A stretch of DNA of 64,000 nt. Source: Candidatus Omnitrophota bacterium (GTDB lineage Bacteria > Omnitrophota > Gorgyraeia > Zapsychrales > Fredricksoniimonadaceae). Below are positions 1 through 64,000 of this stretch, one piece after another. The stretch covers positions 728,991-792,990 of the forward strand of contig JBGAJA010000002.1 in assembly GCA_044225175.1 (NCBI GenBank), in the 5' to 3' direction. The notes under the pieces were generated by a model that saw only the letters and a program-made list of their open reading frames with translations, was not told where the DNA came from and made no database searches. How positions within the stretch are numbered: the stretch's first letter is position 1; each line of letters begins with the position of its first letter. Position numbers and translations under genes: made by a program.

Positions 1-1
1 A

Positions 2-181
2 GGCGGATTAGGCTTAGGCTTGTCTATTTCCCGTGATATAGTCCATCGTCACGCAGGAAGGTTAGAAGTTAAAAGTCAACCAGGATTAGAAACGGTATTT
101 ATTATTAAATTACCAGTTTATTCAACGTCAACCTTGGAAAGAAATAATTATGATTTCATCAAAGATAGTTATAGTGGATGA
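2..181 (+). CDS. Sensor histidine kinase, C-terminal fragment (5' end outside window)
   Basis: Translation GGLGLGLSISRDIVHRHAGRLEVKSQPGLETVFIIKLP is the G2-box/C-terminus of an HATPase_c kinase domain. The stop at 179-181 overlaps the start of the downstream response regulator. Confidence 0.6.
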   Translation, partial: GGLGLGLSISRDIVHRHAGRLEVKSQPGLETVFIIKLPVYSTSTLERNNYDFIKDSYSG

Positions 182-869
182 TGACCGGAGAATTATTGAC
201 AGTTTAAAAGCTGTCTTATTTGAGTATGAGTTAATTACTTTCAGTGATGGTGAATCTGCCTTGAAATATCTTTCAAAGCCTCATGAAGTCCACTTAGTTA
301 TTTTAGATGTTTGTATGAAAGGTTTAAATGGTTTGGAAGTTCTTGAACGCATTAAGAAGCTCAATAAAGATATGGCGGTTATCATGTTAACGGGTCAAGC
401 AACGCAGGATATCATTATTGAATCTTTGCGTTACCATGCGGATGATTTTTTAGAGAAACCATTTGATGTGAGTGATTTAAAAGATCGCATTAAGAACATT
501 CTTAAAAGTAGAGAACGTTACGACATTACTGTTCTTGATCGTGATGTTCAGGCAGAGCGTATACGTCAATTCATTGAACGAAATTATGCAAATGTATCAT
601 TAGAAGCAGTTGCTAGCGAGCTATGTTTAAGTCCAAAATATGTGGGCCAGTTATTTATAGGTGCCAGAGGAGAAGGTTTTCGTAAATATAAATTGAAAGT
701 CCGTATGGAGCAAGCCCAAAAACTTTTACGGAATTCTTCTCTAACAATATCTTCAATTGCTCATGAATTAGGTTATGAAAATCCAGAATCTTTCATGAGG
801 ACTTTTAAAACTTATTATCACAAAACCCCTAAGCAATACCGTCAGGAATTGAAAAAAGGAAAAACATAA
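150..869 (+). CDS. Two-component response regulator, CheY-like receiver plus AraC-type HTH
   Basis: N-terminal receiver with canonical residues (VDDD, ILDVCM, MLTGQ, EKPF). C-terminal AraC HTH (SIAHELGYENPESFMRTFKTYYHKTPKQYR). Confidence 0.85.
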   Translation: MISSKIVIVDDDRRIIDSLKAVLFEYELITFSDGESALKYLSKPHEVHLVILDVCMKGLNGLEVLERIKKLNKDMAVIMLTGQATQDIIIESLRYHADDFLEKPFDVSDLKDRIKNILKSRERYDITVLDRDVQAERIRQFIERNYANVSLEAVASELCLSPKYVGQLFIGARGEGFRKYKLKVRMEQAQKLLRNSSLTISSIAHELGYENPESFMRTFKTYYHKTPKQYRQELKKGKT

Positions 870-1240
870 TGTCGATAGATAAAAAGATCCTTATTATTGA
901 TGCTCATCCAGTCTATGGTCCTAAAATTCAGGCATTTTTAGAAGGGTTAACTTTTAGAAACATAGAAATTATCAATAAAGGTAGTCAAGCTTTTGAGAGA
1001 ACAAAGACTTTTTCTCCAGACTTAGTTATTTTGAGCGGTATGTTGCCTGATGCAGACAGTTTAGAAACTTTAAAAAGTATAAAAACTATACGTCCATCTC
1101 TTCCTGTTATTGTCCAAGTTGGTTTATTGGCAGAGGATGCTTTAAAGAAGAGTTTTCAAACAGCAGGAGCATGTGCCGTCTTACCACGCCTCGAAAAAGA
1201 CCTATTCCCGCTACAAAATGCAATTGAGACAAATCTTTAG
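869..1240 (+). CDS. Degenerate (pseudo-)receiver domain protein
   Basis: 123 aa with CheY-like fold signature, but the phospho-acceptor Asp position reads SG (LVILSGMLP) and the conserved T/K positions are absent. ATGA overlap with the upstream RR. Confidence 0.6.
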   Translation: MSIDKKILIIDAHPVYGPKIQAFLEGLTFRNIEIINKGSQAFERTKTFSPDLVILSGMLPDADSLETLKSIKTIRPSLPVIVQVGLLAEDALKKSFQTAGACAVLPRLEKDLFPLQNAIETNL

Positions 1241-1334
1241 TAATGATTGATTCAAAGAAAAAGGGTTGTTAATTTTTTAGCGTTCCAATAAGATGCATTA
1301 TTGTGCGTAAACTATTAATATCTACTTTTTTAGT

Positions 1335-2897
1335 ATGTCGGTAAAAATAATTTCAAAAATCCTGCGTGTTGTTTTTATTTTTCTTCTGGTCTACTTTTCG
1401 GCCCGTATCTTTACGTATCATTATGACCTCATTGTTTTTCCTTATGCAGATATCCTTAGGGAAGCTGCATTAATTTCTAATACCTGGGCATTGGTACACC
1501 ATTTGAATCCTTTTTCATTTGATTTACAGCCTGAATATACCAATGTGTATGGCATTGTTTATCCCATGTTTGTGGCGCCCTTTGCAAGTATTTTTGGAGT
1601 AACGCCCCTTATACATAGAGTTGTAACGGGTTTATTTCTTTGGGGATGCTGTGCAATCATATTTTTAGTTTTGCGTAAACGCAAAGTTGATTTGTTGTTA
1701 AATTTATGGTGTCAATTAATGTTATATGCTTCATTGGTTTATCCTGGAACCAGCTCTCCATGTGCGGATCCTGCTCTAACCGGATTATTTTTTATGCTGC
1801 TTACAATCTTTGTTCCTTTCTTTTTTGAATACTCTTTATTGTCACTATTTTTTGGTCTTATATTTGGGTTGCTTGCTTTTTATGCAAAACCTTATTTTCT
1901 CCTGGCATTGCCAATCTTAGCATCGTATCTTTTCTTTTTTGTTTCGAAGAAAAAAGGTCTAGGGTTTATTGTAATAGCTATCGGATCATTGCTCGCAAGT
2001 GTGATCATAATGAATCATCTTTTCCCAGCATATTTTGACAACACATTTTTTACTCATAAGAATCCCGCTAAAGAATGGGCCAGTATGGAACGTTTAACAA
2101 GTCAGCTTCATTCTTATATCACTCTTCATCTGGGGATATTCATCTTAACAGCAGGAATATTGTTCTATCGGCTATGGCAATCAAATATTGTCATGTCCTT
2201 TAAAATTTCTTCTATTTACCTTCATTTAACTAACATTTTTCAAATAAAAAAAAGAAATGAGCCCCTGTTTAGATTTTCTCTTCCAATTGAAGTATATGCG
2301 GGGATCTGTTCTTTAATGGTTTTACTTTTGATGTTAGGTAAACATTCTGGAGCGACCCTCTGGTACTTCTTTCAATTATTATCTCCATTTTTGGTAATGT
2401 GTATTGCTCAGATTGTGAGTTCTTTTGCATTTTGGTCTTGGGCTGCTATTCCATTCTTAATATTTAATTTACATGTACTGACTGCCACTCTTGATTTTCC
2501 TAAGAATCCCGAAGGCTGGTCTCATGTCAAAGAGCTTTTGGAAACTAAGAAAAATATATATGGTTCACCTTTAATTGCTACAACATTAATTGAGCAAAAT
2601 AAAACAATTTATGATAACGGATTAACTTATGTTTTTGGGTGGGGAGCAGCTCGTAAAGGTATATGGAAATATCTTTTAAAAGAAGACGAGAGAGTTTACA
2701 AAGCAATGATACTTTATGATCAAAAGCTGGGAGATAAAATTGCTAACAAAGAATTTGATTTGGTCATGATTCAAAGTTGTTCTCCGGCCGTTTGTGAGGC
2801 ACTTAACCGTTATTATCGTTTGATAGGTTTTTTCCCAATATATGCTCCCCAAGATCGTATTTCTTATTCCACAGGCGTTTGGCTTCCTAATGAGTAG
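1335..2897 (+). CDS. Polytopic integral membrane protein with soluble C-terminal domain, function unknown (possibly GT-C-like)
   Basis: 520-aa ORF with about 10 hydrophobic segments followed by about 120 hydrophilic residues. No recognisable catalytic motif. Confidence 0.5.
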   Translation: MSVKIISKILRVVFIFLLVYFSARIFTYHYDLIVFPYADILREAALISNTWALVHHLNPFSFDLQPEYTNVYGIVYPMFVAPFASIFGVTPLIHRVVTGLFLWGCCAIIFLVLRKRKVDLLLNLWCQLMLYASLVYPGTSSPCADPALTGLFFMLLTIFVPFFFEYSLLSLFFGLIFGLLAFYAKPYFLLALPILASYLFFFVSKKKGLGFIVIAIGSLLASVIIMNHLFPAYFDNTFFTHKNPAKEWASMERLTSQLHSYITLHLGIFILTAGILFYRLWQSNIVMSFKISSIYLHLTNIFQIKKRNEPLFRFSLPIEVYAGICSLMVLLLMLGKHSGATLWYFFQLLSPFLVMCIAQIVSSFAFWSWAAIPFLIFNLHVLTATLDFPKNPEGWSHVKELLETKKNIYGSPLIATTLIEQNKTIYDNGLTYVFGWGAARKGIWKYLLKEDERVYKAMILYDQKLGDKIANKEFDLVMIQSCSPAVCEALNRYYRLIGFFPIYAPQDRISYSTGVWLPNE

Positions 2898-2906
2898 AGA
2901 GTTTTT

Positions 2907-3356
2907 ATGCGTGTCGTCATTCAAAGAGTAAAAAAAGCTCATGTTACAGTTGAATCTCAGCTGATTGGTCAAATTAATGAAGGAATGCTTATTTTTTTAG
3001 GCGTTTCTAAATCTGATACTGTTCTGCAAGCTGACTGGTTAATTAAAAAGATCACTGAACTTCGTATTTTTGAAGACAGAGAGGGGAAAATGAATCTTTC
3101 TCCCATGGAAGCAGGATCAGAGTTTTTAGTGGTGTCTCAGTTTACCCTTTATGGGAATTGTGATAAAGGAAGGCGTCCTTCTTTTGATGAAGCTGCAGAG
3201 CCTCAAAAAGCTGAAGAATTGTATAATTATTTTGTCGAAAGTTTGAAAAAACACAATGTTGTTGTAGCGACAGGTCGTTTTCGCGCTATGATGGAAGTGT
3301 TTTTAATTAATGATGGTCCTGTGACCTTAATTATAGAATCCAATGCCGATTATTGA
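2907..3356 (+). CDS. dtd: D-aminoacyl-tRNA deacylase
   Basis: 149 aa; SQFTL and NDGPVT motifs characteristic of DTD. Confidence 0.9.
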   Translation: MRVVIQRVKKAHVTVESQLIGQINEGMLIFLGVSKSDTVLQADWLIKKITELRIFEDREGKMNLSPMEAGSEFLVVSQFTLYGNCDKGRRPSFDEAAEPQKAEELYNYFVESLKKHNVVVATGRFRAMMEVFLINDGPVTLIIESNADY

Positions 3357-4107
3357 TACCCATGCTCATATTGACCAAATTGAGAATTGGTCTCAAGCTG
3401 TTCTAAGGGCTAAGGAAGCTCAAGTTTCAGATGTCATTGCAATGAGTGTAGATTTGGCTTCTATGAAAAAAGTCTTAGAGTTAGCCAAATCAACGATAGA
3501 AATTAAAATCCATCCAGCACTCGGCGTGCATCCGGGACTGGTGAAAGATGGAGTTCCTGCTGAAGTTTATGATTTTATTCGTTCAAATGCTCAGCAAGCA
3601 ATTGCTATAGGTGAGACTGGCTTAGATTATTGGTATAAATGGGTTCGCGATAACAAAGAAGAAAGAGCTAAACAAAAAGATTCTTTGGCTAAGCATTTTG
3701 AGATTGCTAAAGAATTTGATATGCCTATCGTGATCCATAGCAGAGGAGCGTATCGAGATTGTTTGGACATGAGTATAGAATCCGGATTAAAGAAAGTTTT
3801 GTTTCATTGGTATAGTGGTCCAGTTGATATTTTAGAGAAGATTTTGGCTGCTGGGTTTTACGTTTCAACAAGTCCAAGTGTAGGTTATTCGCCTGAAACT
3901 CAAAAGGCAATGCTGGCAGCAGATGTGAATCGAGTTTTGATTGAAACAGATTCACCGGTCAGATATAAAGAGGGTGATGGTAGTTATGTAAGTGAGCCTA
4001 AAGATGTCATTAAAACTCTTAAAGCTTTAGCAAAATTAAAAAATATGCAAGAGTCGCAACTTTTAGAAATTGTTAATCGTAATGCTAAATATTTCTTTGG
4101 GATTTAG
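3343..4107 (+). CDS. tatD: TatD-family metal-dependent hydrolase/DNase
   Basis: IDTHAHID N-terminal motif and TIM-barrel TatD signature residues (ETGLDY, HSR, ETDSP). Confidence 0.85.
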   Translation: MPIIDTHAHIDQIENWSQAVLRAKEAQVSDVIAMSVDLASMKKVLELAKSTIEIKIHPALGVHPGLVKDGVPAEVYDFIRSNAQQAIAIGETGLDYWYKWVRDNKEERAKQKDSLAKHFEIAKEFDMPIVIHSRGAYRDCLDMSIESGLKKVLFHWYSGPVDILEKILAAGFYVSTSPSVGYSPETQKAMLAADVNRVLIETDSPVRYKEGDGSYVSEPKDVIKTLKALAKLKNMQESQLLEIVNRNAKYFFGI

Positions 4108-4112
4108 TCTCT

Positions 4113-6107
4113 ATGAATAAGAAAATATTGATTATTTCTGTATTAGTCACGCTTATTGCGATAGCGGGGGGGGTGCTCTTTTTAAGTCGTCCCTTATCAG
4201 TAAGTTTAGAACAGGTTTTTCCCTCTAATGCTTTGGGTTTTGTGCGCTTATCACATGTGGCATCCGACTTGGAGAGCTTTTCTCAAAATGACTTTTGGAA
4301 GTCGGTATCTACAATCGATTTGCCAAAAGTACTCGAACATAATAAAGCATCTGCAAGAGATATTGAGCAGATCAAAGTTATGCAAAATCAGTTGGATTTG
4401 CTTTTGAAGAATCCTTTGACCAAGAAATTTCTTGGCCAAGAAATGGCTGTAGGTTTTTATGAAAAAATTTCTTCTGAAGGAAAGGATAATGAAAGCTATT
4501 ATGATGCGCTTTTTGCTATTCGTTTGGGTTTCACCTTTCAGATAGCAGAATTCTTTGTTTCGATGGCACATCAATTATCTGATGATGTCACCACCACAGA
4601 AGAGAAGTATCAAGATTTCAAGATTATTCATGTCCGTTTCCCAAAACGTCATTTAGAAATTCAATATATACGAATCCAAAATGTTTTATTTGCATCATTA
4701 GCTCCATCAAACATACTACATCAAATGTTGGATGTGTATCATAAGAAGACCTCTTCATTAGCTGAGGATTCTAACTTTTCAAAATCAAATGCTTTAACAT
4801 ACGCTTCAGGACATGGAATTTTTTATATTAATTTTGAGAGATTTTATGGCTTTATAAAAAACCATGCTCCAAAGGAACAGAAAGAATATTTGAATGAAAT
4901 TTCTAAGGACATTTCTGGGTTTAAATCGTCCACACTTTCTTTTTTGCCAGGTCAGATTTCTAAACTGAAATTCATCATGCATTATGAGCCTCAGGAATTA
5001 AATGCATATTGGCGGGCAATCTTTTCATGTGCACCTCAGGGCAATCTTTCTTTAAAATTTGTCCCTCATAATGTCATGGCCTATCATTGGGGGAATTGCT
5101 ATGATTTCAACAATGTATTGGATCAAGCGAAAGACGCTTCATTATCTTCTAAGAAAGAGGAATATGGCAATTTTCTTAATAAGATTGAAAAGAAACTAAA
5201 GTTGAGTATTCATGATGAGGTATTAGCAGCATTTGATTCTCAGATGGGTTGGTATTTAGATGATATTGATACTCAAGGCGCTTTTCCTTATCCTAGAATG
5301 GTCCTTTTTTTTAAATTAAAGGATCGTTCAGCAATAGAGCGTGTCATAGAAAAATTCTCACGAAAAGCCATTGTTCCCTTCCAGCATGAAGAATATTCTC
5401 AAACTCCTATCCATTATATGTCAATCCCCTTGGGGGAAGATATCGATTTAGGTTATACTTTCTTAGGAGACTTTCTTTTACTGGGAAGTTCCAAACAACT
5501 GCTTAAAACATCCATTGATGCTTTAAATAATCAAGATCAATCTATTCAATCAACAGATTTTTTCAAGCAATTTAATTCGGATAATTCAAATTTGAATCAA
5601 GCGGTAGTTTTAATTAAAACAGATGAGGTTTCTAAGCGTCTACAGCAGTTATTGAATTGGTATAACAAAGTAGTCTCTTCTCAAATTACCGCAGCATTGA
5701 CATATCAAAGAGAAGCCAAGCAGCAACAAAAAGAGCTTGAGGAGGAAGCTATCTCTAAAAAGGAAGATTTAAATCTTGCTAGTAAGAAATTAAAAGAGCT
5801 CAAGCAAGTTATTCTTCCAGTTGAAGCTTCTTCCGAGGAGATAGCCGACCAAACAAGTAAGATTGAGCATTTGAATTCGGATGTTCAGCAATTAAAAGAG
5901 GAAATTCTTTCAAATCAAAAAGAACAACAAAAAATCAAAGATTCATTTGTTAGCTATCAAAGTCAGTCAGAAGGCGCTAAGCTATGGTTGTTTAATTCAG
6001 ATGAGGTATTTGTTCCTTTACTTAAAGGACTTGAAGGTATTCATGCCATTAGCATGCAAATTCATATGAAGGACCGTATTACGGAAACGGAGATCTTGGT
6101 CAAATGA
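4113..6107 (+). CDS. Hypothetical N-terminally anchored protein with C-terminal coiled coil
   Basis: 664 aa; N-terminal TM (ILIISVLVTLIAIAGGVLFL); K/E/Q-rich coiled-coil region near the C-terminus; no catalytic motifs. Confidence 0.6.
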   Translation: MNKKILIISVLVTLIAIAGGVLFLSRPLSVSLEQVFPSNALGFVRLSHVASDLESFSQNDFWKSVSTIDLPKVLEHNKASARDIEQIKVMQNQLDLLLKNPLTKKFLGQEMAVGFYEKISSEGKDNESYYDALFAIRLGFTFQIAEFFVSMAHQLSDDVTTTEEKYQDFKIIHVRFPKRHLEIQYIRIQNVLFASLAPSNILHQMLDVYHKKTSSLAEDSNFSKSNALTYASGHGIFYINFERFYGFIKNHAPKEQKEYLNEISKDISGFKSSTLSFLPGQISKLKFIMHYEPQELNAYWRAIFSCAPQGNLSLKFVPHNVMAYHWGNCYDFNNVLDQAKDASLSSKKEEYGNFLNKIEKKLKLSIHDEVLAAFDSQMGWYLDDIDTQGAFPYPRMVLFFKLKDRSAIERVIEKFSRKAIVPFQHEEYSQTPIHYMSIPLGEDIDLGYTFLGDFLLLGSSKQLLKTSIDALNNQDQSIQSTDFFKQFNSDNSNLNQAVVLIKTDEVSKRLQQLLNWYNKVVSSQITAALTYQREAKQQQKELEEEAISKKEDLNLASKKLKELKQVILPVEASSEEIADQTSKIEHLNSDVQQLKEEILSNQKEQQKIKDSFVSYQSQSEGAKLWLFNSDEVFVPLLKGLEGIHAISMQIHMKDRITETEILVK

Positions 6108-6283
6108 TTAACTCAAAGAAGCTCGTTCTAATTGCCTGTCTTTCGATTCTTTGCACCACACAAAGTGGATGCGCATTATTTGCTCTGCCTGGCCAGCTGA
6201 TTGGCGGTCTTTTTGGTTTTCTAGGCCAGGCGCTCAATTTTGCTTCAGGTCTTCCTATGCCGCCTCCATGGGTATTTTTCTAA
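6104..6283 (+). CDS. Small Gly-rich membrane/lipoprotein-like peptide (59 aa)
   Basis: MINSKKLVLIACLSILCTTQSGCALFALPGQLIGGLFGFLGQALNFASGLPMPPPWVFF. Start overlaps the upstream stop (ATGA). Signal-peptide-like N-terminus with Cys; GxxxG-rich. Below the ORF-track size cutoff. Confidence 0.35.
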   Translation: MINSKKLVLIACLSILCTTQSGCALFALPGQLIGGLFGFLGQALNFASGLPMPPPWVFF

Positions 6284-6316
6284 ATCTCATTTTGCTTTCC
6301 TAATGATAAATTTCAA

Positions 6317-6345
6317 TTGACAGTTGGGTGTATTAATTATTAACT
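6317..6345 (+). promoter_or_regulatory. Candidate sigma70 promoter for the oxidoreductase operon
   Basis: TTGACA (6317-6322), 17-nt spacer, TTAACT (weak -10), about 15 nt upstream of the 6360 start. Confidence 0.25.
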
Positions 6346-6359
6346 AGTACCCAAATATT

Positions 6360-7250
6360 GTGCTTTTTACTATGAATTTTAATATAACCCACAAACAAGT
6401 CATTGCATTGGATATCAAACGTATTGATATCCATGCCCCTCAGATTGCTTCTAAAGCTAAGCCTGGTCAATTTATTTTTATGACTGTCCAGGAAAACGCT
6501 CATTCTATTCCTTTGAGTATTATTGATGCCGATGAGCGAAAAGGAGTGATCTCTTTAATTGTGCGTGAAGTAGGGTTGGTGACAAAAGCCCTTGGAGCTC
6601 TTTCGATTGGAGAAGCTCCATTAAATATTGTTGGTCCTTTAGGAAAACCAGCAACTATTGATAAATTTGGATTAGTCGTGTGTGTAGCAACCGGAATTGG
6701 TGCTGCCCAAATTCTTCCTATATGTAAAGCTCTTAAGAAAAAGGGTAATAAGGTTATAGGTATTATGGGAGCTAAATCCAAGAAAGTGCTCATGTTAGAA
6801 TCCCAGATGCGTGTGGTTTGTGATGAAATGTATATCACAACCAATGATGGGTCGTATGAACGTAAAGGACTTGCCACAGAGGTTTTAAAAGAGCTCTTGG
6901 CAAAGTACCCAGTGGATTGTGTTTATGCAATTGGTTCTGTAGATATGATGGAAGCTGCAACTACCATGGCCAAACTAAAAGATATTCCAGTCTATGTGAC
7001 TTTAAATCCTTACATGACTAATGGATTAGGAATTTGTGGTTCCTGTCGTGTGAAAGTACAAAGAGGATTTCAATTAGCTTGTGTGGATGGCCCTGAATTT
7101 AAGGGAATAGAAGTTGATTTTAAAGACTTACATTTAAGAATGGATGCATTTAAGGAGATGGTGTGGGACAACCAAAACCAATTAGTCAAAGCTCCAAAGA
7201 AAGAGTTAGCAACGTTCGTGAAGTCTCTTTGGGGTTCAACAAAAAAATAA
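6360..7250 (+). CDS. PyrK/NfnA/SudB-like FAD/NAD(P)-binding oxidoreductase subunit with C-terminal [2Fe-2S] motif
   Basis: Ferredoxin-reductase-type FAD/NAD-binding fold signatures; C-terminal GICGSCRV...C cluster typical of PyrK/NfnA. Confidence 0.8.
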   Translation: MLFTMNFNITHKQVIALDIKRIDIHAPQIASKAKPGQFIFMTVQENAHSIPLSIIDADERKGVISLIVREVGLVTKALGALSIGEAPLNIVGPLGKPATIDKFGLVVCVATGIGAAQILPICKALKKKGNKVIGIMGAKSKKVLMLESQMRVVCDEMYITTNDGSYERKGLATEVLKELLAKYPVDCVYAIGSVDMMEAATTMAKLKDIPVYVTLNPYMTNGLGICGSCRVKVQRGFQLACVDGPEFKGIEVDFKDLHLRMDAFKEMVWDNQNQLVKAPKKELATFVKSLWGSTKK

Positions 7251-8515
7251 GCGCTGATGAAGCTCGCCGATGTCCACAATGTGCACAACCCACTTGCATG
7301 ACGGGCTGTCCTTTAGGAATCGATATTCCTGGTTTCATTCGTCTATTGCGAGAATCTGATGCTGCGGCAGCTTTAGAGAGAATTAAACTCGAGAATCCTT
7401 TTCCTGCTATCTGCGGCCGAATTTGTTCGGCTCCCTGTGAATCTGCCTGTGTATTTAATGATGAAGGCTCCCCTATTGCCATTCGTGCTTTAGAACGCTA
7501 TGCCTCTGATTTTGGATCTAAACCTAGTGGAAAAACCAAAATAGTTCCTCAATTCAGCGATAAGAAAGTTGCTATTATAGGTTCTGGCCCTTCAGCCATG
7601 ATGGCTGCGAGTATTCTTCTTAAGGAAAAAATCAAGGTTGTCATGTTTGAAGCGGGTTCTGAAGCTGGCGGTATCTTACGATATGGAGTTCCCGAGTTTC
7701 GATTACCTAAAAATATTTTAGCTGAACAATTTGAACAATTATTTCTTCAAGGATTGGAACTTCACACGGATATTTTAGTAGGGCGAATCAAACCTTTACA
7801 AGAATTGATCAATGCTTTTGATGCAGTCCTGATTGCTGTAGGGGCAAGTTTGCCTAATTTTTCTACTCTTAAAGGAGAGAATTTAGCGGGGGTATACTAC
7901 GCTCAGGAGTTCTTAACTCATCTTCAGATGATTTCTAAAGAAAATATCTTATCTCCCAAGAAATTTTTTAAAGGATCAAATACGATTATTCTTGGAGCTG
8001 GGTATGCAGCGTTAGATGCAGCTCGACTAGCCATTCGTTTAGGACAACAAGTTGATTTGATGTTTGAAGGGTTAGAAGAAGAGATGGGTGTCCCCCCGGA
8101 CATGCTTAAAGAAGCTTTAGATGAGGGGGTTAAGATTCATGCTCCTTTTGAAGCGATTGACATAGAAGGAGATACACAAGGGTTGGTTCAATGCGTCAAA
8201 TCGCGTCGCTTAGAAATCTCTGAACTTAACGGTTCATTATCTTTAGTTCCATCCTCAGATGACCCCCAAGTCTTTCCGGCCCAAACAATTGTGATTGCCA
8301 ATGAGGCCCACACAAATTTATTTTTAGCCAAAGAAATCAACCAGCTCAAAATTAATGAACAGGGAAGTTTTTGGGTAGAACCAGGCACTTTTAAAACATC
8401 TTTAGAAAAAGTCTTTGCTGTGGGGAATGCTGTGAAATCTTCATCGAGGCTTATTGAGGCTTTTGCAGATGGTAAGGCTGTGGCTAGAAAGATCATTGAA
8501 AGTCTAAACTCATGA
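7163..8515 (+). CDS. GltD-like NAD(P)H-dependent oxidoreductase (glutamate synthase small-subunit family; NfnB/SudA-like)
   Basis: CPQCAQPTCMTGCPLGIDIP Fe-S motif, then IGSGPSAMMAA FAD/NAD Rossmann motif and a second nucleotide-binding motif (ILGAGYAALDAA). The annotated start overlaps the upstream gene by 88 nt; the true start may be downstream. Confidence 0.8.
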   Translation: MGQPKPISQSSKERVSNVREVSLGFNKKISADEARRCPQCAQPTCMTGCPLGIDIPGFIRLLRESDAAAALERIKLENPFPAICGRICSAPCESACVFNDEGSPIAIRALERYASDFGSKPSGKTKIVPQFSDKKVAIIGSGPSAMMAASILLKEKIKVVMFEAGSEAGGILRYGVPEFRLPKNILAEQFEQLFLQGLELHTDILVGRIKPLQELINAFDAVLIAVGASLPNFSTLKGENLAGVYYAQEFLTHLQMISKENILSPKKFFKGSNTIILGAGYAALDAARLAIRLGQQVDLMFEGLEEEMGVPPDMLKEALDEGVKIHAPFEAIDIEGDTQGLVQCVKSRRLEISELNGSLSLVPSSDDPQVFPAQTIVIANEAHTNLFLAKEINQLKINEQGSFWVEPGTFKTSLEKVFAVGNAVKSSSRLIEAFADGKAVARKIIESLNS

Positions 8516-9318
8516 CTATCAAAGAGTTATTAAACCAGAAAAAGAAGAAGCAGAAAATTGTTGTTGTTACTGCCTATGATTATCCTATTGCTTCCATGGC
8601 AGATGAGGCAGGGGTAGATGTCATTTTAGTTGGAGATTCTCTGGCTAATGTAGTCTTGGGGCTTGATTCCACCCGGCAGGTTGGAATGACAGAAATGCTT
8701 CATCATACTAAAGCTGTTGTAAGAGCTGTTAAAAAGTCCCTTATTGTGGGTGATATGCCATATGACGCTTATCAAAAGAGCTCTAAGGATGTTGTCGCCA
8801 ATGCCAGGAAGTTTATAGATGCTGGCTGCCATGCGGTTAAATTGGAATGGTTTAAAGATGCTTTAAGTGTCACTGAGAAAATTGTCAAAGCTGGTATTCC
8901 TGTCATGGGACATGTGGGGCTAACCCCTCAGACTGCGACTCAAATGAAGGTGCAAGGACGTGATGTTGCCTCTGCTCAAGCGATTATTAAACAAGCCCAA
9001 GATCTTCAATCTAAAGGCGCTTTTAGTATTGTCTTAGAATGCATTCCTCAAGAGGTTGCCGCCAAGATTACCGCCAAGCTTAAGATTCCTACAATTGGTA
9101 TTGGTGCAGGCAAACATTGTGATGGTCAGGTTCTTGTGAGTTATGATTTATTAGGACTATTTAATCGCTATCAGCCCAAATTTTCCAAGAAATATTTAGA
9201 TTTATCTCCTTTGATTGTAAAAGCCTTCCAACAATATACCAAAGATGTGCGTCAGAAGAAGTTTCCTGATGATGCTCATTCTTTCCACATGTCTTCTGAT
9301 GAACTTAAGAAAATATGA
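8512..9318 (+). CDS. panB: 3-methyl-2-oxobutanoate hydroxymethyltransferase
   Basis: VVVTAYDYPIA...ILVGDSLANVVLG...VGDMPY motifs typical of PanB. Confidence 0.9.
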   Translation: MTIKELLNQKKKKQKIVVVTAYDYPIASMADEAGVDVILVGDSLANVVLGLDSTRQVGMTEMLHHTKAVVRAVKKSLIVGDMPYDAYQKSSKDVVANARKFIDAGCHAVKLEWFKDALSVTEKIVKAGIPVMGHVGLTPQTATQMKVQGRDVASAQAIIKQAQDLQSKGAFSIVLECIPQEVAAKITAKLKIPTIGIGAGKHCDGQVLVSYDLLGLFNRYQPKFSKKYLDLSPLIVKAFQQYTKDVRQKKFPDDAHSFHMSSDELKKI

Positions 9319-10022
9319 ATCTGATCTTATTTTCAAAAAAAGATATGACCTCTTCGAATGTCATTCATTTAACTGGAAGAAGGTTCGAACATATCAAGAA
9401 TATTCTAAAACCTAAGGTGGGTGATTTTTTATCTGTGGGGAAGTTCAATAATCTTGTTGGACAAGGTAAGGTTATTAATCTTGAAAAAGAATCAATTGAT
9501 CTAGAAGTTAAGTTAAATCAAAAGCCCCCTGCAGGTTTAGATATAATTGTTGTGATGGCTTTGCCTCGTCCACCGATGCTCAAACGCTCTTTGCAATGCC
9601 TATCTTCCCTGGGAATCAAGAAGATTATTATTCTCAATTGTCACAGAGTCGAAAAAAGTCTTTGGCAATCTTCAGCTTTGAAGAAAGAATCCATTCATGA
9701 AGACTTGATTTTGGGATTAGAGCAATCTAAAGATACGATTCTGCCAGAAGTAGTACTAGAGCCTAAGTTTAAACCTTTTGTGCAGGATCAACTTCCTAAG
9801 ATTATTAGGAATAGAAAATCTTTTGTAGCTCATCCCGGATCAAAGAAAATTCTTCCCAAAGTTGGAAAAACCCCCAGTCTTTTAGTCATAGGCCCTGAAG
9901 GGGGATTGGTAGACTTTGAAATCGACCTATTGAAAAATGCAGGCCTTATTCCCGTTCATTTAGGAACTCGTATCTTACGTTTTGAAAATGCCTTGTGTTA
10001 TGCTCTGGGGAAGATGTCTTAG
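9315..10022 (+). CDS. rsmE: 16S rRNA (uracil1498-N3)-methyltransferase RsmE-like
   Basis: 235 aa; PUA-like N-terminus and SPOUT-type C-terminus (ALPRPPMLKR, LGIKKIIILN, GPEGGL). Confidence 0.75.
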   Translation: MNLILFSKKDMTSSNVIHLTGRRFEHIKNILKPKVGDFLSVGKFNNLVGQGKVINLEKESIDLEVKLNQKPPAGLDIIVVMALPRPPMLKRSLQCLSSLGIKKIIILNCHRVEKSLWQSSALKKESIHEDLILGLEQSKDTILPEVVLEPKFKPFVQDQLPKIIRNRKSFVAHPGSKKILPKVGKTPSLLVIGPEGGLVDFEIDLLKNAGLIPVHLGTRILRFENALCYALGKMS

Positions 10023-10093
10023 AGGGTATTGAACGTTGACTTAAGCTATAAGTGAGTGTTAATATACCGTCCTATTTTAGATAATTTTATTAT

Positions 10094-10167
10094 CGGGGCG
10101 TAGCGCAGTTGGCTAGCGCGCAACGTTCGGGACGTTGAGGTCGACGGTTCGAGCCCGTCCGTCCCGA
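10094..10167 (+). tRNA. tRNA-Pro (anticodon CGG)
   Basis: Manually folded cloverleaf: acceptor CGGGGCG/CGTCCCG (one G-U), D stem GCGC/GCGC, anticodon stem CAACG/CGTTG with loop TTCGGGA, T stem GACGG/CCGTC with loop TTCGAGC, discriminator A. 74 nt; no encoded CCA. Confidence 0.8.
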
Positions 10168-10181
10168 TTTAATATAGGTAT

Positions 10182-10457
10182 ATGAATATGGTTCGAGCCC
10201 ATGTGATCTTCTCTGGCGCCGTTCAAGGCGTTGGCTTTCGTTTCACCACCAAAGGTTTTGCCTCCAATCTCAGGATTACTGGCTGGGTCAAGAATCTTTC
10301 TGATGGCCGTGTGGAAATGGTCGCTGAAGGGTCTCGTGAAGCTTTGGAAAATTTACTCTATAAGCTGGATAAGAAGTTTGAGGGAAGAATCACTCATAAA
10401 GATGTAGATTGGATGAACGCTAAAGGCGGTTTATCTAATTTTGATATTACCTATTAA
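10182..10457 (+). CDS. acyP: Acylphosphatase
   Basis: 91 aa; VxGxVQGVGFR and GWVKNxxDGxVE motifs. Confidence 0.85.
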   Translation: MNMVRAHVIFSGAVQGVGFRFTTKGFASNLRITGWVKNLSDGRVEMVAEGSREALENLLYKLDKKFEGRITHKDVDWMNAKGGLSNFDITY

Positions 10458-12450
10458 TATGAATCCCAAACAAGCCAAAGAGCAAATTGAACACCTTTCT
10501 CACGAATTACAAGAGCACAATCATCGCTATTATGTGCTTAACCAGCCATCTATTTCTGATGAGGAATACGATGTCCTTTTAAAAAAATTGATTGCTCTCG
10601 AAGAAGAATTTCCAAAGTATAAAACACCTAATTCACCAAGCCAAAGAGTAGGTAGCAAAGTTGAAGGAAACCTGCCTGTTGTAACCCATCGTATTAAGAT
10701 GCTTTCTTTAGATAACACATATTCGATTGATGAAGTTAATGCCTGGTATGATCGAGTCATCAAAGGTTTAGGAAAAGCTCCTGGGTTGACGGTTGAACCT
10801 AAGATCGATGGAGTAAGTTGTTCATTGACTTATTCTAAAGGTCAATTAATTATGGCTGCAACCCGTGGGGATGGATCCACTGGAGAAAATGTGACCCATA
10901 ATGCCAGGACCATAAGAACAATCCCACTAGAACTTAAAGGCAAGGTTCCTAATTTGTTGGAAGTTCGTGGGGAAGTTTATATGGAAAAACAAGATTTTGC
11001 CAAAATGAACCGTGAGCGTAAGGAGAGCCAGGAAGAACTCTTTGTTAATCCTAGAAATGCAGCCAGCGGTGCTTTAAAGCTCTTGGATAGTCGTTTAACG
11101 GCTAAACGGCATTTAAAATTCTTTGCTCATTCGTTTGCTGTAATTCAAGGTGAAGCAATGCCTGAAGGTCAATGGGAATTTCTTCAGAAATGCAAAGATT
11201 ATGGGTTCTCTATAAATCCATTTAGTCATTTGTGCGCAGATCTTCAGGAAGTTCTTAGTTTTTGTCAAAGTATACAAGAGAAGAGGCAAGAGCTTTCTTA
11301 TGATGTGGATGGAATTGTGATTAAAGTTAACGATTTTAAGAGTCAAGCTCAACTGGGAACCACCCAAAAAAGTCCACGTTGGGCTGTTGCTTTTAAATTT
11401 CCCGCTTACCAAGCAACAACGACAATCAGAGAGATCAATGTTCAAGTTGGTCGTACGGGTGTAATAACGCCAGTTGCGGAATTGGAACCAGTGTTTTGCG
11501 GAGGTGTTACAATTTCAAGAGCTACATTGCATAATTTTGATGAAGTTAGACGCTTGGGAGTCAATGTTAGAGATAAAGTTTTAATTGAACGGGCAGGAGA
11601 CGTTATCCCAAAGATTGTTAAAGTTACTGAAAAGTTATCTAAAGGAAATTTTAAGTTGCCTGATAACTGTCCTTCTTGTGGGGCCAAGATCGTTAAAGAA
11701 GACTTAGAACAAGTAGCATTTAGGTGCGTTAATCATTCTTGTCCTAAACAATTAGAAGGAAGGTTGCTACATTTTGCTTCCAGGCGAGCTATGGATATTG
11801 AGGGCTTTGGAGAGGCTGTTGTGAAGCAGCTTTTAGAAAAAGGAATTCTTAAAAATTTTTCTGATATTTATCACCTGACCAAAGAAGATCTTTTAACTCT
11901 TGATTTATTCGCTGATAAAAAAGCAGAAAAATTAATAGATGCTATTGAGAAAAGCAAGAAACAATCCCTATCTCGATTGATTTATGCTCTTGGTATTGCT
12001 AATATCGGAGAGAAAGCAGCCAGTGTTCTTGCTGATCACTTCGGATCTATGCAAACGTTAATGAAGGCCCAAGCAGAAGAACTTCAATCCATTTATGAAG
12101 TAGGTCCCATCATGGCGGCAGAAGTTGTTAATTTCTTTTCTCAAAGTCAGGTTAAAAGTTTAATTAAAGATCTTGGTGAGCTTGGTTTGAATATGAACCA
12201 AGAAAAGACAATAAAGTCCGATAAGCTCGCGGGAAAGAAGTTTGTTTTTACCGGTGAGCTTGAAGGTATTAGCCGGGACCAAGCCGGAGAAATTGTTCGA
12301 AATTTAGGAGGAGAAGTGTCTTCTTCGGTCAGTTCTAAGACGGATTATGTCGTTGCAGGAGAGAGTGCAGGATCTAAATACAATAAAGCTAAACAATTAA
12401 AATTAACAATTCTCAATCTAGAACAGTTTAAGGAGTTGACTAATGGCTAA
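10441..12450 (+). CDS. ligA: NAD-dependent DNA ligase
   Basis: 669 aa; adenylation KIDG motif; OB fold; four-Cys zinc finger (CPSCGA...CVNHSCP); HhH; C-terminal BRCT region. Confidence 0.95.
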   Translation: MILPINMNPKQAKEQIEHLSHELQEHNHRYYVLNQPSISDEEYDVLLKKLIALEEEFPKYKTPNSPSQRVGSKVEGNLPVVTHRIKMLSLDNTYSIDEVNAWYDRVIKGLGKAPGLTVEPKIDGVSCSLTYSKGQLIMAATRGDGSTGENVTHNARTIRTIPLELKGKVPNLLEVRGEVYMEKQDFAKMNRERKESQEELFVNPRNAASGALKLLDSRLTAKRHLKFFAHSFAVIQGEAMPEGQWEFLQKCKDYGFSINPFSHLCADLQEVLSFCQSIQEKRQELSYDVDGIVIKVNDFKSQAQLGTTQKSPRWAVAFKFPAYQATTTIREINVQVGRTGVITPVAELEPVFCGGVTISRATLHNFDEVRRLGVNVRDKVLIERAGDVIPKIVKVTEKLSKGNFKLPDNCPSCGAKIVKEDLEQVAFRCVNHSCPKQLEGRLLHFASRRAMDIEGFGEAVVKQLLEKGILKNFSDIYHLTKEDLLTLDLFADKKAEKLIDAIEKSKKQSLSRLIYALGIANIGEKAASVLADHFGSMQTLMKAQAEELQSIYEVGPIMAAEVVNFFSQSQVKSLIKDLGELGLNMNQEKTIKSDKLAGKKFVFTGELEGISRDQAGEIVRNLGGEVSSSVSSKTDYVVAGESAGSKYNKAKQLKLTILNLEQFKELTNG

Positions 12451-12967
12451 ACGCCTTTTGAATCGTTCCATGCTCGTGAATGTCGTATTAATGTTGATAG
12501 TGGTTTTATGTTTGTCATCTTGTGAGGCATGGCGTAAGAAATTTATACGTCATAAAAAAGAAGGTGCAAATCCAGCATCGGAAGCACAGCCAATTCTTGA
12601 GCCGCAAGAATATCCTGCTCTAGAGAATAATGCCCCAGAGCTTTATAAACAGCATTATGCTCTTATTAAAGTTTGGTATAAGGACTTGTGGACTGGGATT
12701 GAAGAAAGGAATACCGATTCTTCCGTGAGATATGGCATTAAGCAGATTAATGAACATCTTGAAGAAATGAAGAAGTTATTAAAGCCTGAAAAGGTTGCAG
12801 ATTTAAATAAATTATCAGATTTGCTTAAATTTTATCAAACATCATTAGATCAGCCCAGAATGGTTCGTAATTATGCCAGGATTCAAAGTGATCTTCGTGC
12901 TTTTGACCGTCTGCTTAGAAAAGAGTTTCGCCAAGATGCGGTTAAAGAGGATTTGCTCCTTAAATGA
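12443..12967 (+). CDS. Hypothetical lipoprotein
   Basis: Signal peptide with lipobox (VVLCLSSC); 174 aa; no further motifs. Confidence 0.55.
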   Translation: MAKRLLNRSMLVNVVLMLIVVLCLSSCEAWRKKFIRHKKEGANPASEAQPILEPQEYPALENNAPELYKQHYALIKVWYKDLWTGIEERNTDSSVRYGIKQINEHLEEMKKLLKPEKVADLNKLSDLLKFYQTSLDQPRMVRNYARIQSDLRAFDRLLRKEFRQDAVKEDLLLK

Positions 12968-13851
12968 AAGATCTAATTGGTGAATTTATCAATTACCTCT
13001 CTGTTGAGCGGGGATTAGCTAAAAACACTCTTTTGGCTTATACAAAAGATTTGGAGAAATATACCGTGTTTCTTTCGGGTTCTAAGATCCAATCTCCTGA
13101 TCAAGTAAAACGTGAGCACGTCACAAATTTTATGATGAAGCTAAAGAAAGATGGAATGTCAGCCACATCCATTTGCCGTCATTTGGCGGCGGTCAAGATG
13201 TTCCATCGTTTTATGGTCAGGGAAAGCTTTTCTAAAGAAGATCCAACTACTTTGATTGATACTCCTAAGCTTTTTAAAAGAGTCCCTGAGGTTCTGACTC
13301 AAAAGGAAATTGAAGCTATTTTAGAAGCTGCACAGAAAGTTAAATCGAAAGATCAACGAGATTATGTAATTATTGAATTATTTTATGCTTCTGGCATGCG
13401 TGTTTCAGAGTTGGTAGATTTGAAGATGACAAGTGTAAATTTTGATGTTGGCTTTGTACGGGCGATGGGAAAGGGCAGTAAGGAAAGGATCATTCCTATT
13501 GGCAAGAAAGCACTCCAAGCACTCACGTTTTACTGTGACAAAATTCGTCCACGATTGCTTAAGAAAACTTCGACAGATATCTTGTTCTTAAGCCGTTTAG
13601 GAAAGAGGCTGAGTCGACAAAGTGTATGGAGCGTCATTAAAAGCTATGCTCGTTTAGCTGGAATCAAGAAGAATATTAAGCCCCATACATTGCGACATAC
13701 ATTTGCAACTCATCTGCTAGAGCATGGAGCAGATTTACGTTCAGTTCAAGAAATGCTAGGACATTCTGATATTTCGACGACACAAATTTATACCCATGTG
13801 GATCGCGAACGTTTAAAGAGTGTGCATAAAGAATTTCATCCGCGTGGATAA
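12964..13851 (+). CDS. Tyrosine site-specific recombinase, XerC/XerD family
   Basis: C-terminal catalytic region HTLRHTFATHLLEHGADLRSVQEMLGHSDISTTQIYTHV with R-H-R-Y residues. Confidence 0.9.
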   Translation: MKDLIGEFINYLSVERGLAKNTLLAYTKDLEKYTVFLSGSKIQSPDQVKREHVTNFMMKLKKDGMSATSICRHLAAVKMFHRFMVRESFSKEDPTTLIDTPKLFKRVPEVLTQKEIEAILEAAQKVKSKDQRDYVIIELFYASGMRVSELVDLKMTSVNFDVGFVRAMGKGSKERIIPIGKKALQALTFYCDKIRPRLLKKTSTDILFLSRLGKRLSRQSVWSVIKSYARLAGIKKNIKPHTLRHTFATHLLEHGADLRSVQEMLGHSDISTTQIYTHVDRERLKSVHKEFHPRG

Positions 13852-13855
13852 GATT

Positions 13856-14581
13856 ATGAAAAATATACTTACCAAATTGGATCATCAAACAAGCAAAATT
13901 CTTAAAGACATTGGCCAGTTAGCCAGTGAGCTGGATGTTCGTGTCTATTTAGTGGGCGGCCCTGTCAGAGATCTTCTTTTAGGAAAAGATAATTTAGATA
14001 TCGATGTAACCGTTGAAGGTAATGCTATTCGTTTGGCAGAGATTTTTGGTAAAACTCACCAAGCAAAAGAAATTGTTCGTTATCAAGCATTTAAAACAGC
14101 TACTGTATCCTTGTCCAAGGATCAGATCGTTGATTTTGCTACAGCTAGGAAAGAGGTGTATATTCGTCCTGGGGCTTTTCCAACTGTCACTCCTTCAACT
14201 ATTGAGGATGATCTTTATAGAAGAGATTTTACAATCAATGCAATTGCGATCAGTATTAATTTTGAAACATGGGGTAAGATGGTGGATCCCTATGGTGGCC
14301 AGGCTGATTTGAAAGCTAAGAAGATTCGCATCCTTCATCCTAAGAGTTTCGAAGATGACCCTACTCGAATCCTTCGAGCTGCTCGATTTAAAGCCCGTCT
14401 AGGGTTTACAATGGAGAAAAAAACTCTCCAGATTCTGGAGAAATCTGTCCATGGGGGAGCTTTAGAAACAATTAAGAAACAAAGGTATAGAAAAGATTTA
14501 GAGAAAATATTAAAAGAACCAAAATCAAAAGATGTGATCCAATGTTTAAAATCATGGAACGCTTATAAAGAGGAGAAATAA
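13856..14581 (+). CDS. Short (about 242 aa) Pol-beta-family nucleotidyltransferase of the CCA-adding/poly(A)-polymerase family (head and neck only)
   Basis: GGPVRDLLLGKDNLDIDV (GGxVRD...DxD) and RRDFTINAIA motifs. The ORF ends about 1 nt before rbfA with no body/tail domains. The ATG at 13856 is preferred to the overlapping upstream start. Confidence 0.7.
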   Translation: MKNILTKLDHQTSKILKDIGQLASELDVRVYLVGGPVRDLLLGKDNLDIDVTVEGNAIRLAEIFGKTHQAKEIVRYQAFKTATVSLSKDQIVDFATARKEVYIRPGAFPTVTPSTIEDDLYRRDFTINAIAISINFETWGKMVDPYGGQADLKAKKIRILHPKSFEDDPTRILRAARFKARLGFTMEKKTLQILEKSVHGGALETIKKQRYRKDLEKILKEPKSKDVIQCLKSWNAYKEEK

Positions 14582-14582
14582 C

Positions 14583-14942
14583 ATGCGTATTGATCGAGTC
14601 AATGAGGTCATTAAACGAGAGCTTGGGAACATGTTTTTAATGGGTGAAATTAATGATCCAAGAGTTCGTTTGGTGACCATTTTAAACGTGGATGTCAGTA
14701 AGGATCTTCAACATGCTCGTGTGAGATTCAGTGTTCTAAGCGACGATCCTAAAGATATTAAGAATGCCACAGAAGGGTTAAAAAATAGCAGTGGTTTTAT
14801 CCGTAAAATAATCGCTTCAAAAGTGGTATTACGTTACATTCCTGAGTTTCAGTTTATTTTTGATAAAGGTATCTCCCATGCAGCAAAGATTGATGCGACA
14901 TTAGAAGAAATTAAAAATACATTAACCAAAGGTAAATCATGA
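14583..14942 (+). CDS. rbfA: Ribosome-binding factor A
   Basis: 119 aa; RVNEVIKRELG...VTILNVDVSKDLQHARV typical RbfA KH-like signature. Confidence 0.9.
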   Translation: MRIDRVNEVIKRELGNMFLMGEINDPRVRLVTILNVDVSKDLQHARVRFSVLSDDPKDIKNATEGLKNSSGFIRKIIASKVVLRYIPEFQFIFDKGISHAAKIDATLEEIKNTLTKGKS

Positions 14943-15901
14943 GTTCATTAAAACAAGTTTGGTCGCATATTAAGAAGTATAAGAGTTTTTTAATTTGCAC
15001 TCATCATAACCCAGATGCGGATGCTGCTTCTTCAGCTCTAAGTATGGCTCTTGTCTTAAAAAAGATGGGCAAGAAAACGCATATTGTCAATGATGACAAT
15101 CTCCCTGAGTGGCTGGGGTTTTTGCCTGGCGCTAAGAGCTTTAAAAAGAGAGCGGACATTAAAAAGATTCCAAGCTTTGACTGTGTCATCATTCTAGATG
15201 CGGGTGAAATTGATCGTATTGGTGGTGTACGTAAATGGATTACTGGTCAAAGCATCATTAATATCGATCATCATGTAACCAATGATAATTTTGGCTTACT
15301 TAATGTGGTGTGGCCCAAAGCTTCTTCTACATGCGAAGTACTCTTTGATTTATTTAAAGAAGCTAAGGTCAAGATGAATAAAGATTTGGCTGTGCTTTTA
15401 TATGCTGGAATTATGACGGATACAGGGTCATTTCGTTTTGAGAATACCAATTCAACGACCCATGCCATTGCCAGTGAGTTGTTGAAATTTGGATTATCAG
15501 TCTCTGATTTACACAGCCGTTTGTATGTGGGAATTCCTGTCAAAGACATTCGAGGGTTTATCGGTGTTATTCATAACTCCGAGCTTCTTTTAAATAATAA
15601 GGTCTATTGTGTTATGTTGCCTCAGTCAATCACGCAGTCTTTTTCAAAGAAATTTGATTTGAAGGAAAAGATTTTTAGTTTCTTGCGTTCAGTGGAGGGA
15701 ATTGAGGTTGTGGTGATTCTCCATGAACTAAATTCAAAACTTACTCGAGTGAACTTACGCAGCCAGAATAATTTTGATGTAGCCAAGCTGGCTAGCCAAT
15801 TTCAAGGTGGCGGCCACAGAAAAGCAGCCGGTGCCAAAATAGATGCTAATTTAAACGAATCCAAGAAAAAGATTTTGACTGCAATTAGGAAAGCTTTATG
15901 A
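14939..15901 (+). CDS. nrnA: DHH/DHHA1 phosphoesterase NrnA (nanoRNase/pAp phosphatase)
   Basis: ICTHHNPDADAASS, IDHHVTN (DHH) and GGGH (DHHA1) motifs. Confidence 0.85.
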   Translation: MSSLKQVWSHIKKYKSFLICTHHNPDADAASSALSMALVLKKMGKKTHIVNDDNLPEWLGFLPGAKSFKKRADIKKIPSFDCVIILDAGEIDRIGGVRKWITGQSIINIDHHVTNDNFGLLNVVWPKASSTCEVLFDLFKEAKVKMNKDLAVLLYAGIMTDTGSFRFENTNSTTHAIASELLKFGLSVSDLHSRLYVGIPVKDIRGFIGVIHNSELLLNNKVYCVMLPQSITQSFSKKFDLKEKIFSFLRSVEGIEVVVILHELNSKLTRVNLRSQNNFDVAKLASQFQGGGHRKAAGAKIDANLNESKKKILTAIRKAL

Positions 15902-16961
15902 AGAATCAAGTAATCAAAAAGAGAATGGCGGGTGGGTATCAAAAGTTAATAACAGATATAGCGGGCATTATTACGTATGGACGTAATCAGAGCATTCAAG
16001 CTATTGATGTAATACAAGCGCAAACATATTGGTGTATTGGCAAAGAGATTGTCGAATATGAACAGGGTGGAAAAACACGTGCTGAATATGGTGATGGTTT
16101 AATAACACGGCTTTCATTGGATATGATGAAACGCTTTGGCAAAGGATTTTCTGAGACAAATCTTAAAATGATGAGATTGTTTTATCAGTCGTTTCCAATT
16201 CGTCAGTCGGTGTCTGACAAATCAATGAAAAACGAAGTTCGGCAAATTCGTCAGACACTGTCTGACGAATTTAAACCAAAGCTTTCATGGTCGCACTATT
16301 GCGAATTACTGAAGGAAGATAATCTTCAAGCCAGGGCTTTTTATGAAATTGAAGCTTCCGAAAATGGATGGTCAATGCGTGAGCTTAGGCGACAGATGGA
16401 TTCGCTTTTATATGAGAGGCTTGCTTTGAGTCGTAATAAGCAAAAGGTTAAAGCGCTGGCACGCAAGGGGCAGATCATTGAAAAACCTGAGGATGCTGTC
16501 AAAGATCCATATATTTTAGAATTCTTGGGCCTTAAAGAAGAAAATGAATATACAGAAAGCCAGCTTGAAAGTGCAAGTATTGATAAGCTTCAGCATTTTT
16601 TACTTGAAATGGGAAAGGGTTTTACCTTTGTTGCTCGTCAGAAGCGCATCACTATGATCAATCGGCATTATTTCATTGATCTCGTTTTATATAATCGATT
16701 CCTTAAATGTTTGTGCTTGTAGATTTTAAACGTGGTGAATTGACTCATGCCGATGCGGGACAGATGAATTTTTATCTGAATTACTTTCGTGACAATGAAA
16801 TGGCTCAAGGGGAAAATCCTCCGATTGGGATTATTCTTTGTTCGAAAAAACATGCTGTCTATGCCAAGTATGTTCTTGGAAATTTAAACAATAAAATATT
16901 TGCTTCAAAATATAAGTTAAGTTTGCCGACAGAGAAGGAATTATCCATATTAGTCGATTAA
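15898..16961 (+). pseudogene. YhcG-like (DUF1016) PDDEXK nuclease-family protein, interrupted by a frameshift (or sequencing error) in a T-run
   Basis: ORF 15898-16722 ends ...FIDLVLYNRFLKCLCL*; ORF 16707-16961 in the -1 frame continues FVLVDFKRGELTHADAGQMNFYLNYF...PPIGIILC. The two parts are colinear with the single-polypeptide YhcG pattern (FIDLLFYH.LRCYVVIELK...FYL...IGIILC). Restoring one T in TGTTTG (about 16710-16716) fuses them. Confidence 0.6.
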
Positions 16962-16963
16962 TT

Positions 16964-17641
16964 TTGGGAGATGACATGAAAGAAGGGATTTTGATTATTA
17001 ATAAACCACCAGGAATCACATCTCACGATGTGGTTTCTCGAGTGCGTCGGACATTCAATATGAAACAAGTAGGGCATGCGGGTACACTTGATCCTTTAGC
17101 AACGGGAGTATTGATTATTCTGTTGGGCAAGGCAACTAAGCTTTTTGATCGATTCGTGGCTTTTGATAAGAGCTATCGAGCAACATTAAAGTTGGGCCTT
17201 AAAACGACTTCTGCAGATATTATGGGTGCGACGATCGAAGAAAAACCTTTTAATGAAATTGATGAGAACCAAGTCAGGCAGGTATTTGAAAGGTTTACAG
17301 GAGATATTGAACAAATGCCGCCTATGGTTTCTGCAGTGAAACATAAGGGTGAGCGTCTCTATAAGATTGCGCGTAAAGGAAAACAAGTAGAGAGAATTGC
17401 TCGAAAAGTTAGGATTGATGAATTAAAAATTTTGAAATTTGATAGCCCATCAGTTGAGTTTCTTATGTCCTGCTCTAAAGGAACCTATGTTCGTCAACTG
17501 GCGGAAGATGTGGGTGATGTATTAGGCTGCGGGGCGTGTATTTCACAAATTGAACGAACACGCGTGGGTCATTTTGATATTAAAGACTCGATCAAGCTTG
17601 AGGAACTTAATGAAAGTCATATACGACCTTGGAACAACTAA
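16964..17641 (+). CDS. truB: tRNA pseudouridine(55) synthase TruB (no PUA extension)
   Basis: ILIINKPPGITSHDVV...GHAGTLDPLATGVL catalytic Asp motif. Confidence 0.9.
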   Translation: MGDDMKEGILIINKPPGITSHDVVSRVRRTFNMKQVGHAGTLDPLATGVLIILLGKATKLFDRFVAFDKSYRATLKLGLKTTSADIMGATIEEKPFNEIDENQVRQVFERFTGDIEQMPPMVSAVKHKGERLYKIARKGKQVERIARKVRIDELKILKFDSPSVEFLMSCSKGTYVRQLAEDVGDVLGCGACISQIERTRVGHFDIKDSIKLEELNESHIRPWNN

Positions 17642-18536
17642 GCTAAAGTCAACAGTCGTTGCAATCGGTGTTTTCGATGGTGTTCATCGTGGTCACCAGC
17701 TTTTAATTGATAATGCTGTGAAAGAGGCTAAGAGGACTAAAGCTAAGTCGATGGTGATTACATTCTTTCCTCATCCAGCCCATGTACTATCTAAGAATAG
17801 CCAATTACCTTATCTGATGTCTTTAGAACAACGCCTAGAGACTTTTAAATCCAGAGGTGTCGATCTGGTCTGGGTCGTGCGTTTTAATAAGCGTTTTGCT
17901 CAGATCAATCCAAGGTCTTTTATTAAGAAGATCTTGGTACAAAACTTAGGTGTAAAATCTATTTATGTGGGAGAGAATTTCCGTTTTGGCCGTAATCGAA
18001 GTGGAGACATTGATCTGTTTAAAGAGATGTCCAAAGACTTTGGTTTTCAGATTCATCCTTTAAAACCTATCAAAGCAGCAGGGGAGATCATTAGCTCTGG
18101 ACGTTTACGAGCGTTAATTCCTCAAGGGCAGTTGAAACAGGCTGAACGATTATTAGGTCGTCCCGTCTCAATTTTAGGTGAAGTCGTTAAAGGTTCCTCT
18201 CGTGGAAAATTGTTAGGGTACCCAACAGCCAATGTTCAATACAATTGCGATGTTCTTCCGCCAAAGGGTGTATATGCAGTTAGGATTACATGGAAGAATA
18301 AGGTTTATTTTGGTATGGCTAATTTAGGAGTAAGGCCTTCTTTTAAAGAAAATGATCCAAAGCCTCTTTTGGAAGTAAACATATTTGATTTTAATAAGAA
18401 TCTTTATGGGCAGAAGATTCTAGTCGAATTTCTTAAGAAAACTCGAGATGAGCGCTCTTTTTCTTCGAAAGAAGCTTTGATTGGTCAAATTCAAAAAGAT
18501 GAACGCATGATCCGTAGTTTCACTGCCTCGTTATAA
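17610..18536 (+). CDS. ribF: Bifunctional riboflavin kinase/FAD synthetase
   Basis: IGVFDGVHRGHQ nucleotidyltransferase motif; C-terminal riboflavin kinase (GYPTANV, GxRPSF). The start MKVIYDLGTT at 17610 is preferred; the ORF-track start at 17550 overlaps truB. Confidence 0.9.
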   Translation: MKVIYDLGTTKLKSTVVAIGVFDGVHRGHQLLIDNAVKEAKRTKAKSMVITFFPHPAHVLSKNSQLPYLMSLEQRLETFKSRGVDLVWVVRFNKRFAQINPRSFIKKILVQNLGVKSIYVGENFRFGRNRSGDIDLFKEMSKDFGFQIHPLKPIKAAGEIISSGRLRALIPQGQLKQAERLLGRPVSILGEVVKGSSRGKLLGYPTANVQYNCDVLPPKGVYAVRITWKNKVYFGMANLGVRPSFKENDPKPLLEVNIFDFNKNLYGQKILVEFLKKTRDERSFSSKEALIGQIQKDERMIRSFTASL

Positions 18537-19868
18537 ATTCTTCAATAATAAACTCTGTTCTTTACGTTCAAATCTTCCGGATAACTTCTCTAAGTGTTTA
18601 CTGATAATTTTATATTCTTGCGATTCATGAATGGGAATATCTTCCTGTCCTAAATGTTCAATGGCGTTAATCACATCTTCTAGTCTAATATCATTGATCG
18701 TACGAGCAGGATGGTAGGCGAATATTTTATTATCATCGACGTAAATCTTACAAAGTAAGTTGGATTCGACTAAATCAAAAGTAACCTGTTGAGCTAAGCG
18801 GGCTGGAATATGCAAATGTTCGGCTATTTGTTGAATGGTACATGGTTTTTCTCCACGCTCAAAATCTTTGACACATCTGTATGTAATTAATAAGGCGACT
18901 AGTTTACGCAAAGATGGACTTGGTGTGATGTTTTCAGGCTCAAACTCGTAAGTTTTTAAATACTGCCTGGCAAAAGAAATTTCCGCACCAAAAAGAAGGA
19001 TCATCCAGCTTAGTTGAAGCCAGACTAAGAAGAGAGGAACTGCAGCTAGACTTCCATAAATAGCATTAGCGTTATTAATCCACACTTGAAAAATAATATA
19101 ACTCCATTGAGTTACTTGATAGAGGGTTCCTGCAATGAATCCTCCCCAAAGTGCAGAAATAAAGTTGACTTGAGTGTTGGGCATAAAAATATAAATGAAT
19201 GTGAACACCAGCCAAATGACGAGAAATGGAATAAAAAAGAAAGCAGCATAGATCAAAGGAACAAGGGGGCCTAAGTATGTAAAATTTTGTGCAATGCTAT
19301 GGACTTGGGTCGATATAAAAACAACAGCGCTGCCTGAACATACCAGAAGCAAAGGACAGATGAGAAATACAGCTAAATAATCACTTAATTTTCTAAGTAT
19401 TGGTTTTCCTTCTTTGATGCCCCAAATATCGTTGAAGGCTTCTTCGATTGTCGTTAATGTTTTAAAGACTCCCCAGAGTAAAAGAGCAAGGCCAATTCCT
19501 GCGAAAACTGTTCCATGGCTTTTTTCAACATACGCTTGAGCCATGTTAAAGATTGCATCAATGAGTTCTTTGTGGGTAGGGAGATTGTGATCAAGTTGTT
19601 CTTTAAGAGTCCCTTCCAGACCAAATCCTTTCATAAGTCCATAAAGCAATGTCATGGAAGGAACAAGTGCGAGGATAGAATAATACGTCATGGAAGCTGC
19701 CTGCAAACGGCTATGCTGCTGATCAAATTTACGCAAAGCCAGAAGAACAGTCTTTAACTGGCGCAACCCAAAGGATTTGAAGAAAGAGAATTTTTCTTCT
19801 GATGTCTTCCAGATATCTTTGGTGAGGAATTGATTTAAGTTTTTGAGTTTATTTTTGATCATAAGCAT
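18531..19868 (-). CDS. YihY/BrkB-family inner-membrane protein with C-terminal extension
   Basis: 445 aa. N-terminal pattern (FDQQHSRLQAASMTYYSILALVPSMTLLYGL) and multiple TM segments typical of the YihY/BrkB family. About 110-aa soluble C-terminal tail. Confidence 0.8.
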   Translation of the reverse strand: MLMIKNKLKNLNQFLTKDIWKTSEEKFSFFKSFGLRQLKTVLLALRKFDQQHSRLQAASMTYYSILALVPSMTLLYGLMKGFGLEGTLKEQLDHNLPTHKELIDAIFNMAQAYVEKSHGTVFAGIGLALLLWGVFKTLTTIEEAFNDIWGIKEGKPILRKLSDYLAVFLICPLLLVCSGSAVVFISTQVHSIAQNFTYLGPLVPLIYAAFFFIPFLVIWLVFTFIYIFMPNTQVNFISALWGGFIAGTLYQVTQWSYIIFQVWINNANAIYGSLAAVPLFLVWLQLSWMILLFGAEISFARQYLKTYEFEPENITPSPSLRKLVALLITYRCVKDFERGEKPCTIQQIAEHLHIPARLAQQVTFDLVESNLLCKIYVDDNKIFAYHPARTINDIRLEDVINAIEHLGQEDIPIHESQEYKIISKHLEKLSGRFERKEQSLLLKNL

Positions 19869-20032
19869 TTAAGAATATTCGGCATATTCATTTTAGCGTT
19901 TTTACATTAATTAAAGATTAAGAACGTGTTTAAAATCAAGAAACCGCTTTCTAAGGCCAGACTCGCCTGACCCGCCTGCCTGATTTGCATTTTAAGTATT
20001 TATATGCTTTACTTGATGTAATATTAAAGCCT

Positions 20033-23000
20033 ATGAGATCCCAAATTTCCTTATTTACGTTATTTTGTTTTTTGATGGCCAGCATTGTTGGCCCAGTTCC
20101 TATCTCATTTGCCTCATTTACCCAGGAAGTTCATTTGCCAAAACCTGGGGTAATGGTCCATTTAAGTGCCCCTGTAACTCCCCCTTTGCTTAAAGGAATC
20201 AAGGTTCATCTGGATAACCCATTTAGGTTCGATTTTATCCTGGATCCAGGGTACGGTTCCATCGCTGATGCACATAATTTAAGGCAAGAATCCAACCGTC
20301 TAATTAAGTACTTTTTAGCCTCTTTAACGGTCCCAGAAGCCGACCTATGGGTGAACCTAAGCCCCTATGAGAAGGACCGTATAGTACCAGAAAGTTTTGG
20401 CCAAACAGAGATGGGCCGAGACCTTTTAGTCCAAGACTACATGCTCAAACAGATCACAGCTAGTCTAATATACCCAGAAGATGAGGTAGGACGGCGGTTT
20501 TGGAAGAGAATATATGAAGAATCAGCCAAAAGGTATGGAACAACGAATATTCCAGTCAATACCTTCAACAAGGTGTGGATATTGCCTGAGAAGGCAGTAG
20601 TTTATGAGAACTCCAAAGCAGGAACCGCCTATGTGGTGGAGTCTAGGTTGAAGGTGATGTTGGAGGAAGATTACTTATCCATGGATAAAAACACATTGTC
20701 ATCCCTGCCTGTCCGGCAGGCAGGCCCGAAAGCTTCTGTCGAGGATCCAGGCATTAATGAACTAGATGCCCGACAAAAACATTCGGACATGACAAATAAA
20801 TTAGGTAGCCAAATAATCCGTGAAATCGTCATTCCGGAACTTACCAAAGAAATCAATGAAGGATCCAACTTTTCTCAGCTTAGGCAGGTTTATAGTTCTT
20901 TGATTCTGGCCACATGGTATAAGAAGAAAATTAAAGATAGCATCCTTGCTCAGGTGTATTCAGATAAAAATAAAGTCCAGGGGATAAACATCAATGATCC
21001 CCAAGAGAAAGATAAGATTTATCAGCAATATCTCCAGGCCTTCAAAAAAGGTGTCTACAATTACATCAAAGAAGAGAAGGATTTGTCAACTCAGCAACCT
21101 GTCTCTAGAAAGTATTTCTCTGGAGGCGCAGAACTTATTGATGTTGATGCTGCAATGACTATTTTGCATCATGTGAGTTCTGAACAATTAGGTCGCCAAG
21201 AAAATTTGATTGAAGTTTCTAGTCGTTTTGAAGCTATGAGACCAGAAGAAATAAGAAATACAGATCCAGCTATGCTAACTGAGCTAAAAAGTCCTGTGTG
21301 GGTTCATCATCAATTAACCTGGTTTTCCTTAAGTCATGTCAATGGTGTTTTAAGGTCGATTAATTATTTAGAGAAATCTCAGCAAGAATCTCATAGAGAT
21401 AACTATGAAAAGTATTTAGATAACATTAAGAAATTTGGAAAACTTTTTGATGCTTTAGCCTATGCTCCTGTGCGCATTGATACGGCCATTGAAAACCAAG
21501 GAGAATCCATCAATCAAGGAGCGGCTGAGATCATTTCCAATGCTATCGATGCTGTTTTAGAAAAGCAAGGTCATCCTGCTATTGGAAGATTTGGAGTAGG
21601 TTTTTATATGATTTTGTCGGAATTGGAACAAGAGGGAGATCGTGTTCAAGTGTTGACCAAAAATGGAAAGAATCAAACAAGATTTATTGAATTTATGAAA
21701 TATGATGATCAGGTCTTCGTTCGCTGGGAAATTCTTCCTAAAGAATCAGAGAAGGGAACAAAGGTTAGAGTCATTAAATCTTCTTTTAATAAAGAACGCA
21801 CAGAACAACTGATAGATTATTTAAAAGGTCGATTTGCTCGCAATACAAATCTTAATATCCAAATTGTTCATGCAGATGGAAGAAAAGAAATGATGAATGA
21901 AAGGAAAGGATTAATAGGCTTGGATAAAAGATCTATAGGCATCAAGTTTCCTCAAGAGAAAGTTGTGATGCGTTTTCTCAAAGATGGATATGAAATCCAA
22001 GATGATGGTAAAGGTATGGCAGACAAAGTGATCTTTGACAATTTTCTGATTCCCCGGGCAACAACCAAACCAATGCCGCAGGAAGAAGATCATGAAGTAA
22101 AAGTATTTTACAAACCTTCAACTAAAGAAAATCAGAAGACAATAAAGGCCAAGATCAACGTTCAAATCAACGGTCAAATCATCAGTTCATTTGAAAAGAC
22201 TGGATATAATCTTCCTGAAGAATTCTTGTTAGAGTTGTCGCCCTTAAGCTGGATTCCTGAATCCCGCAATAAAATACGTTTAACAAAAGAGCAGGTGATA
22301 TCTGTTATTGAACAAATTTTAGAGAAATCATCAGGACAGGAAAGGGCGCAGCTTCTCAACGCTTTTGCGTTGATTCTAAGAAAGATCCAAGATGAAGTTT
22401 CGACAGACATTATTCAGCTGGCTATTAATCAGGTGCGGCCTTGGATTAAAAGACAGAAAAGCCAGGGCAAGATTATTTTACCTAATGAACCAGGTTTTTT
22501 TGAATTTGATATGGATCAGAAAAATGCAATATATCTAAATCCAGTTTTATTTGATTTTAATCCTGCAGATGTCCCATCCATGCAGCATATTAAGGAGTAT
22601 GATTCGGAGTCGGTCATGCTATACGTTGCTGATTTTGATAGTAAGAGTAAATTGATTTCTTTTGAACATGAAGGATATGTGTTTATTAATAAGACATATT
22701 ATGAGGCCCATAAAGACAATGCGGCACCTATCGATTTATGGCTTGACTCCATCCGTACTGGATACAGGACTCATGGTGAGCCTCCCAAGAAAGGGTCATT
22801 TCATGCTTCTTCTAAGCTCTCCTTACCTTTAAAGAAAAAAACCATGGCCGATAAACTGTCTTTTAGTCATGCTCTCTTAGATGAAATTCGTAAGAGTCTC
22901 AGCGAATTCTTAAAATCAATGCCTCAAGATAATCGGTTAATCTGGATGTCTAAGTTAGAGCAATTGTGGAAGAATCTTTCTGATTCCCCTGGTTTTGATC

Positions 23001-26000
23001 TTAATCGTTTCATTAATGGTATTTTACGTTTTTCTAAGAATGAAGAACAACGTTCTTACAAAATTGAAAATTTAAAAAACACATCATGGGGTTCCGATCC
23101 AATAGTCGCCAATGGGTATGTTTATTTTTTAAAAAAGGGGACTTATGGAAAAGATCCGGTCATAGTAAAGATGGATACAAAAGGAAAAATTAAAGAAATA
23201 AAAGTTGATGGACTGCATTCAGATGGTTTCTTAGGGGTTACTTTAGACGGACTTTTAATATTCAGCCAGAACAGTCATCGTTCTAAGAGTTGGCGTGAAT
23301 TTGTTGATTTGGTTTTGGTTAAAGAAAATGGAAAGAAGAAAGTTTTAGAAGTAGGTGTCAATCATGAATTTCCTTTTGGGATCTTAGCAATGAATGGGCA
23401 TTCCTTATTTGGTGAGGAAATAGTTGTTACTAAAAAAGCGATTTATGCATCTGGCACTACAAATTCATTATATGACCCTATTGAGGATGGGCTTGTTAAG
23501 GTTGATTTTGAAGGTCATTCTGAATTCATCAACTTATCTCAATTAGGCTACACCCGTCCAGTGCCTTACCATTATGTTGATGGGCGTCTTTTTGTCTCGG
23601 TAGTCTCGAAAGATGAGAGACAATGCGTATTGATTATCAACGAATCTGGGAAAATATTGAAAGAAGTTCCTCTTACTGAAAAAATAAGAAGTGCAGTTTT
23701 TGGATCGCAATATCACAATAATGTGGTTGATTTACACGGTGATGTTTATTTTGCTTTAAGGGATACAGTTAAGAGATTGGATTCAAATGGAGAAATCAAA
23801 GATCTTAATTTTGGCAAAAGTTTCGATTTAGGTAAGGATTCTAAAATACCAGAGGAGGATGCCGCAATAGAAGACATTTTTGTCTACAAGCAAGAGGTCT
23901 ATGTTGCCCTTGGGCGAGGATTTTTAGAATATGGAGAAAAGCACCAGAAGTATCTTTTTAGACGATATGATTTTTATAAACTGGATGCTGCTGGAAATTT
24001 TGAAAAAATATGGTCAATAGAATTAAAGGAATTGACAAGAGTGTTGCCTACTCGAGCAGGAATGTTGATAGTCTACAATGATAGTCGAGAACTTTATGAT
24101 AAACTTGGAGTAATTGAGGAAATTGTAAATCATGAGGGGCGAGTTTCTTCTTTAGGTGTTCCGTATGAGGGGATACAAATAGATGTGATTACAAGGTTTT
24201 TAGAAGAACATTCTCGTTTTGTTCGGCAAAATCGGGATTTAACCAATCGTTTCTATGTAAATCTTGCTTATCAAAAAGATTTTAATCTCCTTCAATCTGA
24301 CCAAACGTTAACAGCTCTTTATTTTCTTCCAAAGAACATGCTCAAATATAGAAATGCCCAATTGATTAGAGACTTCAGTGCCTTTATTAAAGACAAAAGT
24401 TTCGATAATTTAAAACAATTTGCCTCTATTCTTCAGCGATTAGATGGTCGTATCAAATCGACTGTCGATGCTGAAGCTCTTTTAAAGCGATGGATTGACT
24501 TGTATGAATCTCTTCATAAAAGAAAGAGCGGTTTAGATAGTTTTTTTGAAATGATGAATGAATTTGGTCAATCTCTATTGGAAGAAGAAACACTTCCTGA
24601 ATTTGCCAAATATTTGTCACAAGATATTGTTTTATATGCGAAGTACCTGCGTGGTGAGCTGGAAGGTTTACTACAAGATAAGGAGTTATCATTTGAGATT
24701 CCCCAAAAGACGAATTTTACAATCCAAGATTTAGATGTTGCTAAGGTCAATATAGCCTATCGTTCTCTACCACAAATCAGGAACTATAAATCTTTAAAAA
24801 CATACGCAAATGCTTTGGGTGAATTATCTTCCAAAGCTGATTTGCGTAGCGCCGAAAGGGAGATTATTTCTGCCATATCAGGTCAGGACCGCTCAGATAA
24901 TATTTGGACACGAGAGCTCGTTCAAAATTCCCGGGATGCGATCAAAACCGCTAAAGGCCATCCAGTTTCCAAAAAGATCACAATTGATAATTTTGTTCGT
25001 AAAGGAACAAATGAATGGATAGTCAGGGTCAGTGATTCTGTGGGGATGGATTTACCCACGCTGATTGGTCCTCTTTTTGTTGTAGGAGAGAGTACGAAGA
25101 TTGATGTTCTTTTGGCCGGTTTTTTTGGAGAGGGGTTTTATACGATATTTGCAGAATATGACAGGGTGAATATTAAAACCAGCGATGGAAATGGAAAAAC
25201 ATACTATTTAACAATTGGTAAGAACACAAGAGGTCTGCCTGTTATCCAACAGATGAGCGAAACAAATGAGCAGTTTAAGGGGACAATCATTGAGCGAGTG
25301 GTTCGGTTCGAGAAAGACAGGCCAAATTTAGAATCGATTTTTGTAGTCCAAGATTTGATTCGTTATGTGGGGGCAATTCAAGGAGTAGACATTATTTATA
25401 ATGGAAAGAAAATCAATGAAGATTTGGAGATTATGGCTCGTGTAACAACTCCTTTTAAAGGAGATATTTCTCTATCTATAACAAGCGCGTCGGGTCATCG
25501 TCGCATTACTCAAGAAGGGCTTTATATAGAACACCTTGAAAAGTGGATTCTTAAATATGTTCCAGGGAAATACCGGTATTTATTGACATTGCGTGGTCTA
25601 AATATAGACCTTCCCAGAGGTGTTCCTGTGACACGAGCGAGAATTGGTATTGCCATGGCTGAGAAGTATCGTGAAACCATTCAGCGTTACGTGGCCAGGG
25701 CTGCTTTGCAGGCGGTCGTGCGAAATTATATTCGCCATGGAGTTATGGTTCCTGGTGTTTCGGATGATTATTTTTCTTATGAAAAGGGTGATTATTCTAT
25801 ATCAAAAGATATTTATAGGGATGCTCAACTTATAAATGAGAACCAAATGCAAGGAATTGATTTTTCCCGATATGTCATTACTGATAATGATAGCGAGAGT
25901 GAGAAGGTAAGAAAAAATCGTAATCTCGAATATTTGGTGACATTAATTGAAGTTGAAGAAAAAGGTAAAATTTTGAGCCTTCAATCTATCAGAGAAGAAT

Positions 26001-26992
26001 TATGGAGGAAAAAGGATGAGTTCATTCGTAGTTTGGAAAAGAAATTAGAGTTCTCACAGGCTTTTCTAGATGATATGACGCTTGGGAATGCTTTAAGAAA
26101 ATCAAAAGAGAAGAAAAGTCTTAGAATAGATATTCCTGATAGCGTGGTAGGCCAGATAAAGTCGTTAGGTCTGTATAAATTTTTGTTAGATCAAATGGTT
26201 GGTTTGGTTGCTGAGAAACCCGTCACAATTAAGTTTTATTATGACGAAGATGACCCTGCGAAGGCGTATTTCGTGAGGCGCTCAAATCAGATGTATTGGA
26301 ACTTATTTTGTAATTTGGATGATATTAAAGTGTTTATCGATATTTTGAATAATAAAGAAAATAAAACTGGTGCATTTTCATTCTTTAAAGATACGTTAAA
26401 TTTGGTGACTCATGAATTGGCTCATCAAGATGAACCTGATGGTCCAACGCATCAACAAGAACAAATTGATGATAGTAAGAAAAAAGAATTGCCTCATTGG
26501 GTAGATGATGAGGAGTTGGAAGCGATCGCTGGAACATTTGCCTATCGTCAAAGATTGGTTATGGCAGACTATCTGTATGCATTAGAGAAAGGAAATTGGC
26601 AACAGCTTATTTCGGCATTACCTAAAGGGTTGATTAAGCAAACAAAAAATATTAAAGATTTGCGCTTCTTTATTAATTCATCAAAGAAACGTACAGCCAC
26701 AGAGGTAACAGAAGAAGATGAGGCAATGAATACACCATCCAAGAACAGCGCGCTAACTGTTAATACTCCAATTATAGCTGGGAGTACAAATACAGGTGGA
26801 ATTGATTTTACCACCAATAAAATTCCTTTGGACATTCAAAATAGACGAGAAAGTATAAAATTTCATCTCGATCCTGCTATGCTCTATCAACTCCAAGACG
26901 CCCCTGGTTTCGCACCCGTGATTATTAGCATGCAACCTATGACAAATGTAAGGAATTTCTTGGGCATTAGTGATCCTTCCTTGAATAATTGA
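20033..26992 (+). CDS. Giant secreted multidomain protein (about 2.3k aa) with two GHKL (Hsp90/sacsin-type) ATPase-like modules and a C-terminal HExxH motif
   Basis: Signal-peptide-like N-terminus MRSQISLFTLFCFLMASIVGPVPISFASF; ATG at 20033 is preferred to the TTG at 19985. Module 1 about 21520-21610: EIISNAIDAV followed by GRFGVGFYM (Bergerat N-box and G2-box, Hsp90/sacsin-like). Module 2 about 24910-25150: ELVQNSRDAI, SDSVGMDL (G1-like), GFFGEGFYTIF (G2). HELAH at 26411-26425. Confidence 0.85.
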   Translation: MRSQISLFTLFCFLMASIVGPVPISFASFTQEVHLPKPGVMVHLSAPVTPPLLKGIKVHLDNPFRFDFILDPGYGSIADAHNLRQESNRLIKYFLASLTVPEADLWVNLSPYEKDRIVPESFGQTEMGRDLLVQDYMLKQITASLIYPEDEVGRRFWKRIYEESAKRYGTTNIPVNTFNKVWILPEKAVVYENSKAGTAYVVESRLKVMLEEDYLSMDKNTLSSLPVRQAGPKASVEDPGINELDARQKHSDMTNKLGSQIIREIVIPELTKEINEGSNFSQLRQVYSSLILATWYKKKIKDSILAQVYSDKNKVQGININDPQEKDKIYQQYLQAFKKGVYNYIKEEKDLSTQQPVSRKYFSGGAELIDVDAAMTILHHVSSEQLGRQENLIEVSSRFEAMRPEEIRNTDPAMLTELKSPVWVHHQLTWFSLSHVNGVLRSINYLEKSQQESHRDNYEKYLDNIKKFGKLFDALAYAPVRIDTAIENQGESINQGAAEIISNAIDAVLEKQGHPAIGRFGVGFYMILSELEQEGDRVQVLTKNGKNQTRFIEFMKYDDQVFVRWEILPKESEKGTKVRVIKSSFNKERTEQLIDYLKGRFARNTNLNIQIVHADGRKEMMNERKGLIGLDKRSIGIKFPQEKVVMRFLKDGYEIQDDGKGMADKVIFDNFLIPRATTKPMPQEEDHEVKVFYKPSTKENQKTIKAKINVQINGQIISSFEKTGYNLPEEFLLELSPLSWIPESRNKIRLTKEQVISVIEQILEKSSGQERAQLLNAFALILRKIQDEVSTDIIQLAINQVRPWIKRQKSQGKIILPNEPGFFEFDMDQKNAIYLNPVLFDFNPADVPSMQHIKEYDSESVMLYVADFDSKSKLISFEHEGYVFINKTYYEAHKDNAAPIDLWLDSIRTGYRTHGEPPKKGSFHASSKLSLPLKKKTMADKLSFSHALLDEIRKSLSEFLKSMPQDNRLIWMSKLEQLWKNLSDSPGFDLNRFINGILRFSKNEEQRSYKIENLKNTSWGSDPIVANGYVYFLKKGTYGKDPVIVKMDTKGKIKEIKVDGLHSDGFLGVTLDGLLIFSQNSHRSKSWREFVDLVLVKENGKKKVLEVGVNHEFPFGILAMNGHSLFGEEIVVTKKAIYASGTTNSLYDPIEDGLVKVDFEGHSEFINLSQLGYTRPVPYHYVDGRLFVSVVSKDERQCVLIINESGKILKEVPLTEKIRSAVFGSQYHNNVVDLHGDVYFALRDTVKRLDSNGEIKDLNFGKSFDLGKDSKIPEEDAAIEDIFVYKQEVYVALGRGFLEYGEKHQKYLFRRYDFYKLDAAGNFEKIWSIELKELTRVLPTRAGMLIVYNDSRELYDKLGVIEEIVNHEGRVSSLGVPYEGIQIDVITRFLEEHSRFVRQNRDLTNRFYVNLAYQKDFNLLQSDQTLTALYFLPKNMLKYRNAQLIRDFSAFIKDKSFDNLKQFASILQRLDGRIKSTVDAEALLKRWIDLYESLHKRKSGLDSFFEMMNEFGQSLLEEETLPEFAKYLSQDIVLYAKYLRGELEGLLQDKELSFEIPQKTNFTIQDLDVAKVNIAYRSLPQIRNYKSLKTYANALGELSSKADLRSAEREIISAISGQDRSDNIWTRELVQNSRDAIKTAKGHPVSKKITIDNFVRKGTNEWIVRVSDSVGMDLPTLIGPLFVVGESTKIDVLLAGFFGEGFYTIFAEYDRVNIKTSDGNGKTYYLTIGKNTRGLPVIQQMSETNEQFKGTIIERVVRFEKDRPNLESIFVVQDLIRYVGAIQGVDIIYNGKKINEDLEIMARVTTPFKGDISLSITSASGHRRITQEGLYIEHLEKWILKYVPGKYRYLLTLRGLNIDLPRGVPVTRARIGIAMAEKYRETIQRYVARAALQAVVRNYIRHGVMVPGVSDDYFSYEKGDYSISKDIYRDAQLINENQMQGIDFSRYVITDNDSESEKVRKNRNLEYLVTLIEVEEKGKILSLQSIREELWRKKDEFIRSLEKKLEFSQAFLDDMTLGNALRKSKEKKSLRIDIPDSVVGQIKSLGLYKFLLDQMVGLVAEKPVTIKFYYDEDDPAKAYFVRRSNQMYWNLFCNLDDIKVFIDILNNKENKTGAFSFFKDTLNLVTHELAHQDEPDGPTHQQEQIDDSKKKELPHWVDDEELEAIAGTFAYRQRLVMADYLYALEKGNWQQLISALPKGLIKQTKNIKDLRFFINSSKKRTATEVTEEDEAMNTPSKNSALTVNTPIIAGSTNTGGIDFTTNKIPLDIQNRRESIKFHLDPAMLYQLQDAPGFAPVIISMQPMTNVRNFLGISDPSLNN

Positions 26993-27031
26993 TCCCTTAA
27001 TACAACCTTAATAATTGTTTCTTTTTCTTTA

Positions 27032-27060
27032 TTGACAGTGGAGTGGTGCTTGTTTATACT
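27032..27060 (+). promoter_or_regulatory. Sigma70-type promoter of the dcw operon (Pmra)
   Basis: TTGACA (27032-27037), 17-nt spacer, TATACT (27055-27060); about 60 nt upstream of the mraZ start. Confidence 0.7.
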
Positions 27061-27093
27061 TGCGATTAAGTGGAGTATGGTGGAGCAAAGTGG
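27038..27093 (+). promoter_or_regulatory. Putative MraZ operator: GTGGAG direct repeats at 10-bp phasing
   Basis: GTGGAG at 27038, 27070 and 27080, plus GTGG at 27090, all in phase (10-bp or 32-bp spacing), overlapping or just downstream of the -10 element. Resembles MraZ-box arrays (TGGGN or AAAGTGG-type repeats) described upstream of mraZ in other bacteria. Confidence 0.5.
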
Positions 27094-27122
27094 TTTAGCT
27101 CTAACTAAAGGAAGAAACTGTC

Positions 27123-27563
27123 ATGTTTTATGGTGAATATAATCATGGAATCGACAATAAAGGTCGATTGATTTTGCCTTCTCGCTTTCGAGAGGTTGCT
27201 AAAGAATACGGGGTTGAGAAGTATTTTGTCACCCGTGGACTTGATCGCTGTATTTTTATGTTTAGTGACCAGCAATGGAAAACAGAAGAGCAAAAATTTA
27301 AAAATTTGTCATTTACAAAACAAGAAGCGAGACATTTTAATCGTTTATTCTTCTCAGGTGCGGTGGAAGTAACTCCTGATCGACAGGGCCGATTTGTTCT
27401 TCCTCAGTATTTAAAAGACTTTGCGGGCATCAAAAAGGATGCAGTTGTGATCGGGATTTCAAATCGTATTGAAATTTGGCAGACTCAAGCCTGGCAGGAG
27501 TTTTTCGCAAGAACGAGTGTAGATTTCGAGAAGACTGCAGAACATATGATGAATTTGGATTAA
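27123..27563 (+). CDS. mraZ: Transcriptional regulator MraZ
   Basis: 146 aa; duplicated DxxxR motifs (IDNKGRLILP, PDRQGRFVLP). Confidence 0.95.
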   Translation: MFYGEYNHGIDNKGRLILPSRFREVAKEYGVEKYFVTRGLDRCIFMFSDQQWKTEEQKFKNLSFTKQEARHFNRLFFSGAVEVTPDRQGRFVLPQYLKDFAGIKKDAVVIGISNRIEIWQTQAWQEFFARTSVDFEKTAEHMMNLD

Positions 27564-27567
27564 GAGG

Positions 27568-28458
27568 TTGGTAATGCATGTTTCAGTGATGCCCAAAGAA
27601 GTGATGGACTTATTAGAGATAAGGCCAGGGCTCACAGTTGTTGATGGGACCTTGGGGATGGGTGGACATTCAGCTTTGATCGCTGAAAAACTAGCTTCTC
27701 AAGGGCATTTAATAGGAATTGATAAAGATCATTCATCTTTAACGGAAGCTAAGAGACGTCTGGGAACCTTTGATGTACGGATTGATTTGTTGCAGGGCTC
27801 ATTCCATGATGTCAGTCGTCTCTTAGCTGAAGTTAAAATTAAGTTAGTTGATCGAGTTTTGTTAGATTTAGGAATTTCTAGTTTTCAATTAGATCAGCCA
27901 GAGCGTGGGTTTAGCTTTCTTCATGATGGGCCGTTAGATATGCGTATGGACCAAACACAAGGTCCATCAGCGGCAGACTTAGTCAATACTTTAAAAGAAG
28001 AAGAATTAGCTCGAATTATTTATGAATATGGCGAGGATCGACTTTCGAGGCGTATTGCTAAAGCAATTGTGTGGCGTCGAAGTGAGCAAAAAATTCTTAC
28101 AACAGCACAATTAGCTAAAGCTGTCTTAAGTGCTATGCCAGCGGGCCATACCCGCAGTCGTATTCATCCAGCAACAAGGACTTTTCAGGCGTTGCGCATT
28201 GAAGTCAATGGAGAGTTGGAGGTCTTAAAGCAAGCACTGCGTAATTGGTTTGAAGTGCTAAAGCCACAAGGAAGAATGTGCATTATTTCTTTTCATTCCC
28301 TTGAGGACCGTATTGTCAAAAATACATTTAAAGTGTTTGCTCAAGAAGAGCAGGGAAATATTTTAACCAAGAGACCGTTGGAAGCTTCTGAGGAAGAATG
28401 TGCTAATAATCCCAGAGCAAGAAGTGCCAAATTAAGGTGTATTGAAAGGATTGCATGA
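27568..28458 (+). CDS. rsmH: 16S rRNA (cytosine1402-N4)-methyltransferase
   Basis: HxPVM-type N-terminus (HVSVMPKEV), DGTLGMGGHS SAM motif, FHSLEDRIVK. Confidence 0.95.
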   Translation: MVMHVSVMPKEVMDLLEIRPGLTVVDGTLGMGGHSALIAEKLASQGHLIGIDKDHSSLTEAKRRLGTFDVRIDLLQGSFHDVSRLLAEVKIKLVDRVLLDLGISSFQLDQPERGFSFLHDGPLDMRMDQTQGPSAADLVNTLKEEELARIIYEYGEDRLSRRIAKAIVWRRSEQKILTTAQLAKAVLSAMPAGHTRSRIHPATRTFQALRIEVNGELEVLKQALRNWFEVLKPQGRMCIISFHSLEDRIVKNTFKVFAQEEQGNILTKRPLEASEEECANNPRARSAKLRCIERIA

Positions 28459-28838
28459 GTTTAAAAGTTTGGGTTAAATTATTATTCTCAGTAACAATAA
28501 TTGCCCTTATTTATATTCATATGCAAACACAAATCTTCCATTTGGCTTATCAAGGCAAAGATAAAGAAGCACGTATGCATGAATTGAGAGATCGAAACGG
28601 AGTTCTGACCCACCAAATCCTTTCGTTAAAATCCTCTAATCATCTAGGGGCTCAGCTTCTAGAGAGAAATGGTCATCTTCAGTTTATGGATAATAACCAG
28701 GTCTTGACACTCACAGGACCAGTGGCGAAGAAGAATCAGAAGGCACTCTTTGAAGCCAAAAATAAAAATGAAAATTCAATGTGGAATTTTTTGTCTTTCT
28801 TAACTCCCCAGGAAGCCAAAGCTTGGGATCGGGAATAA
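28455..28838 (+). CDS. ftsL: Cell division protein FtsL-like (bitopic)
   Basis: 127 aa; single N-terminal TM followed by a coiled-coil-like region; conserved position between rsmH and ftsI. Confidence 0.6.
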   Translation: MSLKVWVKLLFSVTIIALIYIHMQTQIFHLAYQGKDKEARMHELRDRNGVLTHQILSLKSSNHLGAQLLERNGHLQFMDNNQVLTLTGPVAKKNQKALFEAKNKNENSMWNFLSFLTPQEAKAWDRE

Positions 28839-28853
28839 GGGATAGAGGTAAAA

Positions 28854-30563
28854 TTGTTTCTTAGAAAATATCCTTCTCGTCTAGCAATTATTTTCTTTGT
28901 TCTTTTAGCGGGATTCTTGTATTCAATTACCTTTCTGTTTGGAATTCAACTCTTTCATTCCGCCTTTTTAAATAATCTTGCTCAAAAACAGCATGAACAT
29001 TTGATTAACATTGATCCTAAGCGTGGGACAATTTATGATCGTAATTTAAGGCCAATGGCGATTAATCTGCCAGTCTATTCTGTATTCATCAATGGAAGGA
29101 CTATCCAACTGCACCACGATAAAGATGATGTTATTTCTCAATTATCTAAGATATTAAATGTTCCTTCCCAAGAAATCTCTGCAAAAGTCAAAAAGAATAA
29201 ATATTTTTTATGGGTCAAAAGAAAAATTCCTCAAGATACATACTTAAAATTAAAGTCATTAAAATTAACAGGTGTTGGTTTCGTCAAGGAAAGTAAAAGG
29301 TATTACCCTAATCAAACTTTGGGGGCTCATTTAATTGGTTTTGCTGGAATGGACAATAATGGTCTAGATGGTTTGGAACGTGACTATGATAAAGATCTAA
29401 AAGGTAAGGAAGGTCGCAGCGTTATCCTAAGGGATGCCAAACAACGGGAATTATTATTAGAGAAAAACTATATTGCTCCAGTGGATGGTTTTGATGTGGT
29501 TTTAACAATCGATGAGACTATTCAATTTATTGCCGAAAATGCATTAGAGAAAATGTATACGAAATACAATGCTAAAGGCGCTAGTATTATTGTCATGGAT
29601 CCTACGACGGGTGAAATCTTAGCTTTCGCTAATCGGCCTACTTATAATTTAGAAGAAGCGTCGAAAAGTACTCCTGACCAAAGAATTAATAGGGCTATTG
29701 TTTATACATATGAACCGGGATCTGTATTTAAGATCGTTGCAACTGCCGCTGCTTTACAGGAAGGTGTTATTAAAGAAACCGATATGATTAATTGTGAGCA
29801 TGGCGCTTATCGAGTAGGAAATCATATTCTGCATGACCATGATCCTTTAGGAACAATTACTTTTAAGGAAGTTATTGAACAATCAAGTAATATTGGAACA
29901 ACTAAGGTTGCCCAACGTTTGGGTCCTCAAAGATTTTATAATTATGCCCATCGATTTCGTTTTGGGATGAAGACGGGAATTGATCTGCCTGGAGAAGCTA
30001 AGGGAAATTTGAAACCCGTTCGGTTATGGTCTAAAACATCAATAGGGGCTTTGCCCATTGGACAGGAAGTCACGGTAACTGCCTTGCAATTAGCAGGCGC
30101 TATTTCAGCAATTGCAAATAATGGAGTATACATGCGTCCCTTTGTAGTGAAATATATTAAGGATAGCCATGATCAAATTATTCGAGAAACTAAACCACTG
30201 ATCGTTGATAAGATTATTTCGGAAAAAACTGCTTTACGGGTCAAATCAATCTTAAAAGGAGTTGTTGATAGAGGGACAGGAGTCAAGGCCCAGGTTAAAG
30301 GTGTGAGCGTCGCTGGAAAAACGGGAACTGCTCAAAAAGTTGTGGGTGGCACATACTCTCATGGACATTTTTATGCGACATTTATAGGATTTGCACCAGT
30401 GGATAAGCCCCGATTAGCTGCTGTTGTCGTGTATGATGAACCACATCCAGCATATTATGGAGGAACTGTAGCAGCTCCAGTTTTTAGTGAAGTTATTGGA
30501 AATTCTTTAAAGTATCTTGATGCCAAACAAATGGCAGATGTTAATCCTCAGGATCAAAATTAA
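28854..30563 (+). CDS. ftsI: Peptidoglycan D,D-transpeptidase FtsI (class B PBP)
   Basis: N-terminal TM; SVFK, SSN and KTGT active-site motifs (GSVFKIV, SSNIGT, KTGTAQK). Confidence 0.9.
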   Translation: MFLRKYPSRLAIIFFVLLAGFLYSITFLFGIQLFHSAFLNNLAQKQHEHLINIDPKRGTIYDRNLRPMAINLPVYSVFINGRTIQLHHDKDDVISQLSKILNVPSQEISAKVKKNKYFLWVKRKIPQDTYLKLKSLKLTGVGFVKESKRYYPNQTLGAHLIGFAGMDNNGLDGLERDYDKDLKGKEGRSVILRDAKQRELLLEKNYIAPVDGFDVVLTIDETIQFIAENALEKMYTKYNAKGASIIVMDPTTGEILAFANRPTYNLEEASKSTPDQRINRAIVYTYEPGSVFKIVATAAALQEGVIKETDMINCEHGAYRVGNHILHDHDPLGTITFKEVIEQSSNIGTTKVAQRLGPQRFYNYAHRFRFGMKTGIDLPGEAKGNLKPVRLWSKTSIGALPIGQEVTVTALQLAGAISAIANNGVYMRPFVVKYIKDSHDQIIRETKPLIVDKIISEKTALRVKSILKGVVDRGTGVKAQVKGVSVAGKTGTAQKVVGGTYSHGHFYATFIGFAPVDKPRLAAVVVYDEPHPAYYGGTVAAPVFSEVIGNSLKYLDAKQMADVNPQDQN

Positions 30564-32038
30564 TGACGCTCAAAGACCTGTTAGATGGTATCTATTTGAA
30601 ACCTTTATCTATAGTTAATGAAGGAATTGTTATAGATACTATTAGCTGTGACTCGAGAAAAGAGCAATCGCAGGGTTTGTTTGTTGCCCTGAGCGGTTTT
30701 AAATCAAATGGAGAAGATTTTATTAGAGATGCAGTTGATCAAGGAGCCGTTGTTATTGCCAAGAAAGGTTCCAACCGTATTCTTTCCAATTATGAAATCC
30801 CAGAAAGTGTATGTTTGTTAGACGTTGATGACCCCAAAATGTTTCTCACTCAAATTGCTTTACGTTTCTTTGATAATCCCTCAGGTAAGGTAAGAACAAT
30901 TGGTGTTACAGGAACCAATGGTAAGACAACGATTACATATTTTTTAGAAAGTATTTTTAATGCCAATAATCAGTCTTCCGCTGTAGTGGGAACCATTAAT
31001 TACAGAATAGCAGGGCAAATCTTTCCTTCTAAGAACACTACTCCAGGATTCCTAGATAATCAAAGCTTTCTATATCATCTAGCAGGATCTGAAATTCCCT
31101 ACTGTGTGATGGAAGTGTCGTCTCATGCGCTTGAACAAGGACGTGTTGGGGGTATTGATTTCAAAGGGGCCATCTTTACAAATCTCACCCAAGATCATCT
31201 GGACTATCATAAAGATATGGAAAGTTATTTTAAAGCTAAGGCTATTTTATTTGAGAATTTAAATGATCAAGCCTGGGCTGTGATTAATAAGGACGATTCT
31301 TATGCAGAGCGTCTCTTGGTAAAATCGAGGGGTAAGGTTTATACTTATGGTATAGATCAGCCAGCAGATATTAGAGCGGTTGATATACGTTCAACCCTGA
31401 AAGGTACCAGGATGAATATTGTTTTTCCTGAAGGAAGAATATCAGTCGGCACTAATTTTATAGGAAAACATAATGTTTACAATATTTTAGCTTCTGCTGC
31501 AGCCAGTTATTGTGAAGGGATAAATTTAGATGTGATTCAAAAAGGAATAGAAGAATTGTCCTGTGTTCCCGGTAGACTTGAGCGGATAGAAGAGGCTAAA
31601 GATTTTTATGTGTTTATTGACTACGCACATACAGAAGACGGGTTAATTAATGTGCTTAAGGCTTTAAGAAATGTAAGTAGAAATAAAATCATTCTTGTTT
31701 TTGGTTGTGGCGGAGATCGTGATAAAGGTAAACGGCCTAAGATGGGAAAAGCAGCATGCGAACTATCTGATTATTCTATTGTTACAAGTGATAATCCTCG
31801 CAGTGAGGATCCGCTCGATATTATTAAAGAGATCGTTAGTGGATTTACAAAATCAAATTACGAGATCGTTGTTGATCGTAAAGAAGCTATTGCCAAAGCC
31901 CTGCATATGGCTCAAAACAATGAAATTGTATTAATTGCAGGCAAAGGCCACGAGGATTATCAAATTCTAAAGAATAAGACAATTCCTTTTAAGGAAATTG
32001 AAATTGTGAAAGAGTGTTTGAACCTGACAACAAAATAA
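30563..32038 (+). CDS. murE: UDP-N-acetylmuramoyl-L-alanyl-D-glutamate--2,6-diaminopimelate (or Lys) ligase
   Basis: Mur ligase P-loop GVTGTNGKTT; DNPR motif (TSDNPRSEDP) typical of MurE. Confidence 0.9.
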   Translation: MTLKDLLDGIYLKPLSIVNEGIVIDTISCDSRKEQSQGLFVALSGFKSNGEDFIRDAVDQGAVVIAKKGSNRILSNYEIPESVCLLDVDDPKMFLTQIALRFFDNPSGKVRTIGVTGTNGKTTITYFLESIFNANNQSSAVVGTINYRIAGQIFPSKNTTPGFLDNQSFLYHLAGSEIPYCVMEVSSHALEQGRVGGIDFKGAIFTNLTQDHLDYHKDMESYFKAKAILFENLNDQAWAVINKDDSYAERLLVKSRGKVYTYGIDQPADIRAVDIRSTLKGTRMNIVFPEGRISVGTNFIGKHNVYNILASAAASYCEGINLDVIQKGIEELSCVPGRLERIEEAKDFYVFIDYAHTEDGLINVLKALRNVSRNKIILVFGCGGDRDKGKRPKMGKAACELSDYSIVTSDNPRSEDPLDIIKEIVSGFTKSNYEIVVDRKEAIAKALHMAQNNEIVLIAGKGHEDYQILKNKTIPFKEIEIVKECLNLTTK

Positions 32039-32334
32039 TGGGGGTGAGTATGTTAGGACGACGAAGTTATTTAAGAGTTAAAGTTAAATCGAGAGTTCAC
32101 TGGCGTGTAGAAGGTTCACCTTTGTCTGGTGAGGGAATTGTAATCAATTATAGTATTTCTGGAATTAAGTTAGTCTTAGATAAGGTTTTTGAACCACCTC
32201 AAGAATGTGTAGTTTTGATCGAACCATTAACAAGTTTTCAATTCACCGGTGTTAAGAAATTTAAAGTAAAGTGGCAGAAGAGAGTCATAGAGAATAATAT
32301 GGAATGCTTAGAGATTGCCGGAGATTTCATCTGA
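32038..32334 (+). CDS. PilZ-domain protein (putative c-di-GMP receptor) embedded in the dcw cluster
   Basis: RSYLR (RxxxR) followed about 25 aa later by NYSISG (D/NxSxxG). About 98 aa. Start overlaps the murE stop (TAATG). Confidence 0.5.
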   Translation: MGVSMLGRRSYLRVKVKSRVHWRVEGSPLSGEGIVINYSISGIKLVLDKVFEPPQECVVLIEPLTSFQFTGVKKFKVKWQKRVIENNMECLEIAGDFI

Positions 32335-32352
32335 GAATATAAAGATTTATAA

Positions 32353-33732
32353 ATGTTTAAAATTGAAGAAATTATAAAGGCCACGAATGGCCAGCTCATC
32401 CAAGGTCCAGATTCTGGATCTATTCTATCAGTTTGTATTGATTCTCGTCGAGTAACTAAAGATGAAGTCTTTATAGCTATTAAGGGCGATGTTTTTGACG
32501 GACATGATTTTTTAGCTGATGTTTTAGCGCGTGGAGTTAAAGTCATTGTTCTTCACAAAATGCTCCTGATTAAAAATCCCAACATCACTGTTATCTTGGT
32601 AAAAGATACCGTTTTAGCATTAGGTCATATTGCGCGTTTCCATCGTCTGCGTTTTAAAACACCACTCATCTCCTTGACAGGGTCTGCCGGAAAGACAACG
32701 ACCAAAGAAATGATTGCTGCTGTCCTAGAGCAAAAGTATCGTGTCTTAAAAAGTGAAGGAACACAGAACAATCATATTGGAGTTCCTTTAACGCTTTTAA
32801 AGATCAATAAAACCCATCAGATAGTTGTTATTGAATGTGGCACTAATCAACCAGGTGATATCGCCTGGTTATCAGAGATTACTTGTCCAGACGTGGCAAT
32901 TTTTACTAATATTGGACATTCTCATTTAGAAAAATTAAAAACTCCTAGCGGCGTGTTAAAAGAGAAATGGAACTTAACTTCTCATATGAATGCTAAGGGA
33001 ATCATTATTATTAATGAAGATGACCCTTTGTTATGCGCTAAGATCAAAATACACAAGAATTTGCGGATTATGTCCTACGGGGTCAAGAATAAACCACGTT
33101 TTAGAGCGACAGATGTTCATATTAAGAATGGACTTTCTTTAGTTTTTAAGATTGATTCAAAAAACTTTGAATTGAATACATGCGCCATTAATAATGTATA
33201 TAATGCGTTAGCAGCTTATGCGTGTGGAAACATCTTCAAGGTTCCAATACAAAAGATTGTTCAAGCGTTGAAGACATTTCATTTTCCAAAAGGTAGAGGA
33301 CAGATTGTTAAGCTGGGGGCTGGCTGGTTAATTAATGATTCCTATAATGCCAATCCTACATCAATGTTAAGTGCTATTGAAATGCTGAGGGCTCTTAAAA
33401 GTAATGGGAAAAAGATTATGATTGCAGCTGATATGCTTGAGCTTGGGAAAAAGGCCAGAGATTTTCATAGTCAAGCTGGGTTGTATGTGGCCCGTTCGGG
33501 TATTGATGCTTTGATTACAGTTGGCGCTCTTTCGCGTCATATGGCAGCTCGGGCACGTAAGACCAATAGAAATATGTCTGTGTTTGCTTGTGCAGATATT
33601 GAGTCTGCACAGAAGAATTTGGCGAAAATATTAACCAATGGAGACAGTGTTTTAGTCAAAGGTTCTCGACGGATGGCAATGGAAAGAGTTGTGGATTTCA
33701 TGCTTCAGTCACCTAACACCTCGCACCAATAA
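32353..33732 (+). CDS. murF: UDP-N-acetylmuramoyl-tripeptide--D-alanyl-D-alanine ligase
   Basis: Mur ligase P-loop LTGSAGKTTTKEM; three-domain organisation. Confidence 0.9.
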   Translation: MFKIEEIIKATNGQLIQGPDSGSILSVCIDSRRVTKDEVFIAIKGDVFDGHDFLADVLARGVKVIVLHKMLLIKNPNITVILVKDTVLALGHIARFHRLRFKTPLISLTGSAGKTTTKEMIAAVLEQKYRVLKSEGTQNNHIGVPLTLLKINKTHQIVVIECGTNQPGDIAWLSEITCPDVAIFTNIGHSHLEKLKTPSGVLKEKWNLTSHMNAKGIIIINEDDPLLCAKIKIHKNLRIMSYGVKNKPRFRATDVHIKNGLSLVFKIDSKNFELNTCAINNVYNALAAYACGNIFKVPIQKIVQALKTFHFPKGRGQIVKLGAGWLINDSYNANPTSMLSAIEMLRALKSNGKKIMIAADMLELGKKARDFHSQAGLYVARSGIDALITVGALSRHMAARARKTNRNMSVFACADIESAQKNLAKILTNGDSVLVKGSRRMAMERVVDFMLQSPNTSHQ

Positions 33733-33746
33733 AACCAAGGCAAACA

Positions 33747-34835
33747 ATGTTTTATTTTCTTTCCGATTTCTCTTATCAATGGCCAGTTTTAAACATCTTT
33801 CGGTATATCACTTTTCGTGCTGGTATGGCTGCATTCACTGCTTTTATTCTGTGCGTTATTTTGGGACCTATTTTTATCAGGATTTTTAAAGAAAATCGAA
33901 TTAAAGAGATAGCAAAGCGTCATGATGCTCCAGGGCTTGATCAGTTTCAAGTCAAGAAAGAAGGTACTCCAACAATGGGAGGGGTCTTTATTATAGGAAG
34001 CATTTTACTTTCGGTATTACTATGGGGAAATTTAACCAATTCATTTTTGATGATGACATTCTTTATTTGTTTTTGTTTGGCAATTTTGGGTGGTGCCGAT
34101 GATTACATTAAACTCAAAGGAATAGGAAAGCATCGTGGCATTAGAGCTAGAACAAAGTCCCTTTGGCAAATTCTGTTGGCCCTGTTGGTAGGCTTTTTTG
34201 CTTATATGCATCCTGATATTACGACGTACTTGGACGTTCCTTTTTTTAAAGATTTGGTGATTGATCTAGGTGCTTTTTTTGTTTTTTGGGTCATTCTTGT
34301 TGTTGTGGGAGCCTCCAATGCGGTTAATTTGACAGATGGGCTCGATGGTTTAGCCATTGGCTGCGTTCTTATGGTGGCTTTTACTTTAGGCATTCTAAGT
34401 TATATCACTGGAAACACGACGATGAGTGAGTATCTTTTTGTCCCCTACGTCTCAGGATCAGGAGAGCTTGCTGTATTTTGTGCAGCGATGGTTGGAGCAA
34501 GTTTAGGGTTTCTTTGGTTTAACTGTCATCCAGCGAGTGTTTTTATGGGGGATGTAGGATCATTAGCTCTAGGGGGAAGTTTGGGGATGATTGCTATTCT
34601 TATCAAAAAAGAGTTATGGCTGGTTGTTCTTGGAGGGGTTTTTGTTGTTGAAGCAACATCGGTTATTTTACAGGTATTTTCTTTTAAATTGACGGGTAAG
34701 AGGATTTTTAAAATGTCCCCCTTTCATCATCATTTACAACTTTCCGGTTGGAATGAAAATAAAATCATTGTCCGCTTTTGGATTATCGCCATTATTTTGG
34801 CAATGTTGACGTTAACAACTCTAAAAATTAGATAG
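33747..34835 (+). CDS. mraY: Phospho-N-acetylmuramoyl-pentapeptide transferase
   Basis: 10-TM protein with GTPTMGG and NAVNLTDGLDGLA motifs. Confidence 0.95.
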   Translation: MFYFLSDFSYQWPVLNIFRYITFRAGMAAFTAFILCVILGPIFIRIFKENRIKEIAKRHDAPGLDQFQVKKEGTPTMGGVFIIGSILLSVLLWGNLTNSFLMMTFFICFCLAILGGADDYIKLKGIGKHRGIRARTKSLWQILLALLVGFFAYMHPDITTYLDVPFFKDLVIDLGAFFVFWVILVVVGASNAVNLTDGLDGLAIGCVLMVAFTLGILSYITGNTTMSEYLFVPYVSGSGELAVFCAAMVGASLGFLWFNCHPASVFMGDVGSLALGGSLGMIAILIKKELWLVVLGGVFVVEATSVILQVFSFKLTGKRIFKMSPFHHHLQLSGWNENKIIVRFWIIAIILAMLTLTTLKIR

Positions 34836-34837
34836 TC

Positions 34838-36076
34838 ATGTTTGATATAAAAGATAAGAAAGTAACCATTCTTGGTGCTGCTCGTAGTGGCTTAGCTGCC
34901 GCAGATTTAGTCATACGTTTAGGCGGCCTAGCAAAGATCTCAGATTCCAAGCCTTCCGAACATAACCTCCGGAACCTCGTAGGTTCCGAATGGGGAGGGC
35001 ATACTCAAGAGTTTATTCAAGACAGCGATTATGTCGTTGTGAGTCCAGGGGTTAGAATTGATAGCCAGGCTGTGAGATGGGCGAAGGAAAAAAGAATTGA
35101 GGTGATAGGTGAGGTCGAACTTGCTTTCAGAGTGTGCCCTTGTCCTATTGTGGCGATTACAGGAAGTAATGGAAAAACAACGACAACGACTTTGATTGCA
35201 GAAATTTTAAAAGCTGCAGGAAAAAAGGTGTTTCTTGTAGGAAATATAGGAAAACCATTTTCAAGTGAGGTTCTGAATTTAAAAGAAACAGACATTGTGG
35301 TTTTAGAAATCAGTTCATTTCAATTAGAGTCAACATTAACATTTAAACCTCACGTAGCTGTCTGGCTTAATTTCAGTCAAAATCATTTAGATCGTCATAA
35401 AGATTTAGAAGAATATTTCGATGCAAAGAAGATGATTTTTAAGAACCAAGATGCCAATGATTTTGCTATTCTTAATGATGCGCAGACAGAATTTAAGAAT
35501 TTAGCGAGGAGTCTAAAATCAAAAGTCCTGTTTTTTAATCGACCAGGAGAGTCGCCTGGTATCACAAATCCTAATTATTTAGCAGCAATGTGTGCTGCTA
35601 AAGCATTAGGCGTAGCTGATGAGATTTCTCAGAAGGTATTTAGAGAATTTAAGGGTGTTGAGCATCGTTTAGAATTTGTTCGGTCACTAGGAGGTGTTGA
35701 TTATATCAACGATTCTAAATCAACAACTGCAGAGGCTGGTCGATGGGCACTTGAGCGTCTGGAGAAGCCTGGAATTTTGATTTGTGGTGGATCAGATAAA
35801 CACATTGATTATAAAGATTTAAAACCATTGGTGGCTCAAAAAATAAAATATATGATTGCAATTGGACAGATAAGCCAACAAATCAAACAAACTTTTCAAG
35901 ATGTTGTTGGTCTAGAGGTATCAGATACATTGGCGAGCGCAGTTGAAACTGCTCAAAAGAAAGCCGCATCGGGGGATTGTGTGATACTTTCTCCTATGAC
36001 AGCTAGTTTTGATATGTTTAAAGATTATGAAGATAGAGGAAGAACTTTCAAAGAAATCGTAGGACACCTTAAATGA
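34838..36076 (+). CDS. murD: UDP-N-acetylmuramoylalanine--D-glutamate ligase
   Basis: ITGSNGKTTTTTL P-loop; N-terminal Rossmann fold GAARSG. Confidence 0.9.
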   Translation: MFDIKDKKVTILGAARSGLAAADLVIRLGGLAKISDSKPSEHNLRNLVGSEWGGHTQEFIQDSDYVVVSPGVRIDSQAVRWAKEKRIEVIGEVELAFRVCPCPIVAITGSNGKTTTTTLIAEILKAAGKKVFLVGNIGKPFSSEVLNLKETDIVVLEISSFQLESTLTFKPHVAVWLNFSQNHLDRHKDLEEYFDAKKMIFKNQDANDFAILNDAQTEFKNLARSLKSKVLFFNRPGESPGITNPNYLAAMCAAKALGVADEISQKVFREFKGVEHRLEFVRSLGGVDYINDSKSTTAEAGRWALERLEKPGILICGGSDKHIDYKDLKPLVAQKIKYMIAIGQISQQIKQTFQDVVGLEVSDTLASAVETAQKKAASGDCVILSPMTASFDMFKDYEDRGRTFKEIVGHLK

Positions 36077-37167
36077 AAGAAACTAGAGTTCAATTAACTG
36101 TGATTGTTTTGGCGCTAATCTGCATCGGTATAGTCATGATTTTTTCTGCCAGTTGTGTCAATGCTCAGGAAAGTTTTCATGACAGTTATTATTATCTCAA
36201 GAGACATGTTCTTTTTTTAGTTTTGGGTTTGATTGCATGTTTTGGGGTGATGAGTATTGATTATCGTATCATTCAACCCAAAGCTAGATTAATTCTTGGA
36301 ATTAGTCTTTTTCTTTTGGTTTTAGTTTTGATTCCGCATCTAGGTAAAGAGAGTTATGGTGCTCGTCGTTGGTTTAAGCTCGGCATGTTCCATTTTCAAC
36401 CTTCAGAGTTTGCTAAGTTAGCCGTTATTATTTACACAGCGGATTTCTTAAGTCGTAAACAGGAATTCATTCGTGATTTCAAGAAAGGATTTTTGCCGCC
36501 AATCTTAGTCATGGGGGTAGCTTGTCTGCTTACGGTGAAACAGCCTGATTTAGGTACAACCCTTGAAATGGCTGTTGTTGTGATTGGTCTTATGTTTATA
36601 GCAGGAGCTAGAATGATACATTTATTATCATTGGTGGGTGCGGCGATTCCTGTTCTAGTTTATTTGGTTGTAAAGGAACCTTATCGTATGGCTCGGATTG
36701 TTGCATTTCTTGACCCCTGGCAAGATGCTCAGGGCATTGGTTTTCAATTGACTCAGTCTCAGATTGCTTTGGGTTCAGGAGGGGTTTTTGGAGTTGGCTT
36801 AGGCCATAGTCAACAAAAACTATTTTATCTCCCCGCTGCCCACACCGATTTTATCCTTTCGATTATTGGGGAGGAAATGGGTTTAATTGGGACTGTTGCT
36901 ATTATAATTTTATTTGTGCTATTTGTCTGGATGGGAATACGTTTGATTCGTCAAACCCATGAGTCATTTGGGTATTTCTTAAGTATTGGAATTATTCTGA
37001 TGCTTGGTCTTCAAGCTATGGTGAATGTAGGAGTGAGTATAGGAGCTTTTCCAACCAAAGGATTGCCGCTGCCATTTATTAGTTATGGCGGTTCTGCTTT
37101 AATTTTTCATTTGATATGTATTGGTCTGATTCTAAACGTTTCCAAAACACAAGATCAAAAGTTTTAA
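36073..37167 (+). CDS. ftsW: Lipid II flippase / SEDS glycosyltransferase FtsW
   Basis: 10-TM SEDS-family pattern (FQPSEFAKL, PxxHTDFI, LPLPFISYGGS). Confidence 0.9.
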   Translation: MKETRVQLTVIVLALICIGIVMIFSASCVNAQESFHDSYYYLKRHVLFLVLGLIACFGVMSIDYRIIQPKARLILGISLFLLVLVLIPHLGKESYGARRWFKLGMFHFQPSEFAKLAVIIYTADFLSRKQEFIRDFKKGFLPPILVMGVACLLTVKQPDLGTTLEMAVVVIGLMFIAGARMIHLLSLVGAAIPVLVYLVVKEPYRMARIVAFLDPWQDAQGIGFQLTQSQIALGSGGVFGVGLGHSQQKLFYLPAAHTDFILSIIGEEMGLIGTVAIIILFVLFVWMGIRLIRQTHESFGYFLSIGIILMLGLQAMVNVGVSIGAFPTKGLPLPFISYGGSALIFHLICIGLILNVSKTQDQKF

Positions 37168-37174
37168 GGAAAAC

Positions 37175-38239
37175 ATGAAAATTATTGTCTCCACCGGTGG
37201 GTCAGGGGGTCATATATTTCCGGGGTTAAAGACTGCTCAGGTGTTAAGAGCCAAAGGTCATGAAGTGACTTTTGTTGGGTCTTTGGGATTAGGTTATGAG
37301 AATATTAAAACTCAAGGATTTAAGGCGATTAATATCCATGCTCAAGGATTAACCAATAAATCTTTAAAAGGATTTTTGAACTTTGGGTTAATTATGATGA
37401 AAGCCCTGAGTGAGGCGAGGAATGTCTTACTGGAAGAGAAGCCTGATAAAGTTATTGGATTTGGAGGCTATGGATCTTTTGCTGTCGTTGTTGCTGCATC
37501 AATATTAAGAATTCCTGTAATGATTCATGAACAAAATGTTGTACCTGGCAAGGCCAACCGTCTATTATCTAAGTTTGTTAAAAAGTTAGCCATTAGTTTC
37601 CAAGAAACGAGCAAATATTTTGATCCTAAGAAGACTATTTGGACTGGTTGTCCCTGTCAAAATAACTCTTCTACTAAGACTAAAGAAGCCTTGTTTCAAC
37701 AGTTCTCTTTGGAGCCACATAAGAGAACGATACTAGTCTTGGGAGGAAGTCAGGGAAGCCAGAAGATTAATGAGATTTTCTTCAATATGATGTGTTCTTT
37801 AGGGATAAATGATTCCATTCAAGCGATCCATATGACGGGAAAGAAAGATTTTCCTGTTTATGAGTTTACTTATAAACAAAAAGGTATTCCTGTCAAAGTT
37901 CTTGAGTTTATTAGTCCTATTGAAGAAGCCTATGCTATTGCTGATCTTGTGATTGCAAGGGCGGGTGCTGTCACAGTCTCAGAGTTAGGATTCTTTTTAA
38001 TTCCATCCATTCTTATTCCTTACCCATTAGCTGATGGACATCAAAAATACAATGCGGAAGTTCTCGCGAGCTGTGGGCTCTCCAAAGTAATTGAACAAAA
38101 AGATTTGAGCGTGGATGTGTTAAGAAAAGAAATTGAGTCTATATTATTGCAATCAAAAGCAACAAAGAATAGTCAAGTCAAAGAGAGATTTAAAGACAAC
38201 TCTGCTTTGGAATTAGCTATAGCCGTGGAGAATTTGTGA
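37175..38239 (+). CDS. murG: UDP-GlcNAc:lipid I N-acetylglucosaminyltransferase
   Basis: GGSGGHIFPG N-terminal motif; GT28 C-terminal (GGSQGS, ARAGA). Confidence 0.9.
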   Translation: MKIIVSTGGSGGHIFPGLKTAQVLRAKGHEVTFVGSLGLGYENIKTQGFKAINIHAQGLTNKSLKGFLNFGLIMMKALSEARNVLLEEKPDKVIGFGGYGSFAVVVAASILRIPVMIHEQNVVPGKANRLLSKFVKKLAISFQETSKYFDPKKTIWTGCPCQNNSSTKTKEALFQQFSLEPHKRTILVLGGSQGSQKINEIFFNMMCSLGINDSIQAIHMTGKKDFPVYEFTYKQKGIPVKVLEFISPIEEAYAIADLVIARAGAVTVSELGFFLIPSILIPYPLADGHQKYNAEVLASCGLSKVIEQKDLSVDVLRKEIESILLQSKATKNSQVKERFKDNSALELAIAVENL

Positions 38240-39024
38240 GAAATTTAATTTATATTTCAATTTTTTTAACTTTACTCATTGGGATATCTTCTATTTGCCA
38301 AGCCAAAGATTGGCAGACCATGAAGAATAAACATTTCATTGCCTATTACAGAAATGAAGTTCCTGAATCTTTTGTCGATACCGTTTTAGACTCAGCTGAA
38401 GATGATTATAGATCTGTTGTAGAAACCCTGGGAATTTCTTATTATCAAAGCTGGTCATTTGAAAAACCAGTTTCTATTTATATTTATCGAGATGAAGAAG
38501 ACTATGTTAAAAAAGGTGGCCAAGCAGGGTGGTCTCATGGAACAGCTTTGATTGCGACTAAAACCATTAACACTTATCCTTCCGATCAAGGGTTCTTTGA
38601 TTCTCTGTTGCCGCATGAATTAGGACATATTGTTCTTCATGAATTTATTGGAACCGAGGCAAGAGTACCTTTATGGATGGAGGAGGGGGTTGCTATGTTT
38701 CAGGAAAAAGCAAAAAGAATTGGTGCTAATAAAATAGTGCGCGATGCCTTAGCAAATGGTCAATTTATTGCTTTAACACAACTAACAGATATGCGATTAT
38801 ATAGCAACTCAGATAGGCAAACAGTTGAGTTATTTTATGCTGAGTCTGCCAGTATCGTTAATTTTATGATTACCGAACTTGGTAAAGGGCGTTTTTTTAG
38901 ATTATGTGAGCAGATCAAAGAATCAAAACCTTTTCTCGATGCTCTATCTGATGTTTATCCCAATATTCAAACATTGGATGCTCTAAATAAAAAATGGGTT
39001 AATTATTTGAAAGATAATTCATGA
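38236..39024 (+). CDS. Secreted HExxH zinc-metallopeptidase-like protein (zincin fold candidate) inserted between murG and murC
   Basis: Signal peptide MRNLIYISIFLTLLIGISSICQA; LLPHELGHIVLHEF...WMEEG (HExxH with a downstream Glu). Confidence 0.55.
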   Translation: MRNLIYISIFLTLLIGISSICQAKDWQTMKNKHFIAYYRNEVPESFVDTVLDSAEDDYRSVVETLGISYYQSWSFEKPVSIYIYRDEEDYVKKGGQAGWSHGTALIATKTINTYPSDQGFFDSLLPHELGHIVLHEFIGTEARVPLWMEEGVAMFQEKAKRIGANKIVRDALANGQFIALTQLTDMRLYSNSDRQTVELFYAESASIVNFMITELGKGRFFRLCEQIKESKPFLDALSDVYPNIQTLDALNKKWVNYLKDNS

Positions 39025-40397
39025 AAAAAAGTCATTATCATTTTATTGGAATCGGTGGAGTCGGTATGGGTGCAGTTGCTTCCTTACTTTTAGCGAAAGG
39101 ACATAAGGTGAGTGGTTCTGATCTAAAAGAAAGTGAATTGACCCAGCAGCTTAAGAAAAATGGAGCTCTTATCACGATTGGACATAGTGCAAGTAATATT
39201 CAAAGTCCTGATTTTATTGTTTATTCTTCCGCCATTAGAATTACTAATCCTGAAATGATTGAATCTGTTAGTCGACAACTCCCTCTTCTTAAAAGAGCAG
39301 AAGTATTGGCTCAATTAGTCAATGAAGAGACAGGTATAACAGTGGCAGGTGCTCATGGAAAGACGACGACGACATCTATGATTTCCTGTCTTTTGGTCAA
39401 TGCAGAATTAAAACCTACAACAGCTGTGGGGGGCATTATTAATGGAAACACTTATAATGCCCATTTGGGTGAAGGTACTTATTTTGTAGCGGAAGTGGAT
39501 GAGAGTGATGGAACATTTTTATATTTTCGTCCGATGTATTCCATTATCACTAATATTGATTTTGAGCACGTCGATTTTTATAAAGATTGGAATGGGATCA
39601 CAGAAGCTTATCGCAAATTTATTGACTTAACTAATGATAAAGGCTGTGTGATAGTCTGTGGAGAGGACGAGAAACTAAGAAGTTTAGTTAAGGCTTCTAA
39701 GAAAAGAACTATGTTTTATGGATTAGATGATTCTTGCGATGTGTGGGCAAAGAATATATCAACAGATGGCTTTAATTCAAAGTTTGAAGTTTATACCAAG
39801 TTTGGGAAATTAGCGGACTTTGAACTCATTGTCCCTGGACATCATAACATTTTGAATGCCTTAGCCAGCATTACACTCGGTTTACAGATTGGAATTGCTG
39901 TGGAGGTGATGCAGAAAACTTTAAAAGAATTTGGAGGAGTTAAACGTCGTTTTCAATTAAAGGGTAAGGTAGATGATGTTATGGTTGTTGATGACTATGG
40001 TCATCATCCTACCGAAATCATTGCTACAATTAATGCGGCAAAACTGTTTAATAAAAAAAGAATTGTGACTGTTTTTCAACCTCACCGGTATTCTAGAACA
40101 AAGTTCTTGCTTAACGAATTTGTCGAAAGTCTTAAATTAACAGATCAACTCATTATTACTGATATTTATGCTGCTAGCGAAAAGCCTTCTGAAGGGGTAG
40201 ATATTAAAAAATTGCTTGAACCATTACAAAAGTTGTTAGGAGATCGTGTGGTTTATCTTAAGAAAGAAAAAATTTTGACTCATTTGAATGGTTTTGTGCA
40301 AAGTGGGGATTTGGTTTTATTTTTGGGAGCAGGGGATATTAATCATTTTTCTGATGAACTCGTCCATATGCTTTCTCAAAGAAAGGTTATGGTATGA
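39021..40397 (+). CDS. murC: UDP-N-acetylmuramate--L-alanine ligase
   Basis: FIGIGGVGMGAVA N-terminus; GAHGKTTTTSM P-loop. Confidence 0.9.
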   Translation: MKKSHYHFIGIGGVGMGAVASLLLAKGHKVSGSDLKESELTQQLKKNGALITIGHSASNIQSPDFIVYSSAIRITNPEMIESVSRQLPLLKRAEVLAQLVNEETGITVAGAHGKTTTTSMISCLLVNAELKPTTAVGGIINGNTYNAHLGEGTYFVAEVDESDGTFLYFRPMYSIITNIDFEHVDFYKDWNGITEAYRKFIDLTNDKGCVIVCGEDEKLRSLVKASKKRTMFYGLDDSCDVWAKNISTDGFNSKFEVYTKFGKLADFELIVPGHHNILNALASITLGLQIGIAVEVMQKTLKEFGGVKRRFQLKGKVDDVMVVDDYGHHPTEIIATINAAKLFNKKRIVTVFQPHRYSRTKFLLNEFVESLKLTDQLIITDIYAASEKPSEGVDIKKLLEPLQKLLGDRVVYLKKEKILTHLNGFVQSGDLVLFLGAGDINHFSDELVHMLSQRKVMV

Positions 40398-41344
40398 GTA
40401 CTTCGCGTTTTGGTAATATTGGTGTATTGATGGGGGGGTATTCTTCAGAAAGAGAAATTTCTTTGCGATCGGGAAATGCAGTGTATGAAGCATTAGCAAC
40501 TGCAGGCTATGCGGTCAAACCTATTGATATTCAAACCAATGATCATCCTAAGATTATTGAAATGATTAAATCTTCAGGAATCAATGTTGCGTTTATTGCT
40601 TTACATGGACGTTTAGGTGAAGATGGACAAATCCAAACGATTTTAGATGAGCTAGACATTCCTTACACAGGTTGTGGTCCTGCAGCTAGTCAGAAAGCTT
40701 TTAACAAAATTACCGCTCAAAGTGCATTTAAGAACGCGGGTCTTTCTGTTCCAGAGAATTTTTTCATTACAAATGGCTCACTTGTGCATTTTAAAGAGGT
40801 CTTTGCGGTTCTAAAAAAATTGCCTTTCGTTGTAAAAGCGGCCTGTGAAGGTTCCAGTATTGGTATCAGTATGGTTCGTCATCCTTCTGCCTGGGAAGGG
40901 GTACTGCGAGATGCATTGTCTTATGGTCCGTATGTAATTGTTGAGAAATATATTAAAGGTCGAGAGGTTACTGCGGGTATTTTTGATGGAGAAGCTTTGC
41001 CTTTAGTCGAGGTTATTAATCGAAATCTTTTATTTGATTATAATTCAAAGTATCAAAAAGGATTAACAGAATATGTGGTGCCCGCAGCTTTTCCGGAAGC
41101 ATTGACTAAAAAGATTCAAGAAATGGCACTTGTTGCATATAAGACTTTAGGATGTGAAGGGTTTGCCAGAATTGATATTCGTATAGATGCTCAGGAACAA
41201 CCATATATATTAGAAATAAATACGATTCCTGGATTTACAGCAACAAGTCTTTTTCCAAAGGCCGCTTTAAAAGCGGGTTATAGCTTTTTAGAGGTATGTG
41301 AAAAATTGTTAGATCTCGCTTATGGCAAAAAAGTCCAACATTAA
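40394..41344 (+). CDS. ddl: D-alanine--D-alanine ligase
   Basis: ATP-grasp; GxxGEDGxxQ (HGRLGEDGQIQ); C-terminal EINTIPG motif. Confidence 0.9.
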   Translation: MSTSRFGNIGVLMGGYSSEREISLRSGNAVYEALATAGYAVKPIDIQTNDHPKIIEMIKSSGINVAFIALHGRLGEDGQIQTILDELDIPYTGCGPAASQKAFNKITAQSAFKNAGLSVPENFFITNGSLVHFKEVFAVLKKLPFVVKAACEGSSIGISMVRHPSAWEGVLRDALSYGPYVIVEKYIKGREVTAGIFDGEALPLVEVINRNLLFDYNSKYQKGLTEYVVPAAFPEALTKKIQEMALVAYKTLGCEGFARIDIRIDAQEQPYILEINTIPGFTATSLFPKAALKAGYSFLEVCEKLLDLAYGKKVQH

Positions 41345-42095
41345 TATTCCAGCTATTGCAGTCATTCGTTTGATTGTTTTTCTTTTAATAGCTGTAATTC
41401 TCTTCTGGCTTTATACTCGAACATTTGATTTTCTTTCAAATTCACAAATGTTTAAGATTAAAGACGTTCTAATTGATCAATCAATTGGCTTTATTGATTT
41501 CAAGCTTTTAACTGGATTGAAAGGGCAGAATATTTTCAATGCAGATTTAAAAAAAATTCACCAGCGCATATCTTCACAGTATCCCCAAATTTCCCAATTA
41601 AGAGTTACCAGGCAAATGCCTGATACGATTAAAATTTTGGCTAAGAAAAGAGATGTCCTTTTACAACTTCAGGCTGCTCACAATAAATATTTAATTGTCG
41701 ATACAGAAGGTGTGACAATGTTTTATACATCAGCTCCCTTAGCCTACCCCATGGTTAAAGGAGTTCCTCTTCAAAGGTATAAAATTATTTTAGGAACAGC
41801 TACCTCAATCAAAGAGTTAAATCTAACGATTGATCTTTTGAAGCAATTAAGACTACATCCCCATACAAGTCGTCTTAAAGTGATGGGTATAGAAGCCTCT
41901 AACGTATCCAAAATAGAATTAACTGTAATGCCTAATATTCAAATTATTATTGATCAAGAGGACCTTGTACAGAAAGTAGAGATGTTAGAGATTCTTTTGC
42001 AAAATGGTAAGATTAATTGGAAGAATGTGAAATATGTGGATATTCGTTTTAAAGAACCTATTATTAACGAAACTATCCCTCAAGATGAAAAATAA
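41322..42095 (+). CDS. ftsQ: Cell division protein FtsQ/DivIB-like
   Basis: N-terminal TM, POTRA-like region, conserved position between ddl and ftsA. Confidence 0.75.
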   Translation: MAKKSNINIPAIAVIRLIVFLLIAVILFWLYTRTFDFLSNSQMFKIKDVLIDQSIGFIDFKLLTGLKGQNIFNADLKKIHQRISSQYPQISQLRVTRQMPDTIKILAKKRDVLLQLQAAHNKYLIVDTEGVTMFYTSAPLAYPMVKGVPLQRYKIILGTATSIKELNLTIDLLKQLRLHPHTSRLKVMGIEASNVSKIELTVMPNIQIIIDQEDLVQKVEMLEILLQNGKINWKNVKYVDIRFKEPIINETIPQDEK

Positions 42096-42106
42096 AGGGT
42101 CTGCTT

Positions 42107-43339
42107 ATGTTGAGAAATATTAAACACAGTAAACATTTTTTAGGTCTTGATCTCGGTTCTCATAGTATTAAAGCAGCACTCGTTAAAGCACAAGATGATA
42201 AGAATTTAGAATTATTAAGTGTCTTTGAATCCCCATCCATAGGTCTTAGAGAAGCTTCTGTTAACGATCTCTCTGAGCTTTCCCAAACTATTCGACGTGT
42301 GGTCGATGGTGTTTGTGAAAGGTCTGCTATTAAACCTCAAGCGTTAAGATTGGGGATAAGTGCAGATCTATTATCGGTACGTCGATCTTCAGCCATTGTC
42401 CCTTTGGTTGATGCAGGAACTAAGGTAGTTGCTCCCTCAGATATAAGAAAAGTCAATCATCAGGCCCGTCTTTTGGGGGTTGCGATTGATGAAGAGATTG
42501 TCCATGACTTCGAGCAGTATTATAAAGTAGATGATGCTAATGTAGCTTTGAATCCTATGGGACTCTATGGCCGTAAAGTTGAATCTAATCTTTTGCTTTT
42601 AACAGCTAATTCAGCCCGCCTACGAAATATGACAAAGGCTGTTCATCAAGCAGGTTTGGATGTGCAAAGAGTTTCTCTTTCAAGCTATGCGGCCAGTCAG
42701 GTTGCTATGGATGAAAATTTAAAGAAAGATGGCTGCGCCTTGATTGATATAGGGGCTCATATGACGACCGTATTGTTTTTTAAGAATGGCATTGTGGCGG
42801 ATGCTCAATTTATTCGTTGGGGAGGAAACTTTATTACTCAAAGTATTTCAGATCGTTTGAGTCTAACTCTAGAGCTAGCAGAAGAGATCAAGAAAACTCA
42901 TGCGGTGGCCACTAAATTAACAACCACAGAGATTACTGGCGATATTTTAGTGAAAAGAGATAAAGGCTATGTGCCAATTCGACGACAAACAGTCTGTGAA
43001 GCTGTTGAGTGGGAAGTCGAGAATTTGATGACCCATTTAGAAACTGTTTTAAAAGGCAGTGGATTCTTTCATCAATTAAATCGAGGAGCTGTAGTTGTAG
43101 GCGGTACAGCTCTTTTGCCTGGGCTTATTGAGCGAATTGAACAAATGACTAATTTAAATGTGAGTTTGGGAATCGCAACAAAGGGCTTACAGAATCCATC
43201 CATTTTTGCAGGAGCGATTGGTTTAGCACAGATGAATTATACTCAAAAGAAAATAGAAGAAGTGAATCTAAACACCACCAAAAGTTGGGTGAAGAAAGCA
43301 TTTACAAAGTTTGAAGAAGTATGTCAGGAGTACTTTTAA
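42107..43339 (+). CDS. ftsA: Cell division protein FtsA (actin-like ATPase)
   Basis: GLDLGSHSIKAALV phosphate-1 motif, IDIGAHMTTV, GGTALLPGL; C-terminal amphipathic helix (WVKKAFTKFEEV). Confidence 0.8.
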   Translation: MLRNIKHSKHFLGLDLGSHSIKAALVKAQDDKNLELLSVFESPSIGLREASVNDLSELSQTIRRVVDGVCERSAIKPQALRLGISADLLSVRRSSAIVPLVDAGTKVVAPSDIRKVNHQARLLGVAIDEEIVHDFEQYYKVDDANVALNPMGLYGRKVESNLLLLTANSARLRNMTKAVHQAGLDVQRVSLSSYAASQVAMDENLKKDGCALIDIGAHMTTVLFFKNGIVADAQFIRWGGNFITQSISDRLSLTLELAEEIKKTHAVATKLTTTEITGDILVKRDKGYVPIRRQTVCEAVEWEVENLMTHLETVLKGSGFFHQLNRGAVVVGGTALLPGLIERIEQMTNLNVSLGIATKGLQNPSIFAGAIGLAQMNYTQKKIEEVNLNTTKSWVKKAFTKFEEVCQEYF

Positions 43340-43695
43340 TGGTCTTTAGGTTTTTGATCATTGCGTCGATGGCTTAAATTGAAATCAATGTTCTTAAGCA
43401 CACTGCGAAGTTTTAAAATGCTGCTAAAAATATATAGAATCCAAAATGAATTAAAAAGTAGAAGAATCACAATTAAAAGAGTATTGACTGTTTGAGCCAT
43501 TAATAGTTTTTCAAGGATAGTGCTTTTTTGAGCATCAATACTTACATCAATGATTTTAAGCGAATTTGCAAATGTAGCTACAAAGATAATAACGAGGATG
43601 AATTCAAAAAATAAAAGGTAGAAGTGGCGGACAATCCATTGTGCAGAGCGATTGTCCCATTGGCGAATCTTATTCATAAAGTCTTGATAGCTCAT
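43336..43695 (-). CDS. Small hypothetical membrane protein (2 TM)
   Basis: 119-aa ORF convergent with ftsA; two hydrophobic segments; no motifs. Confidence 0.45.
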   Translation of the reverse strand: MSYQDFMNKIRQWDNRSAQWIVRHFYLLFFEFILVIIFVATFANSLKIIDVSIDAQKSTILEKLLMAQTVNTLLIVILLLFNSFWILYIFSSILKLRSVLKNIDFNLSHRRNDQKPKDH

Positions 43696-43758
43696 TTGAG
43701 TTCCTTTTTAAGTATTCTAATGAGCTTTTATATTGCAGCAATAGAAAAATTAAGAACT

Positions 43759-44328
43759 ATGTATATTAAATCCATAATTTATATTTTTTTAGCAGGGACC
43801 TTATTTTCTGGCTGTATGAAACCTCCTTCTAGTACAGGTAGTTTAGGTTTTGCAGATACAAGACGAATCGTTATTGTTGGAGAAAATGTAAATTCTGATA
43901 TTGCTGGCTATTATCAAAAGAAATATGACGCACTGGTTTGGTTTACTCCTTTTCAAGGAAGAATTGCTTATAAAGCCCATAATCTTTTGCAAAGCGGTAT
44001 TGGGCCTAGCGTAGGAATGCGTAGCCTCATAAGAGAATTAAAAAGTATCAATTATTCGATTGGACAATGGCAGATCTTTGTTCCCGGAATTGCAGAGAAC
44101 TATTTTCTAGCGACTTTAAAAAGTATGGAGGATCATAGTTTATCTAAGGCGAGGGGGATGGTTGTTTTGATTGATTCTAAGGGCAATAAAGATATAGAGA
44201 TTTACTTAAAACGTGTAACAGATGGCAGTTTCTTTGTAAATTACGAATTTGGTAAAGATGTTAATGTGTCTGAAGATTCGGGGAATGAAAAAAGCGCGCC
44301 TGAGAGGGATCGAACCTCTAACCCTTAG
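43759..44328 (+). CDS. Hypothetical lipoprotein
   Basis: MYIKSIIYIFLAGTLFSGC lipobox. The ATG at 43759 is preferred to the ORF-track start at 43624. The 3' end overlaps the antisense tRNA-Arg by about 34 nt. Confidence 0.5.
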   Translation: MYIKSIIYIFLAGTLFSGCMKPPSSTGSLGFADTRRIVIVGENVNSDIAGYYQKKYDALVWFTPFQGRIAYKAHNLLQSGIGPSVGMRSLIRELKSINYSIGQWQIFVPGIAENYFLATLKSMEDHSLSKARGMVVLIDSKGNKDIEIYLKRVTDGSFFVNYEFGKDVNVSEDSGNEKSAPERDRTSNP

Positions 44329-44368
44329 TTCCGAAGACTAATGCTCTATCCAATTGAGCTACAGGCGC
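44295..44368 (-). tRNA. tRNA-Arg (anticodon TCG)
   Basis: Reverse complement folds as acceptor GCGCCTG/CAGGCGC, D stem GCTC/GAGC, anticodon stem TTAGT/ACTAA with loop CTTCGGA, T stem AGAGG/CCTCT with loop TTCGATC. 74 nt. Confidence 0.8.
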
Positions 44369-44452
44369 ATAAGAAGGGTATAATCTAGCACGTCCTTATC
44401 ATCCCTTAAAGGAAAAATTTTGGCATTACTGTAATAGTGTTGAAAGGATTAA

Positions 44453-44806
44453 ATGATAAATTCATACGGAGCGAGGGATCATCGCAATGAACAGCGTAAA
44501 GATCCGCGAGTTGTATCGGAGTTGCCTGCTAGTATAAGTGTGGGATCGCAACTCACAGTGCAGGGGGTCCTCAAAGATCTTTCCTTAAAAAGCGCCTTTA
44601 TCAAGATTAAGAATAATATCTTTCTTAAATCCAGCGATGAAATTGGTTTTACTATTCAGTGCTCAGAGAATGTTAATGATGTCATCCAAGGTTTGGCTCG
44701 CGTTTCGCGCGTTGCTGTAGGAGAAGGCCTTGTGATTTATTTTATTAAGATGGATGAGGCTTCTCTTGTCCGTCTCAAGAAGCATCTTCAAAAATCAGGT
44801 GCGTAA
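44453..44806 (+). CDS. PilZ-like domain protein
   Basis: RNEQR (RxxxR) and DLSLKS (DxSxxG-like, G replaced by S) about 30 aa apart; 117 aa. Confidence 0.45.
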   Translation: MINSYGARDHRNEQRKDPRVVSELPASISVGSQLTVQGVLKDLSLKSAFIKIKNNIFLKSSDEIGFTIQCSENVNDVIQGLARVSRVAVGEGLVIYFIKMDEASLVRLKKHLQKSGA

Positions 44807-44847
44807 GCAGTTTGACTTATTAGAAAAATTTGTTATAGTTCTGCCAA

Positions 44848-45948
44848 ATGCAAACACAAGAAACACTTCATAATACCCCTTTAGTTGATGAACATATTGC
44901 ACTCGGGGCCAAAATGGTTGGTTTTGGAGGGTGGAACATGCCATTGCAATATGAAGGCATTATCGCTGAGTGGGACCATAATCGAAAAACGTGTTCGTTA
45001 TTTGATTGTTCTCATATGGGTGAATTTCTTGTTATTGGGGATGCAAAAGAGTCTGGACTAGAAAATATTGTTACGCAACGTTTGAGTGATATGCCTCTTA
45101 AAACATGCCGCTATGGGGCTATGTTAAATGCTCAAGGTGGGGTGATTGATGATTTGATTGTATATCGCAAAGATACCCAAGAATGGATGATTGTAGTGAA
45201 TGCCTCTAATATAGAGAAGAATGTATCTCATTTCAAAGTCCATTTGACATCCAAAGCAGTATTCAAAGATATTTCATTTCAAACAGCCAAGCTTGATCTT
45301 CAAGGGCCACGCTCACGTGAGATTTTAAAAGATTTTGTGCCAGAGATTTCTAAATTAGAGTATTACACTTTCGATGAATTTGTATTATTAGGAGAAAAGT
45401 GTTTGATTAGTCGCACAGGTTATACCGGCGAGTTGGGCTATGAAATTTATTACCCTTGGGAAAAATCAAAAGAATTGTGGCGCGCAATTTTAAAAAATGA
45501 TACAGTCAAACCCACTGGCTTAGGAGTTCGCGATGTTTTGCGAATTGAGATGTGTTACAGCCTCTACGGGCATGAATTAGAAGAACATATTTCACCTTTG
45601 CAGGCAGGATTAAATAAGTTTACTGATTTTGAGAAAGATTTTATTGGTAAAGAGGCGCTTTTAAAAGAAAAAGCAAATGGCGTTACAAAAACAATCGGAT
45701 GCATATCCTCCGAATCCCGACGAAGCCCTCGCCAAGGACACAAAATTTTTGATGCAAATAAGAATGTGATCGGGGAAGTGACCAGTGGGACATTTTCACC
45801 AGGACTACAGTTGGGAATAGGTTTAGGATTTCTTGATATTGCAAATAATGTGGTAGGAAATAAAGTCTCCTTCGGGGATGATAAAATTCAATCACCTGCA
45901 ACTATTATCAAAAGACCTTTTTATAAAAACGGAACTTTAAAGCACTAA
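44848..45948 (+). CDS. gcvT: Glycine cleavage system aminomethyltransferase T
   Basis: 366 aa; LFDCSHMGE, RTGYTGELGYEI motifs. Confidence 0.9.
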   Translation: MQTQETLHNTPLVDEHIALGAKMVGFGGWNMPLQYEGIIAEWDHNRKTCSLFDCSHMGEFLVIGDAKESGLENIVTQRLSDMPLKTCRYGAMLNAQGGVIDDLIVYRKDTQEWMIVVNASNIEKNVSHFKVHLTSKAVFKDISFQTAKLDLQGPRSREILKDFVPEISKLEYYTFDEFVLLGEKCLISRTGYTGELGYEIYYPWEKSKELWRAILKNDTVKPTGLGVRDVLRIEMCYSLYGHELEEHISPLQAGLNKFTDFEKDFIGKEALLKEKANGVTKTIGCISSESRRSPRQGHKIFDANKNVIGEVTSGTFSPGLQLGIGLGFLDIANNVVGNKVSFGDDKIQSPATIIKRPFYKNGTLKH

Positions 45949-45960
45949 AAGGAAAACGTT

Positions 45961-46347
45961 ATGGAAATCATTGATCATTATCTTTACACGAAAGAACATG
46001 AATGGATCAGTATCGAAGATAATATCGGGACAATCGGTATTACTGATTATGCGCAGAATGCTCTAGGAGATATTACCTACGTGGAATTGCCTCAAGAAGA
46101 TCAAGAAGTCGATCAGTTCGAACAATTTGTTTCTCTTGAATCAGTTAAGGCTGCATCCGATATTTTTTCTCCAATGTCAGGTCGCGTTATTGAAATTAAT
46201 GAAAAGCTCGAAGAGAATCCCGGTTTAATTAATAAAAGTTGTTTTGATAAAGGATGGATTGCAAAGATTGAAATCAAAGATATGGAAGAATCTTCCAATT
46301 TGATGTCCGCTGATGATTATCGCGCTTATCTAGAATCCCTCGAATAA
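45961..46347 (+). CDS. gcvH: Glycine cleavage system H protein
   Basis: ESVKAASD lipoyl-lysine motif; 128 aa. Confidence 0.95.
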   Translation: MEIIDHYLYTKEHEWISIEDNIGTIGITDYAQNALGDITYVELPQEDQEVDQFEQFVSLESVKAASDIFSPMSGRVIEINEKLEENPGLINKSCFDKGWIAKIEIKDMEESSNLMSADDYRAYLESLE

Positions 46348-46364
46348 AGAATTTAGGAACACCA

Positions 46365-47705
46365 GTGAATCCGTATATCACTAATACTGACTCTGAAGTC
46401 AAAGAGATGCTCAAAACAATTGGCGTTAAGTCAATTGATGAGCTTTTTGCTGATATTAAACCAGAGAATCGTCCCAAATCCTTCAATCTTCCAGAAGGTA
46501 AATCTGAATTTGAAGTTCTAAGCACATTAACTAAGTTATCTTTAAAGAACAATGTCTATCTAACGCCTTTTATTGGTGGTGGGTATTATGATCATTATGT
46601 TCCCACTGCTGTGGGCTCTCTTATTTCTCGAGGAGAATTCTATACAGCCTACACCCCTTATCAGCCAGAATGCGCTCAAGGAACCTTACAGGCGCTTTTT
46701 GAATATCAAAGTCATATGTGTGCCTTGACAGGTATGGAAATATCCAATGCCTCATTGTACGACGGAGGAACAGCTCTTTATGAGGCTATGATGATGGCGA
46801 TCCGTATCACAGGTCGTGATAAAGTGATCATGGATGGCGGTGTGAGTCCTATTTATCGAAAGATTTTAAAAACATATACACATCATTTGCATTTTCAATT
46901 CGAAGAAACGCCTGTTGTTCATGGGCAAAGTTCTCGGGTTGAAATTGAAAAACTATTAGACCAAAAAACGGCTGTATTGATACTACAAAATCCAAATTTC
47001 TTTGGAGCCATTGATGACTTTACCGACATTATTGAGAAAGCTCATGCCAAGGGAATTTTGGTTATTGTGAGTGTTTACCCTATTTCTTTAGGTCTTCTTA
47101 AGACTCCTGCTGATATGGGAGCGGATATTGTCACAGGTGAAGGTCAGTCTTTAGGTTTATCTTTGAACTTTGGTGGTCCTTATTTGGGTTTTATGTGTAC
47201 CAAAAAACAGTATGTACGCAAAATGCCAGGGCGTATCGTTGGTCAAACAGTTGATTCGAATGGTAAGAGATGTTTTGTCAATACACTTCAAGCTCGAGAG
47301 CAACATATTCGCCGAGAGAAAGCTACTTCCAATATTTGTACGAATGTATCTTTGTGTGCCACCCAGGCTGCAATTTTTATGTCAATGATTGGCCGCGATG
47401 GTTTAAAAGAAATGGCTCAGCTTAATTTGGATAAGGCTGAATATGCTAAACAATGCTTAGAGAAAATCAAAGGTGTAGAAGTCAAGCGTTCATCTCCAAC
47501 ATTTAATGAATTTACTGTACTGTTACCTAAAGATGCTTCTGATGTGGTTGGTAAAATGATTGAAAAAGGTTTTGCTGCAGGGTTTCCTTTGGGACGATAT
47601 TATCCAGGTATGGAAAAATACTTGCTGGTTGCTGTCACAGAAAAACGTACTAAGCAAGAAATTGATAACTACGCAAAAGCATTACAGGAAGTACTATGGA
47701 GTTAA
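46365..47705 (+). CDS. gcvPA: Glycine dehydrogenase (decarboxylating) subunit 1
   Basis: Split P-protein N-terminal half; FIGGGYYDHYVP, TPYQPECAQG motifs. Confidence 0.9.
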   Translation: MNPYITNTDSEVKEMLKTIGVKSIDELFADIKPENRPKSFNLPEGKSEFEVLSTLTKLSLKNNVYLTPFIGGGYYDHYVPTAVGSLISRGEFYTAYTPYQPECAQGTLQALFEYQSHMCALTGMEISNASLYDGGTALYEAMMMAIRITGRDKVIMDGGVSPIYRKILKTYTHHLHFQFEETPVVHGQSSRVEIEKLLDQKTAVLILQNPNFFGAIDDFTDIIEKAHAKGILVIVSVYPISLGLLKTPADMGADIVTGEGQSLGLSLNFGGPYLGFMCTKKQYVRKMPGRIVGQTVDSNGKRCFVNTLQAREQHIRREKATSNICTNVSLCATQAAIFMSMIGRDGLKEMAQLNLDKAEYAKQCLEKIKGVEVKRSSPTFNEFTVLLPKDASDVVGKMIEKGFAAGFPLGRYYPGMEKYLLVAVTEKRTKQEIDNYAKALQEVLWS

Positions 47706-49159
47706 TCTTCGAAAAATCAGTAGAGGGACGTCGGGGATTTCGTTTTGGAAAATCCGATGTGCCTGTGTCTGTTAAAACGCCTCAAAAGTATGCGCGTAAG
47801 ACAGATGCGCCGCTTTCTCAAGTCTCTGAGTTAGACGTTGTCCGTCACTATACTTTGTTATCCCAGCGTAATTTCTCAATTGATACCCATTTTTATCCTT
47901 TGGGGTCATGTACTATGAAGTACAATCCTAAGTTTACTGAAGCTATCGCTCGTTTAGCTGGTTTTGCAGATTTGCATCCTTTATTGCCTCAATTATCCGG
48001 TGGAGAAAAGTTAACACAAGGCGCTTTAGAGGTGCTTTTCGAGATTGAGCGCTGGATGTGTGAGATGACAGGGTTTACAGCGTTTACTCTTCAACCATTG
48101 GCTGGTGCTCACGGAGAATTGACAGGAATTATGCTGATGGCTGCCTATCACAAGGCTAAAGGCAATACTAAGAAGAAATACGTCATTATTCCTGATTCTG
48201 CTCATGGAACTAATCCTGCTAGCGCAGCGGTGGCTGGATATGAGACCATTTCTATTCCATCCAATAAGAATGGTGGAATGGATATTGAAGCTCTCAAAAA
48301 AGCAATTAATGATGAAGTAGCTGGGTTGATGATGACTGTTCCATCCACCTATGGTGTTTTTGAGTCTGATGTTCAAGAGATAGCTAAGTTAATTCATTCA
48401 GTTGATGGTATTATGTATTATGATGGGGCGAATCTTAATGCAGTTCTGGGGCGCTGTCGGCCTGGAGATTTAGGGTTCGATGTCATGCATATTAATACTC
48501 ATAAAACCTTCACAACGCCTCACGGCGGTGGCGGTCCAGGTGCTGGTCCTGTTGGGGTGAATGCGAAGCTCGAGAAATTTTTGCCTGTATCACGCGTGGT
48601 TAAGAAAGCTGATGGAGGCTTTTCTTTGAGCTATGATTTTCCAGAATCAATCGGTTACGTGGCTTCATTTTATGGAAACTTTGCATTATTGCTGCGTGCG
48701 TATGCTTATATGATGATGTTGGGTAAAGAGGGGTTAAAGCAGACAACCGATCATGCGGTTTTAAACGCTAATTACATCATGATGAGGCTTAAAGATCATT
48801 ATAAACTCTGTTTTGACCGCTTATGTATGCATGAAAGTGTTTTTTCAGCTACTTTGCAAGCTCAAAGGGGTGTTCATGCCATCGATATTGCTAAATTTTT
48901 GATTGATCAAAAGATTCATCCTCCGACGGTGTACTTCCCAATTAGTGTGCCTGAGGCAATTATGATTGAGCCAACTGAAACAGAATCCAAGCAAACCATG
49001 GATTTCTTTATCGATAAAATGATTGAAGCAGATGAAATGTCTAAAACCAATCCTTCAGTTTTTCATGATTTTCCTAAAACCATGCCTATCACAAGGCCTG
49101 ATGAGGTGAAGGCTGCTAGGGATGTAAAAACTAGCTTTTTCTTACCCGATGCAGCTTAA
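47696..49159 (+). CDS. gcvPB: Glycine dehydrogenase (decarboxylating) subunit 2
   Basis: PLP-binding region HINTHKTFTTPHGGGGPG (Lys) typical of GcvPB. Confidence 0.9.
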   Translation: MELIFEKSVEGRRGFRFGKSDVPVSVKTPQKYARKTDAPLSQVSELDVVRHYTLLSQRNFSIDTHFYPLGSCTMKYNPKFTEAIARLAGFADLHPLLPQLSGGEKLTQGALEVLFEIERWMCEMTGFTAFTLQPLAGAHGELTGIMLMAAYHKAKGNTKKKYVIIPDSAHGTNPASAAVAGYETISIPSNKNGGMDIEALKKAINDEVAGLMMTVPSTYGVFESDVQEIAKLIHSVDGIMYYDGANLNAVLGRCRPGDLGFDVMHINTHKTFTTPHGGGGPGAGPVGVNAKLEKFLPVSRVVKKADGGFSLSYDFPESIGYVASFYGNFALLLRAYAYMMMLGKEGLKQTTDHAVLNANYIMMRLKDHYKLCFDRLCMHESVFSATLQAQRGVHAIDIAKFLIDQKIHPPTVYFPISVPEAIMIEPTETESKQTMDFFIDKMIEADEMSKTNPSVFHDFPKTMPITRPDEVKAARDVKTSFFLPDAA

Positions 49160-49874
49160 AGATCTCTCTTTTAAGTCCCCTCAAGAAAATATTCTTTACG
49201 ATGAACTTCTTTTGCAGTTAGCTGATAAGCAAAATGAAGGAGAAGTGCTACGTTTCTGGGAGTCTCCTCAAATTTTTGTTGTACTAGGGCTTATAGGTAA
49301 GGAAAAGGAGGATATTTTCCTAGATCAAGCTAAAACTGATCAAATTCCTGTTTTAAGAAGAACTTCAGGGGGTGGAACAGTGCTTCAAGGGCCAGGATCA
49401 TTGAACTATACCTTGGTTTTGGATAAAAATCGTCATTCAGACTTAGCTGATCTTCGTAAGTCTTACAGTTGGATAAGCGCAAAAGTCATTGAATCCCTTA
49501 GGGTTTGCGGTGTTGAGGCTGTTTTTAAGCCGATTTCTGACATAGCTTTACCTAAGTCTGAGAAAAAGTTTTCTGGAAACGCCCAACACAGGGGCAAAAA
49601 TCATATTTTGCATCATGGAACGATCCTTTATAACTTTAATTTGACTCTAATCAGTCGCTATTTAAGAATGCCTAAAGATATTCCTGATTACCGCCTCAAT
49701 CGTCCACACAGTGACTTTGTTACCAATATCAAGATAGAACCTAAGCAATTTAAAGAGGCTTTAGGAGCTATTTTTGATGTAAAAGTCACCTCAAACTCCC
49801 AAAACCTTACATCACAAGAGGTTTTAGCGTTGCAAGAACTGCTTCAAAAGCGTTCGGTTATTGTGGATTTCTAA
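49149..49874 (+). CDS. Lipoate-protein ligase/octanoyltransferase family protein (BPL_LplA_LipB domain)
   Basis: RRTSGGGTVLQGPGSLNYTL motif and GRKxxG-like lysine region (KFSGNAQH). Located directly after the gcvH/P genes. Confidence 0.75.
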   Translation: MQLKDLSFKSPQENILYDELLLQLADKQNEGEVLRFWESPQIFVVLGLIGKEKEDIFLDQAKTDQIPVLRRTSGGGTVLQGPGSLNYTLVLDKNRHSDLADLRKSYSWISAKVIESLRVCGVEAVFKPISDIALPKSEKKFSGNAQHRGKNHILHHGTILYNFNLTLISRYLRMPKDIPDYRLNRPHSDFVTNIKIEPKQFKEALGAIFDVKVTSNSQNLTSQEVLALQELLQKRSVIVDF

Positions 49875-49916
49875 AAAAGTAAGTGAATATTTAAATAGTT
49901 ATGATAATATTTCTCC

Positions 49917-51158
49917 ATGTTATTGAGAAATGTATCCCTTATTATATCTATTTCTATATTATTTATGGTTCCTTCCGTAGAAGCCTCAGCAAAACAAAAA
50001 CCTTCCAAAGATTACAAAGAATACGCTGCTTTTTTTGAAAAAGTTTATAAAACATTTGAGGATAACTATTACCTTGAACCTGATCGTAAAATTTTTGATG
50101 ATTTTTTGGTTAAATTTAAAACCAAGATTTATGCTCAGTTAAGTGGTGAAGGTAAAAGTGATGATTATGTTAAATGGCGAAGTGCTTGGTATTTAGTAGA
50201 TTCTCTGAAGTCCAAAGAAGATCGATTTTCCCAATTTTATCCTCCAAAACCTGCTGAAAAGTTCCAAAAGGAGGCTTTAGGGCAGAATGTAGATTTAGGG
50301 ATTGAAGGTAATAAGTCTGATGTTGGGTTCATTGTGACTCGTATGGAACCACGCTCAGATGCTTATGAAAAGGGTTTAAGAGAAAATGATTTGTTAACGG
50401 CTATTGATGGATTAGATCTTAAAAAACTTACTCAAGAAGATATTGTGAAGAAGCTGACTCCTTTGGTTAATACTAAGGTTAAGTTAACATACCTAGAGCA
50501 TGATACAAAGGCTGCTAAAGCCATTGACGTTGTAAGTAAGGAGTATTTTAAACAGGAAGTGTTTTTAAGGCCTGTAGATGTTCCCGGAGTTTTTGCATTA
50601 GAAATTGTGCATTTTAATCGAACAACTGCAGAAGATTTGTTTCGTTATTTGCAATTTATTGAGCAGCAGAATCCTAGAGGTTTGGTCATCGACCTTAGAG
50701 GAAACCCCGGTGGTCCGCCACTAGCAGCCCGTGAAATAGCTTCCATGTTTTTAAAAGGTGGTGATGAGCTTGTTTATTTTCAAAAAAGGGGTCAACCTCG
50801 TGCGGATTTAGATATTCCTTCAATTCCAGCGCAATATCAATATAAAGGTCCCATTGTAATTCTAGTGAATCAAGACAGCGGTAGTTGTTCTGAGCTTTTT
50901 GCGGGAATTATGCAATATTATAAGCGGGCAGTTATTTTTGGGACAAATACAGCAGGACAAATGCTATTAAAATCAATGTTCCCCATGGAAGATGGGTCAA
51001 TGGTGGCTTTAGTTGTAGCGCGAGGGTATTATCCCAATGGAATTCCTTATAGTTTTAGTGGAGTGGTTCCGGATCAAGTGATTAATGATGCTCCTAAAGA
51101 AGGTTTGATTAATCTTGCCGCAGCTTATATGGTCATGAGCGCTCAAAAGAAACAATGA
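49917..51158 (+). CDS. C-terminal processing (tail-specific) peptidase, family S41
   Basis: Signal peptide; PDZ-like region; VIDLRGNPGGP catalytic Ser motif and a downstream Lys region. Confidence 0.8.
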   Translation: MLLRNVSLIISISILFMVPSVEASAKQKPSKDYKEYAAFFEKVYKTFEDNYYLEPDRKIFDDFLVKFKTKIYAQLSGEGKSDDYVKWRSAWYLVDSLKSKEDRFSQFYPPKPAEKFQKEALGQNVDLGIEGNKSDVGFIVTRMEPRSDAYEKGLRENDLLTAIDGLDLKKLTQEDIVKKLTPLVNTKVKLTYLEHDTKAAKAIDVVSKEYFKQEVFLRPVDVPGVFALEIVHFNRTTAEDLFRYLQFIEQQNPRGLVIDLRGNPGGPPLAAREIASMFLKGGDELVYFQKRGQPRADLDIPSIPAQYQYKGPIVILVNQDSGSCSELFAGIMQYYKRAVIFGTNTAGQMLLKSMFPMEDGSMVALVVARGYYPNGIPYSFSGVVPDQVINDAPKEGLINLAAAYMVMSAQKKQ

Positions 51159-51493
51159 TACAGCTGTTTTTATTAATGATAGTGCAATTGGTCATAGCCG
51201 TTATTGTAATTCTTGTTCTTAAAAGGCTTTTAGACCGTGAACTTAAGAAGGCTGCACTTGAAAAGTTTCAAACTTTAAAGATTAATGGGGAGAAGACCAT
51301 TACTATTTATTACGCAGGACAGTTATCTGCCCATGTTAAGGAAGAATTATTAGATGTTGCGAGAAATAAGTATAAAGAAAGTAATCTTGTTTTTGAACAG
51401 AACCAAATTCTTAAAGGCGGCTTAGTGATTGTCGTTGATGAACAGATGCTTGATTTCAGCGTATCTAATCGTCTAGAAAATTTTTGGTTATGA
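51155..51493 (+). CDS. Hypothetical small membrane protein
   Basis: 112 aa; N-terminal TM (LFLLMIVQLVIAVIVILVL); translationally coupled between the S41 peptidase and GT2 genes. Confidence 0.4.
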   Translation: MIQLFLLMIVQLVIAVIVILVLKRLLDRELKKAALEKFQTLKINGEKTITIYYAGQLSAHVKEELLDVARNKYKESNLVFEQNQILKGGLVIVVDEQMLDFSVSNRLENFWL

Positions 51494-52209
51494 ATTTAAA
51501 TTCCATAAAGATACTAATTATTGTTCCTGCTTTTAACGAGAGCGGAAATATTGCGCGTACGATTAGTGATATTAAGAATCAGAATTTGCCTCTTGATATT
51601 GTTGTTATTGATGACGGATCAACTGATACAACCGTTCGTGAAGCTGTTGCTGCAGGAGCCAACGTTGTTTCATTGCCCTTTAATTTAGGCATAGGTGGTG
51701 CAGTCCAAACTGGTTTTAAGTATGCTCTCAAGCATGATTATGATATTGCGATCCAAATGGATGGTGATGGACAGCATGACGGTAATTTCCTTGTTAAATT
51801 AATTAATCCTATTTTAGAAAATCAAGCGGATATGGTAGTGGGGAGTCGTTTTATTGAAGATAATGGGGGCTTCAAATCTTCTTTTGCTCGTCGAATAGGA
51901 ATTCGTTTCTTTGTTTCGTTAATCAATTTTCTTACTGGATTGAAGATTACTGATCCTACGTCTGGTTTTAGGGCCCATAATAAGAAAATGATTGCTGCTT
52001 TTGCGCGTAGTTATCCGCAAGATTTTCCAGAACCTGAAGCTATTGTGGTAGCTAAACATATTGGTGCTCAAATTAATGAGGTTTCTGTTTTGATGCGCAG
52101 ACGCGAAGATGGTAGTAGTTCGATTCGTCATATGAAAAGTGTCTATTATATGGTGAAGGTGACCTTTGCTATTTGCTTACATATGATTCAATCTCCTCAA
52201 AGGAAATAG
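51484..52209 (+). CDS. GT2 polyprenyl-phosphate glycosyltransferase (DPM1/GtrB/ArnC-like)
   Basis: ILIIVPAFNE...VVIDDGSTD...QMDGDGQHD (DxD region) typical of the GT-A fold GT2 family. Confidence 0.8.
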   Translation: MVMNLNSIKILIIVPAFNESGNIARTISDIKNQNLPLDIVVIDDGSTDTTVREAVAAGANVVSLPFNLGIGGAVQTGFKYALKHDYDIAIQMDGDGQHDGNFLVKLINPILENQADMVVGSRFIEDNGGFKSSFARRIGIRFFVSLINFLTGLKITDPTSGFRAHNKKMIAAFARSYPQDFPEPEAIVVAKHIGAQINEVSVLMRRREDGSSSIRHMKSVYYMVKVTFAICLHMIQSPQRK

Positions 52210-52566
52210 ATGATGAATATACATTTTCTCGCAATCGCCTTGTCTCTTTTAATTTTTTTGTTAGTTGTGGATTTGGTTCGCCGTCAAAAATTAACTTTTA
52301 AATATGCTTTGGCTTGGTTGATGGTTTCAGGATCTGCAGTTTTCTTTGCTATTTTTTATAAGTTTCTTTTTAAGATAGCAGACTTTTTGGGTTTTGAGCT
52401 TCCTAGCAACTTTATTTTTTTCACATTATTTTGTGTCTTCGTGTTCTTAAGCCTTGTGCTAACAGTGTTTTTGTGTCAGCAGAATAATCGTAATGACACT
52501 ATGGCTCAAAAAATTGCGCTTTTAGAATTTGATATTAAGCAAATTAAACAAAAAACCTCAACCTAG
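52210..52566 (+). CDS. Small 3-4 TM membrane protein (DUF2304/GtrA-like companion of GT2 enzymes)
   Basis: 118 aa, hydrophobic, immediately downstream of the GT2 gene as in many GT2/small-membrane-protein pairs. Confidence 0.5.
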   Translation: MMNIHFLAIALSLLIFLLVVDLVRRQKLTFKYALAWLMVSGSAVFFAIFYKFLFKIADFLGFELPSNFIFFTLFCVFVFLSLVLTVFLCQQNNRNDTMAQKIALLEFDIKQIKQKTST

Positions 52567-52577
52567 AAAGCTTTCAC

Positions 52578-53561
52578 TTGATTCTTAGTGTTATTGTGCC
52601 TGCCTATAATGCTCAGGGAACGATTGGTAAAACCCTGAAAGCTTTAACCGAACAAGATTTTTCAGGATCTTTTGAGATTATCGTTGTTGATGACGGGTCT
52701 ACGGATCAAACTGCCGAAATTATACGCACATTTCCTAAAGTTCAATACATTTATCAGCCCAATGCTGGTCCTGGGACGGCTCGTAATCATGGAGCAAAAG
52801 TCTCTCAAGGGCAAGTACTTGCCTTTACGGATTCAGATTGTATTCCTCATAAAGATTGGCTTACTCGTTTGATGGAAGGGTTTATATCAGATGATGTTGG
52901 GGTTGTTATGGGTAGTTATGGAATTGTTAATAAGGAGAGTTTATTAGCTTTCTGTGTTTATAAAGAAATTATTTTTCGGCATAACAAATTTTTGAGTGAT
53001 TTTCCAAAAGTTTTTGGAGGGTATAATTTTTGTATAAAAAAAATTGTTTTTGAGCAGGTAGGTGGTTTTAATACTTCCTATAGGAATGCAAGCGGGGAAG
53101 ACAATGATCTAAGTTATAAGATCATTTCAAGTAATTGGCGCATTTATTTTGAGCGTAAAGCCCTTGTAGACCACTATCATCCAACTCAATTGAATAAGTA
53201 TTTGAAAGAACAGTTTCGTCATGGTTTTTGGAGGGTGCGTATGTACATGGATCACCCTGGCATGGCTTCTGGGGATGGGTATACGTTCTGGAAGGATATT
53301 GTAGAGATACCTCTAAGTCTGTTTATCATAGTATTTATTTTGCTAAGTCCTTTTAATCTAATAAGTTTTAAAGATTTGTTTTTTTATCTTTTCTTTCCTT
53401 TTTTGTTTTTGGAAATTTTTTTCGCACAGAGGATGCTTCATGATATCAATAAAGAATTTTTTTGGGGATTTGTTATGTTTTTAAGAAGTTTTAGCAGAGC
53501 TTTAGGTTTGTCGACGGGAATTTTGTATATTTTTATTAAAAAAAATTTAAATAAACCTTGA
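52578..53561 (+). CDS. GT2 glycosyltransferase with C-terminal membrane anchor
   Basis: SVIVPAYNAQ...IIVVDDGSTD...FTDSDCIP motifs; hydrophobic C-terminus; alternative (TTG) start. Confidence 0.75.
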   Translation: MILSVIVPAYNAQGTIGKTLKALTEQDFSGSFEIIVVDDGSTDQTAEIIRTFPKVQYIYQPNAGPGTARNHGAKVSQGQVLAFTDSDCIPHKDWLTRLMEGFISDDVGVVMGSYGIVNKESLLAFCVYKEIIFRHNKFLSDFPKVFGGYNFCIKKIVFEQVGGFNTSYRNASGEDNDLSYKIISSNWRIYFERKALVDHYHPTQLNKYLKEQFRHGFWRVRMYMDHPGMASGDGYTFWKDIVEIPLSLFIIVFILLSPFNLISFKDLFFYLFFPFLFLEIFFAQRMLHDINKEFFWGFVMFLRSFSRALGLSTGILYIFIKKNLNKP

Positions 53562-53671
53562 AACACATTAATGCTATGTTAAGATGATTCCATATTATAG
53601 ATAAATAAATTTTTAGAAATGCCTTAAAAATGTTATTAGATGTTTTTCTTCGACGATATTTTAATTAAAAG

Positions 53672-54268
53672 GTGAATATGGCTAAAGAGACAGCCGAACA
53701 AAAGTTACTCAAAGCACTTCAGAAAAAATCACCAGGAGCAGTTCCTTCCGTCGGCAAAAAGCTTGATGAGAAGAAGAAATTAAATTTTTCTTTTTCAATT
53801 TTTGATCTCAATAAAATTTTATTTATAGCCATTCTTGTTTGTCTCGCCATTTTAATTTATCAATTTCATTCCGGTTCCGTTTTAATTAATAAAGATGTCA
53901 GTTTTCTAGATCAAGTCAAAACCAACCCTGCCAAAGAACAAATAAATAATCTCAAAGAAAAAAACGATGTTAAGTATTACATTAATAGTTTTGGAAATCG
54001 TAATATTTTTAAACCATACGACATTTCTCTTGGCAAAGCAGCTGCAGGCCAGCCAGATTTAGCTAAGCGTTTAACAAAATATAAACTTGTTGGAGTTGCT
54101 TGGCTTGATCTTCCTGAATCTGCCTCAATTATGGTTGAAGATTCTCAAACGAAAACAACATATTTTCTTAAAACTGGAGAAAAATTAGAAGGCGTAACAG
54201 TTAAGACTATCTATACGGATAGAGTAGTCTTCAGTTACGAAAATGAGGAGACGACAATTAAGCTATGA
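53672..54268 (+). CDS. Bitopic inner-membrane protein, possible secretin-associated (PilP/PilN/GspC-like) component
   Basis: Lys-rich cytoplasmic N-terminus, single TM (ILFIAILVCLAILIYQF), about 120-aa periplasmic beta-rich C-terminus. Stop overlaps the secretin start (ATGA). Confidence 0.45.
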   Translation: MNMAKETAEQKLLKALQKKSPGAVPSVGKKLDEKKKLNFSFSIFDLNKILFIAILVCLAILIYQFHSGSVLINKDVSFLDQVKTNPAKEQINNLKEKNDVKYYINSFGNRNIFKPYDISLGKAAAGQPDLAKRLTKYKLVGVAWLDLPESASIMVEDSQTKTTYFLKTGEKLEGVTVKTIYTDRVVFSYENEETTIKL

Positions 54269-55935
54269 TAAAACATATCCTTAAACCCAAACTGATTTTA
54301 TTGTTGGTTTTGTTTTTTACGATGCCAATGATTCTTATTGCATCCCGAGCCTACTCTCAGGAAGAAAATGCTTCGGACGCTAATGAGAATGCAGGGGCGG
54401 AGCTTCCTAAACCAATTATTTTAACCGAACCTAAAGAGCCTCTTGAAGATCGTATGCAGCGCAAGATTACTTTAGATGTCCGCGATATGAATGTCGTCGA
54501 TGTTATTAAATTTCTTGCTCAAAAAGGTGAATTTAATGTGGTTATTTCCCCTAATGTTGATGGTCGCACAACAGTGTTGCTACATGCTGTTTCAATCCAA
54601 GATGCCTTAGACATTGTTTCGATTTCAAATAAGCTGGCTTATCACACAGAAGGTCAAATTCTTCAAATAATGTCTGCTGCAGAATATGAAGCGCTTTATG
54701 GAAAACAATTTGGTGATAAAACACAAGTTACAATTATTCATTTGCAGTATTCAAAACCAAGCTATGTATTAGCTGCTTTGGATAACATGAAAAGTAATAT
54801 TGGAAAGATTATTATTGATGAAGATACAGGAACAGTTGTTTTAGTAGATACTCCTCAATCAATTACTGTGATGAAAAAAGCAATCGAACAGATTGAACGA
54901 CCATTAGATACTTTTGTTTATGATCTTAAGTATGCAAAGGCAGATGTGGTTGCTGAGAAATTGCGTTCAAGGATTGATGCCAAAGCTGTTGGATCAATCA
55001 CTGCTGATGAACGTTCTAATCAATTGCTTGTCAGGGTTTTTCCAGGAAGACATGATGAAGTAGAGAAGATCATTAAAAGCTTAGATGAGCCAACCAAAGA
55101 AGTTTTAATCGAAGCTCGTGTTTTGGAAATTATCTTGAAACCTAATTACGATATGGGAATTGATTGGAAAGATCAAATCTTTAATAATGGTAAAAGTAAA
55201 TTTAGTGTATCTGGTAATTATCTTAATGATTCCAGCCCTTCTGATCCTTTAAATTCTGTTTTTACCAGAATAGGTGTAGGTAATGCTAATACCAAAGACT
55301 TTACTTTAGCTATTAGATCTTTACAACAAGTCAGTGATACTAAAATCCTTTCAACCCCTCAAATATTAGTAACTAATAATGAAGAAGCTAAGATTCACAT
55401 TGGGGATACCGTTCCTTATATAGTCTCAACAACCAATGGTACGGGTGATAATGCTGTAAGAAGCGAAGACGTAAGATTTATAGATGTTGGACTTAAGTTG
55501 GATGTTGTTCCAGTCATCAATGATGATGGAATGGTTACCATGAGACTTCGTCCAGAAATTTCTTCAGTTGTTGGAAAAATTACTTCCCAAGGCGGTGGAA
55601 TTCCCCAAGTTAATAAAACTGAGGTTGAAACTAGCGTTATGGTTCTTGATGGCCAAACTATTGTTTTGGCAGGGTTAAGAAAAGAAGACAAATCACACAT
55701 TAAAAAAGGACTTCCAGTCTTAATGAATGTCCCATATTTAGGAAATTTATTTTCCAGCACATCAGATGCAATAACTTCTACTGAAATCGTTATTTTAATT
55801 ACGCCACATATTATTAAAGGTAGCGATGATTATGCAAAAGTTCAAGGAACTGTTAAACCTGCTAAGAATTATGATGAAAACTTTAAAATGAAGGAACCGG
55901 TTCAAAGTGACAATCAACCACCGGCTAAATACTAA
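54265..55935 (+). CDS. Secretin-family outer-membrane channel (GspD/PilQ-like)
   Basis: Signal peptide; N0-like domain; canonical secretin domain (ILSTPQILVTNNEEAKIHIGDTVPY...VNKTEVETSVMVLDGQTIVLAGL...PVLMNVPYLGNLF...IVILITPHII). Confidence 0.9.
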   Translation: MIKHILKPKLILLLVLFFTMPMILIASRAYSQEENASDANENAGAELPKPIILTEPKEPLEDRMQRKITLDVRDMNVVDVIKFLAQKGEFNVVISPNVDGRTTVLLHAVSIQDALDIVSISNKLAYHTEGQILQIMSAAEYEALYGKQFGDKTQVTIIHLQYSKPSYVLAALDNMKSNIGKIIIDEDTGTVVLVDTPQSITVMKKAIEQIERPLDTFVYDLKYAKADVVAEKLRSRIDAKAVGSITADERSNQLLVRVFPGRHDEVEKIIKSLDEPTKEVLIEARVLEIILKPNYDMGIDWKDQIFNNGKSKFSVSGNYLNDSSPSDPLNSVFTRIGVGNANTKDFTLAIRSLQQVSDTKILSTPQILVTNNEEAKIHIGDTVPYIVSTTNGTGDNAVRSEDVRFIDVGLKLDVVPVINDDGMVTMRLRPEISSVVGKITSQGGGIPQVNKTEVETSVMVLDGQTIVLAGLRKEDKSHIKKGLPVLMNVPYLGNLFSSTSDAITSTEIVILITPHIIKGSDDYAKVQGTVKPAKNYDENFKMKEPVQSDNQPPAKY

Positions 55936-56709
55936 TTGAAGCGGAGAAACCTTATGGGTAACCACAACTGGTCTAGAGTTTCAAAACACATTACAGTAAT
56001 GATTATTTTAATGGTTTGTTGGGCAATGGGACAACACCCAGCAGTTTATGCTCAAGATAATACAGATGTTCCAGCTGAACTTGGAACACCACAACCACAA
56101 GATGATCGCGAGCAATTTGTTAAAGAAATTCGACGTGTTGAAAATTTAAACAGAAAATATACTAAAGAAATTGAAGAAATCAAGTCGCTTTTATCTGAAA
56201 AAGATGAAGATTTCCAAAAAAGAATGAAGAGTTTAGAGGATAAATTAGTTTCTCAGCAAGGCGAAAGCAAAAAAACAATTGTAGATGAGAAAAATCAACA
56301 AACTTCCAAAGAATTAGAAGTTAAAACCAATGAAATGCTTTCAAAAGGTGTTGATTTAGATTTGGATGATCAACAATTTAAAGAAGAATTAGCTAAAGCA
56401 CATTACAACATGGGAAATATTTATTTTGAACGTGGCGAATATCAAAGAGCGGTCGTCGAATATTATCAAGCTGTTGATTTAACTCCAAATGATCCAGATA
56501 CACACTACAATTTAGCCTTCGTCAGTGGAGAGTATTTAGGTGACCAAGAAACTGCTCTTAAGCATTATCAATGGTATTTGTACCTAAAACCTAATGCAGC
56601 TGACGCCAGTAATGTTAAAGCAAAGATTATACAAGCTAAATTACACTTTAGAGCTAAGGTAGATTCAATAATTGATAAAGATAACGGTCACTACAATCTT
56701 GTTCGTTAA
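55936..56709 (+). CDS. TPR-repeat protein with signal/anchor and coiled coil (possible secretin pilotin/accessory)
   Basis: Hydrophobic N-terminus; K/E-rich coiled coil; C-terminal TPR motifs (AHYNMGNIYFERGEYQRAVVEYYQAVDLTPNDPDTHYNLAF). Confidence 0.6.
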   Translation: MKRRNLMGNHNWSRVSKHITVMIILMVCWAMGQHPAVYAQDNTDVPAELGTPQPQDDREQFVKEIRRVENLNRKYTKEIEEIKSLLSEKDEDFQKRMKSLEDKLVSQQGESKKTIVDEKNQQTSKELEVKTNEMLSKGVDLDLDDQQFKEELAKAHYNMGNIYFERGEYQRAVVEYYQAVDLTPNDPDTHYNLAFVSGEYLGDQETALKHYQWYLYLKPNAADASNVKAKIIQAKLHFRAKVDSIIDKDNGHYNLVR

Positions 56710-56737
56710 ATTTTTTTCTAAATAGATTTCTAAAATT

Positions 56738-58303
56738 ATGACCCAGAAGTTTTCACAAATTGTATTCACACTAATAGCTATTTGTCTTTTGACAACAGTT
56801 GCACAAGCTAACAATTTGTCCATATCTAACGTTACTTTAGGGACCAGAAATCCTGGTGCCAATTCTCTTATTGTTAAATTTAATGTGAGTTGGGATCATT
56901 CTTGGCACAATAAGATTAATCATGATGCCGCATGGCTTACTATTCGACTACACAATACATCTGATACCACAACCAATAAAAAAATTTGTGAGGTTAGTGC
57001 GAGTGGAATAAATCCAGCAGGGTCTTCCGTCGGAACAGCTACAAATTTGGAATTTTATGTACCTTCAGATAAAAAAGGGGCATTTTTAAGAAGATCTTCT
57101 AATGGTAACGTTATTAATGTGTCCACACAAGGTGCTCAGTTGACAATTGATTACAGTAGTTGTGGTTTTTCTGATGATGACCAAATTATTGCCAGCGTTT
57201 TTGGGGTTGAAATGGTTTTTATTCCTCAAGGTGATTTTTACGCTGGAGATTATGATACTAGCACTGCTTCATTAGATCAGGGAACTGCAGATAATCGTCC
57301 ATGGCACATAATTAATGAAAACTCAATTTCAGTAAACAATCCTTCTACAGGTGGATTTCGCTATATTTCTAATAATAACTCAGGAGAAGTAGCCACAGGA
57401 GCATCGTTTGCTATTCCTAATAATTTTCCCAAAGGTTACGCTCCATTTTATGTCATGAAATATGAAATTACTGAAGGTCAATGGGTTGAATTTATCAATT
57501 CTTTAGGATCTGCTGCTGCCCGCTCTAATCGCGATTTGACCGATAATAATCATAAGAATTCCGATGCAGTGACAGCAAGAAATACAATTAGTTGTTCAGG
57601 TTCGCCATTGAGTTGTTCTACTCTACGTCCTGCCCGCGCAGTAAGTTTTTTAAGTTGGATGGATTTAGCAGCATTTTTAGATTGGAATGCTCTTCGACCT
57701 ATGAGTGAATTAGAGTTTGAAAAAATTGCCAGAGGTCCAAGTTTACCAATCCCCGGTGAATATGTATGGGGAAATACTATAATTGCACCAGCTGCTGATT
57801 TAAGCGGTGATGAAGATGGCTCCGAAACAATCACTACTACAGATGCCAATGTCAATATTCTTGGTAATTCAAGCTTTGTTGGGGGAGATGCCCAAGCAGG
57901 ACCTATACGATCCGGAATTTTTGCTACAAGTGCAACTAATAGAACAACCGCTGGTGCTGGTTACTATGGAGTCATGGAATTGTCAGGTAATCTTAAAGAA
58001 CACGTAGTCACAATCGGAAATCCTTCAGCGCTTACTTTCGACGGTACCCAAGAAGGAGATGGTGTTTTGACCTCAGTTTCTGGATTTGAAGGTAATGCGA
58101 ATACTATTTCTTGGCCAGGAACTGATGCTACTCCAGCAAATGGTGTAACAGGAGCGGATGGTTCTGGTTTTCGAGGTGGATCATGGGCTGATTTGACTAA
58201 TAGTTTATTAAGGACATCTGATCGTAGTGAAGCTTCGTTATCTTCAACATCAGCAGCAGATAATTTTGGCGGTAGAGGGGTTCGAACATATGATGGCAAT
58301 TAA
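56738..58303 (+). CDS. Secreted FGE-sulfatase (SUMF1/DUF323)-fold protein, GldJ/GldK-like, paralog A
   Basis: Signal peptide ...TTVAQA; beta-rich N-terminal domain; FGE-fold motifs FYVMKYEITEGQW, RPARAVSFLSWMDLAAFLDWNALRPMSELEFEKIARG, VWGN, RGGSW. Confidence 0.75.
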   Translation: MTQKFSQIVFTLIAICLLTTVAQANNLSISNVTLGTRNPGANSLIVKFNVSWDHSWHNKINHDAAWLTIRLHNTSDTTTNKKICEVSASGINPAGSSVGTATNLEFYVPSDKKGAFLRRSSNGNVINVSTQGAQLTIDYSSCGFSDDDQIIASVFGVEMVFIPQGDFYAGDYDTSTASLDQGTADNRPWHIINENSISVNNPSTGGFRYISNNNSGEVATGASFAIPNNFPKGYAPFYVMKYEITEGQWVEFINSLGSAAARSNRDLTDNNHKNSDAVTARNTISCSGSPLSCSTLRPARAVSFLSWMDLAAFLDWNALRPMSELEFEKIARGPSLPIPGEYVWGNTIIAPAADLSGDEDGSETITTTDANVNILGNSSFVGGDAQAGPIRSGIFATSATNRTTAGAGYYGVMELSGNLKEHVVTIGNPSALTFDGTQEGDGVLTSVSGFEGNANTISWPGTDATPANGVTGADGSGFRGGSWADLTNSLLRTSDRSEASLSSTSAADNFGGRGVRTYDGN

Positions 58304-59948
58304 AACCATAGCATTCACACTACTAGCTTTCTTGGTATTAGTACCATCTAGCTATGCCAATAATTTACAGTTAAAAAATTTGAATGTGGTAAGTTCAGAT
58401 ACAGCTTCAGAAACGATGACTTTCTCTTTTGACTTAACTCAAGAAAATAGCTGGAGAACTAATACCAATAATACAATTAGTTATGATGCTGTATGGGTTT
58501 TTATGAAATATTCAACTGATGGTGGAATTACCTGGAAGCATGGTACCATGAATGGAAGCGGTGTTAATCCCGCAGGTTTTTACGCTCCAGCTAATTTCCA
58601 GATTGAAGTCCCAGTCATTGACCAAAAAGGTTTCTTTTTGCATCGTTCTGATTTTGGTTCAGGAAACATTGCTCCAACAGGAATCAAATTTGTATGGAAC
58701 TATCACCAAGATGGTTTAACAACTGCGGTGGCTGAAGCTTCAAATACAATTCATAAAATATTCGGTATTGAAATGGTCTATATTCCCACAGGCGCATTTT
58801 ATGCGGGAGATGGGGACAGTTCTGCAGAATTCCATCTAAAAGCTGGATCAGCAGACAATACTCCTTGGTATATTCAAAGTGAAACTGGTTTCATGACAAC
58901 CAATACTCCTAATGGAGGGTATTATTACGTAAGTACTGGAGCTACTGGTGAATATGCAGATGGTGCCCCCTTCCAAATAACAAATGATTTTCCTAAAGGT
59001 TATAATGCATTTTATTTAATGAAATATGAATTAACTGAAGGACAATGGGTCAGCTTCTTTAATACACTTTCTAATGCAGCGAAAGTCAATCGCGATATTA
59101 CAACAGGTACAGGTGTAGGTGGAAAGGCCTCTGATGGTGTGGTTAATCGTAATACTATCGCTTGGGACCACTTACAACCTTCATTACCGGCTACCACTTT
59201 AAGACCATCTCGACCTGTTAGCTATGTTTCATGGCCTGATGTTGCAGCTTATGCAGCATGGGCAGGTCTTCGTCCTATGACAGAATTAGAATTTGAAAAA
59301 GCTGCACGTGGGAAAGGTAAAGAAGCCATTGCTGATGAGTTTGCTTGGGGTAATACAAGTTATTCTAGCGCTAATCCTTCTGATATCGATCCTAATGCTG
59401 ATGAAAATGGCACAGAAACAATTTTGACTGGTTCTGCAAACTTTAATGGTAATTCTTCAGGGTTTACCAGTGGTGATGGACGTCCAGGTGGGCCAGCAGA
59501 TGGTCAAGTTGGACCTCTTCGTTCTGGAATTTTTGCCTCTGCTCTTTCGAATAGAAATAAGAGCGGAGCAGGTTTTTATGGCAATATGGAACTTTCCGGT
59601 AATTTATATGAGCCCGTTGTCACCATAGGTCGTACTCAAGGACTTTCTTTTCTGGGTTCTCATGGAAATGGTGAATTAACAAGTGCTTCCGGATATGAAG
59701 GTTTTGCATCCAATAGTGATTGGCCTGGATATGATTCAGCACATGGTGTTGTAGATCACACTAAAGGTATTGGTTACCGAGGGGGAGATTTTAAATCATC
59801 TCTTCGTGCTTTTGAAATTTCTTCTCGAACAAATGCAGCTAAAGATCCAGATACTCAAGGATGTCTTCAACGTTATGATTCAGGTGCAGGATGCGTTGGG
59901 TTAAGTGGAGTCTTTTACGGTGGGCGTTTAGCTAGAACAGCACCTTAA
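58290..59948 (+). CDS. Secreted FGE-sulfatase (SUMF1/DUF323)-fold protein, GldJ/GldK-like, paralog B
   Basis: Start at MMAIKTIAFTLLAFLVLVPSSYA (signal peptide), overlapping paralog A by 14 nt. Colinear with paralog A: FYLMKYELTEGQW, RPSRPVSYVSWPDVAAYAAWAGLRPMTELEFEKAARG, AWGN, RGGDF. Confidence 0.75.
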   Translation: MMAIKTIAFTLLAFLVLVPSSYANNLQLKNLNVVSSDTASETMTFSFDLTQENSWRTNTNNTISYDAVWVFMKYSTDGGITWKHGTMNGSGVNPAGFYAPANFQIEVPVIDQKGFFLHRSDFGSGNIAPTGIKFVWNYHQDGLTTAVAEASNTIHKIFGIEMVYIPTGAFYAGDGDSSAEFHLKAGSADNTPWYIQSETGFMTTNTPNGGYYYVSTGATGEYADGAPFQITNDFPKGYNAFYLMKYELTEGQWVSFFNTLSNAAKVNRDITTGTGVGGKASDGVVNRNTIAWDHLQPSLPATTLRPSRPVSYVSWPDVAAYAAWAGLRPMTELEFEKAARGKGKEAIADEFAWGNTSYSSANPSDIDPNADENGTETILTGSANFNGNSSGFTSGDGRPGGPADGQVGPLRSGIFASALSNRNKSGAGFYGNMELSGNLYEPVVTIGRTQGLSFLGSHGNGELTSASGYEGFASNSDWPGYDSAHGVVDHTKGIGYRGGDFKSSLRAFEISSRTNAAKDPDTQGCLQRYDSGAGCVGLSGVFYGGRLARTAP

Positions 59949-59985
59949 TTAATGAAAGCTTTATTATTGTTTTTTATAAAAGTTC

Positions 59986-62900
59986 ATGTCAGATAAAAAA
60001 TTAAAATTGAAAACTTCAAATCGTCTACTACTATGCTTGGCTCTGTTAGCGTTTTCTGTAGTCGGTTTCGTTGTCTCTAAAGCCTTTGCTCAATACACTG
60101 GCGGCAATCAAACTTCTATTGAAGAAGCCACGATTGGAAGCAACATTTATGTTGGCGGTTCTCAAACCAATACTCCCTATGCTAGCTCTGATGGAACAGG
60201 ATCTTTGTCCCATGGTGCTGCAACCAAACTCGTTTTTAGTGTTATTCCTTCAGCAGAAAAACACGGTATAGCCTTTAGTCGCCAACCTGTTGTAGTCATT
60301 GAAGATGCTAATGGAAATATAGTTACTAGTGATAATTCAACTCAAGTAACCATTGCAATTCTTAATAATCCAGGCAATGGTGTCTTAAGAGGAGCTACTA
60401 CCATCCAGGCAGTTAATGGTTCTGCTAATTATTCCGACTTAAACATTACAAAAGCTGGACAACTTTATACATTGCAAGCAACTGCTGAAGGATTAACATC
60501 AGCTATTTCTTCTCCATTTGATGTACAGGTTGGAACAGGTCCTCAGGGTACTGCTACTTGGATAAGTACTTTAGGAGCATACCGTATTTTTACATGGATT
60601 GTAGATAACAACCAAAGACTGCCTTTAACCGGTGATACCTGTAATGATACTGTAATTTATAAAGCTGATGGGACTTCCGAAACAACGCTAACGATGGGAA
60701 CACCAGATCTCGTAAATAATTGGTGTAAATCTGATTTGACTTGGACACCTTCTAACTCTCAAATTTCTTATTTTGCAAATATTTCAATTATTCACTCTTC
60801 TACGACTCTTGAAAATTATATACCTTTAACTTTATCTGGTGGTTTTGCTCGTGATACATATGGTAACAATATCAACTGGCAAGACATTGCTCTCATCAAG
60901 GCTAAAACAGACACCATTAACTGGCAAGATATTGGAGTTATTAAAAGTAGCACAGATACAGTTAATTGGCAGGATGTCAGTGTTATTCTTTCCAATACAA
61001 ATTCTATTAAATCCATCACCAGTACTATTTCTACAAATGTCAATTGGCAAGACATTGATCGTATGTCCCAATCAGGTGTCAATTGGATGGATGTGGCTCG
61101 AACAACTTTAGTTGGGATTAATTGGAATGATTTCTCAATATTATCAAATGTTGGTATTAATTGGGCTGATTTTAGCGTCCTTACTAAGGGTGGGATCAAT
61201 TGGAATGATATTAGCGTGTTAGGTAAAGCTCATGTTAATTGGGCTGATTTCTCAAAACTTTCTTCTTTAGGAATTAATTGGAATGATATGGACAAGCTTT
61301 TTAAGGCCGGCGTGAATTGGCAAAGCTTTTCCTTATTATCAAATACAGGAATTAATTGGTATGACATGGCTATCATGTCTGGAGCAAGAATTGATTGGTC
61401 AAACACAATTAATTGGTACAGTCTTGCCGCTTTAACAACTTCAGGAGTAAATTGGAATGATTTAGCTATTTTATCAGTCAATAATATTAATTGGAATGAT
61501 ATCAAAATTTTGTCTACCGTTGGGATCAATTGGAATGATTTGAATATTTTAAGTAAGTCAGGAATTAATTGGCGTGATATAGATCTTTTAACCACGGCTG
61601 GAATTAATTGGGTAGACTTTGGAATTTTAGGTAAAGCTGGAATCAATTGGAATGATTTAGGAGTGTTAGCTAAAACAGGAATTAATTGGCAAGATTTAGG
61701 AGTTTTTACTAAAGCTGGCATCAATTGGAACGATTTAGGTGTTTTAACTAAAACGGGAATTAATTGGTTGGATTTACAAGTTTTATCTCGCACAGGAATT
61801 AATTGGAGTGATATTAATGTTTTAAGTAAGACAGGAATTAACTGGCAAGACTTTACGGCATTGAGTAAAGTCGGAATCAACTGGAATGATTTAGGAGTAT
61901 TAGCAAAGACTGGAATCAACTGGCAAGACTTAGGAGTGTTAAGTAAGGCTGGAATCAACTGGAATGATTTAGGAATATTAGCCAAGACAGGAGTTAATTG
62001 GCAAGATTTTGGAGTACTAAGTAAGGCTGGAATTAACTGGAATGATTTAGGAGTATTGGCCAAAAGTGGAATTAACTGGCAAGATTTTGCAGCAGTGAGC
62101 AAGGTAGGGATCAATTGGAATGATTTGCAAGTCATGCATTCACTTGGAATCAACTGGCAAGATTTTGCAGCGTTGAGTAAAGTTGGAATCAACTGGAATG
62201 ATTTAGGAGTATTAGCAAAGACCGGAATCAACTGGCAAGACTTTGCAGTATTAAGTAAGAATGGAATCAACTGGAATGATTTAGGAGTGTTGGCAAAGAC
62301 AGGAATCAACTGGCAAGATTTTGGAGTGTTGAGTAAGACGGGAATTAACTGGAATGACTTAAATGTGTTAAGTAGAACTGGAGTTAATTGGCAAGATTTT
62401 GGAGTGTTAAGTAAGGTTGGAGTCAACTGGAATGATTTAGGAGTGTTAGCCAAGAGTGGAATTAATTGGCAAGATTTAGGAGTATTGAGTAAGACAGGAA
62501 TCAATTGGAATGATTTAGGAGTATTAGCAAAGACAGGAATCAACTGGCAAGATTTAGGAGTGTTAAGTAAGACCGGAATTAACTGGAATGACTTAAATGT
62601 GTTAAGTAGGACCGGAGTAAACTGGATGGATTTAGCAGTGTTCAGTAAAGCCGGAGTTAACTGGAATGATTGGGGAATATTAGGAAAGAGCGGAATCAAT
62701 TGGCAAGACTTTGCAGCGTTGAGCAAGGTAGGGATCAATTGGAATGACCTAGTTACATTAAGTAAGACCGGAGTTAACTGGCAAGATTTTGCAGCATTAA
62801 GTAAGACGGGAATTAACTGGAATGACTTAAATGTGTTAAGTAGAACCGGGATTAACTGGATAGATTTAGCAGTGTTTAGTAAATCTGGAGTTAACTGGAA

Positions 62901-64000
62901 TGATTGGGGAATATTAGGAAAGAGTGGAATCAACTGGCAAGACTTTGCAGCGTTGAGTAAAGTTGGAATCAACTGGAATGATTTAGGAGTGTTGGCGAAG
63001 ACCGGAATCAACTGGCAAGATTTAGGAGTATTAAGCAAGACAGGAATTAATTGGAATGACATGCAGGTATTGCATGCAACAGGAATCAACTGGGTTGATT
63101 TAAGTGTATTTAGCAAGGTAGGAATCAATTGGAATGATTGGAGTGTGTTAGGCAAGAGTGGAATTAACTGGCAAGATTTTGGAGTATTAAGCAAGGTAGG
63201 AGTTAATTGGAATGATTTAGGAGTGTTGGCGAAGACCGGAATCAACTGGCAAGATTTAGGAGTGTTGAGTAAGGTTGGGATCAATTGGAATGATATTGGA
63301 GTATTAGCGAAGAGTGGAATTAACTGGCAAGATTTAGCAGCCTTTAGTAAGGCAGGGGTTAACTGGAATGATTGGGGAATATTAGGAAAGAGTGGAATCA
63401 ACTGGCAAGATTTTGCAGCATTGAGCAAAGTTGGAATCAACTGGAATGATTTAGGAGTATTAGCAAAGACCGGAATCAACTGGCAAGACTTAGGAGTGTT
63501 AAGTAAGGCTGGAATCAACTGGAATGATTTAGGAGTATTAGCAAAGACTGGAATTAACTGGCAAGATTTAGCAGCCTTTAGTAAGGCAGGGGTTAACTGG
63601 AATGATTGGGGAATATTAGGAAAGAGTGGAATCAACTGGCAAGACTTTGCAGCATTGAGCAAAGTTGGAATCAACTGGAATGATTTAGGAGTATTAGCAA
63701 AGACCGGAATCAACTGGCAAGACTTTGGAGTGTTAAGTAAGGCTGGAATCAACTGGAATGATTTAGGAGTATTAGCAAAGACAGGAATCAACTGGCAAGA
63801 TTTTGGAGTATTAAGCAAGGTAGGAGTTAACTGGAATGATTTAGCAGTGTTAGCAAAGACCGGGGTTAACTGGCAAGATTTTGCAGCAGTGAGTAAGGTT
63901 GGGATCAATTGGAATGATTTGCAAGTCATGCATTCACTTGGAATTAACTGGCATGATTTTGCAGCATTGAGCAAAGTCGGAGTTAACTGGAATGATTTAG
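59986..64000 (+). CDS. Giant secreted tandem-repeat protein (3' end beyond window): signal peptide, Ig-like N-terminal region, then at least 80 copies of a 13-aa G(I/V)NW(N/Q)D(L/F)(G/A)(V/A)L(S/A)K(T/A) repeat
   Basis: ATG at 59986-59988. MSDKKLKLKTSNRLLLCLALLAFSVVGFVVSKAFAQ signal peptide. Manual translation of this frame is open to the window end. Residues about 60-160 resemble a bacterial Ig-like domain (VxVxDANGNxV...GxAxxGxAxF..LxIxKAGxYTLxAxAxGL). Repeats begin about 60868. Confidence 0.8.
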   Translation, partial: MSDKKLKLKTSNRLLLCLALLAFSVVGFVVSKAFAQYTGGNQTSIEEATIGSNIYVGGSQTNTPYASSDGTGSLSHGAATKLVFSVIPSAEKHGIAFSRQPVVVIEDANGNIVTSDNSTQVTIAILNNPGNGVLRGATTIQAVNGSANYSDLNITKAGQLYTLQATAEGLTSAISSPFDVQVGTGPQGTATWISTLGAYRIFTWIVDNNQRLPLTGDTCNDTVIYKADGTSETTLTMGTPDLVNNWCKSDLTWTPSNSQISYFANISIIHSSTTLENYIPLTLSGGFARDTYGNNINWQDIALIKAKTDTINWQDIGVIKSSTDTVNWQDVSVILSNTNSIKSITSTISTNVNWQDIDRMSQSGVNWMDVARTTLVGINWNDFSILSNVGINWADFSVLTKGGINWNDISVLGKAHVNWADFSKLSSLGINWNDMDKLFKAGVNWQSFSLLSNTGINWYDMAIMSGARIDWSNTINWYSLAALTTSGVNWNDLAILSVNNINWNDIKILSTVGINWNDLNILSKSGINWRDIDLLTTAGINWVDFGILGKAGINWNDLGVLAKTGINWQDLGVFTKAGINWNDLGVLTKTGINWLDLQVLSRTGINWSDINVLSKTGINWQDFTALSKVGINWNDLGVLAKTGINWQDLGVLSKAGINWNDLGILAKTGVNWQDFGVLSKAGINWNDLGVLAKSGINWQDFAAVSKVGINWNDLQVMHSLGINWQDFAALSKVGINWNDLGVLAKTGINWQDFAVLSKNGINWNDLGVLAKTGINWQDFGVLSKTGINWNDLNVLSRTGVNWQDFGVLSKVGVNWNDLGVLAKSGINWQDLGVLSKTGINWNDLGVLAKTGINWQDLGVLSKTGINWNDLNVLSRTGVNWMDLAVFSKAGVNWNDWGILGKSGINWQDFAALSKVGINWNDLVTLSKTGVNWQDFAALSKTGINWNDLNVLSRTGINWIDLAVFSKSGVNWNDWGILGKSGINWQDFAALSKVGINWNDLGVLAKTGINWQDLGVLSKTGINWNDMQVLHATGINWVDLSVFSKVGINWNDWSVLGKSGINWQDFGVLSKVGVNWNDLGVLAKTGINWQDLGVLSKVGINWNDIGVLAKSGINWQDLAAFSKAGVNWNDWGILGKSGINWQDFAALSKVGINWNDLGVLAKTGINWQDLGVLSKAGINWNDLGVLAKTGINWQDLAAFSKAGVNWNDWGILGKSGINWQDFAALSKVGINWNDLGVLAKTGINWQDFGVLSKAGINWNDLGVLAKTGINWQDFGVLSKVGVNWNDLAVLAKTGVNWQDFAAVSKVGINWNDLQVMHSLGINWHDFAALSKVGVNWNDL
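60868..64000 (+). repeat. 39-bp (13-codon) coding tandem repeat array, organised as a 78-bp higher-order repeat, degenerate at the 5' side and near-identical toward the 3' side
   Basis: Repeated units such as ggaatcaactggcaagacttaggagtgttaagtaaggct and ggaatcaactggaatgatttaggagtattagcaaagacc recur head-to-tail to the end of the window. Confidence 0.9.

Follow-up and report, generated by a model that had tools for sequence, protein, structure and literature searches.

The gene at positions 20033..26992 on the forward strand of the window, by which we mean the whole 64,000-nucleotide stretch of DNA that was analysed, is complete and encodes 2,319 aa plus a stop codon, with a product identical to database protein P0001. 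All features of the protein given below lie on this strand. The frame is open without interruption from a TTG at 19985 or an ATG at 20033 to 26992, and the 2,319 residues are counted from the ATG. On the 5' side lies a divergent BrkB/YihY-family gene (18531-19868, reverse strand), and on the 3' side mraZ, rsmH, ftsI and murE follow from 27123 onward. A first-pass annotation of this DNA had described an unsplit frame, divergent to YihY and upstream of the dcw genes, and the present sequence agrees with it on each of these points.

When the full 2,319-aa protein was compared with Pfam, NCBIfam, PADLOC and PHROGs no match above threshold was obtained. Membership in an anti-phage defence GHKL system (MORC-like and others) was considered and rejected, as PADLOC gave no match at E<=0.1.

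The source is a metagenome-type assembly, and a perfect hairpin, CCTGCCTG-TCCGG-CAGGCAGG (20704..20724), is inserted in frame in a variable loop (aa ~225-270) of the N-terminal domain; both might suggest that the gene is a pseudogene in decay or an artefact of chimeric assembly. However, the 7 kb reading frame has no break, the catalytic motifs are all intact and the same end-to-end layout is found in nine other members of the family, and we regard a non-functional gene as hardly credible. Paralogues carry other low-complexity inserts in the same loops as the hairpin.

The first 27 residues (20033..20113) form a predicted Sec-type signal peptide, MRSQISLFTLFCFLMASIVGPVPISFA, with predicted cleavage after SFA and SF as the next residues. 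This is the only hydrophobic stretch of the protein (Kyte-Doolittle 19-residue mean >=1.6 only at starts aa 3-12), and neither another hydrophobic anchor nor a lipobox was found. A positive n-region, an h-region and an AxA site are recognised from the sequence, the hydropathy scan and conservation over ~190 paralogues, which have the same n-h-c layout with an AxA end (AYA before QD, AQA before QE). The N-terminus had earlier been called signal-peptide-like; the hydropathy scan and the layout in paralogues confirm this, and the predicted export of the protein via a classical Sec signal peptide is supported.

ATPase modules and the terminal HExxH domain

GHKL module 1 (aa 440-930; 21350..22822) is Hsp90-like, with its motifs in a permuted order. 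The N-box EIISNAIDA (aa 499-507; 21527..21553), in which E, N, D and A are invariant in 8 homologues, is followed merely 10 aa further on by the G2 box GRFGVGFYM (aa 518-526; 21584..21610), the region reading IGRFGVGF at aa 516. The earlier annotation saw no clear G1 box and took the module to be possibly degenerate. This did not hold, as a perfect G1 box, DDGKGM (aa 657-662; 22001..22018), with D.G.GM invariant in homologues, lies ~140 aa downstream of G2, past the sheet. The order is N-box, G2, sheet, G1 instead of the canonical GHKL order N-box, G1, G2, which is retained in the relatives P0121, P0124 and P0125. The family profile of the module (A2) matches HtpG (7u4c) with E=2.7e-10 in three out-of-order stretches, and its G1 segment aligns to HtpG residues 50-108, which in HtpG are upstream of G2. 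All 41 listed PDB matches of this profile belong to the Hsp90 family (Hsp90, HtpG, TRAP1 or Grp94). By its sequence the module is not a degenerate one: none of the three ATP-binding boxes varies within the family, although they come in permuted order. It looks like a naturally occurring Bergerat fold with permuted segments, in which the ATP lid would come from another part of the chain, and it bears on the tolerance of the GHKL fold to rewiring. A limited literature search found no description of a permuted GHKL fold.

GHKL module 2 (aa 1590-2000; 24800..26032), to which module 1 is homologous (hhalign probability 91%), follows the canonical order, with the N-box ELVQNSRDA at aa 1628, the G1 box DSVGMD at aa 1668 and the G2 box GFFGEGFYTIF at aa 1696, and then a conserved domain. 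It had been described as complete. The three boxes are indeed where they were placed, but G1 has one residue fewer than the canonical DxGxGM, and because one glycine is missing from it ATP binding by this module is putative. The module matched an Hsp90 N-domain by phmmer (E=1.7e-4), and its profile (A4) covered the whole N-domain of Hsp90 proteins with E=3e-17, all 60 matches listed being of the Hsp90 family. Searching with A4 brought in one new protein only.

In both modules the N-box has the form ExxxNxxD, with these residues invariant or nearly so in the family alignments, and G1 and G2 boxes are present. As a single sequence the protein gave no HATPase_c or HATPase_c_3 match in Pfam and only sub-threshold matches in NCBIfam (HSP90 family, E=1.8e-4; sacsin N-terminal, E=2.8e-4). 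The significance of the GHKL assignment comes from the family profiles only and not from the single sequence; homologues of both modules match PF13589 and PF02518. A GHKL profile check, suggested in the first pass, was thus blank for Pfam on the single sequence and significant for the family profiles, and on the latter the proposal of two Bergerat-fold modules of Hsp90 type stands. The motifs of both modules, and HELAH below, lie at the positions first given for them.

Both modules resemble the Hsp90/HtpG N-domain in carrying ExxxNxxDA, DxGxGM and GxFGxGF and then a four-stranded sheet ending in 'GT.V'. They differ from it in that the G1/lid segment of module 1 is displaced behind the sheet, and in that two modules ~1,100 aa apart share one chain of a protein predicted to be exported. 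The protein does not fall within the Hsp90/HtpG family proper, as no middle or C-terminal Hsp90 domain was detected by sequence and the NCBIfam HSP90 model scored 20 bits vs a cut-off of 455.

The gene was originally read as encoding a rare stand-alone sacsin-like tandem HATPase chaperone, incidentally secreted and with module 1 degenerate. Sacsin too strings a number of Hsp90-like ATPase modules along a single, very long chain, as the present protein does with two, and the sacsin N-terminal model NF047352 matches weakly at module 1 (E=2.8e-4, no stretch passing alone). This model reached 21.3 bits vs a cut-off of 50, however, and the listed PDB matches of both module profiles are all to the Hsp90 family (Hsp90, HtpG, TRAP1 or Grp94). 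The invariance of all ATP-binding boxes of module 1, and the recurrence of both the cassette and the bracket described below, likewise speak against such a chaperone, which we consider very improbable. Unlike sacsin, the protein has no ubiquitin-like, DnaJ or HEPN domain (Pfam), and it is bacterial, predicted to be exported and fitted with a zincin-like domain.

Between the two modules, the middle region (aa 931-1589; 22823..24799) is beta-rich and then helical by eye. No homologue covering it and no Pfam match were found, nor any internal repeat by BLAST (aa 931-1600). The homologue P0018 has precomputed WD40-family Pfam matches, whose place relative to the middle region is unmapped.

The zincin-like domain (aa ~2039-2145; 26147..26467) contains HELAH (aa 2127-2131; 26411-26425) and His2140. 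HELAH sits on a predicted helix ~430 aa past the G2 box of module 2, and HExxH along with the downstream (T)H is kept in all 12 aligned cassette proteins. The model of the domain suggests a small zincin-like fold with a putative metal site; no peptidase profile in Pfam matched it. A possible zincin motif ~400 aa below module 2 had been pointed out before, and the conservation of the motif supports it. As in the minimal zincins (the M48/HtpX core, the minigluzincins selecase and jannalysin, and Wss1/SprT) the order in the model is helix, three strands, helix and HExxH helix, and HExxH and a later His are conserved; unlike in these, there is no profile match and the candidate third ligand is 9 residues beyond HExxH.

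The cassette of two GHKL modules and a zincin-like domain is present in at least nine other Omnitrophota paralogues. It also occurs, lacking the signal peptide and the N-terminal domain, in proteins of other sources, including one with the label Patescibacteria. A search with the cargo by itself, limited by its word filter, found 8 proteins. The cargo is shown to be an older, self-contained cassette of two Hsp90-type GHKL modules and a terminal small HExxH zincin-like domain, an uncharacterised unit in at least two phyla. The architecture had been thought rare, which is contradicted by these paralogues and by the thousands of proteins that have the same bracket.

Conserved termini around variable cargo

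The cassette lies between an N-terminal domain of ~340 aa (NTD, aa ~28-368; 20114..21136) and a C-terminal domain of ~65 aa (CTD, aa ~2251-2319; 26783..26989; GGIDF...IKFHLDPAML...GFAPVII.MQP), which are common to thousands of proteins at 50-77% identity. This bracket, made up of the first ~370 and the last ~65 residues, was missed in the first pass. The NTD matches 8,062 representatives (50% clustering), of which 6,243 reach E<=1e-30; the match begins within the first ~60 residues in 150 of the 150 listed. The CTD is found in 116 of 120 NTD-bearing matches, at a median of 7 aa from the C-terminus; of the remaining four, P0003 and P0018 have a divergent copy. There are at least 589 genomic loci of the family; every one of the best 80 comes from an Omnitrophota-type MAG, a single MAG having as many as 8, and the 55 complete members in those loci are 781-3,143 aa long. 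A protein made up of NTD and CTD without cargo was not encountered (the shortest one that has both ends is 627 aa long), and phage records contained no NTD relative. A limited search of the literature found no description of the bracket domains, and the family is apparently a very large and undescribed one of Omnitrophota.

Recent gene conversion between paralogues was rejected, as NTD DNA compared among paralogues of the same MAG shows 68-79% identity and only short exact runs; going by these comparisons, the similarity of the NTD among paralogues is constraint and not recent copying. The NTD has no match in Pfam, NCBIfam or PDB, and its model (moderate confidence) matched no known translocation, adhesion or pore-forming fold. 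For the CTD the AF2 model is of low confidence (57-77). The idea that the CTD repeats the NTD's first hairpin ('IKVHLDNPF' vs 'IKFHLDPAM') was discarded, as hhalign gave a non-significant alignment of only 8 columns (P=0.012, probability 3.6%). No partner gene is conserved, the best neighbour family being present in 11 of 80 loci, and the family genes, whose neighbours are unrelated housekeeping genes, have no linked machinery for secretion or translocation.

Between the NTD and the CTD the cargo is unrelated from member to member. Its domains include protein kinase, HATPase_c, phosphoglycerate kinase and M48 and M23 peptidases, and according to precomputed Pfam matches also methyltransferases, GGDEF, SNF2/DEAD helicases, PPDK_N, HAD, GNAT, WD40 and HEAT. 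The cargo is flanked by linkers. Linker 1 (21146..21274) has two D-x-A-M motifs, DAAM at aa 372 and DPAM at aa 411, a motif ~10x enriched after the NTD in 194 members, while linker 2 has DEAM at aa 2229 (26717..26728), upstream of the CTD. Per 100 aa, D-x-A-[MQ] occurs 1.43 times after the NTD, 0.85 times before the CTD, 0.13 times in cargo and 0.01 times in the NTD; it is found after the NTD in 80% and before the CTD in 58% of the 194 members. That D-x-A-M might be a cleavage site is a guess from this enrichment alone. A Ser/Thr/Asn-rich tail had been noted at this end of the protein, which is correct for the linker, but the C-terminal end itself is the conserved 65-aa CTD. The layout shown is signal peptide, NTD, D-x-A-M linker, variable cargo, D-x-A-M and CTD, and as a feature of the protein the bracket is more important than the GHKL/zincin cargo.

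Weaker homologues of the NTD occur in Streptomyces. These have a signal peptide and a C-terminal membrane anchor, with LAxTG (sortase-type) before the anchor in one of the two read, and because of this the NTD core would be extracytoplasmic elsewhere too. We also looked for a CTD directly joined to the core in these proteins, but their resemblance to the CTD is limited to a GG[IV]D[LF][TS] motif, which flanks the core on either side (4 bits), and is suggestive only. The Streptomyces proteins bear on the possibility that the N-terminal helix is uncleaved and tethers the protein in the inner membrane, so that the enzymes use cytoplasmic ATP and the NTD and CTD are assembly or regulatory modules. 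The cargo repertoire is typical for cytoplasmic enzymes, and passages of one preprint interpret roughly half of the giant proteins of Omnitrophota as anchored in the membrane, with their domains in the cytoplasm. Such a tether is nevertheless unlikely, for a positive n-region and then AxA predicts export and cleavage and not an N-out anchor, and the Streptomyces core, between a signal peptide and a C-terminal anchor, is placed outside the cell.

Possible function and relation to known systems

The first-pass annotation had speculated about an effector, and this stays the most plausible function in our inference. We suggest, as a proposition with about as much for it as against it, that the NTD and CTD form a shared export or delivery device, and that the cargo acts as an ATP-dependent effector by remodelling or cutting proteins inside prey or host cells. 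The common device would take proteins from the cytoplasm and then attach or deliver them, and the D-x-A-M motifs may serve for recognition, or for cleavage, in the release of the cargo. Neither periplasm nor medium contains ATP. The cargo needs ATP and would therefore act inside another cell (prey or host), where a client protein may be held or remodelled by two ATP-driven Hsp90-like clamps and cut at the zinc site.

Several observations run against delivery. There is no linked machinery, the NTD model lacks a known translocation, adhesion or pore-forming fold, and some cargo (phosphoglycerate kinase) looks metabolic rather than offensive. The low confidence of the CTD model and the putative ATP binding of module 2, with one glycine missing from G1, point the same way.

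The members could instead be resident envelope proteins, which the NTD and CTD anchor in the producer's periplasm, outer membrane or surface layer, the cargo being a displayed arsenal of enzymes and chaperones that is never delivered. This would fit the Streptomyces NTD-core homologues that end in a membrane anchor, the lack of injection machinery linked to the genes, and the conservation of the NTD (60-77%), which is above that of most mere secretion signals. Moreover, parts of preprints on far longer Omnitrophota proteins report signal peptides with cytoplasmic-type enzyme domains. We find residence in the envelope rather doubtful, as GHKL ATPases, protein kinases, helicases and phosphoglycerate kinase need nucleotides, which by established knowledge are absent from periplasm and medium, and as the signal peptide is the only candidate for a hydrophobic or lipobox anchor.

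Returning to delivery, we tentatively raise the possibility that the NTD and CTD are halves of one new carrier domain from which the cargo (~230 to >3,000 aa) is looped out. Omnitrophota would then export thousands of cytoplasmic-type nucleotide-dependent enzymes to prey or host, or to an ATP-containing extracytoplasmic compartment, with D-x-A-M as release sites. If true, this would be a new phylum-wide protein-delivery system and a handle on how uncultured ultra-small bacteria exploit other cells. Omnitrophota are widespread and almost entirely uncultured, and are suspected predators or parasites. With thousands of exported members, one bracket and interchangeable enzyme cargo, the family therefore offers a concrete candidate, open to testing, for the effector repertoire of the phylum, and NTD plus CTD is a simple sequence tag with which this repertoire can be listed in any genome.

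Giant Omnitrophota proteins ('Archaeovorins' and others) of at least 10,000 aa are described, in the parts of the preprints consulted, as having many TM helices, SecA-like or dockerin domains and T2SS/Tad genes nearby (bioRxiv 10.1101/2023.11.21.568195; 10.64898/2026.06.07.730766). Keyword look-ups in these two texts found no mention of the NTD/CTD bracket. As far as those parts go, the giant proteins share with our family the phylum and a signal peptide combined with HATPase_c, methyltransferase, HAD, GGDEF, PPDK_N, HEAT and WD40 domains. Our family differs in its size (0.6-4 kaa), the absence of TM helices, its dispersed genes and its definition by NTD and CTD.

MARTX toxins have conserved N- and C-terminal regions around exchangeable effector domains, which are cut free at short linker motifs. 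The likeness to the present family, with conserved termini and a cargo that varies among otherwise similar proteins, is an analogy of layout only. Unlike MARTX, the protein has no glycine-rich repeats and no cysteine protease domain (Pfam), and it has a Sec signal peptide vs type I secretion; its brackets are single globular modules without MARTX similarity, and D-x-A-M cleavage is a guess. Membership among MARTX or polymorphic toxins was rejected, no family repeats and no CPD, Rhs/YD, LXG or TPS domain being found (Pfam, NCBIfam).

In T9SS cargo a signal peptide is combined with a CTD of ~80 aa, an immunoglobulin-like beta-sandwich of seven strands, and in TpsA with an N-terminal TPS domain. 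Assignment to T9SS CTD cargo was also rejected, as the CTD has no Pfam or NCBIfam match, its AF2 model (low confidence) shows no sandwich, and the host phylum is Omnitrophota and not Bacteroidota. Neither in sequence nor in fold was a match to T9SS CTDs or to TPS beta-helices found, and no PorU, PorV or TpsB lies beside the family genes. The proteins described here differ further from T9SS cargo and TpsA in having both an N- and a C-terminal module, and in their phylum; they resemble them in that a Sec signal peptide and a conserved terminal module are placed on many unrelated cargos of one organism.

Reading frame, GHKL modules and metal motif

The single reading frame of about 7 kb described in the first-pass annotation is uninterrupted on the plus strand from 19985 (TTG) or 20033 (ATG) to 26992 of the window, and its product from the ATG at 20033, 2,319 aa, is identical to the database protein P0001, which comes from a 793-kb contig. 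An artefact is one of the rival explanations. The gene context was likewise as annotated, with a BrkB/YihY-family gene divergent upstream and mraZ, rsmH, ftsI and murE downstream, in a window of even GC content (about 37%). The N-terminus consists of MRSQ, a 20-residue hydrophobic run and SFA|SF, and no other segment of the protein is hydrophobic. A similar start, with a segment closing in AxA, is found in about 190 relatives, which supports the predicted signal peptide.

Further downstream, the adjacent plus-strand ORFs 56738-58303 and 58227-59948 (about 520-570 aa) are paralogous, with a 68-nt stretch 84% identical at 57419 and 58983, and the translation of the second has a signal-peptide-like beginning. 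At 60001-64000 (plus strand) an ORF exceeding 1,333 aa begins with the signal peptide LLLCLALLAFSVVGFVVSKAFA, followed by Q, carries from about 61079 some 70 tandem 39-nt (13-aa) units, INW(N/Q)D(L/F)..L.K.G, and runs past the window end. GC skew reaches 0.46 here, and a 914-aa minus-strand ORF (61230-63974) is the shadow of the repeat ORF.

Every motif proposed for the two Hsp90-like GHKL (Bergerat-fold) modules and the HExxH region was located in the translated protein: EIISNAIDA (N-box, aa 499) and GRFGVGFYM (G2 box, aa 518) in module 1, ELVQNSRDA (N-box, aa 1628), DSVGMD (G1 box, aa 1668) and GFFGEGFYTIF (G2 box, aa 1696) in module 2, and HELAH (aa 2127). The protein alone gave no match in Pfam, and NCBIfam matches were sub-threshold: module 2 matched the HSP90-family model with E=1.8e-4 and 20 bits (cut-off 455), module 1 the sacsin N-terminal model with E=2.8e-4 and 21 bits (cut-off 50). 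Relatives with the N-terminal domain of the family (P0002, P0003, P0005 and P0018) and without it (P0121-P0127) align to aa ~440-930, aa ~1600-2150 or both, and have Pfam HATPase_c_3 or HATPase_c at equivalent positions. The modules are hence identified as GHKL through their relatives, though not by Pfam in the studied protein alone, and family profiles agree with the two annotated Hsp90-type modules. The module 2 profile matches Hsp90 N-terminal domains over their entire length (E=3e-17; E=1.7e-4 with the single sequence), and 60 of 60 among the matches listed are Hsp90, HtpG, TRAP1 or Grp94.

The module 1 profile matches HtpG (E=2.7e-10) as three stretches in changed order: profile positions 62-73 (N-box) correspond to HtpG residues 29-40, 78-180 (G2 plus sheet) to 113-205, and 194-251 (strand, DxGxGM, lid helix) to 50-108. 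The missing G1 box is therefore DDGKGM at aa 657-662, behind the sheet. As all eight aligned family members keep E, N, D, GxFGxG and DxGxGM unchanged, module 1 is under selection, and the earlier view of it as lacking a clear G1 box and perhaps degenerate does not hold. The permuted order is seen in Omnitrophota members and in P0122, P0123 and P0126, the canonical order in P0121, P0124 and P0125; a limited literature search found no published description of a permuted GHKL fold. Between the two modules, homology covers G2 and the sheet (hhalign probability 91%, E=9e-7).

HE..H is invariant in 12/12 aligned proteins having module 2, at least five of them without the N-terminal domain, and in the closest of the 12 a (T)H follows 8-10 residues later (H2140 in the studied protein). 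In an AlphaFold model of aa 1990-2319, only the core at aa ~2039-2139 is confident (pLDDT 80-92); it runs as helix, three strands, helix and HELAH-bearing helix. Scores listed for this model were 7.1 for BepA, 6.7 for PepO and 6.0-6.4 for jannalysin, selecase and abylysin, followed by neprilysin-type enzymes, aminopeptidases, Wss1, SprT and YbeY; since Hsp90 C-terminal domains score 6.2-7.0 among these entries, the fold call is not clean. Given the conserved HExxH motif, a minimal zincin-like metal site is the better reading, and peptidase activity may be presumed.

Common ends and variable cargo

The full-length search gave more than 3,000 matches, in most of which 60-73% identity extends over just 15-18% of the query, and their Pfam domains differ widely. 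Mapping of the matches placed the common regions at aa 1 to about 368 and aa ~2251-2313, comprising an N-terminal (NTD) and a C-terminal domain (CTD) that bracket the variable region, here called cargo. The CTD occurs in 116 of 120 NTD-bearing proteins, ending at a median of 7 residues from the C-terminus; in P0003 and P0018, which belong to the remaining four, the CTD is divergent. The NTD matched nothing in Pfam, in NCBIfam or among PDB sequences. When 1.84 billion cluster representatives were searched exhaustively with the NTD by HMMER, 8,062 proteins matched at E<=1e-3, of which 6,243 reached E<=1e-30; the match begins inside the first ~60 residues in 150/150 among those listed.

With one genome per GTDB species, at least 589 NTD loci were found, the best 80 all in Omnitrophota MAGs, some of which bear the generic submitter label 'uncultured Planctomycetales'. 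There are up to 8 loci per MAG and up to three genes inside 21 kb at one locus; locus neighbours showed no shared gene family. Complete members in the loci listed have 781-3,143 aa, and the shortest seen with both NTD and CTD has 627 aa. The NTD DNA of paralogues in one genome is 68-79% identical with few exact runs above 30 nt, which rules out recent gene conversion and indicates old copies kept by protein-level selection. The order NTD, module 1, module 2, zincin, CTD recurs in P0002, P0003, P0005, P0010, P0012, P0013, P0018, P0029 and P0052, and the rival view taken from the annotation, a sacsin-like one-off, has to be judged beside this recurrence.

Direct scanning of the cargo of seven family proteins found a protein kinase plus HATPase_c, a phosphoglycerate kinase, an M48 peptidase and an M23 peptidase plus kinase, and three of the seven gave no domain match. 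Precomputed annotations list further cargo domains: methyltransferases, GGDEF, receiver domains, SNF2/DEAD helicases, PPDK_N, HAD, GNAT, ATP-grasp, PLD, deaminase, WD40, HEAT and TPR. The paralogue P0021 (1,350 aa) has a complete phosphoglycerate kinase (Pfam PGK, E=2.8e-36) as cargo between NTD and CTD; an enzyme of glycolysis that follows a signal peptide does not easily agree with the protein being simply a toxin. The cassette of two Hsp90-like modules and HExxH also stands alone, without the Omnitrophota NTD and CTD, in P0121, P0124, P0125 (labelled a Patescibacteria 'ATP-binding protein'), P0126 and P0127 (N-terminal segment resembling a papain-type peptidase), of 1,400-2,300 aa.

A variable NTD loop (aa ~225-270, SSLPVRQAGP...ARQKHSDMTN) contains, in frame, a perfect 8-bp-stem hairpin at 20704-20724, CCTGCCTG TCCGG CAGGCAGG, with no second copy in the window. 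Paralogues have recurring low-complexity inserts at the corresponding loops (SSPNVLIGDP, VIPAKAGIQ, SLPLVGRVREGG, VGAGLAPALDKRAPARG), which have the appearance of small palindromic repeat elements that entered the genes in frame and are translated with them.

Cargo borders and Streptomyces relatives

The motif D-x-A-[MQ] was counted by region in 195 family members, and its density per 100 aa was 1.43 in the 90 aa after the NTD, 0.85 in the ~75 aa around the CTD start, 0.13 in the cargo and 0.01 in the NTD. At least one copy lies past the NTD in 80% of 194 members (median 8 residues from FSGG), and 58% of 194 have one within 40 residues ahead of GGID, mostly 7-12 residues away. The CTD itself contains a copy (LDPAML), and the studied protein has copies at aa 372, 411, 2229 and 2280. 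As the motif is concentrated at the two edges of the cargo, it may serve for recognition or processing; that cleavage occurs there is a guess.

Searched by tblastn, plasmids yielded six Streptomyces replicons whose match to NTD residues ~64-372 has 23-28% identity (best E=7e-25; E=1e-32 in a pairwise comparison). Two unannotated secreted proteins, of 773 aa (4726-7047 of stretch L081, megaplasmid NZ_CP023408.1) and 816 aa (3756-6206 of L082, NZ_CP107961.1), had no match in Pfam or NCBIfam. Both run from signal peptide through a variable N-terminal half, a GGIDFTTLELRY segment, the NTD-core homologue and GGVDL/F to a C-terminal membrane anchor, hence the NTD core is extracytoplasmic in another phylum too; in one of them the anchor is directly preceded by a Pro/Thr-rich stalk and an LAxTG (sortase-type) motif. 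Their N-terminal halves are dissimilar, one with a deaminase-motif-like HSE...CxxC pattern. These membrane-anchored homologues favour a rival explanation, that the family consists of resident envelope proteins.

GG[IV]D[LF] opens the Omnitrophota CTD, resembles the FSGG at the NTD end and flanks the core on both sides in the Streptomyces proteins. Such an arrangement would agree with NTD and CTD belonging to a single unit from which the cargo loops out; we keep this as a hypothesis because its statistical support is nil apart from the short motif.

Possible role and relation to known systems

The sequence analysis establishes the domain layout, the family, its export signals, the Hsp90-type ATP-binding motifs and the conserved metal motif, and from these a role is proposed. 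The family proteins would cross the inner membrane via Sec, and NTD and CTD may supply a common later step, be it attachment, sorting or delivery. The periplasm is not known to contain nucleotides. As the GHKL ATPases, kinases and helicases of the cargo need them, we infer that the cargo would act in the cytoplasm of another cell; a competing view is that these are cytoplasmic enzymes tethered to the inner membrane. Action inside another cell agrees with the lifestyle, predatory or parasitic, that preprints propose for Omnitrophota. In the studied member the two Hsp90-like modules would likely clamp or remodel a client protein using ATP, coupled to cutting at the zinc site. We give the effector and delivery reading roughly even chances.

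Preprints on giant Omnitrophota proteins (bioRxiv 10.1101/2023.11.21.568195 and 10.64898/2026.06.07.730766) describe proteins of at least 10 kaa that have TM helices and lie near secretion genes; looked for by keyword and in one section of these texts, the NTD/CTD bracket was not mentioned. There is a real, though lesser, chance that the bracketed family is a new delivery system. Exported proteins of modular build, in which trafficking modules are common and the cargo is exchanged, are already known; MARTX, polymorphic toxins, T9SS cargo and TpsA are examples that the Omnitrophota family resembles. Apparently new are these particular N- and C-terminal modules, the scale and strongly Omnitrophota-centred distribution of the family, the permuted Hsp90-like module and the double-GHKL plus zincin cassette.

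Follow-up and report, generated by a model that had tools for sequence, protein, structure and literature searches.

A candidate Omnitrophota-specific type IV filament gene supercluster carrying two FGE-fold paralogs and a giant repeat protein

The window analysed here, 64,000 nucleotides of an Omnitrophota contig, very probably holds the 5' half of a T2SS/MSH-like gene supercluster. In this reading, bases 53672-64000 encode the outer-membrane and periplasmic half of a type IV filament supercluster specific to Omnitrophota; the explanation as a whole, with the repeat protein displayed through the secretin, is one that we hold at about even confidence. From 53672 onwards the window contains a GspC/B-like partner with an HR domain, a GspD/PilQ-type secretin, a TPR protein, two FGE-fold paralogs and the first part of a repeat protein (Table 1). 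The cluster is conserved throughout Omnitrophota, an uncultivated phylum. Two FGE-fold proteins, by their sequences non-enzymatic, and a helical repeat protein of variable length are inserted in a T2SS/pilus-like machine; the machine itself was noticed earlier, but the inserted FGE-fold and repeat-protein parts were not.

Table 1. Features of the region, with positions in the 64,000-nucleotide window
Feature	Position	Strand	Evidence
S41 C-terminal-processing protease, PDZ domain, signal peptide	49917..51158	+	Pfam Peptidase_S41 E 2e-36, PDZ E 1.3e-8
112-aa protein, N-terminal TM helix, ATP-synthase delta/OSCP-like C-terminal domain	51155..51493	+	Pfam OSCP 34.1 bits (cut-off 22.3)
GT2 glycosyltransferase, short, polyprenyl-phosphate-sugar-synthase-like size	51484..52209	+	Pfam Glycos_transf_2 E 3.2e-27
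DUF2304 small multi-pass membrane protein	52210..52566	+	Pfam DUF2304 E 1.4e-22
GT2 glycosyltransferase (GT2b), hydrophobic C-terminus	52578..53561	+	Pfam Glycos_transf_2 E 7.5e-35
Bitopic inner-membrane protein, GspC/GspB-type HR (secretin-binding) domain, without PDZ	53672..54268	+	T2SSC E 0.0019, GspC_delta E 9e-4
GspD/PilQ-type secretin, outer-membrane channel, signal peptide	54265..55935	+	Pfam Secretin E 4.9e-48 and two Secretin_N
Secreted TPR protein, coiled-coil N-half, TPRs in C-half	55936..56709	+	Pfam TPR_11 E 2e-14 and others
FGE-fold paralog 1, signal peptide (AQA/NN by inspection), N-terminal beta-sandwich, FGE-sulfatase domain	56738..58303	+	Pfam 43.5 bits
FGE-fold paralog 2, 552 aa, signal peptide (SYA/NN by inspection)	58290..59948	+	Pfam FGE-sulfatase 63.6 bits
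Secreted repeat protein, 5' part (1338 codons), continuing beyond the window end	59986..64000	+	Translation
DNA tandem array, period 78 nt (two 13-aa units), 30.8 copies, 76% matches	61598..64000	+	Tandem Repeats Finder

Eleven open reading frames are present on the + strand where the preliminary description had placed them, and Pfam returned the families it had proposed for the S41 protease, both glycosyltransferases, the secretin, the TPR protein and both FGE-sulfatase proteins. Within the core, neighbouring genes overlap or are separated by no more than 37 nt. The ATGA overlaps of 4 nt at 51155 and at 54265 (bitopic gene and secretin) are real, and so is the 14-nt overlap of the FGE genes, with the second gene read from the ATG at 58290 (its open reading frame opens at GTG 58227). 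No terminator-like site was found on the + strand between 49917 and 59780, and the widest gap, 110 bp at 53561-53672, lies between the S41/GT2 block and the secretin block. Almost all genes of the 64-kb window lie on the + strand, and co-direction by itself is therefore weak evidence.

The bitopic protein of the window gives by itself weak profile matches only, and its sole PDB profile match is GspC (7oio, E 0.17); among its orthologs, Pfam T2SSC is matched by 35 of 62 (best E 5.2e-8) and T2SSB by 7 of 62. The secretin scores 244.8 bits with the NCBIfam GspD model and 241.3 bits with that of PilQ, each under the equivalog cut-off, and 173.9 bits with MshL (cut-off 250); its closest solved relative is the P. 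aeruginosa T2SS GspD (5wln, E 4e-37), with PilQs next. The TPR protein finds its best NCBIfam matches, weak ones, in PilW and Tgl, and sits where MshN or pilotin-type TPR proteins sit.

The arrangement was compared across 71 related loci holding both the secretin and an FGE gene. In 70 of the 71, distant lineages included, the arrangement of secretin, TPR protein, FGE pair and repeat protein is kept, and the order from GspC-like partner to repeat protein is common to about 70 related species loci. By gene, the TPR protein is present in 70 loci, the GspC-like partner in 63 and the repeat-protein N-terminus, directly 3' of the FGE genes, also in 63; the loci without the full set are cut by contig ends. 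Moreover, in the distant loci L060, L069, L073 and L075-L079, whose FGE proteins are 36-46% identical, the ExeA-like, GspC-like, secretin and TPR genes, one to four FGE genes and the repeat protein are retained without the S41/GT2 block, and in L069 a GspE gene (MshEN+T2SSE) lies directly upstream of the ExeA-like gene. A functional link within the arrangement of secretin, TPR protein, FGE pair and repeat protein is thereby supported. Median identity is 63% for the secretin (65 loci), 56% for the first FGE paralog (74 loci), 56-58% for the pair and 44% for the repeat-protein N-terminus; with conservation so near the level of the secretin and above that of the repeat-protein N-terminus, the FGE proteins fit better as structural partners than as host-facing adhesins.

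Since distant lineages keep the core without them, the S41, OSCP-like and GT2/DUF2304/GT2 genes (49917-53561) are syntenic neighbours of one large clade, outside the core. The S41 gene, whose product scores 152 bits with the NCBIfam prc subfamily, under its cut-off, is upstream in 50 of the 71 loci, and the first GT2 gene and DUF2304 are kept together in 53 loci (median identity 60%). The glycosylated cargo that had been proposed finds no support, as the distant loci retain the core but have neither the S41 nor the GT2/DUF2304/GT2 genes. About 20 loci carry, in the corresponding place, an ortholog of the TM-anchored OSCP-like protein, which was absent from the earlier gene list; compared pairwise with the b/delta subunit encoded in the ATPase cluster further downstream in relatives, this protein shows no significant similarity. 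The 110-bp gap 3' of GT2b is the position at which other lineages carry an ExeA/GspA-like AAA ATPase gene, found between GT2b and the bitopic gene in 26 of the 71 loci and absent from the window.

The two FGE-fold paralogs, which exceed the Pfam FGE-sulfatase cut-off of 23.3 bits, are 43% identical along their full length. The catalytic 'GGSFLCHE' region reads RGGSWADL in paralog 1 and RGGDFKSS in paralog 2, and with the catalytic cysteines missing both are, as far as sequence can tell, non-catalytic, in line with the preliminary description; similarity to solved FGEs is confined to the central motif (E 6e-9). The preliminary description had likened the pair to GldJ and GldK. The common Pfam fold stands, but the NCBIfam GldJ and GldK models matched neither paralog at E <= 0.01, and inspection found no lipobox cysteine in either, the signals being of the signal peptidase I type. 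The likeness to GldJ/GldK (PorK) is one of fold and context, namely paralogous non-catalytic FGE-sulfatase-fold envelope proteins whose genes adjoin an outer-membrane translocon and a giant repetitive surface protein, whereas the pair here has an extra N-terminal beta-sandwich and is partnered with a secretin, not with SprA/GldLMN, in a phylum other than Bacteroidota. The N-termini are weakly similar to a putative S-layer protein model. The structure model of paralog 2 is poor (pLDDT 47), and therefore does not inform on rings or binding sites. An identical 552-aa protein is P0001 on a 793-kb NCBI contig; relatives of paralog 2 number more than 3259 in the protein collection and are encoded in 347 GTDB species genomes. 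Members of the FGE-like family also occur as singletons remote from any secretin (L067, L080).

In the repeat protein, a signal-peptide-like N-terminus is followed by an Ig-like domain (aa ~74-185), a second domain and 13-aa units with the consensus GINW[NQ]D[LF][GA]VL[SA]K[TVAS]. The units start at aa 296 (nt 60868), and 80 of them run in register to the window end, 75 with a spacing of exactly 13 aa. Pfam gave no family for this protein. In the structure model, which is of moderate confidence only (pLDDT 72, pTM 0.45, the remaining four models scoring lower), each unit forms one helix of 9-10 residues; the GINWxD repeats are thus predicted to build a short-helix alpha-solenoid, for which no natural structural match was found. 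Complete orthologs span 868 aa (L006) to 8087 aa (L011/L083), with 7686 aa in a JGI contig, and in relatives the protein ends in a conserved coiled-coil C-terminus.

Because the window stops inside the repeat gene at base 64000, the downstream half is read in relatives, and by analogy this genome would continue in the same way. After the repeat gene, the relatives carry a bitopic membrane protein of about 434 aa, seven F-type-ATPase-like genes (alpha, epsilon, c, a 75-aa protein, b/delta, gamma and beta), GspE with an MshEN domain, GspF, GspG-type and minor pseudopilins, and GspK. For example in CAZNDZ010000001.1, a contig of 1.34 Mb, the gene directly 3' of the second FGE gene (L011 position 11648) encodes 8087 aa and ends at L083 position 9992. 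Next come, in turn, the gene of the 434-aa protein, the ATPase genes and those of GspE, GspF, Peptidase_MA_2, GspG and a minor pseudopilin. The layout is matched in the JGI contig, where it ends in T2SSK, in L006, in L085 (from the MAG of L051) and in L086, from the MAG of L004, the nearest relative of the window (secretins 86% identical). In each of the five contexts the ATPase cluster is flanked by the repeat/434-aa genes on one side and by gspE on the other; it has a non-canonical gene order, and no a subunit is recognisable. The alpha subunit has ordinary bacterial F1 alpha chains as its nearest solved relatives (E 1e-130 and better), no Mycoplasma chain being among its top 60 PDB matches, and the c-like subunit retains a membrane-embedded Glu. 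In fact, the earlier statement that the locus matches no canonical T2SS or T4P arose from the truncation of the repeat gene at the window end, and gives way before this continuation and the GspC/GspB-type partner.

Seymour et al. 2023 (Nat Microbiol, PMC10066038) report F-type ATPase/T4aP loci co-located in every Omnitrophota class and within 10 kb of each other in 57 of 66 contigs. In our reading these loci are of the type found in this window: both join a non-canonical F-type ATPase set to nearby type IV filament genes, which relatives show downstream of the repeat gene. They were labelled T4aP, whereas here the pilin-like genes match T2SSG/T2SSK, the partner is GspC-like and the window covers the upstream half only; the searchable text and supplements of that paper do not mention the secretin/TPR/FGE-pair/repeat/434-aa part. 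Thus the earlier judgement 'probably undescribed' holds for the FGE pair, the repeat protein and the 434-aa protein, of which no description was found in the literature searched, and not for the F-type ATPase/T4aP loci as reported there. West-Roberts et al. (2023, bioRxiv 10.1101/2023.11.21.568195; 2026, bioRxiv 10.64898/2026.06.07.730766) described Omnitrophota giants near T2SS/Tad-like loci, which resemble the present case in placing a large secreted or surface protein by type II/IV secretion-like genes and in the reading of prey or host contact. Those giants (Archaeovorins, Dockerin-type) have at least 10-30 kaa, are mostly multi-TM, carry HEAT, SecA-DEAD or dockerin domains and neighbour gspD/E/F with rcpC and a PPIase, whereas the protein here has 0.9-8 kaa with a signal peptide and 13-aa INW repeats only, and Pfam found none of those three domains in it.

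The likeness to the T2SS (Gsp) lies, in the window, in the GspD-type secretin with its GspC/GspB HR-domain partner and, in relatives, in an ExeA-like AAA ATPase, GspE, GspF, GspG, minor pseudopilins and GspK, as in systems with a GspA/GspB (ExeA/ExeB) module. It differs in that the secretin does not reach the GspD equivalog cut-off, no PDZ domain is present in the GspC-like partner, GspL/GspM are not recognised, the ATPase bears MshEN, and the operon is split by the FGE-fold genes, the repeat gene, the 434-aa protein and the F-type ATPase cluster.

The MSHA operon (Vibrio msh) has the gene order mshL-mshM-mshN-mshE-mshG, and the secretin, ExeA/MshM-like ATPase, TPR protein, MshEN-domain ATPase and platform of the present cluster recall it in content and order, although the ExeA-like gene precedes the secretin in relatives and is missing from the window. 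The locus might encode a true type IV pilus (T4aP/MSH-like), the secretin being the conduit of a retractable or adhesive pilus and the FGE-fold and repeat proteins being co-regulated accessory or adhesin genes that use another route or stay periplasmic, rather than secretin cargo. The near-equal PilQ (241 bits) and GspD (245 bits) scores, the MshEN domain typical of MshE, the PilZ domain added on the L085 ATPase and the TXSScan-based T4aP calls for such loci (Seymour et al. 2023, PMC10066038) all speak for it. We nevertheless consider it unlikely: the pilin-like genes are of the GspG/GspK type (T2SSG, T2SSK), the partner is GspC/B-like, PilT and PilM/N/O/P were not found in the five downstream neighbourhoods, and MshL scores 174 bits, well under its cut-off. 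Moreover, a pilus leaves unexplained why the FGE pair, repeat and 434-aa genes lie between the secretin and ATPase/platform halves in every lineage.

The gliding machinery of Mycoplasma mobile consists of an F1-like ATPase and the giant surface proteins Gli349/Gli521, and here too an F-type-ATPase-derived gene set is encoded with a very large surface protein. By analogy, the locus could specify a new motor-driven surface apparatus, in which the F-type-ATPase-like complex would hydrolyse ATP and pass its movement on, by way of the 434-aa bitopic protein and the C-terminal coiled coil of the repeat protein, to a fibre threaded through the secretin or anchored there. The fibre would thereby be moved, extended or retracted, and the FGE-fold pair would form a GldK/PorK-like periplasmic ring. 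The constant position of the ATPase cluster, its non-canonical order and missing a-subunit gene, the conserved coiled coils in both the repeat and 434-aa proteins and the additional OSCP-like protein of the window are consistent with this, and Seymour et al. (PMC10066038) group the alpha subunit with the type 2/3 F1-like ATPases of Mycoplasma and suggest host-surface motility. We regard it as improbable all the same, as the argument is architectural, the alpha subunit is nearest to ordinary bacterial F1 and no GldJ/K-specific similarity was found. Compared with M. mobile, the organism here is diderm, with a secretin and pseudopilins, and its repeat protein is unrelated. The F-type ATPase may simply be the ATP synthase of the cell, and with the Glu of the c-like subunit kept, an ion-coupled enzyme with its a subunit encoded elsewhere is possible.

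Inherited synteny alone, with a T2SS/T4P secretin lying beside unrelated envelope proteins such as surface-layer components, agrees with the strongly co-linear, single-strand-biased genomes of the phylum, with the housekeeping genes (lipB, gcv, dcw) that are also syntenic in close relatives, with FGE-like genes outside the secretin context and with the S-layer-like N-termini, but is very improbable, since distant lineages lose the housekeeping and S41/GT2 neighbours and keep the secretin, TPR, FGE and repeat genes together, L069 retains the module with its two halves in rearranged order, and the genes are inserted within the type IV filament (TFF) gene set, not beside it.

Our preferred reading, that the secretin exports the repeat protein, is put forward tentatively, at slightly less than even confidence. 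Counting against such export, periplasmic folding is the norm for T2SS substrates, an awkward prospect for a fibre that may reach 8 kaa in a cell of ultra-small size. In the mechanism proposed, the repeat protein would cross the inner membrane via Sec and be pushed through the secretin by a (pseudo)pilus assembled by GspE/GspF, while the FGE-fold pair would serve at the secretin as conserved structural or carbohydrate-binding accessories, not as enzymes. For the functions of the components, we infer secretin-routed surface display as the most likely, whereby a long alpha-solenoid fibre with its Ig-like N-terminal domain would be presented for contact with host or prey cells.

The gene list that the preliminary description had given for 49917-64000 was reproduced on the + strand from the ORF list and the translations; all of the named families score above the Pfam gathering score, and the 4-nt and 14-nt gene overlaps are real, as claimed. 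As nearly all of the 64-kb window is transcribed one way and the genes upstream of the locus are housekeeping ones (the dcw cluster, gcvTHP and lipB), the co-direction of these genes is by itself weak evidence, and scans for promoters and terminators were uninformative, with fewer sites than in shuffled sequence. As for the upstream region, the dcw cluster (mraZ to ftsA, 27123-44368) is without an FtsZ-like gene at its end, and the ORF after it (43624-44328), which has no Pfam family, overlaps a tRNA-Arg gene (44294-44368, - strand). Just 5' of the cluster lies an ORF of 2335 aa without Pfam family (19985-26992, +), the second large uncharacterised protein of the window.

Genes of the locus in the window and the evidence by which each was identified
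Feature	Position	Strand	Evidence
S41 protease with PDZ	49917-51158	+	ORF list, translation, Pfam
112-aa protein	51155-51493	+	ORF list, translation
GT2	51484-52209	+	ORF list, translation, Pfam
DUF2304	52210-52566	+	ORF list, translation, Pfam
GT2	52578-53561	+	ORF list, translation, Pfam
Bitopic protein	53672-54268	+	ORF list, translation
Secretin	54265-55935	+	ORF list, translation, Pfam
TPR protein	55936-56709	+	ORF list, translation, Pfam
FGE-fold paralog 1 (FGE1)	56738-58303	+	ORF list, translation, Pfam
FGE-fold paralog 2 (FGE2)	58290-59948	+	ORF list, translation, Pfam
Repeat protein (partial)	59986 to window end	+	ORF list, translation

In the protein collection, relatives of FGE2 number more than 3259, and the best 120 of these are 55-72% identical, the named ones among them being from Candidatus Omnitrophota/Omnitrophica. 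When one genome per GTDB species was scanned, 347 genomes proved to encode relatives of FGE2, and 79 loci were kept, nearly all labelled Omnitrophota; other labels read 'uncultured Planctomycetales', and the proteins concerned match those of the window as well as those of Omnitrophota-labelled MAGs do. The window proteins were blasted against every ORF of the related loci, with the 71 loci that have both a secretin and an FGE gene as denominator. The TPR gene is present in 70 of the 71 and the bitopic gene in 63, and an orthologous N-terminus of the repeat protein lies directly 3' of the FGE genes in 63 as well; the loci missing a core gene are cut by contig ends. The block of S41, OSCP-like (not always present), GT2, DUF2304 and GT2 genes, with lipB preceding, is confined to the closer lineages. 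In the distant loci L060, L069, L073 and L075-L079, where the FGE proteins are 36-46% identical to those of the window, the upstream genes are unrelated; an ExeA-like AAA ATPase, the bitopic protein, the secretin and the TPR protein are kept, together with one to four FGE-fold genes and the repeat protein. Since these loci keep the core without the S41/GT2 block, the conserved core begins at the 110-bp gap at 53561-53672. At the position of this gap the ExeA-like gene, absent from the window, is found in 26/71 loci. The S41 and GT2 genes had been taken for parts of the system, which is unsupported, as the block is missing from distant loci that keep the core; the proposal that the GT2 genes glycosylate the repeat protein finds no support either and is rejected because the GT2 block lies outside the conserved core.

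Some variation was also observed among the loci. The FGE-fold paralogs between the TPR and repeat genes number from one to four by lineage (L075 7058-13573, L079 7025-13564, L076, L078, L081), and single members of the family occur far from any secretin (L067 9980-11584, L080 344-1942). Moreover, a gene for a SAM-methyltransferase of 226 aa stands between DUF2304 and the second GT2 at 2793-3473 in L002/L003 and at equivalent positions in ExeA-containing loci, and the window is without it.

The repeat gene overruns the contig end in almost every related contig, and as a systematic assembly breakpoint it divides the locus in most MAGs; this is the probable reason that its two halves went unconnected before. 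The window too ends inside this gene, and none of GspE, GspF, GspG and GspK lies within its 64 kb. In L006, the repeat ortholog is complete at 868 aa (signal peptide, Ig-like domain, INW repeats and coiled-coil C-terminus); the next gene encodes a protein of 435 aa that begins with a signal peptide and has a TM helix at its C-terminus, and F-type ATPase genes come after it. Further downstream contexts were found by using this 435-aa protein as query. For example on the 1.34-Mb contig CAZNDZ010000001.1, the gene right after FGE2 starts at record position 758,367 (L011) and an 8087-aa gene ends at 782,630 (L083), and the coordinates agree exactly, so that the two are one gene. After it come a 434-aa protein, the alpha, epsilon, c, 75-aa, b/delta, gamma and beta genes, and then GspE with an MshEN domain, GspF, Peptidase_MA_2, a T2SSG pseudopilin and an N-methyl minor pseudopilin. 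A JGI contig has the same layout, with a repeat gene of 7686 aa, and reaches a T2SSK gene; the same pattern stands at the contig starts of L085 (from the MAG of L051, Ca. Zapsychrus exili) and L086, the latter from the same MAG as L004, the closest relative of the window. Altogether, five related contexts have GspE, GspF, GspG and the minor pseudopilins including GspK on the 3' side of the repeat gene, and in L069 a GspE gene, preceded by two unannotated genes (446 and 169 aa), stands directly upstream of the ExeA-like gene instead.

This layout argues that the secretin is not an orphan and appears to belong, as the first half, to a type IV filament gene set of the T2SS/MSH-like kind, which, as read in the relatives, would be interrupted by the FGE pair and by the repeat, 434-aa and ATPase genes. 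Very probably, the window is the 5' half of this supercluster. The preliminary description had set the locus apart from T2SS and T4P, and this part has to be given up: truncation inside the repeat gene hid the T2SS/T4P-related half, and with the GspE/F/G/K genes that follow in relatives included, the locus is T2SS/T4P-related. Its idea of a coherent envelope system around a giant repeat protein, with several components undescribed, stands.

The F-type ATPase-like cluster (alpha, epsilon, c, 75-aa, b/delta, gamma, beta) is located at L083 11325-16746, at L006 15574-20980, and in L085 and L086; its 75-aa protein has two TM, and its c-like subunit retains the membrane Glu. The sole hint of an ATPase locus in the window itself is the 112-aa protein, in which a single TM helix at the N-terminus precedes a C-terminal domain like that of ATP-synthase delta/OSCP (34 bits with Pfam, against a cut-off of 22.3). 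Its gene adjoins the S41 protease and first GT2 genes, a position kept in about 20 related loci, and the protein resembles a small version of the b/delta fusion from the downstream cluster of relatives, with a pairwise similarity that is not significant. The Peptidase_MA_2 gene, which in relatives stands between gspF and gspG in the downstream half, has a counterpart in the window (38236-39024, +) that lies among the dcw genes, with murG on one side and murC on the other, and shares 30% identity (E 1e-36) with the copy at L083 19684-20511. In L085 of Ca. Zapsychrus exili, the GspE/MshE-like ATPase (9059-11278, 739 aa) carries an extra PilZ domain, which suggests possible control by c-di-GMP.

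The secretin has the Pfam Secretin domain and two Secretin_N domains, and its best solved relative is the T2SS protein XcpQ/GspD (5wln, E 4e-37). With the NCBIfam GspD equivalog it scores 244.8 bits, under the cut-off of 351, so that the type fits and the equivalog threshold is not reached; the PilQ subfamily model gives a nearly equal score (241 bits, under 284), and MshL a lower one (173.9 bits, under 250). The bitopic orthologs match Pfam T2SSC in 35/62 cases (best E 5.2e-8) and T2SSB in 7/62, where the window protein alone gives a weak match below the cut-off (E 0.0019); by these matches it is a secretin partner with an HR domain of the GspC/GspB type, and it has no PDZ domain. With the T2SS the window thus has in common both a GspD-type secretin and a GspC/GspB HR-domain partner, and GspL and GspM were unrecognised in the gene tables of related loci. 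The TPR protein shows generic similarity only, to TPR proteins of the PilW/Tgl type, with no lipobox by inspection, and the ExeA-like ATPase of relatives has its best match, below cut-off, in the ExeA/MshM-type family TIGR03015.

FGE1 and FGE2 are full-length paralogs with 43% identity, and the HMM check bore out their assignment, both being above the cut-off for PF03781. They resemble solved FGEs in the central segment 'RPV..VSW.DA.AYA.WAG.R.PTE.E.E.AARG' only (E 6e-9). The 'GGSFLCHE' of a true FGE (5nxl), which contains the catalytic Cys, becomes RGGSWADL and RGGDFKSS in the window pair; no cysteines stand at the positions aligned to the C-terminal pair of FGE, and the consensus of 18 orthologs reads 'YRGGDFxSxNIRxFQxSSR'. 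The copper-binding cysteine pair of catalytic FGE/SUMF1 is here taken to be the C-terminal GGS(F/Y)xCxxxxC motif. A role as catalytic FGE or in sulfatase maturation is ruled out by the missing pair, with no sulfatase gene nearby. The fold, shared with C-type lectins, might also recall a variable protein of a DGR; this reading was rejected, as no reverse transcriptase is found among the scanned window ORFs of at least 110 aa, and it is also contradicted by the highly conserved FGE C-termini. Across loci, the median identity is 56-58% for the FGE proteins, compared with 63% for the secretin and 44% for the N-terminus of the repeat protein. By inspection, the N-terminal signals AQA↓NN and SYA↓NN look like signal peptidase I sites. 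An AlphaFold2 model of FGE2 from an 18-sequence alignment has a pLDDT of 47, being confident in the N-terminal beta-sandwich only, and Foldseek of this model against the PDB gave nothing significant.

A kinship with GldJ/GldK (PorK) had been suggested for the pair, and what is common to both is an FGE-sulfatase fold without catalytic residues. In the NCBIfam scan at E <= 0.01 the FGE proteins match no GldJ/GldK/PorK model, giving only weak matches to SenA/EgtB and, at the N-terminus, one that is S-layer-like, and no GldJ/GldK chain occurs among their PDB profile matches at E <= 1. Moreover, GldJ and GldK are lipoproteins, whereas the window N-termini have no canonical lipobox by inspection, and no T9SS family, GldL/M/N and SprA included, was seen among the scanned window ORFs of at least 110 aa. 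The kinship is therefore not upheld; the analogy holds for fold and context only.

The repeat protein, or INW protein, contains 80 in-register units of 13 residues with the consensus G-I-N-W-[NQ]-D-[LF]-[GA]-V-L-[SA]-K-[TVAS], and the DNA array under them has a 78-nt period. No Pfam family has an individually significant stretch in it, and matches of the repeat region to Pox_A31, Ntox33, Mastoparan and others were discarded as repeat-summed noise. The 13-aa unit (GINWNDLGVLAKT; window 60868-64000) resembles amphipathic helical peptides of the mastoparan type, and the Mastoparan match (summed E 1.5e-6, no single significant stretch) probably mirrors just amphipathic helix composition. Of signal and TM segments it has only the N-terminal signal peptide. 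At residues about 74-185 lies an Ig-like domain of a tandem type that is widespread in large proteins and that dominated an exhaustive representative search, and a homology search with the N-terminus returned short fragments only. AlphaFold2 on 20 INW units, with in-register window segments as pseudo-alignment, gave one helix of 9-10 residues per unit (pLDDT 72), and the sole significant PDB matches of this model are designed alpha/alpha toroids with low TM-scores. A local helix-turn-helix repeat is plausible, the model supporting this and not an overall superhelix geometry. The repeat protein has a conserved C-terminus that reads '...KLEEITAKxNALxEAMQ...W(Y/F)ES(E/D)'. Complete orthologs have 868, 7686 and 8087 aa, a variation of about nine-fold; as an ordinary alpha-solenoid, with an assumed rise of about 1 nm per helix pair, the 8087-aa protein would span a few hundred nanometres.

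What is demonstrated is which genes these are, that the module is conserved, and that in relatives it is embedded in a type IV filament gene set. As to mechanism, we tentatively favour, at somewhat less than an even chance, that Sec would export the repeat protein and that a pseudopilus driven by GspE/F would then push it through the secretin, giving a surface fibre; at the secretin the FGE-fold pair may have an accessory role, structural or lectin-like. A true pilus system with co-regulated accessories is unlikely. Of the genes expected beside MshL in an MSHA-type pilus, the window has a TPR neighbour (the place of MshN); an ExeA-like gene (that of MshM) occurs in 26/71 relatives and not in the window, and the MshEN domain is carried by the downstream ATPase of relatives. 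PilM/N/O/P and PilT of the type IVa pilus are found neither in the window nor in the ±10 kb gene tables of relatives, and may lie elsewhere in the genome. A motor-driven fibre apparatus using the embedded ATPase is very unlikely. In 5/5 related contexts read, type IV filament genes and the F-type ATPase cluster are no more than 10 kb apart, and no a subunit was seen in any of the ATPase clusters read. Mere synteny as the cause of the adjacency is most improbable. The secretin/FGE/repeat arrangement is kept far beyond chance (71 loci; 70 with TPR, 63 with the repeat N-terminus). Beyond export of the fibre by a pseudopilus, it is conceivable, if quite unlikely, that the locus represents a new class of diderm envelope machine, in which a type IV filament apparatus and an F-type ATPase without an a subunit would jointly extrude, anchor and work the fibre via the 434-aa bitopic protein and an FGE ring at the secretin, the fibre being an alpha-solenoid of hundreds of nanometres with which the ultra-small Omnitrophota would attach to, move on or attack host cells.

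In its searchable text, Seymour et al. 2023 (PMC10066038) describes a non-respiratory F-type ATPase cluster within 10 kb of type IV filament genes in Omnitrophota, and by comparison the window locus appears to be of this F-type ATPase/T4aP type. The secretin module, the FGE-fold genes, the INW protein and the 434-aa protein are unmentioned in the searchable text and supplements of that paper, and these genes are also unmentioned in a 2025 limonene-enrichment paper. The analogy with Mycoplasma has its basis in the alpha-subunit phylogeny given in the same text (Seymour et al. 2023, PMC10066038), whereas in a PDB search the alpha subunit of relatives is closest, among solved structures, to ordinary F1 alpha. 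Much larger giants beside a gspD/E/F-rcpC-PPIase system have been reported by West-Roberts et al. 2023 (10.1101/2023.11.21.568195) and in a 2026 preprint (10.64898/2026.06.07.730766). Those Omnitrophota giants of the Archaeovorin/Dockerin type have at least about 25-30 kaa, many TM segments, and SecA-DEAD/HEAT or dockerin/thrombospondin domains (West-Roberts 2023, 10.1101/2023.11.21.568195), and they differ from the INW protein in size, topology and domains. The co-location of F-type ATPase and type IV filament genes is already published (Seymour 2023), and several components of the locus are undescribed in the papers searched.

The published 'F-type ATPase/T4aP' locus now includes the secretin module with its GspC-like partner, the FGE pair, the repeat protein and the 434-aa protein, and this gene set, counted in at least 347 species-level genomes, is among the best-conserved envelope sets of the phylum Omnitrophota. 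The INW protein is predicted to be an apparently new short-helix solenoid, and the FGE fold, as a predicted non-enzymatic partner of an outer-membrane translocon, would be a second, independent case after GldJ/GldK of Bacteroidota. The Omnitrophota are abundant, uncultivated and ultra-small bacteria, thought to be predators or parasites. The secretin module offers concrete candidates for the apparatus by which they make contact with other cells.

Follow-up and report, generated by a model that had tools for sequence, protein, structure and literature searches.

Two tandem genes at positions 56738 to 59948 of the window (the whole 64,000-nucleotide stretch of Omnitrophota DNA analysed here) encode paralogous proteins, A and B, with an FGE-type fold that has lost its catalytic residues. 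They lie in an operon whose order is conserved across the phylum, and they are homologous to a binding protein that is diversified by a diversity-generating retroelement (DGR). We propose, with moderate confidence, that A and B are exported, co-expressed partners that serve as binding proteins rather than enzymes, in a conserved envelope locus of Omnitrophota. The features of the two genes are the following.

56738..58303, forward strand: gene for FGE-like protein A (521 aa; PF03781 at 43.5 bits; AF2 pLDDT 86.9; best Foldseek matches FGEs, E ~1e-6).
56738..56809, forward strand: Sec signal peptide of A (aa 1-24), predicted to be cleaved between AQA and NNL, without a lipobox Cys (AF2 helix 2-17).
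56810..57187, forward strand: family-specific N-terminal beta-sandwich domain of A (aa 25-150; AF2 strands 28-138, pLDDT mostly >90).
57194..58300, forward strand: FGE-subtype C-type-lectin-fold domain of A (aa ~153-521), without the catalytic Cys (Pfam, alignment and Foldseek).
58163..58291, forward strand: segment of A equivalent to a DGR variable region (aa 476-518, SGFRGGSW...GGRGVRT), predicted ligand-binding surface (alignment with the L084 DGR target and its template repeat).
58290..59948, forward strand: gene for FGE-like protein B (552 aa; PF03781 at 63.6 bits; translationally coupled to A; P0121 identical).
58290..58358, forward strand: Sec signal peptide of B (aa 1-23), predicted to be cleaved between SYA and NNL, without a lipobox (read from the sequence).
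59769..59936, forward strand: segment of B equivalent to the DGR variable region (aa 494-549; alignment with the L084 target).
59844..59915, forward strand: B-specific 24-aa loop insertion DPDTQGCLQRYDSGAGCVGLSGVF, containing the only two Cys of B.

The list of open reading frames starts B at GTG 58227. The true start is almost certainly ATG 58290, which gives a protein of 552 aa, because this codon is preceded at about 10 nt by a Shine-Dalgarno-like GGTAGAGGGG, the resulting gene overlaps the stop of A by 14 nt, and the product is 100% identical to P0121, a database protein of exactly 552 aa. A and B align colinearly with 43% identity over 525 aa (BLASTP, E = 3e-120), far above chance. The preliminary description was thus right in calling them tandem paralogues with diverging C-termini, where B carries the insertion missing from A, but its figure of roughly half identical residues was too high. 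The signal peptides and beta-rich N-terminal domains that it ascribed to both proteins were also recovered. The signal peptides and mature starts, MTQKFSQIVFTLIAICLLTTVAQA followed by NNL in A and MMAIKTIAFTLLAFLVLVPSSYA followed by NNL in B, were read from the sequence; across 142 family members, A24 is conserved in at least 97% and N25 and L27 in 90-97%. In the AF2 model of A (pLDDT 86.9, pTM 0.90), strands run through residues 28-162. The N-terminal domain (aa 25-150) matched no Pfam family at E<0.05, and it is present in 885 clusters at 50% identity.

The assignment of the second domain to the FGE-sulfatase type was confirmed by PF03781, for which A (43.5 bits) and B (63.6 bits) both exceed the cut-off of 23.3. 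When the model of A was compared with the PDB by Foldseek, the top 34 matches were FGE, CalU17 and EgtB/OvsA (E 1e-6 to 9e-4). The alignment to FGE proposed earlier as a check on the catalytic Cys revealed that the pair is absent from both proteins. In the reference structures 6s07 and 5nxl, two copper-binding catalytic Cys come right after GGS, in GGSFLCHESYC; the corresponding site is RGGSWADLTNSLL in A and RGGDFKSSLRAF in B, such that the pair GGSxxCxxxxC is replaced by RGGSWADLTN and RGGDFKSSLR, respectively. No Cys column was found at this site among 86 aligned family members. The motif RGGSWADLTNSLLRTSDR of A stands where FGE has GGSFLCHESYCNRYR. As the catalytic Cys are missing in both proteins, A and B are likely non-catalytic.

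The Cys-rich tail of B had been considered reminiscent of the FGE copper site. This resemblance did not hold. The two Cys concerned, C525 and C535, are both within the 24-aa insertion, do not occupy the position of the catalytic pair, and are present in <30% of the B-type sequences examined (n=41), being confined to the closest relatives. The insertion itself was found in 53 second-copy genes of the window's clade, and it falls in a loop region matching the variable, ligand-binding region of the DGR targets described below. A has four invariant Cys (C84, C142, C286 and C293), sited in ISCSG/LSCST and in the N-domain. A and B were accordingly rejected as FGE enzymes, the catalytic pair being absent and the Cys tail of B being a lineage-specific loop insertion.

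A binding function is suggested by relatives of the pair. In the loci L083 and L084, a family member that is 43% identical to A over 513 aa, and that shares the mature N-terminus ANNL, is the target of a DGR. Its variable region corresponds to the final 128-142 nt of the gene. The template repeat lies downstream of the target, and all 20 differences within the repeat fall on adenines of the template (A>G in 10 cases, A>T in 9 and A>C in 1). The adjoining reverse transcriptase carries IGNLTSQ and YMDD. As the variable region of the L084 target aligns with residues 476-518 of A and 494-549 of B, with an invariant scaffold (RGG, S.R, GGR.xRT), we suggest that A and B also bind ligands. The positions diversified by the DGR are those that vary among A/B orthologues, and the variable region corresponds to the part of the C-terminus in which A and B have diverged. 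The closest functional relatives that we found are DGR-diversified binding proteins with a C-type-lectin/FGE fold, not ring-forming T9SS parts. Known DGR targets of the FGE-type C-type-lectin class, such as TvpA of Treponema denticola and other category 'b' targets, are binding proteins without FGE activity (PMC5758913). Like A and B, they combine an FGE-sulfatase Pfam domain lacking the residues for FGE activity, a C-terminal RGGSW...GGR.VRT scaffold bearing the binding loops, and an N-terminal extension with an export signal. Unlike them, A and B form a conserved tandem pair inside a secretin/giant-protein/type-II-like locus and own an N-terminal beta-sandwich domain that has no Pfam family. 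The L083/L084 family member is a single copy without an adjacent secretin, and its role need not transfer in full to A and B. Of note, it also sits 5' of a giant secreted protein and a homologue of the membrane protein X435.

The pair is flanked by the following genes.

53672..54268, forward strand: p198, a small bitopic protein with weak GspC/PilP-type similarity (Pfam T2SSC E=0.0019, NCBIfam GspC_delta E=0.0009, neither reaching the cut-off); opens the conserved module.
54265..55935, forward strand: secretin, a GspD/PilQ-type outer-membrane channel (Pfam Secretin 163 bits, Secretin_N 79 bits).
55936..56709, forward strand: TPR protein with a coiled-coil N-half (TPR_11/TPR_1 matches; 0-nt gap to the secretin gene).
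59986..64000, forward strand: 5' part of the gene for a giant secreted repeat protein, which leaves the window (signal peptide aa 1-35, cleavage between AFA and QYTGG).

The p198 gene overlaps the secretin start by 4 nt, and throughout the cluster neighbouring genes either overlap or are separated by 0-37 nt, without intervening terminators. The best PDB sequence matches of the secretin were GspD 5wln (4e-37) and PilQ (range 4e-37 to 1e-30); its scores are under the NCBIfam equivalog cut-offs for GspD and PilQ. The TPR protein, which gave weak sub-threshold NCBIfam matches to PilW and Tgl, is a possible secretin assembly factor. The giant protein starts with a conserved N-region of about 290 aa, followed by >75 copies of a 13-aa repeat, G-I-N-W-[NQ]-D-[LF]-x-V-L-x-K-x ("GINW"), each modelled by AF2 as one short helix (pLDDT 76, pTM 0.54).

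This arrangement, with a GspC-like protein (p198), secretin, TPR protein, two FGE-like proteins and the giant GINW protein, is not trivial. The position of the pair beside a secretin, singled out as unusual in the preliminary description, is conserved across the phylum Omnitrophota. p198, secretin and TPR genes are directly 5' of the pair in 74 of 84 related loci. Orthologues of the giant gene are 3' of it in 62 loci and run off the locus end in 56 of these; a relative in L001 was called at 8087 aa, and the 13-aa period was found in all lineages checked. Relatives of A and B occur in at least 568 species genomes, and A has >900 homologues, nearly all from Omnitrophota. In L066, the FGE pair is followed by a complete 868-aa GINW protein and then by X435 and an F-type ATPase. 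In metagenome loci with enough flank, the ATPase alpha gene is preceded by GINW repeats and X435 and followed by the remaining ATPase genes and by GspE, GspF and GspG. In L117, T2SSE (1e-125), T2SSF (2e-54) and T2SSG (6.5e-31) matches lie 3' of the giant gene, X435 and the ATPase cluster, as they do in >15 other loci. The window stops within the giant gene and contains no GspE, GspF or GspG, and their link to the FGE pair rests on L066; we infer from other genomes that the window's own giant gene is likewise linked to ATPase and GspEFG genes.

Type II secretion systems may have a dedicated cargo gene in or beside the gsp cluster, as is the case for pulA with pul and sslE/yghJ with gsp. The Omnitrophota locus is similar in that secretin, GspC-like protein, GspE/F/G and pseudopilins are united in one conserved locus with an F-type ATPase cluster of the non-respiratory kind and a giant protein that is exported. 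Loci already described in this phylum include T2SS-like ones adjoining giant genes (bioRxiv 10.1101/2023.11.21.568195) and, under the name 'symbiotic', loci with an F-type ATPase plus T4aP (PMC10066038). The giant genes in these descriptions encode many transmembrane helices and SecA-like domains, whereas the GINW protein combines one signal peptide with a helical repeat of 13 aa. The Omnitrophota papers searched, including these two, contained no mention of FGE/sulfatase-type proteins, most did not mention a secretin at all, and no description of the GINW repeat protein or X435 was found in them.

We considered the possibility that A and B act in the periplasm as enzymes of the SUMF1/EgtB/PvdO superfamily and modify the giant protein or another envelope substrate. 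They are publicly annotated as such (e.g., 'SUMF1/EgtB/PvdO family nonheme iron enzyme'), true FGEs are their best structural matches, and 74 residues, many of them charged, are kept in at least 97% of family members. Furthermore, they share with FGE (SUMF1) and the sulfoxide synthases EgtB, OvoA and SenA the fold, the Pfam family and a series of motifs (MVxIPxGxF, RPxRxVSxxSWxDAxAxxxW, LRPxTExExEKAxRG, GNxxE and RGG). PvdO, a periplasmic FGE-fold protein without the FGE Cys pair, is still required for an oxidation step, and the loss of these Cys does not by itself exclude catalysis. Yet, the pair is missing in both paralogues and family-wide, and, unlike in the EgtB group, no DinB/His-triad iron domain was found in A or B, whose N-terminal domain is the beta-sandwich modelled by AF2. 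EgtB and SenA models scored 15-30 bits against cut-offs of 360-420, covering only about 50-110 residues. No sulfatase family was found among the scanned window ORFs and no C/S-x-P-x-R (CxPxR) motif in the cluster proteins, and A and B also differ from these enzymes in being exported by a Sec signal peptide. Finally, the would-be substrate groove is the region hypermutated by the DGR in the relative, which is incompatible with a fixed active site. An enzymatic role is therefore quite improbable. That A and B themselves undergo DGR diversification in the source genome is barely credible, even if they belong to the same family as the L083/L084 targets and have a C-terminal segment homologous to the variable region. 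This idea is largely refuted by the absence of a reverse transcriptase from the 64-kb window and of any template-like repeat of the A/B genes in it (chance matches only, E>=0.17), and there is no hypervariable segment: A differs from a 92% orthologue at 44 positions spread protein-wide, only 3 of them in residues 481-520.

The preliminary description had likened the pair to GldJ and GldK, the gliding/T9SS components, and A and B might then be periplasmic structural parts of the secretin machine, assembled beneath the outer membrane into a hetero-oligomeric ring or track for docking or guiding the giant protein. PorK has a non-catalytic FGE fold (PMC12421860), and like PorK, GldK and GldJ (PMC12421860, PMC12635249), A and B are a repurposed version of this fold without the two catalytic Cys. 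T9SS/gliding systems also have two paralogues per system (GldJ and GldK), associated with an outer-membrane export machine and giant repeat surface proteins, the repeat protein SprB going with GldJ/K (PMC12635249). A and B come right after secretin and TPR genes in a tight operon next to such a giant protein, their mature N-terminus is conserved, and conserved motifs are present in low-pLDDT loops that could order upon binding. Their conservation matches that of machine genes (median identity over 46 loci of 57.5% for A and B, against 63% in the secretin and 45% in the giant N-region); host-recognition proteins exposed at the surface are usually less conserved, and a machine part would also fit. 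The likeness fails in several respects, however. Neither protein has a lipobox Cys at +1. NCBIfam profile searches, in a library that presumably contains the TIGRFAM GldJ/GldK models, listed neither model for A or B even at E<=10, although HMMER filters may hide very weak matches. PorK was not among the top 50 PDB matches from Foldseek, and sequence-profile searches gave no PorK chain at E<=10. By structure and profile, A and B resemble true FGEs more than they resemble PorK. In the GldJ/GldK/PorK group, a conserved exposed Cys in an RGCF motif makes a disulfide link to the outer-membrane partner (PMC12635249); no RGC motif was found in A or B, and B has no conserved Cys. No PorL/M/N (GldL/M/N) or Sov/SprA was detected among window ORFs of at least 150 aa or called genes of related loci, in agreement with the earlier remark that the pair adjoins a secretin outside a T9SS context, and the partner here is a secretin of the type II/type IV pilus kind. 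A and B were thus rejected as GldJ, GldK or PorK. A ring role in a more general sense is unlikely, and less likely now than a role as binding proteins: a close family member is diversified by a DGR, as ligand-binding proteins typically are and ring subunits are not, and relatives are fused to extracellular-type modules. Still less probable than catalysis is a general role in the envelope that has nothing to do with secretin or giant protein, with synteny merely reflecting the conserved gene order of small genomes. Upstream housekeeping genes (glycine cleavage, LplA, S41 peptidase, GT2) are indeed also syntenic within the window's clade. Distant lineages, however, lose these neighbours and keep p198, secretin, TPR, the two tandem FGE-like copies and the giant gene together; the genes are closely packed without terminators, and the L083/L084 family member is again 5' of a giant secreted protein and an X435 homologue.

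We therefore return to A and B as a pair of binding proteins. In the proposed mechanism, both would reach the periplasm by Sec export, an extracytoplasmic location being suggested by the signal peptides and by the beta-propeller, FG-GAP and CBM9-like modules carried by relatives. A would then associate with B, as suggested by the 14-nt overlap of their genes, the persistence of tandem copies in distant lineages and natural two-unit fusions of the family (P0281 and P0414). Together with the giant alpha-helical repeat protein, they might pass through, or dock at, the adjacent type-II-like secretin. In each protein, the family-specific beta-sandwich is followed by the FGE-subtype C-type-lectin-fold domain, whose C-terminal loops would form the ligand-binding surface, with a specificity that is fixed rather than hypermutated. 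The full locus would read GspC-like protein, secretin, TPR protein, A, B, giant repeat protein, X435, F-type-ATPase-like cluster, GspE, GspF, GspG and pseudopilins, and A and B would serve an apparatus for surface attachment as its recognition or adhesin subunits. This makes them candidates for how ultra-small Omnitrophota grip a host or surface.

A more speculative extension, to which we give a small chance, is that the whole locus encodes one previously undescribed envelope nanomachine of Omnitrophota. Besides the GspC-like protein, secretin and TPR protein, this would comprise the pair of lectin-fold proteins, a giant fibre formed by a single chain with conserved ends, X435 as a bitopic protein, an F-type-ATPase-like motor without a respiratory role and a GspE/F/G pseudopilus. 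The helical-repeat fibre would be threaded through or held at the secretin, with the A/B pair as its recognition head, and would be moved or tensioned by the ATPase or pseudopilus, acting as a harpoon or gliding leg in attachment to, and movement on, host cells. Gliding of Mycoplasma mobile depends on giant surface proteins and an F1-like motor. If the extension is true, the Omnitrophota machine would be functionally convergent with this system and with Bacteroidota gliding, in which FGE-fold proteins are combined with the giant SprB.

The two tandem FGE-like genes, A and B, lie on the forward strand ahead of the gene for a giant secreted protein with 13-residue "GINW" repeats.

The tandem pair and the gene that follows it
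56738-58303, + strand, ORF A, 521 aa, as given in the mechanical ORF list
58290-59948, + strand, ORF B, 552 aa, read from ATG 58290
59986-64000, + strand, 5' part of the giant gene, continuing past the window end; signal peptide ending AFA before QYTGG, an N-region of about 290 residues, then repeats

The mechanical list starts B at GTG 58227. The true start is almost certainly ATG 58290, as judged from the purine-rich GGTAGAGGGG about 10 nt upstream, the 14-nt overlap with the stop codon of A and the length of the public protein P0121, which has exactly 552 aa and is 100% identical to B. The preliminary description had placed an adjacent paralogous pair here, roughly half identical. Both ORFs are present and the paralogy was confirmed at the BLAST level (E = 3e-120), but the identity figure had to be lowered, to 43% over 525 residues. 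With 43.5 bits for A and 63.6 bits for B, both proteins exceed the Pfam gathering score of PF03781 FGE-sulfatase (23.3), so that the assignment to this family did not fall below threshold. Their signal peptides, read from the sequence, are of the typical Sec type, end AxA before NNL and contain no lipobox cysteine; in 142 family sequences, A24 is conserved in at least 97%, and N25 and L27 in 90-97%. The AlphaFold2 model of A, based on an alignment of 86 homologues, is confident (pLDDT 86.9, pTM 0.90). In it, a signal helix precedes a beta-sandwich (about 25-150), which leads into an FGE-like domain (about 153-521), in agreement with the signal peptide, beta-rich N-terminal domain and FGE-type domain proposed at first sight. 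The N-terminal domain had no significant match in Pfam, NCBIfam or PDB sequence searches. Its weak similarity to two models, 'PACE-CTERM putative S-layer protein' of NCBIfam (E 6e-4 to 5e-3, against a 110-bit cut-off) and the CofB pilin domain (E 0.008), was considered and not relied on.

More than 900 homologues were found for A and more than 2000 for B, the named ones coming almost all from metagenome-assembled genomes of Candidatus Omnitrophica/Omnitrophota. A scan of one genome per species detected relatives in at least 568 genomes, of which the best 80 were Omnitrophota or bins apparently mislabelled. When related loci were searched by tblastn with the window proteins, p198 (a small bitopic, weakly GspC-like protein), the secretin and the TPR protein were encoded directly upstream in 74 of the 84 fetched loci, and a homologue of the giant-gene N-region was present in 62. 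The neighbourhood of a duplicated pair and a secretin, which had been pointed out as unusual, is therefore a kept arrangement. Distant lineages that are without the housekeeping neighbours of the window (S41 peptidase, GT2, DUF2304, GT2) retain p198, secretin, TPR protein, two tandem FGE-like genes and the giant gene. In the window, these six genes are spaced by -4, 0, 28, -14 and 37 nt, and no terminator-like site separates them; the promoter and terminator scan was itself uninformative, the number of sites being below that in shuffles. Median identity to the window over 46 loci was 57.5% for A and B, 63% for the secretin, 40% for p198 (which had no significant match in Pfam, NCBIfam or PDB sequence searches) and 45% for the giant N-region.

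The N-terminal domain forms 885 clusters at 50% identity, and some of its members also carry beta-propellers of the SBBP, DUF5122, FG-GAP or sortilin type, or a CBM9-like module, modules that are typical of extracellular proteins. Two independent metagenome proteins, P0281 and P0414 (1093 and 1105 aa), contain two complete units of N-domain plus FGE-like domain per chain, P0281 with a borderline CBM9-like module at its C-terminus. These natural fusions, together with the gene overlap and the universal tandem arrangement, suggest that A and B work as a pair.

Further observations concern the surroundings of the module. The GT2, DUF2304 and GT2 genes directly upstream of the secretin module (51484-53561, +), kept in the clade of the window and not in distant lineages, might possibly serve glycosylation of envelope or exported proteins. 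A 112-aa ORF (51155-51493, +) that is syntenic in many of the related loci stands alone between the S41 peptidase and GT2 genes. It starts with a transmembrane helix and ends in an ATP-synthase delta/OSCP-like domain (E 3.5e-8). One related locus (L004, 4319-5221) has an extra 300-aa AAA_22/AAA_16 ATPase just ahead of the p198 gene, which we presume to resemble the ExeA/GspA secretin-assembly ATPases. A 2335-aa ORF at 19985-26992 (+) has no Pfam family and gave weak NCBIfam hints of an HSP90-family ATPase and a sacsin-like P-loop domain (E about 2e-4). A canonical dcw cluster (mraW, PBP, murE/F, mraY, murD, ftsW, murG, murC, ddl, ftsQ, ftsA), followed by glycine-cleavage genes, occupies 27568-43339 (+), which places the pair in a core chromosomal region rather than on a mobile island.

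The giant protein has more than 75 copies of the repeat G-I-N-W-[NQ]-D-[LF]-x-V-L-x-K-x, with a 39-nt period in the DNA, and no family match in Pfam, NCBIfam or PDB; Pfam 'hits' on the repeat region were repeat artefacts, and no stretch was significant. In the AlphaFold2 model, of moderate confidence (pLDDT 76, pTM 0.54), each repeat forms a single helix of 9-10 residues and the whole is an alpha-solenoid, and the sole Foldseek matches of the repeat model were a designed helical toroid and BurrH. Orthologous genes come after the FGE pair across Omnitrophota and share the 13-residue period in all lineages checked. They often break assemblies. The gene exceeds the fetched DNA in 56 of 62 loci. 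A homologue search with the N-region returned short fragments only. One relative, in L001, was called at 8087 aa. Two ORFs on the opposite strand, of 914 aa (61230-63974, -) and 127 aa (60816-61199, -), show 'SCQLIP...' repeats and were rejected as genes, being antisense shadows of the + strand repeats.

Loci from other genomes extend beyond the giant gene.

Extended loci
L066, 15815-21572: X435 and ATPase-like genes, downstream of the giant gene
L117, 8685-20603: example of the loci from metagenome contigs

In L066 the giant protein is complete at 868 aa, with about 33 repeats, a coiled-coil-like tail and the end VVKAWYESE. Immediately downstream come X435, a bitopic protein of 435 aa with hydrophobic segments at its N- and C-terminus and no significant match in Pfam, NCBIfam or PDB sequence searches, and then alpha-, epsilon-, b/delta- and gamma-like subunits of an F-type ATPase. 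In 53 loci from metagenome contigs (L087-L139), queried with the alpha-like subunit, X435 and GINW repeats precede the ATPase wherever the upstream DNA suffices. The order there is alpha, epsilon, c, a 76-aa ORF, b/delta, gamma and beta, followed by GspE (T2SSE 1e-125, plus MshEN), GspF (2e-54), a Peptidase_MA_2 protein, a GspG-type pseudopilin (T2SSG 6.5e-31) and more N-methyl pseudopilins. The dcw cluster of the window also contains a Peptidase_MA_2 protein (38236-39024, +), 31% identical to the one between GspF and GspG. As the window ends inside the giant gene, we infer the link of its own pair to ATPase and GspEFG genes from L066 and the shared giant-gene family. The extended locus agrees with the 'symbiotic' type-2/3 F-ATPase plus T4aP locus of Seymour et al. 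2023, and fits a general remark that giant genes of Omnitrophota are found near type-II-like secretion genes (bioRxiv 10.1101/2023.11.21.568195). The terms FGE, sulfatase and SUMF were not found in the Omnitrophota literature examined, secretin was missing from most of it, and a search for FGE-sulfatase together with secretin gave nothing relevant.

The related loci L083 and L084 contain a lone family member that has 43% identity to A over 513 aa and shares both domains and the mature N-terminus ANNL with it.

Diversified relatives
L084, 9932-13426, and L083, 5463-9176: target gene, variable region at its 3' end, template repeat, reverse transcriptase

A repeat of 128-142 nt of the target 3' end recurs 865 or 1060 nt downstream, and the reverse transcriptase has the motifs IGNLTSQ and YMDD. 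When the two copies were aligned, all differences within the repeat fell where the downstream copy has an adenine (10 A>G, 9 A>T, 1 A>C). Such adenine-only differences are the signature of a diversity-generating retroelement (DGR), and target, repeats and reverse transcriptase together make a complete one. The template repeat encodes AGNRGGNWNNAATNARASDRNNAANTNANRNNNNGGRAVKT. In the alignment, the variable region falls on A 476-518 and B 494-549, the loop region that in B holds a 24-residue insertion. The scaffold RGG, S.R and GGR.xRT belongs to the residues that are invariant throughout the family, and the diversified positions are those where A/B orthologues differ. Here too, the target precedes a giant secreted protein (2438 aa; same A[DQ]YTGG N-terminus, VxxW[YF]E-type C-terminus, different middle) and then an X435 homologue. 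Among DGR targets, the largest class is that of the FGE-sulfatase-type C-type-lectin domains, and the solved example, TvpA, binds ligand without FGE activity (PMC5758913); most cellular targets of DGRs are exported proteins that serve in binding or adhesion (PMC8144416). In another locus, L086, two bAvd / 23S-rRNA-IVP-like genes (13490-13852 and 15655-16017) come after a 1081-aa family paralog (P0290), with no reverse transcriptase listed among the called genes. Avd is a DGR accessory protein.

The best PDB profile and Foldseek matches were true formylglycine-generating enzymes, followed by CalU17 and EgtB/OvsA, and homologues are named 'SUMF1/EgtB/PvdO family nonheme iron enzyme' or 'formylglycine-generating enzyme'. 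Yet in FGE two copper-binding cysteines stand straight after the GGS motif (GGSFLCHESYCNRYR), whereas A reads RGGSWADLTNSLLRTSDR and B reads RGGDFKSSLRAFEISSR at that site, and no aligned family member has a cysteine at the FGE catalytic position. The Cys-rich tail of B, which had been likened to the copper-site pair, was rejected as a site of copper binding or catalysis: B has just two cysteines, which lie off the FGE site, in the loop insertion (aa 519-542). This insertion is typical for the second gene copy within the window's clade, and the two cysteines are found in less than 30% of the B-type sequences examined, with Y/F and S/N otherwise. Four invariant cysteines of A (C84, C142, C286, C293) are restricted to the same clade. 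EgtB and SenA models matched about 50-110 residues with 15-30 bits, against cut-offs of 360-420, and an EgtB-type N-terminus is a DinB iron domain, whereas that of the A model is a beta-sandwich. An enzymatic function is thus improbable, and the public iron-enzyme annotation of the family is most likely wrong. A periplasmic ring or track of the PorK type is unlikely as well. PorK is a non-catalytic FGE fold serving as docking hub, and GldK/PorK couple to outer-membrane partners via an RGCF cysteine (PMC12421860, PMC12635249). The high conservation and operon position of A and B would suit such a role, but they have no lipid anchor, the partner is lacking and a relative is DGR-diversified. The RGCF motif is absent from both, the NCBIfam GldJ/GldK models did not match even at E<=10, and PorK was outside the top 50 Foldseek matches and absent from a profile search at E<=10. 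The likeness to GldJ/GldK was accordingly abandoned; the position outside a T9SS context was upheld, as no T9SS gene was found among the window ORFs of at least 150 aa or the genes called in related loci.

That A and B have an unrelated envelope function, their synteny being incidental, seems very improbable. It is scarcely credible that they are active DGR targets in this genome, since the 64 kb contain neither reverse transcriptase nor template repeat, and the 44 differences between A and its 92% orthologue are evenly spread. We favour, with about an even chance of its being right, the reading that A and B are coupled, exported, non-enzymatic binding proteins of lectin fold and fixed specificity, in a type-II-like secretin/giant-protein locus. 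They would most likely be exported through, or docked at, the adjacent secretin, and would bind a ligand and act in contact with the giant repeat protein in attachment. We regard the fold, the lost catalytic residues, the operon, the synteny and the DGR homology as shown, and infer the pairing, the export route, the contact with the giant protein and the ligand. A more striking possibility is that all genes of the locus build a single machine for attachment or motility.

Non-catalytic FGE-fold proteins were already known as DGR targets and T9SS parts. New are a fixed tandem pair with its own N-domain, conserved across a phylum, its setting between a secretin and a giant 13-residue-repeat protein, and the presence in the same locus of a Mycoplasma-like F-type ATPase and GspEFG genes. 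The widespread automatic 'SUMF1/EgtB/PvdO nonheme iron enzyme' annotation is corrected for a family with members in the genomes of at least 568 species. The Omnitrophota, abundant but uncultured bacteria of ultra-small size, are thought to be attached to, or to prey on, other cells. A and B are two concrete candidates for proteins that recognize their partners, tied to a secretin, a giant repeat protein and a type-2/3 F-type ATPase locus known from the literature, and DGR hypermutation of the same protein in one lineage is as expected for a host-recognition surface. With these candidates, the recognition of partners by Omnitrophota becomes testable.
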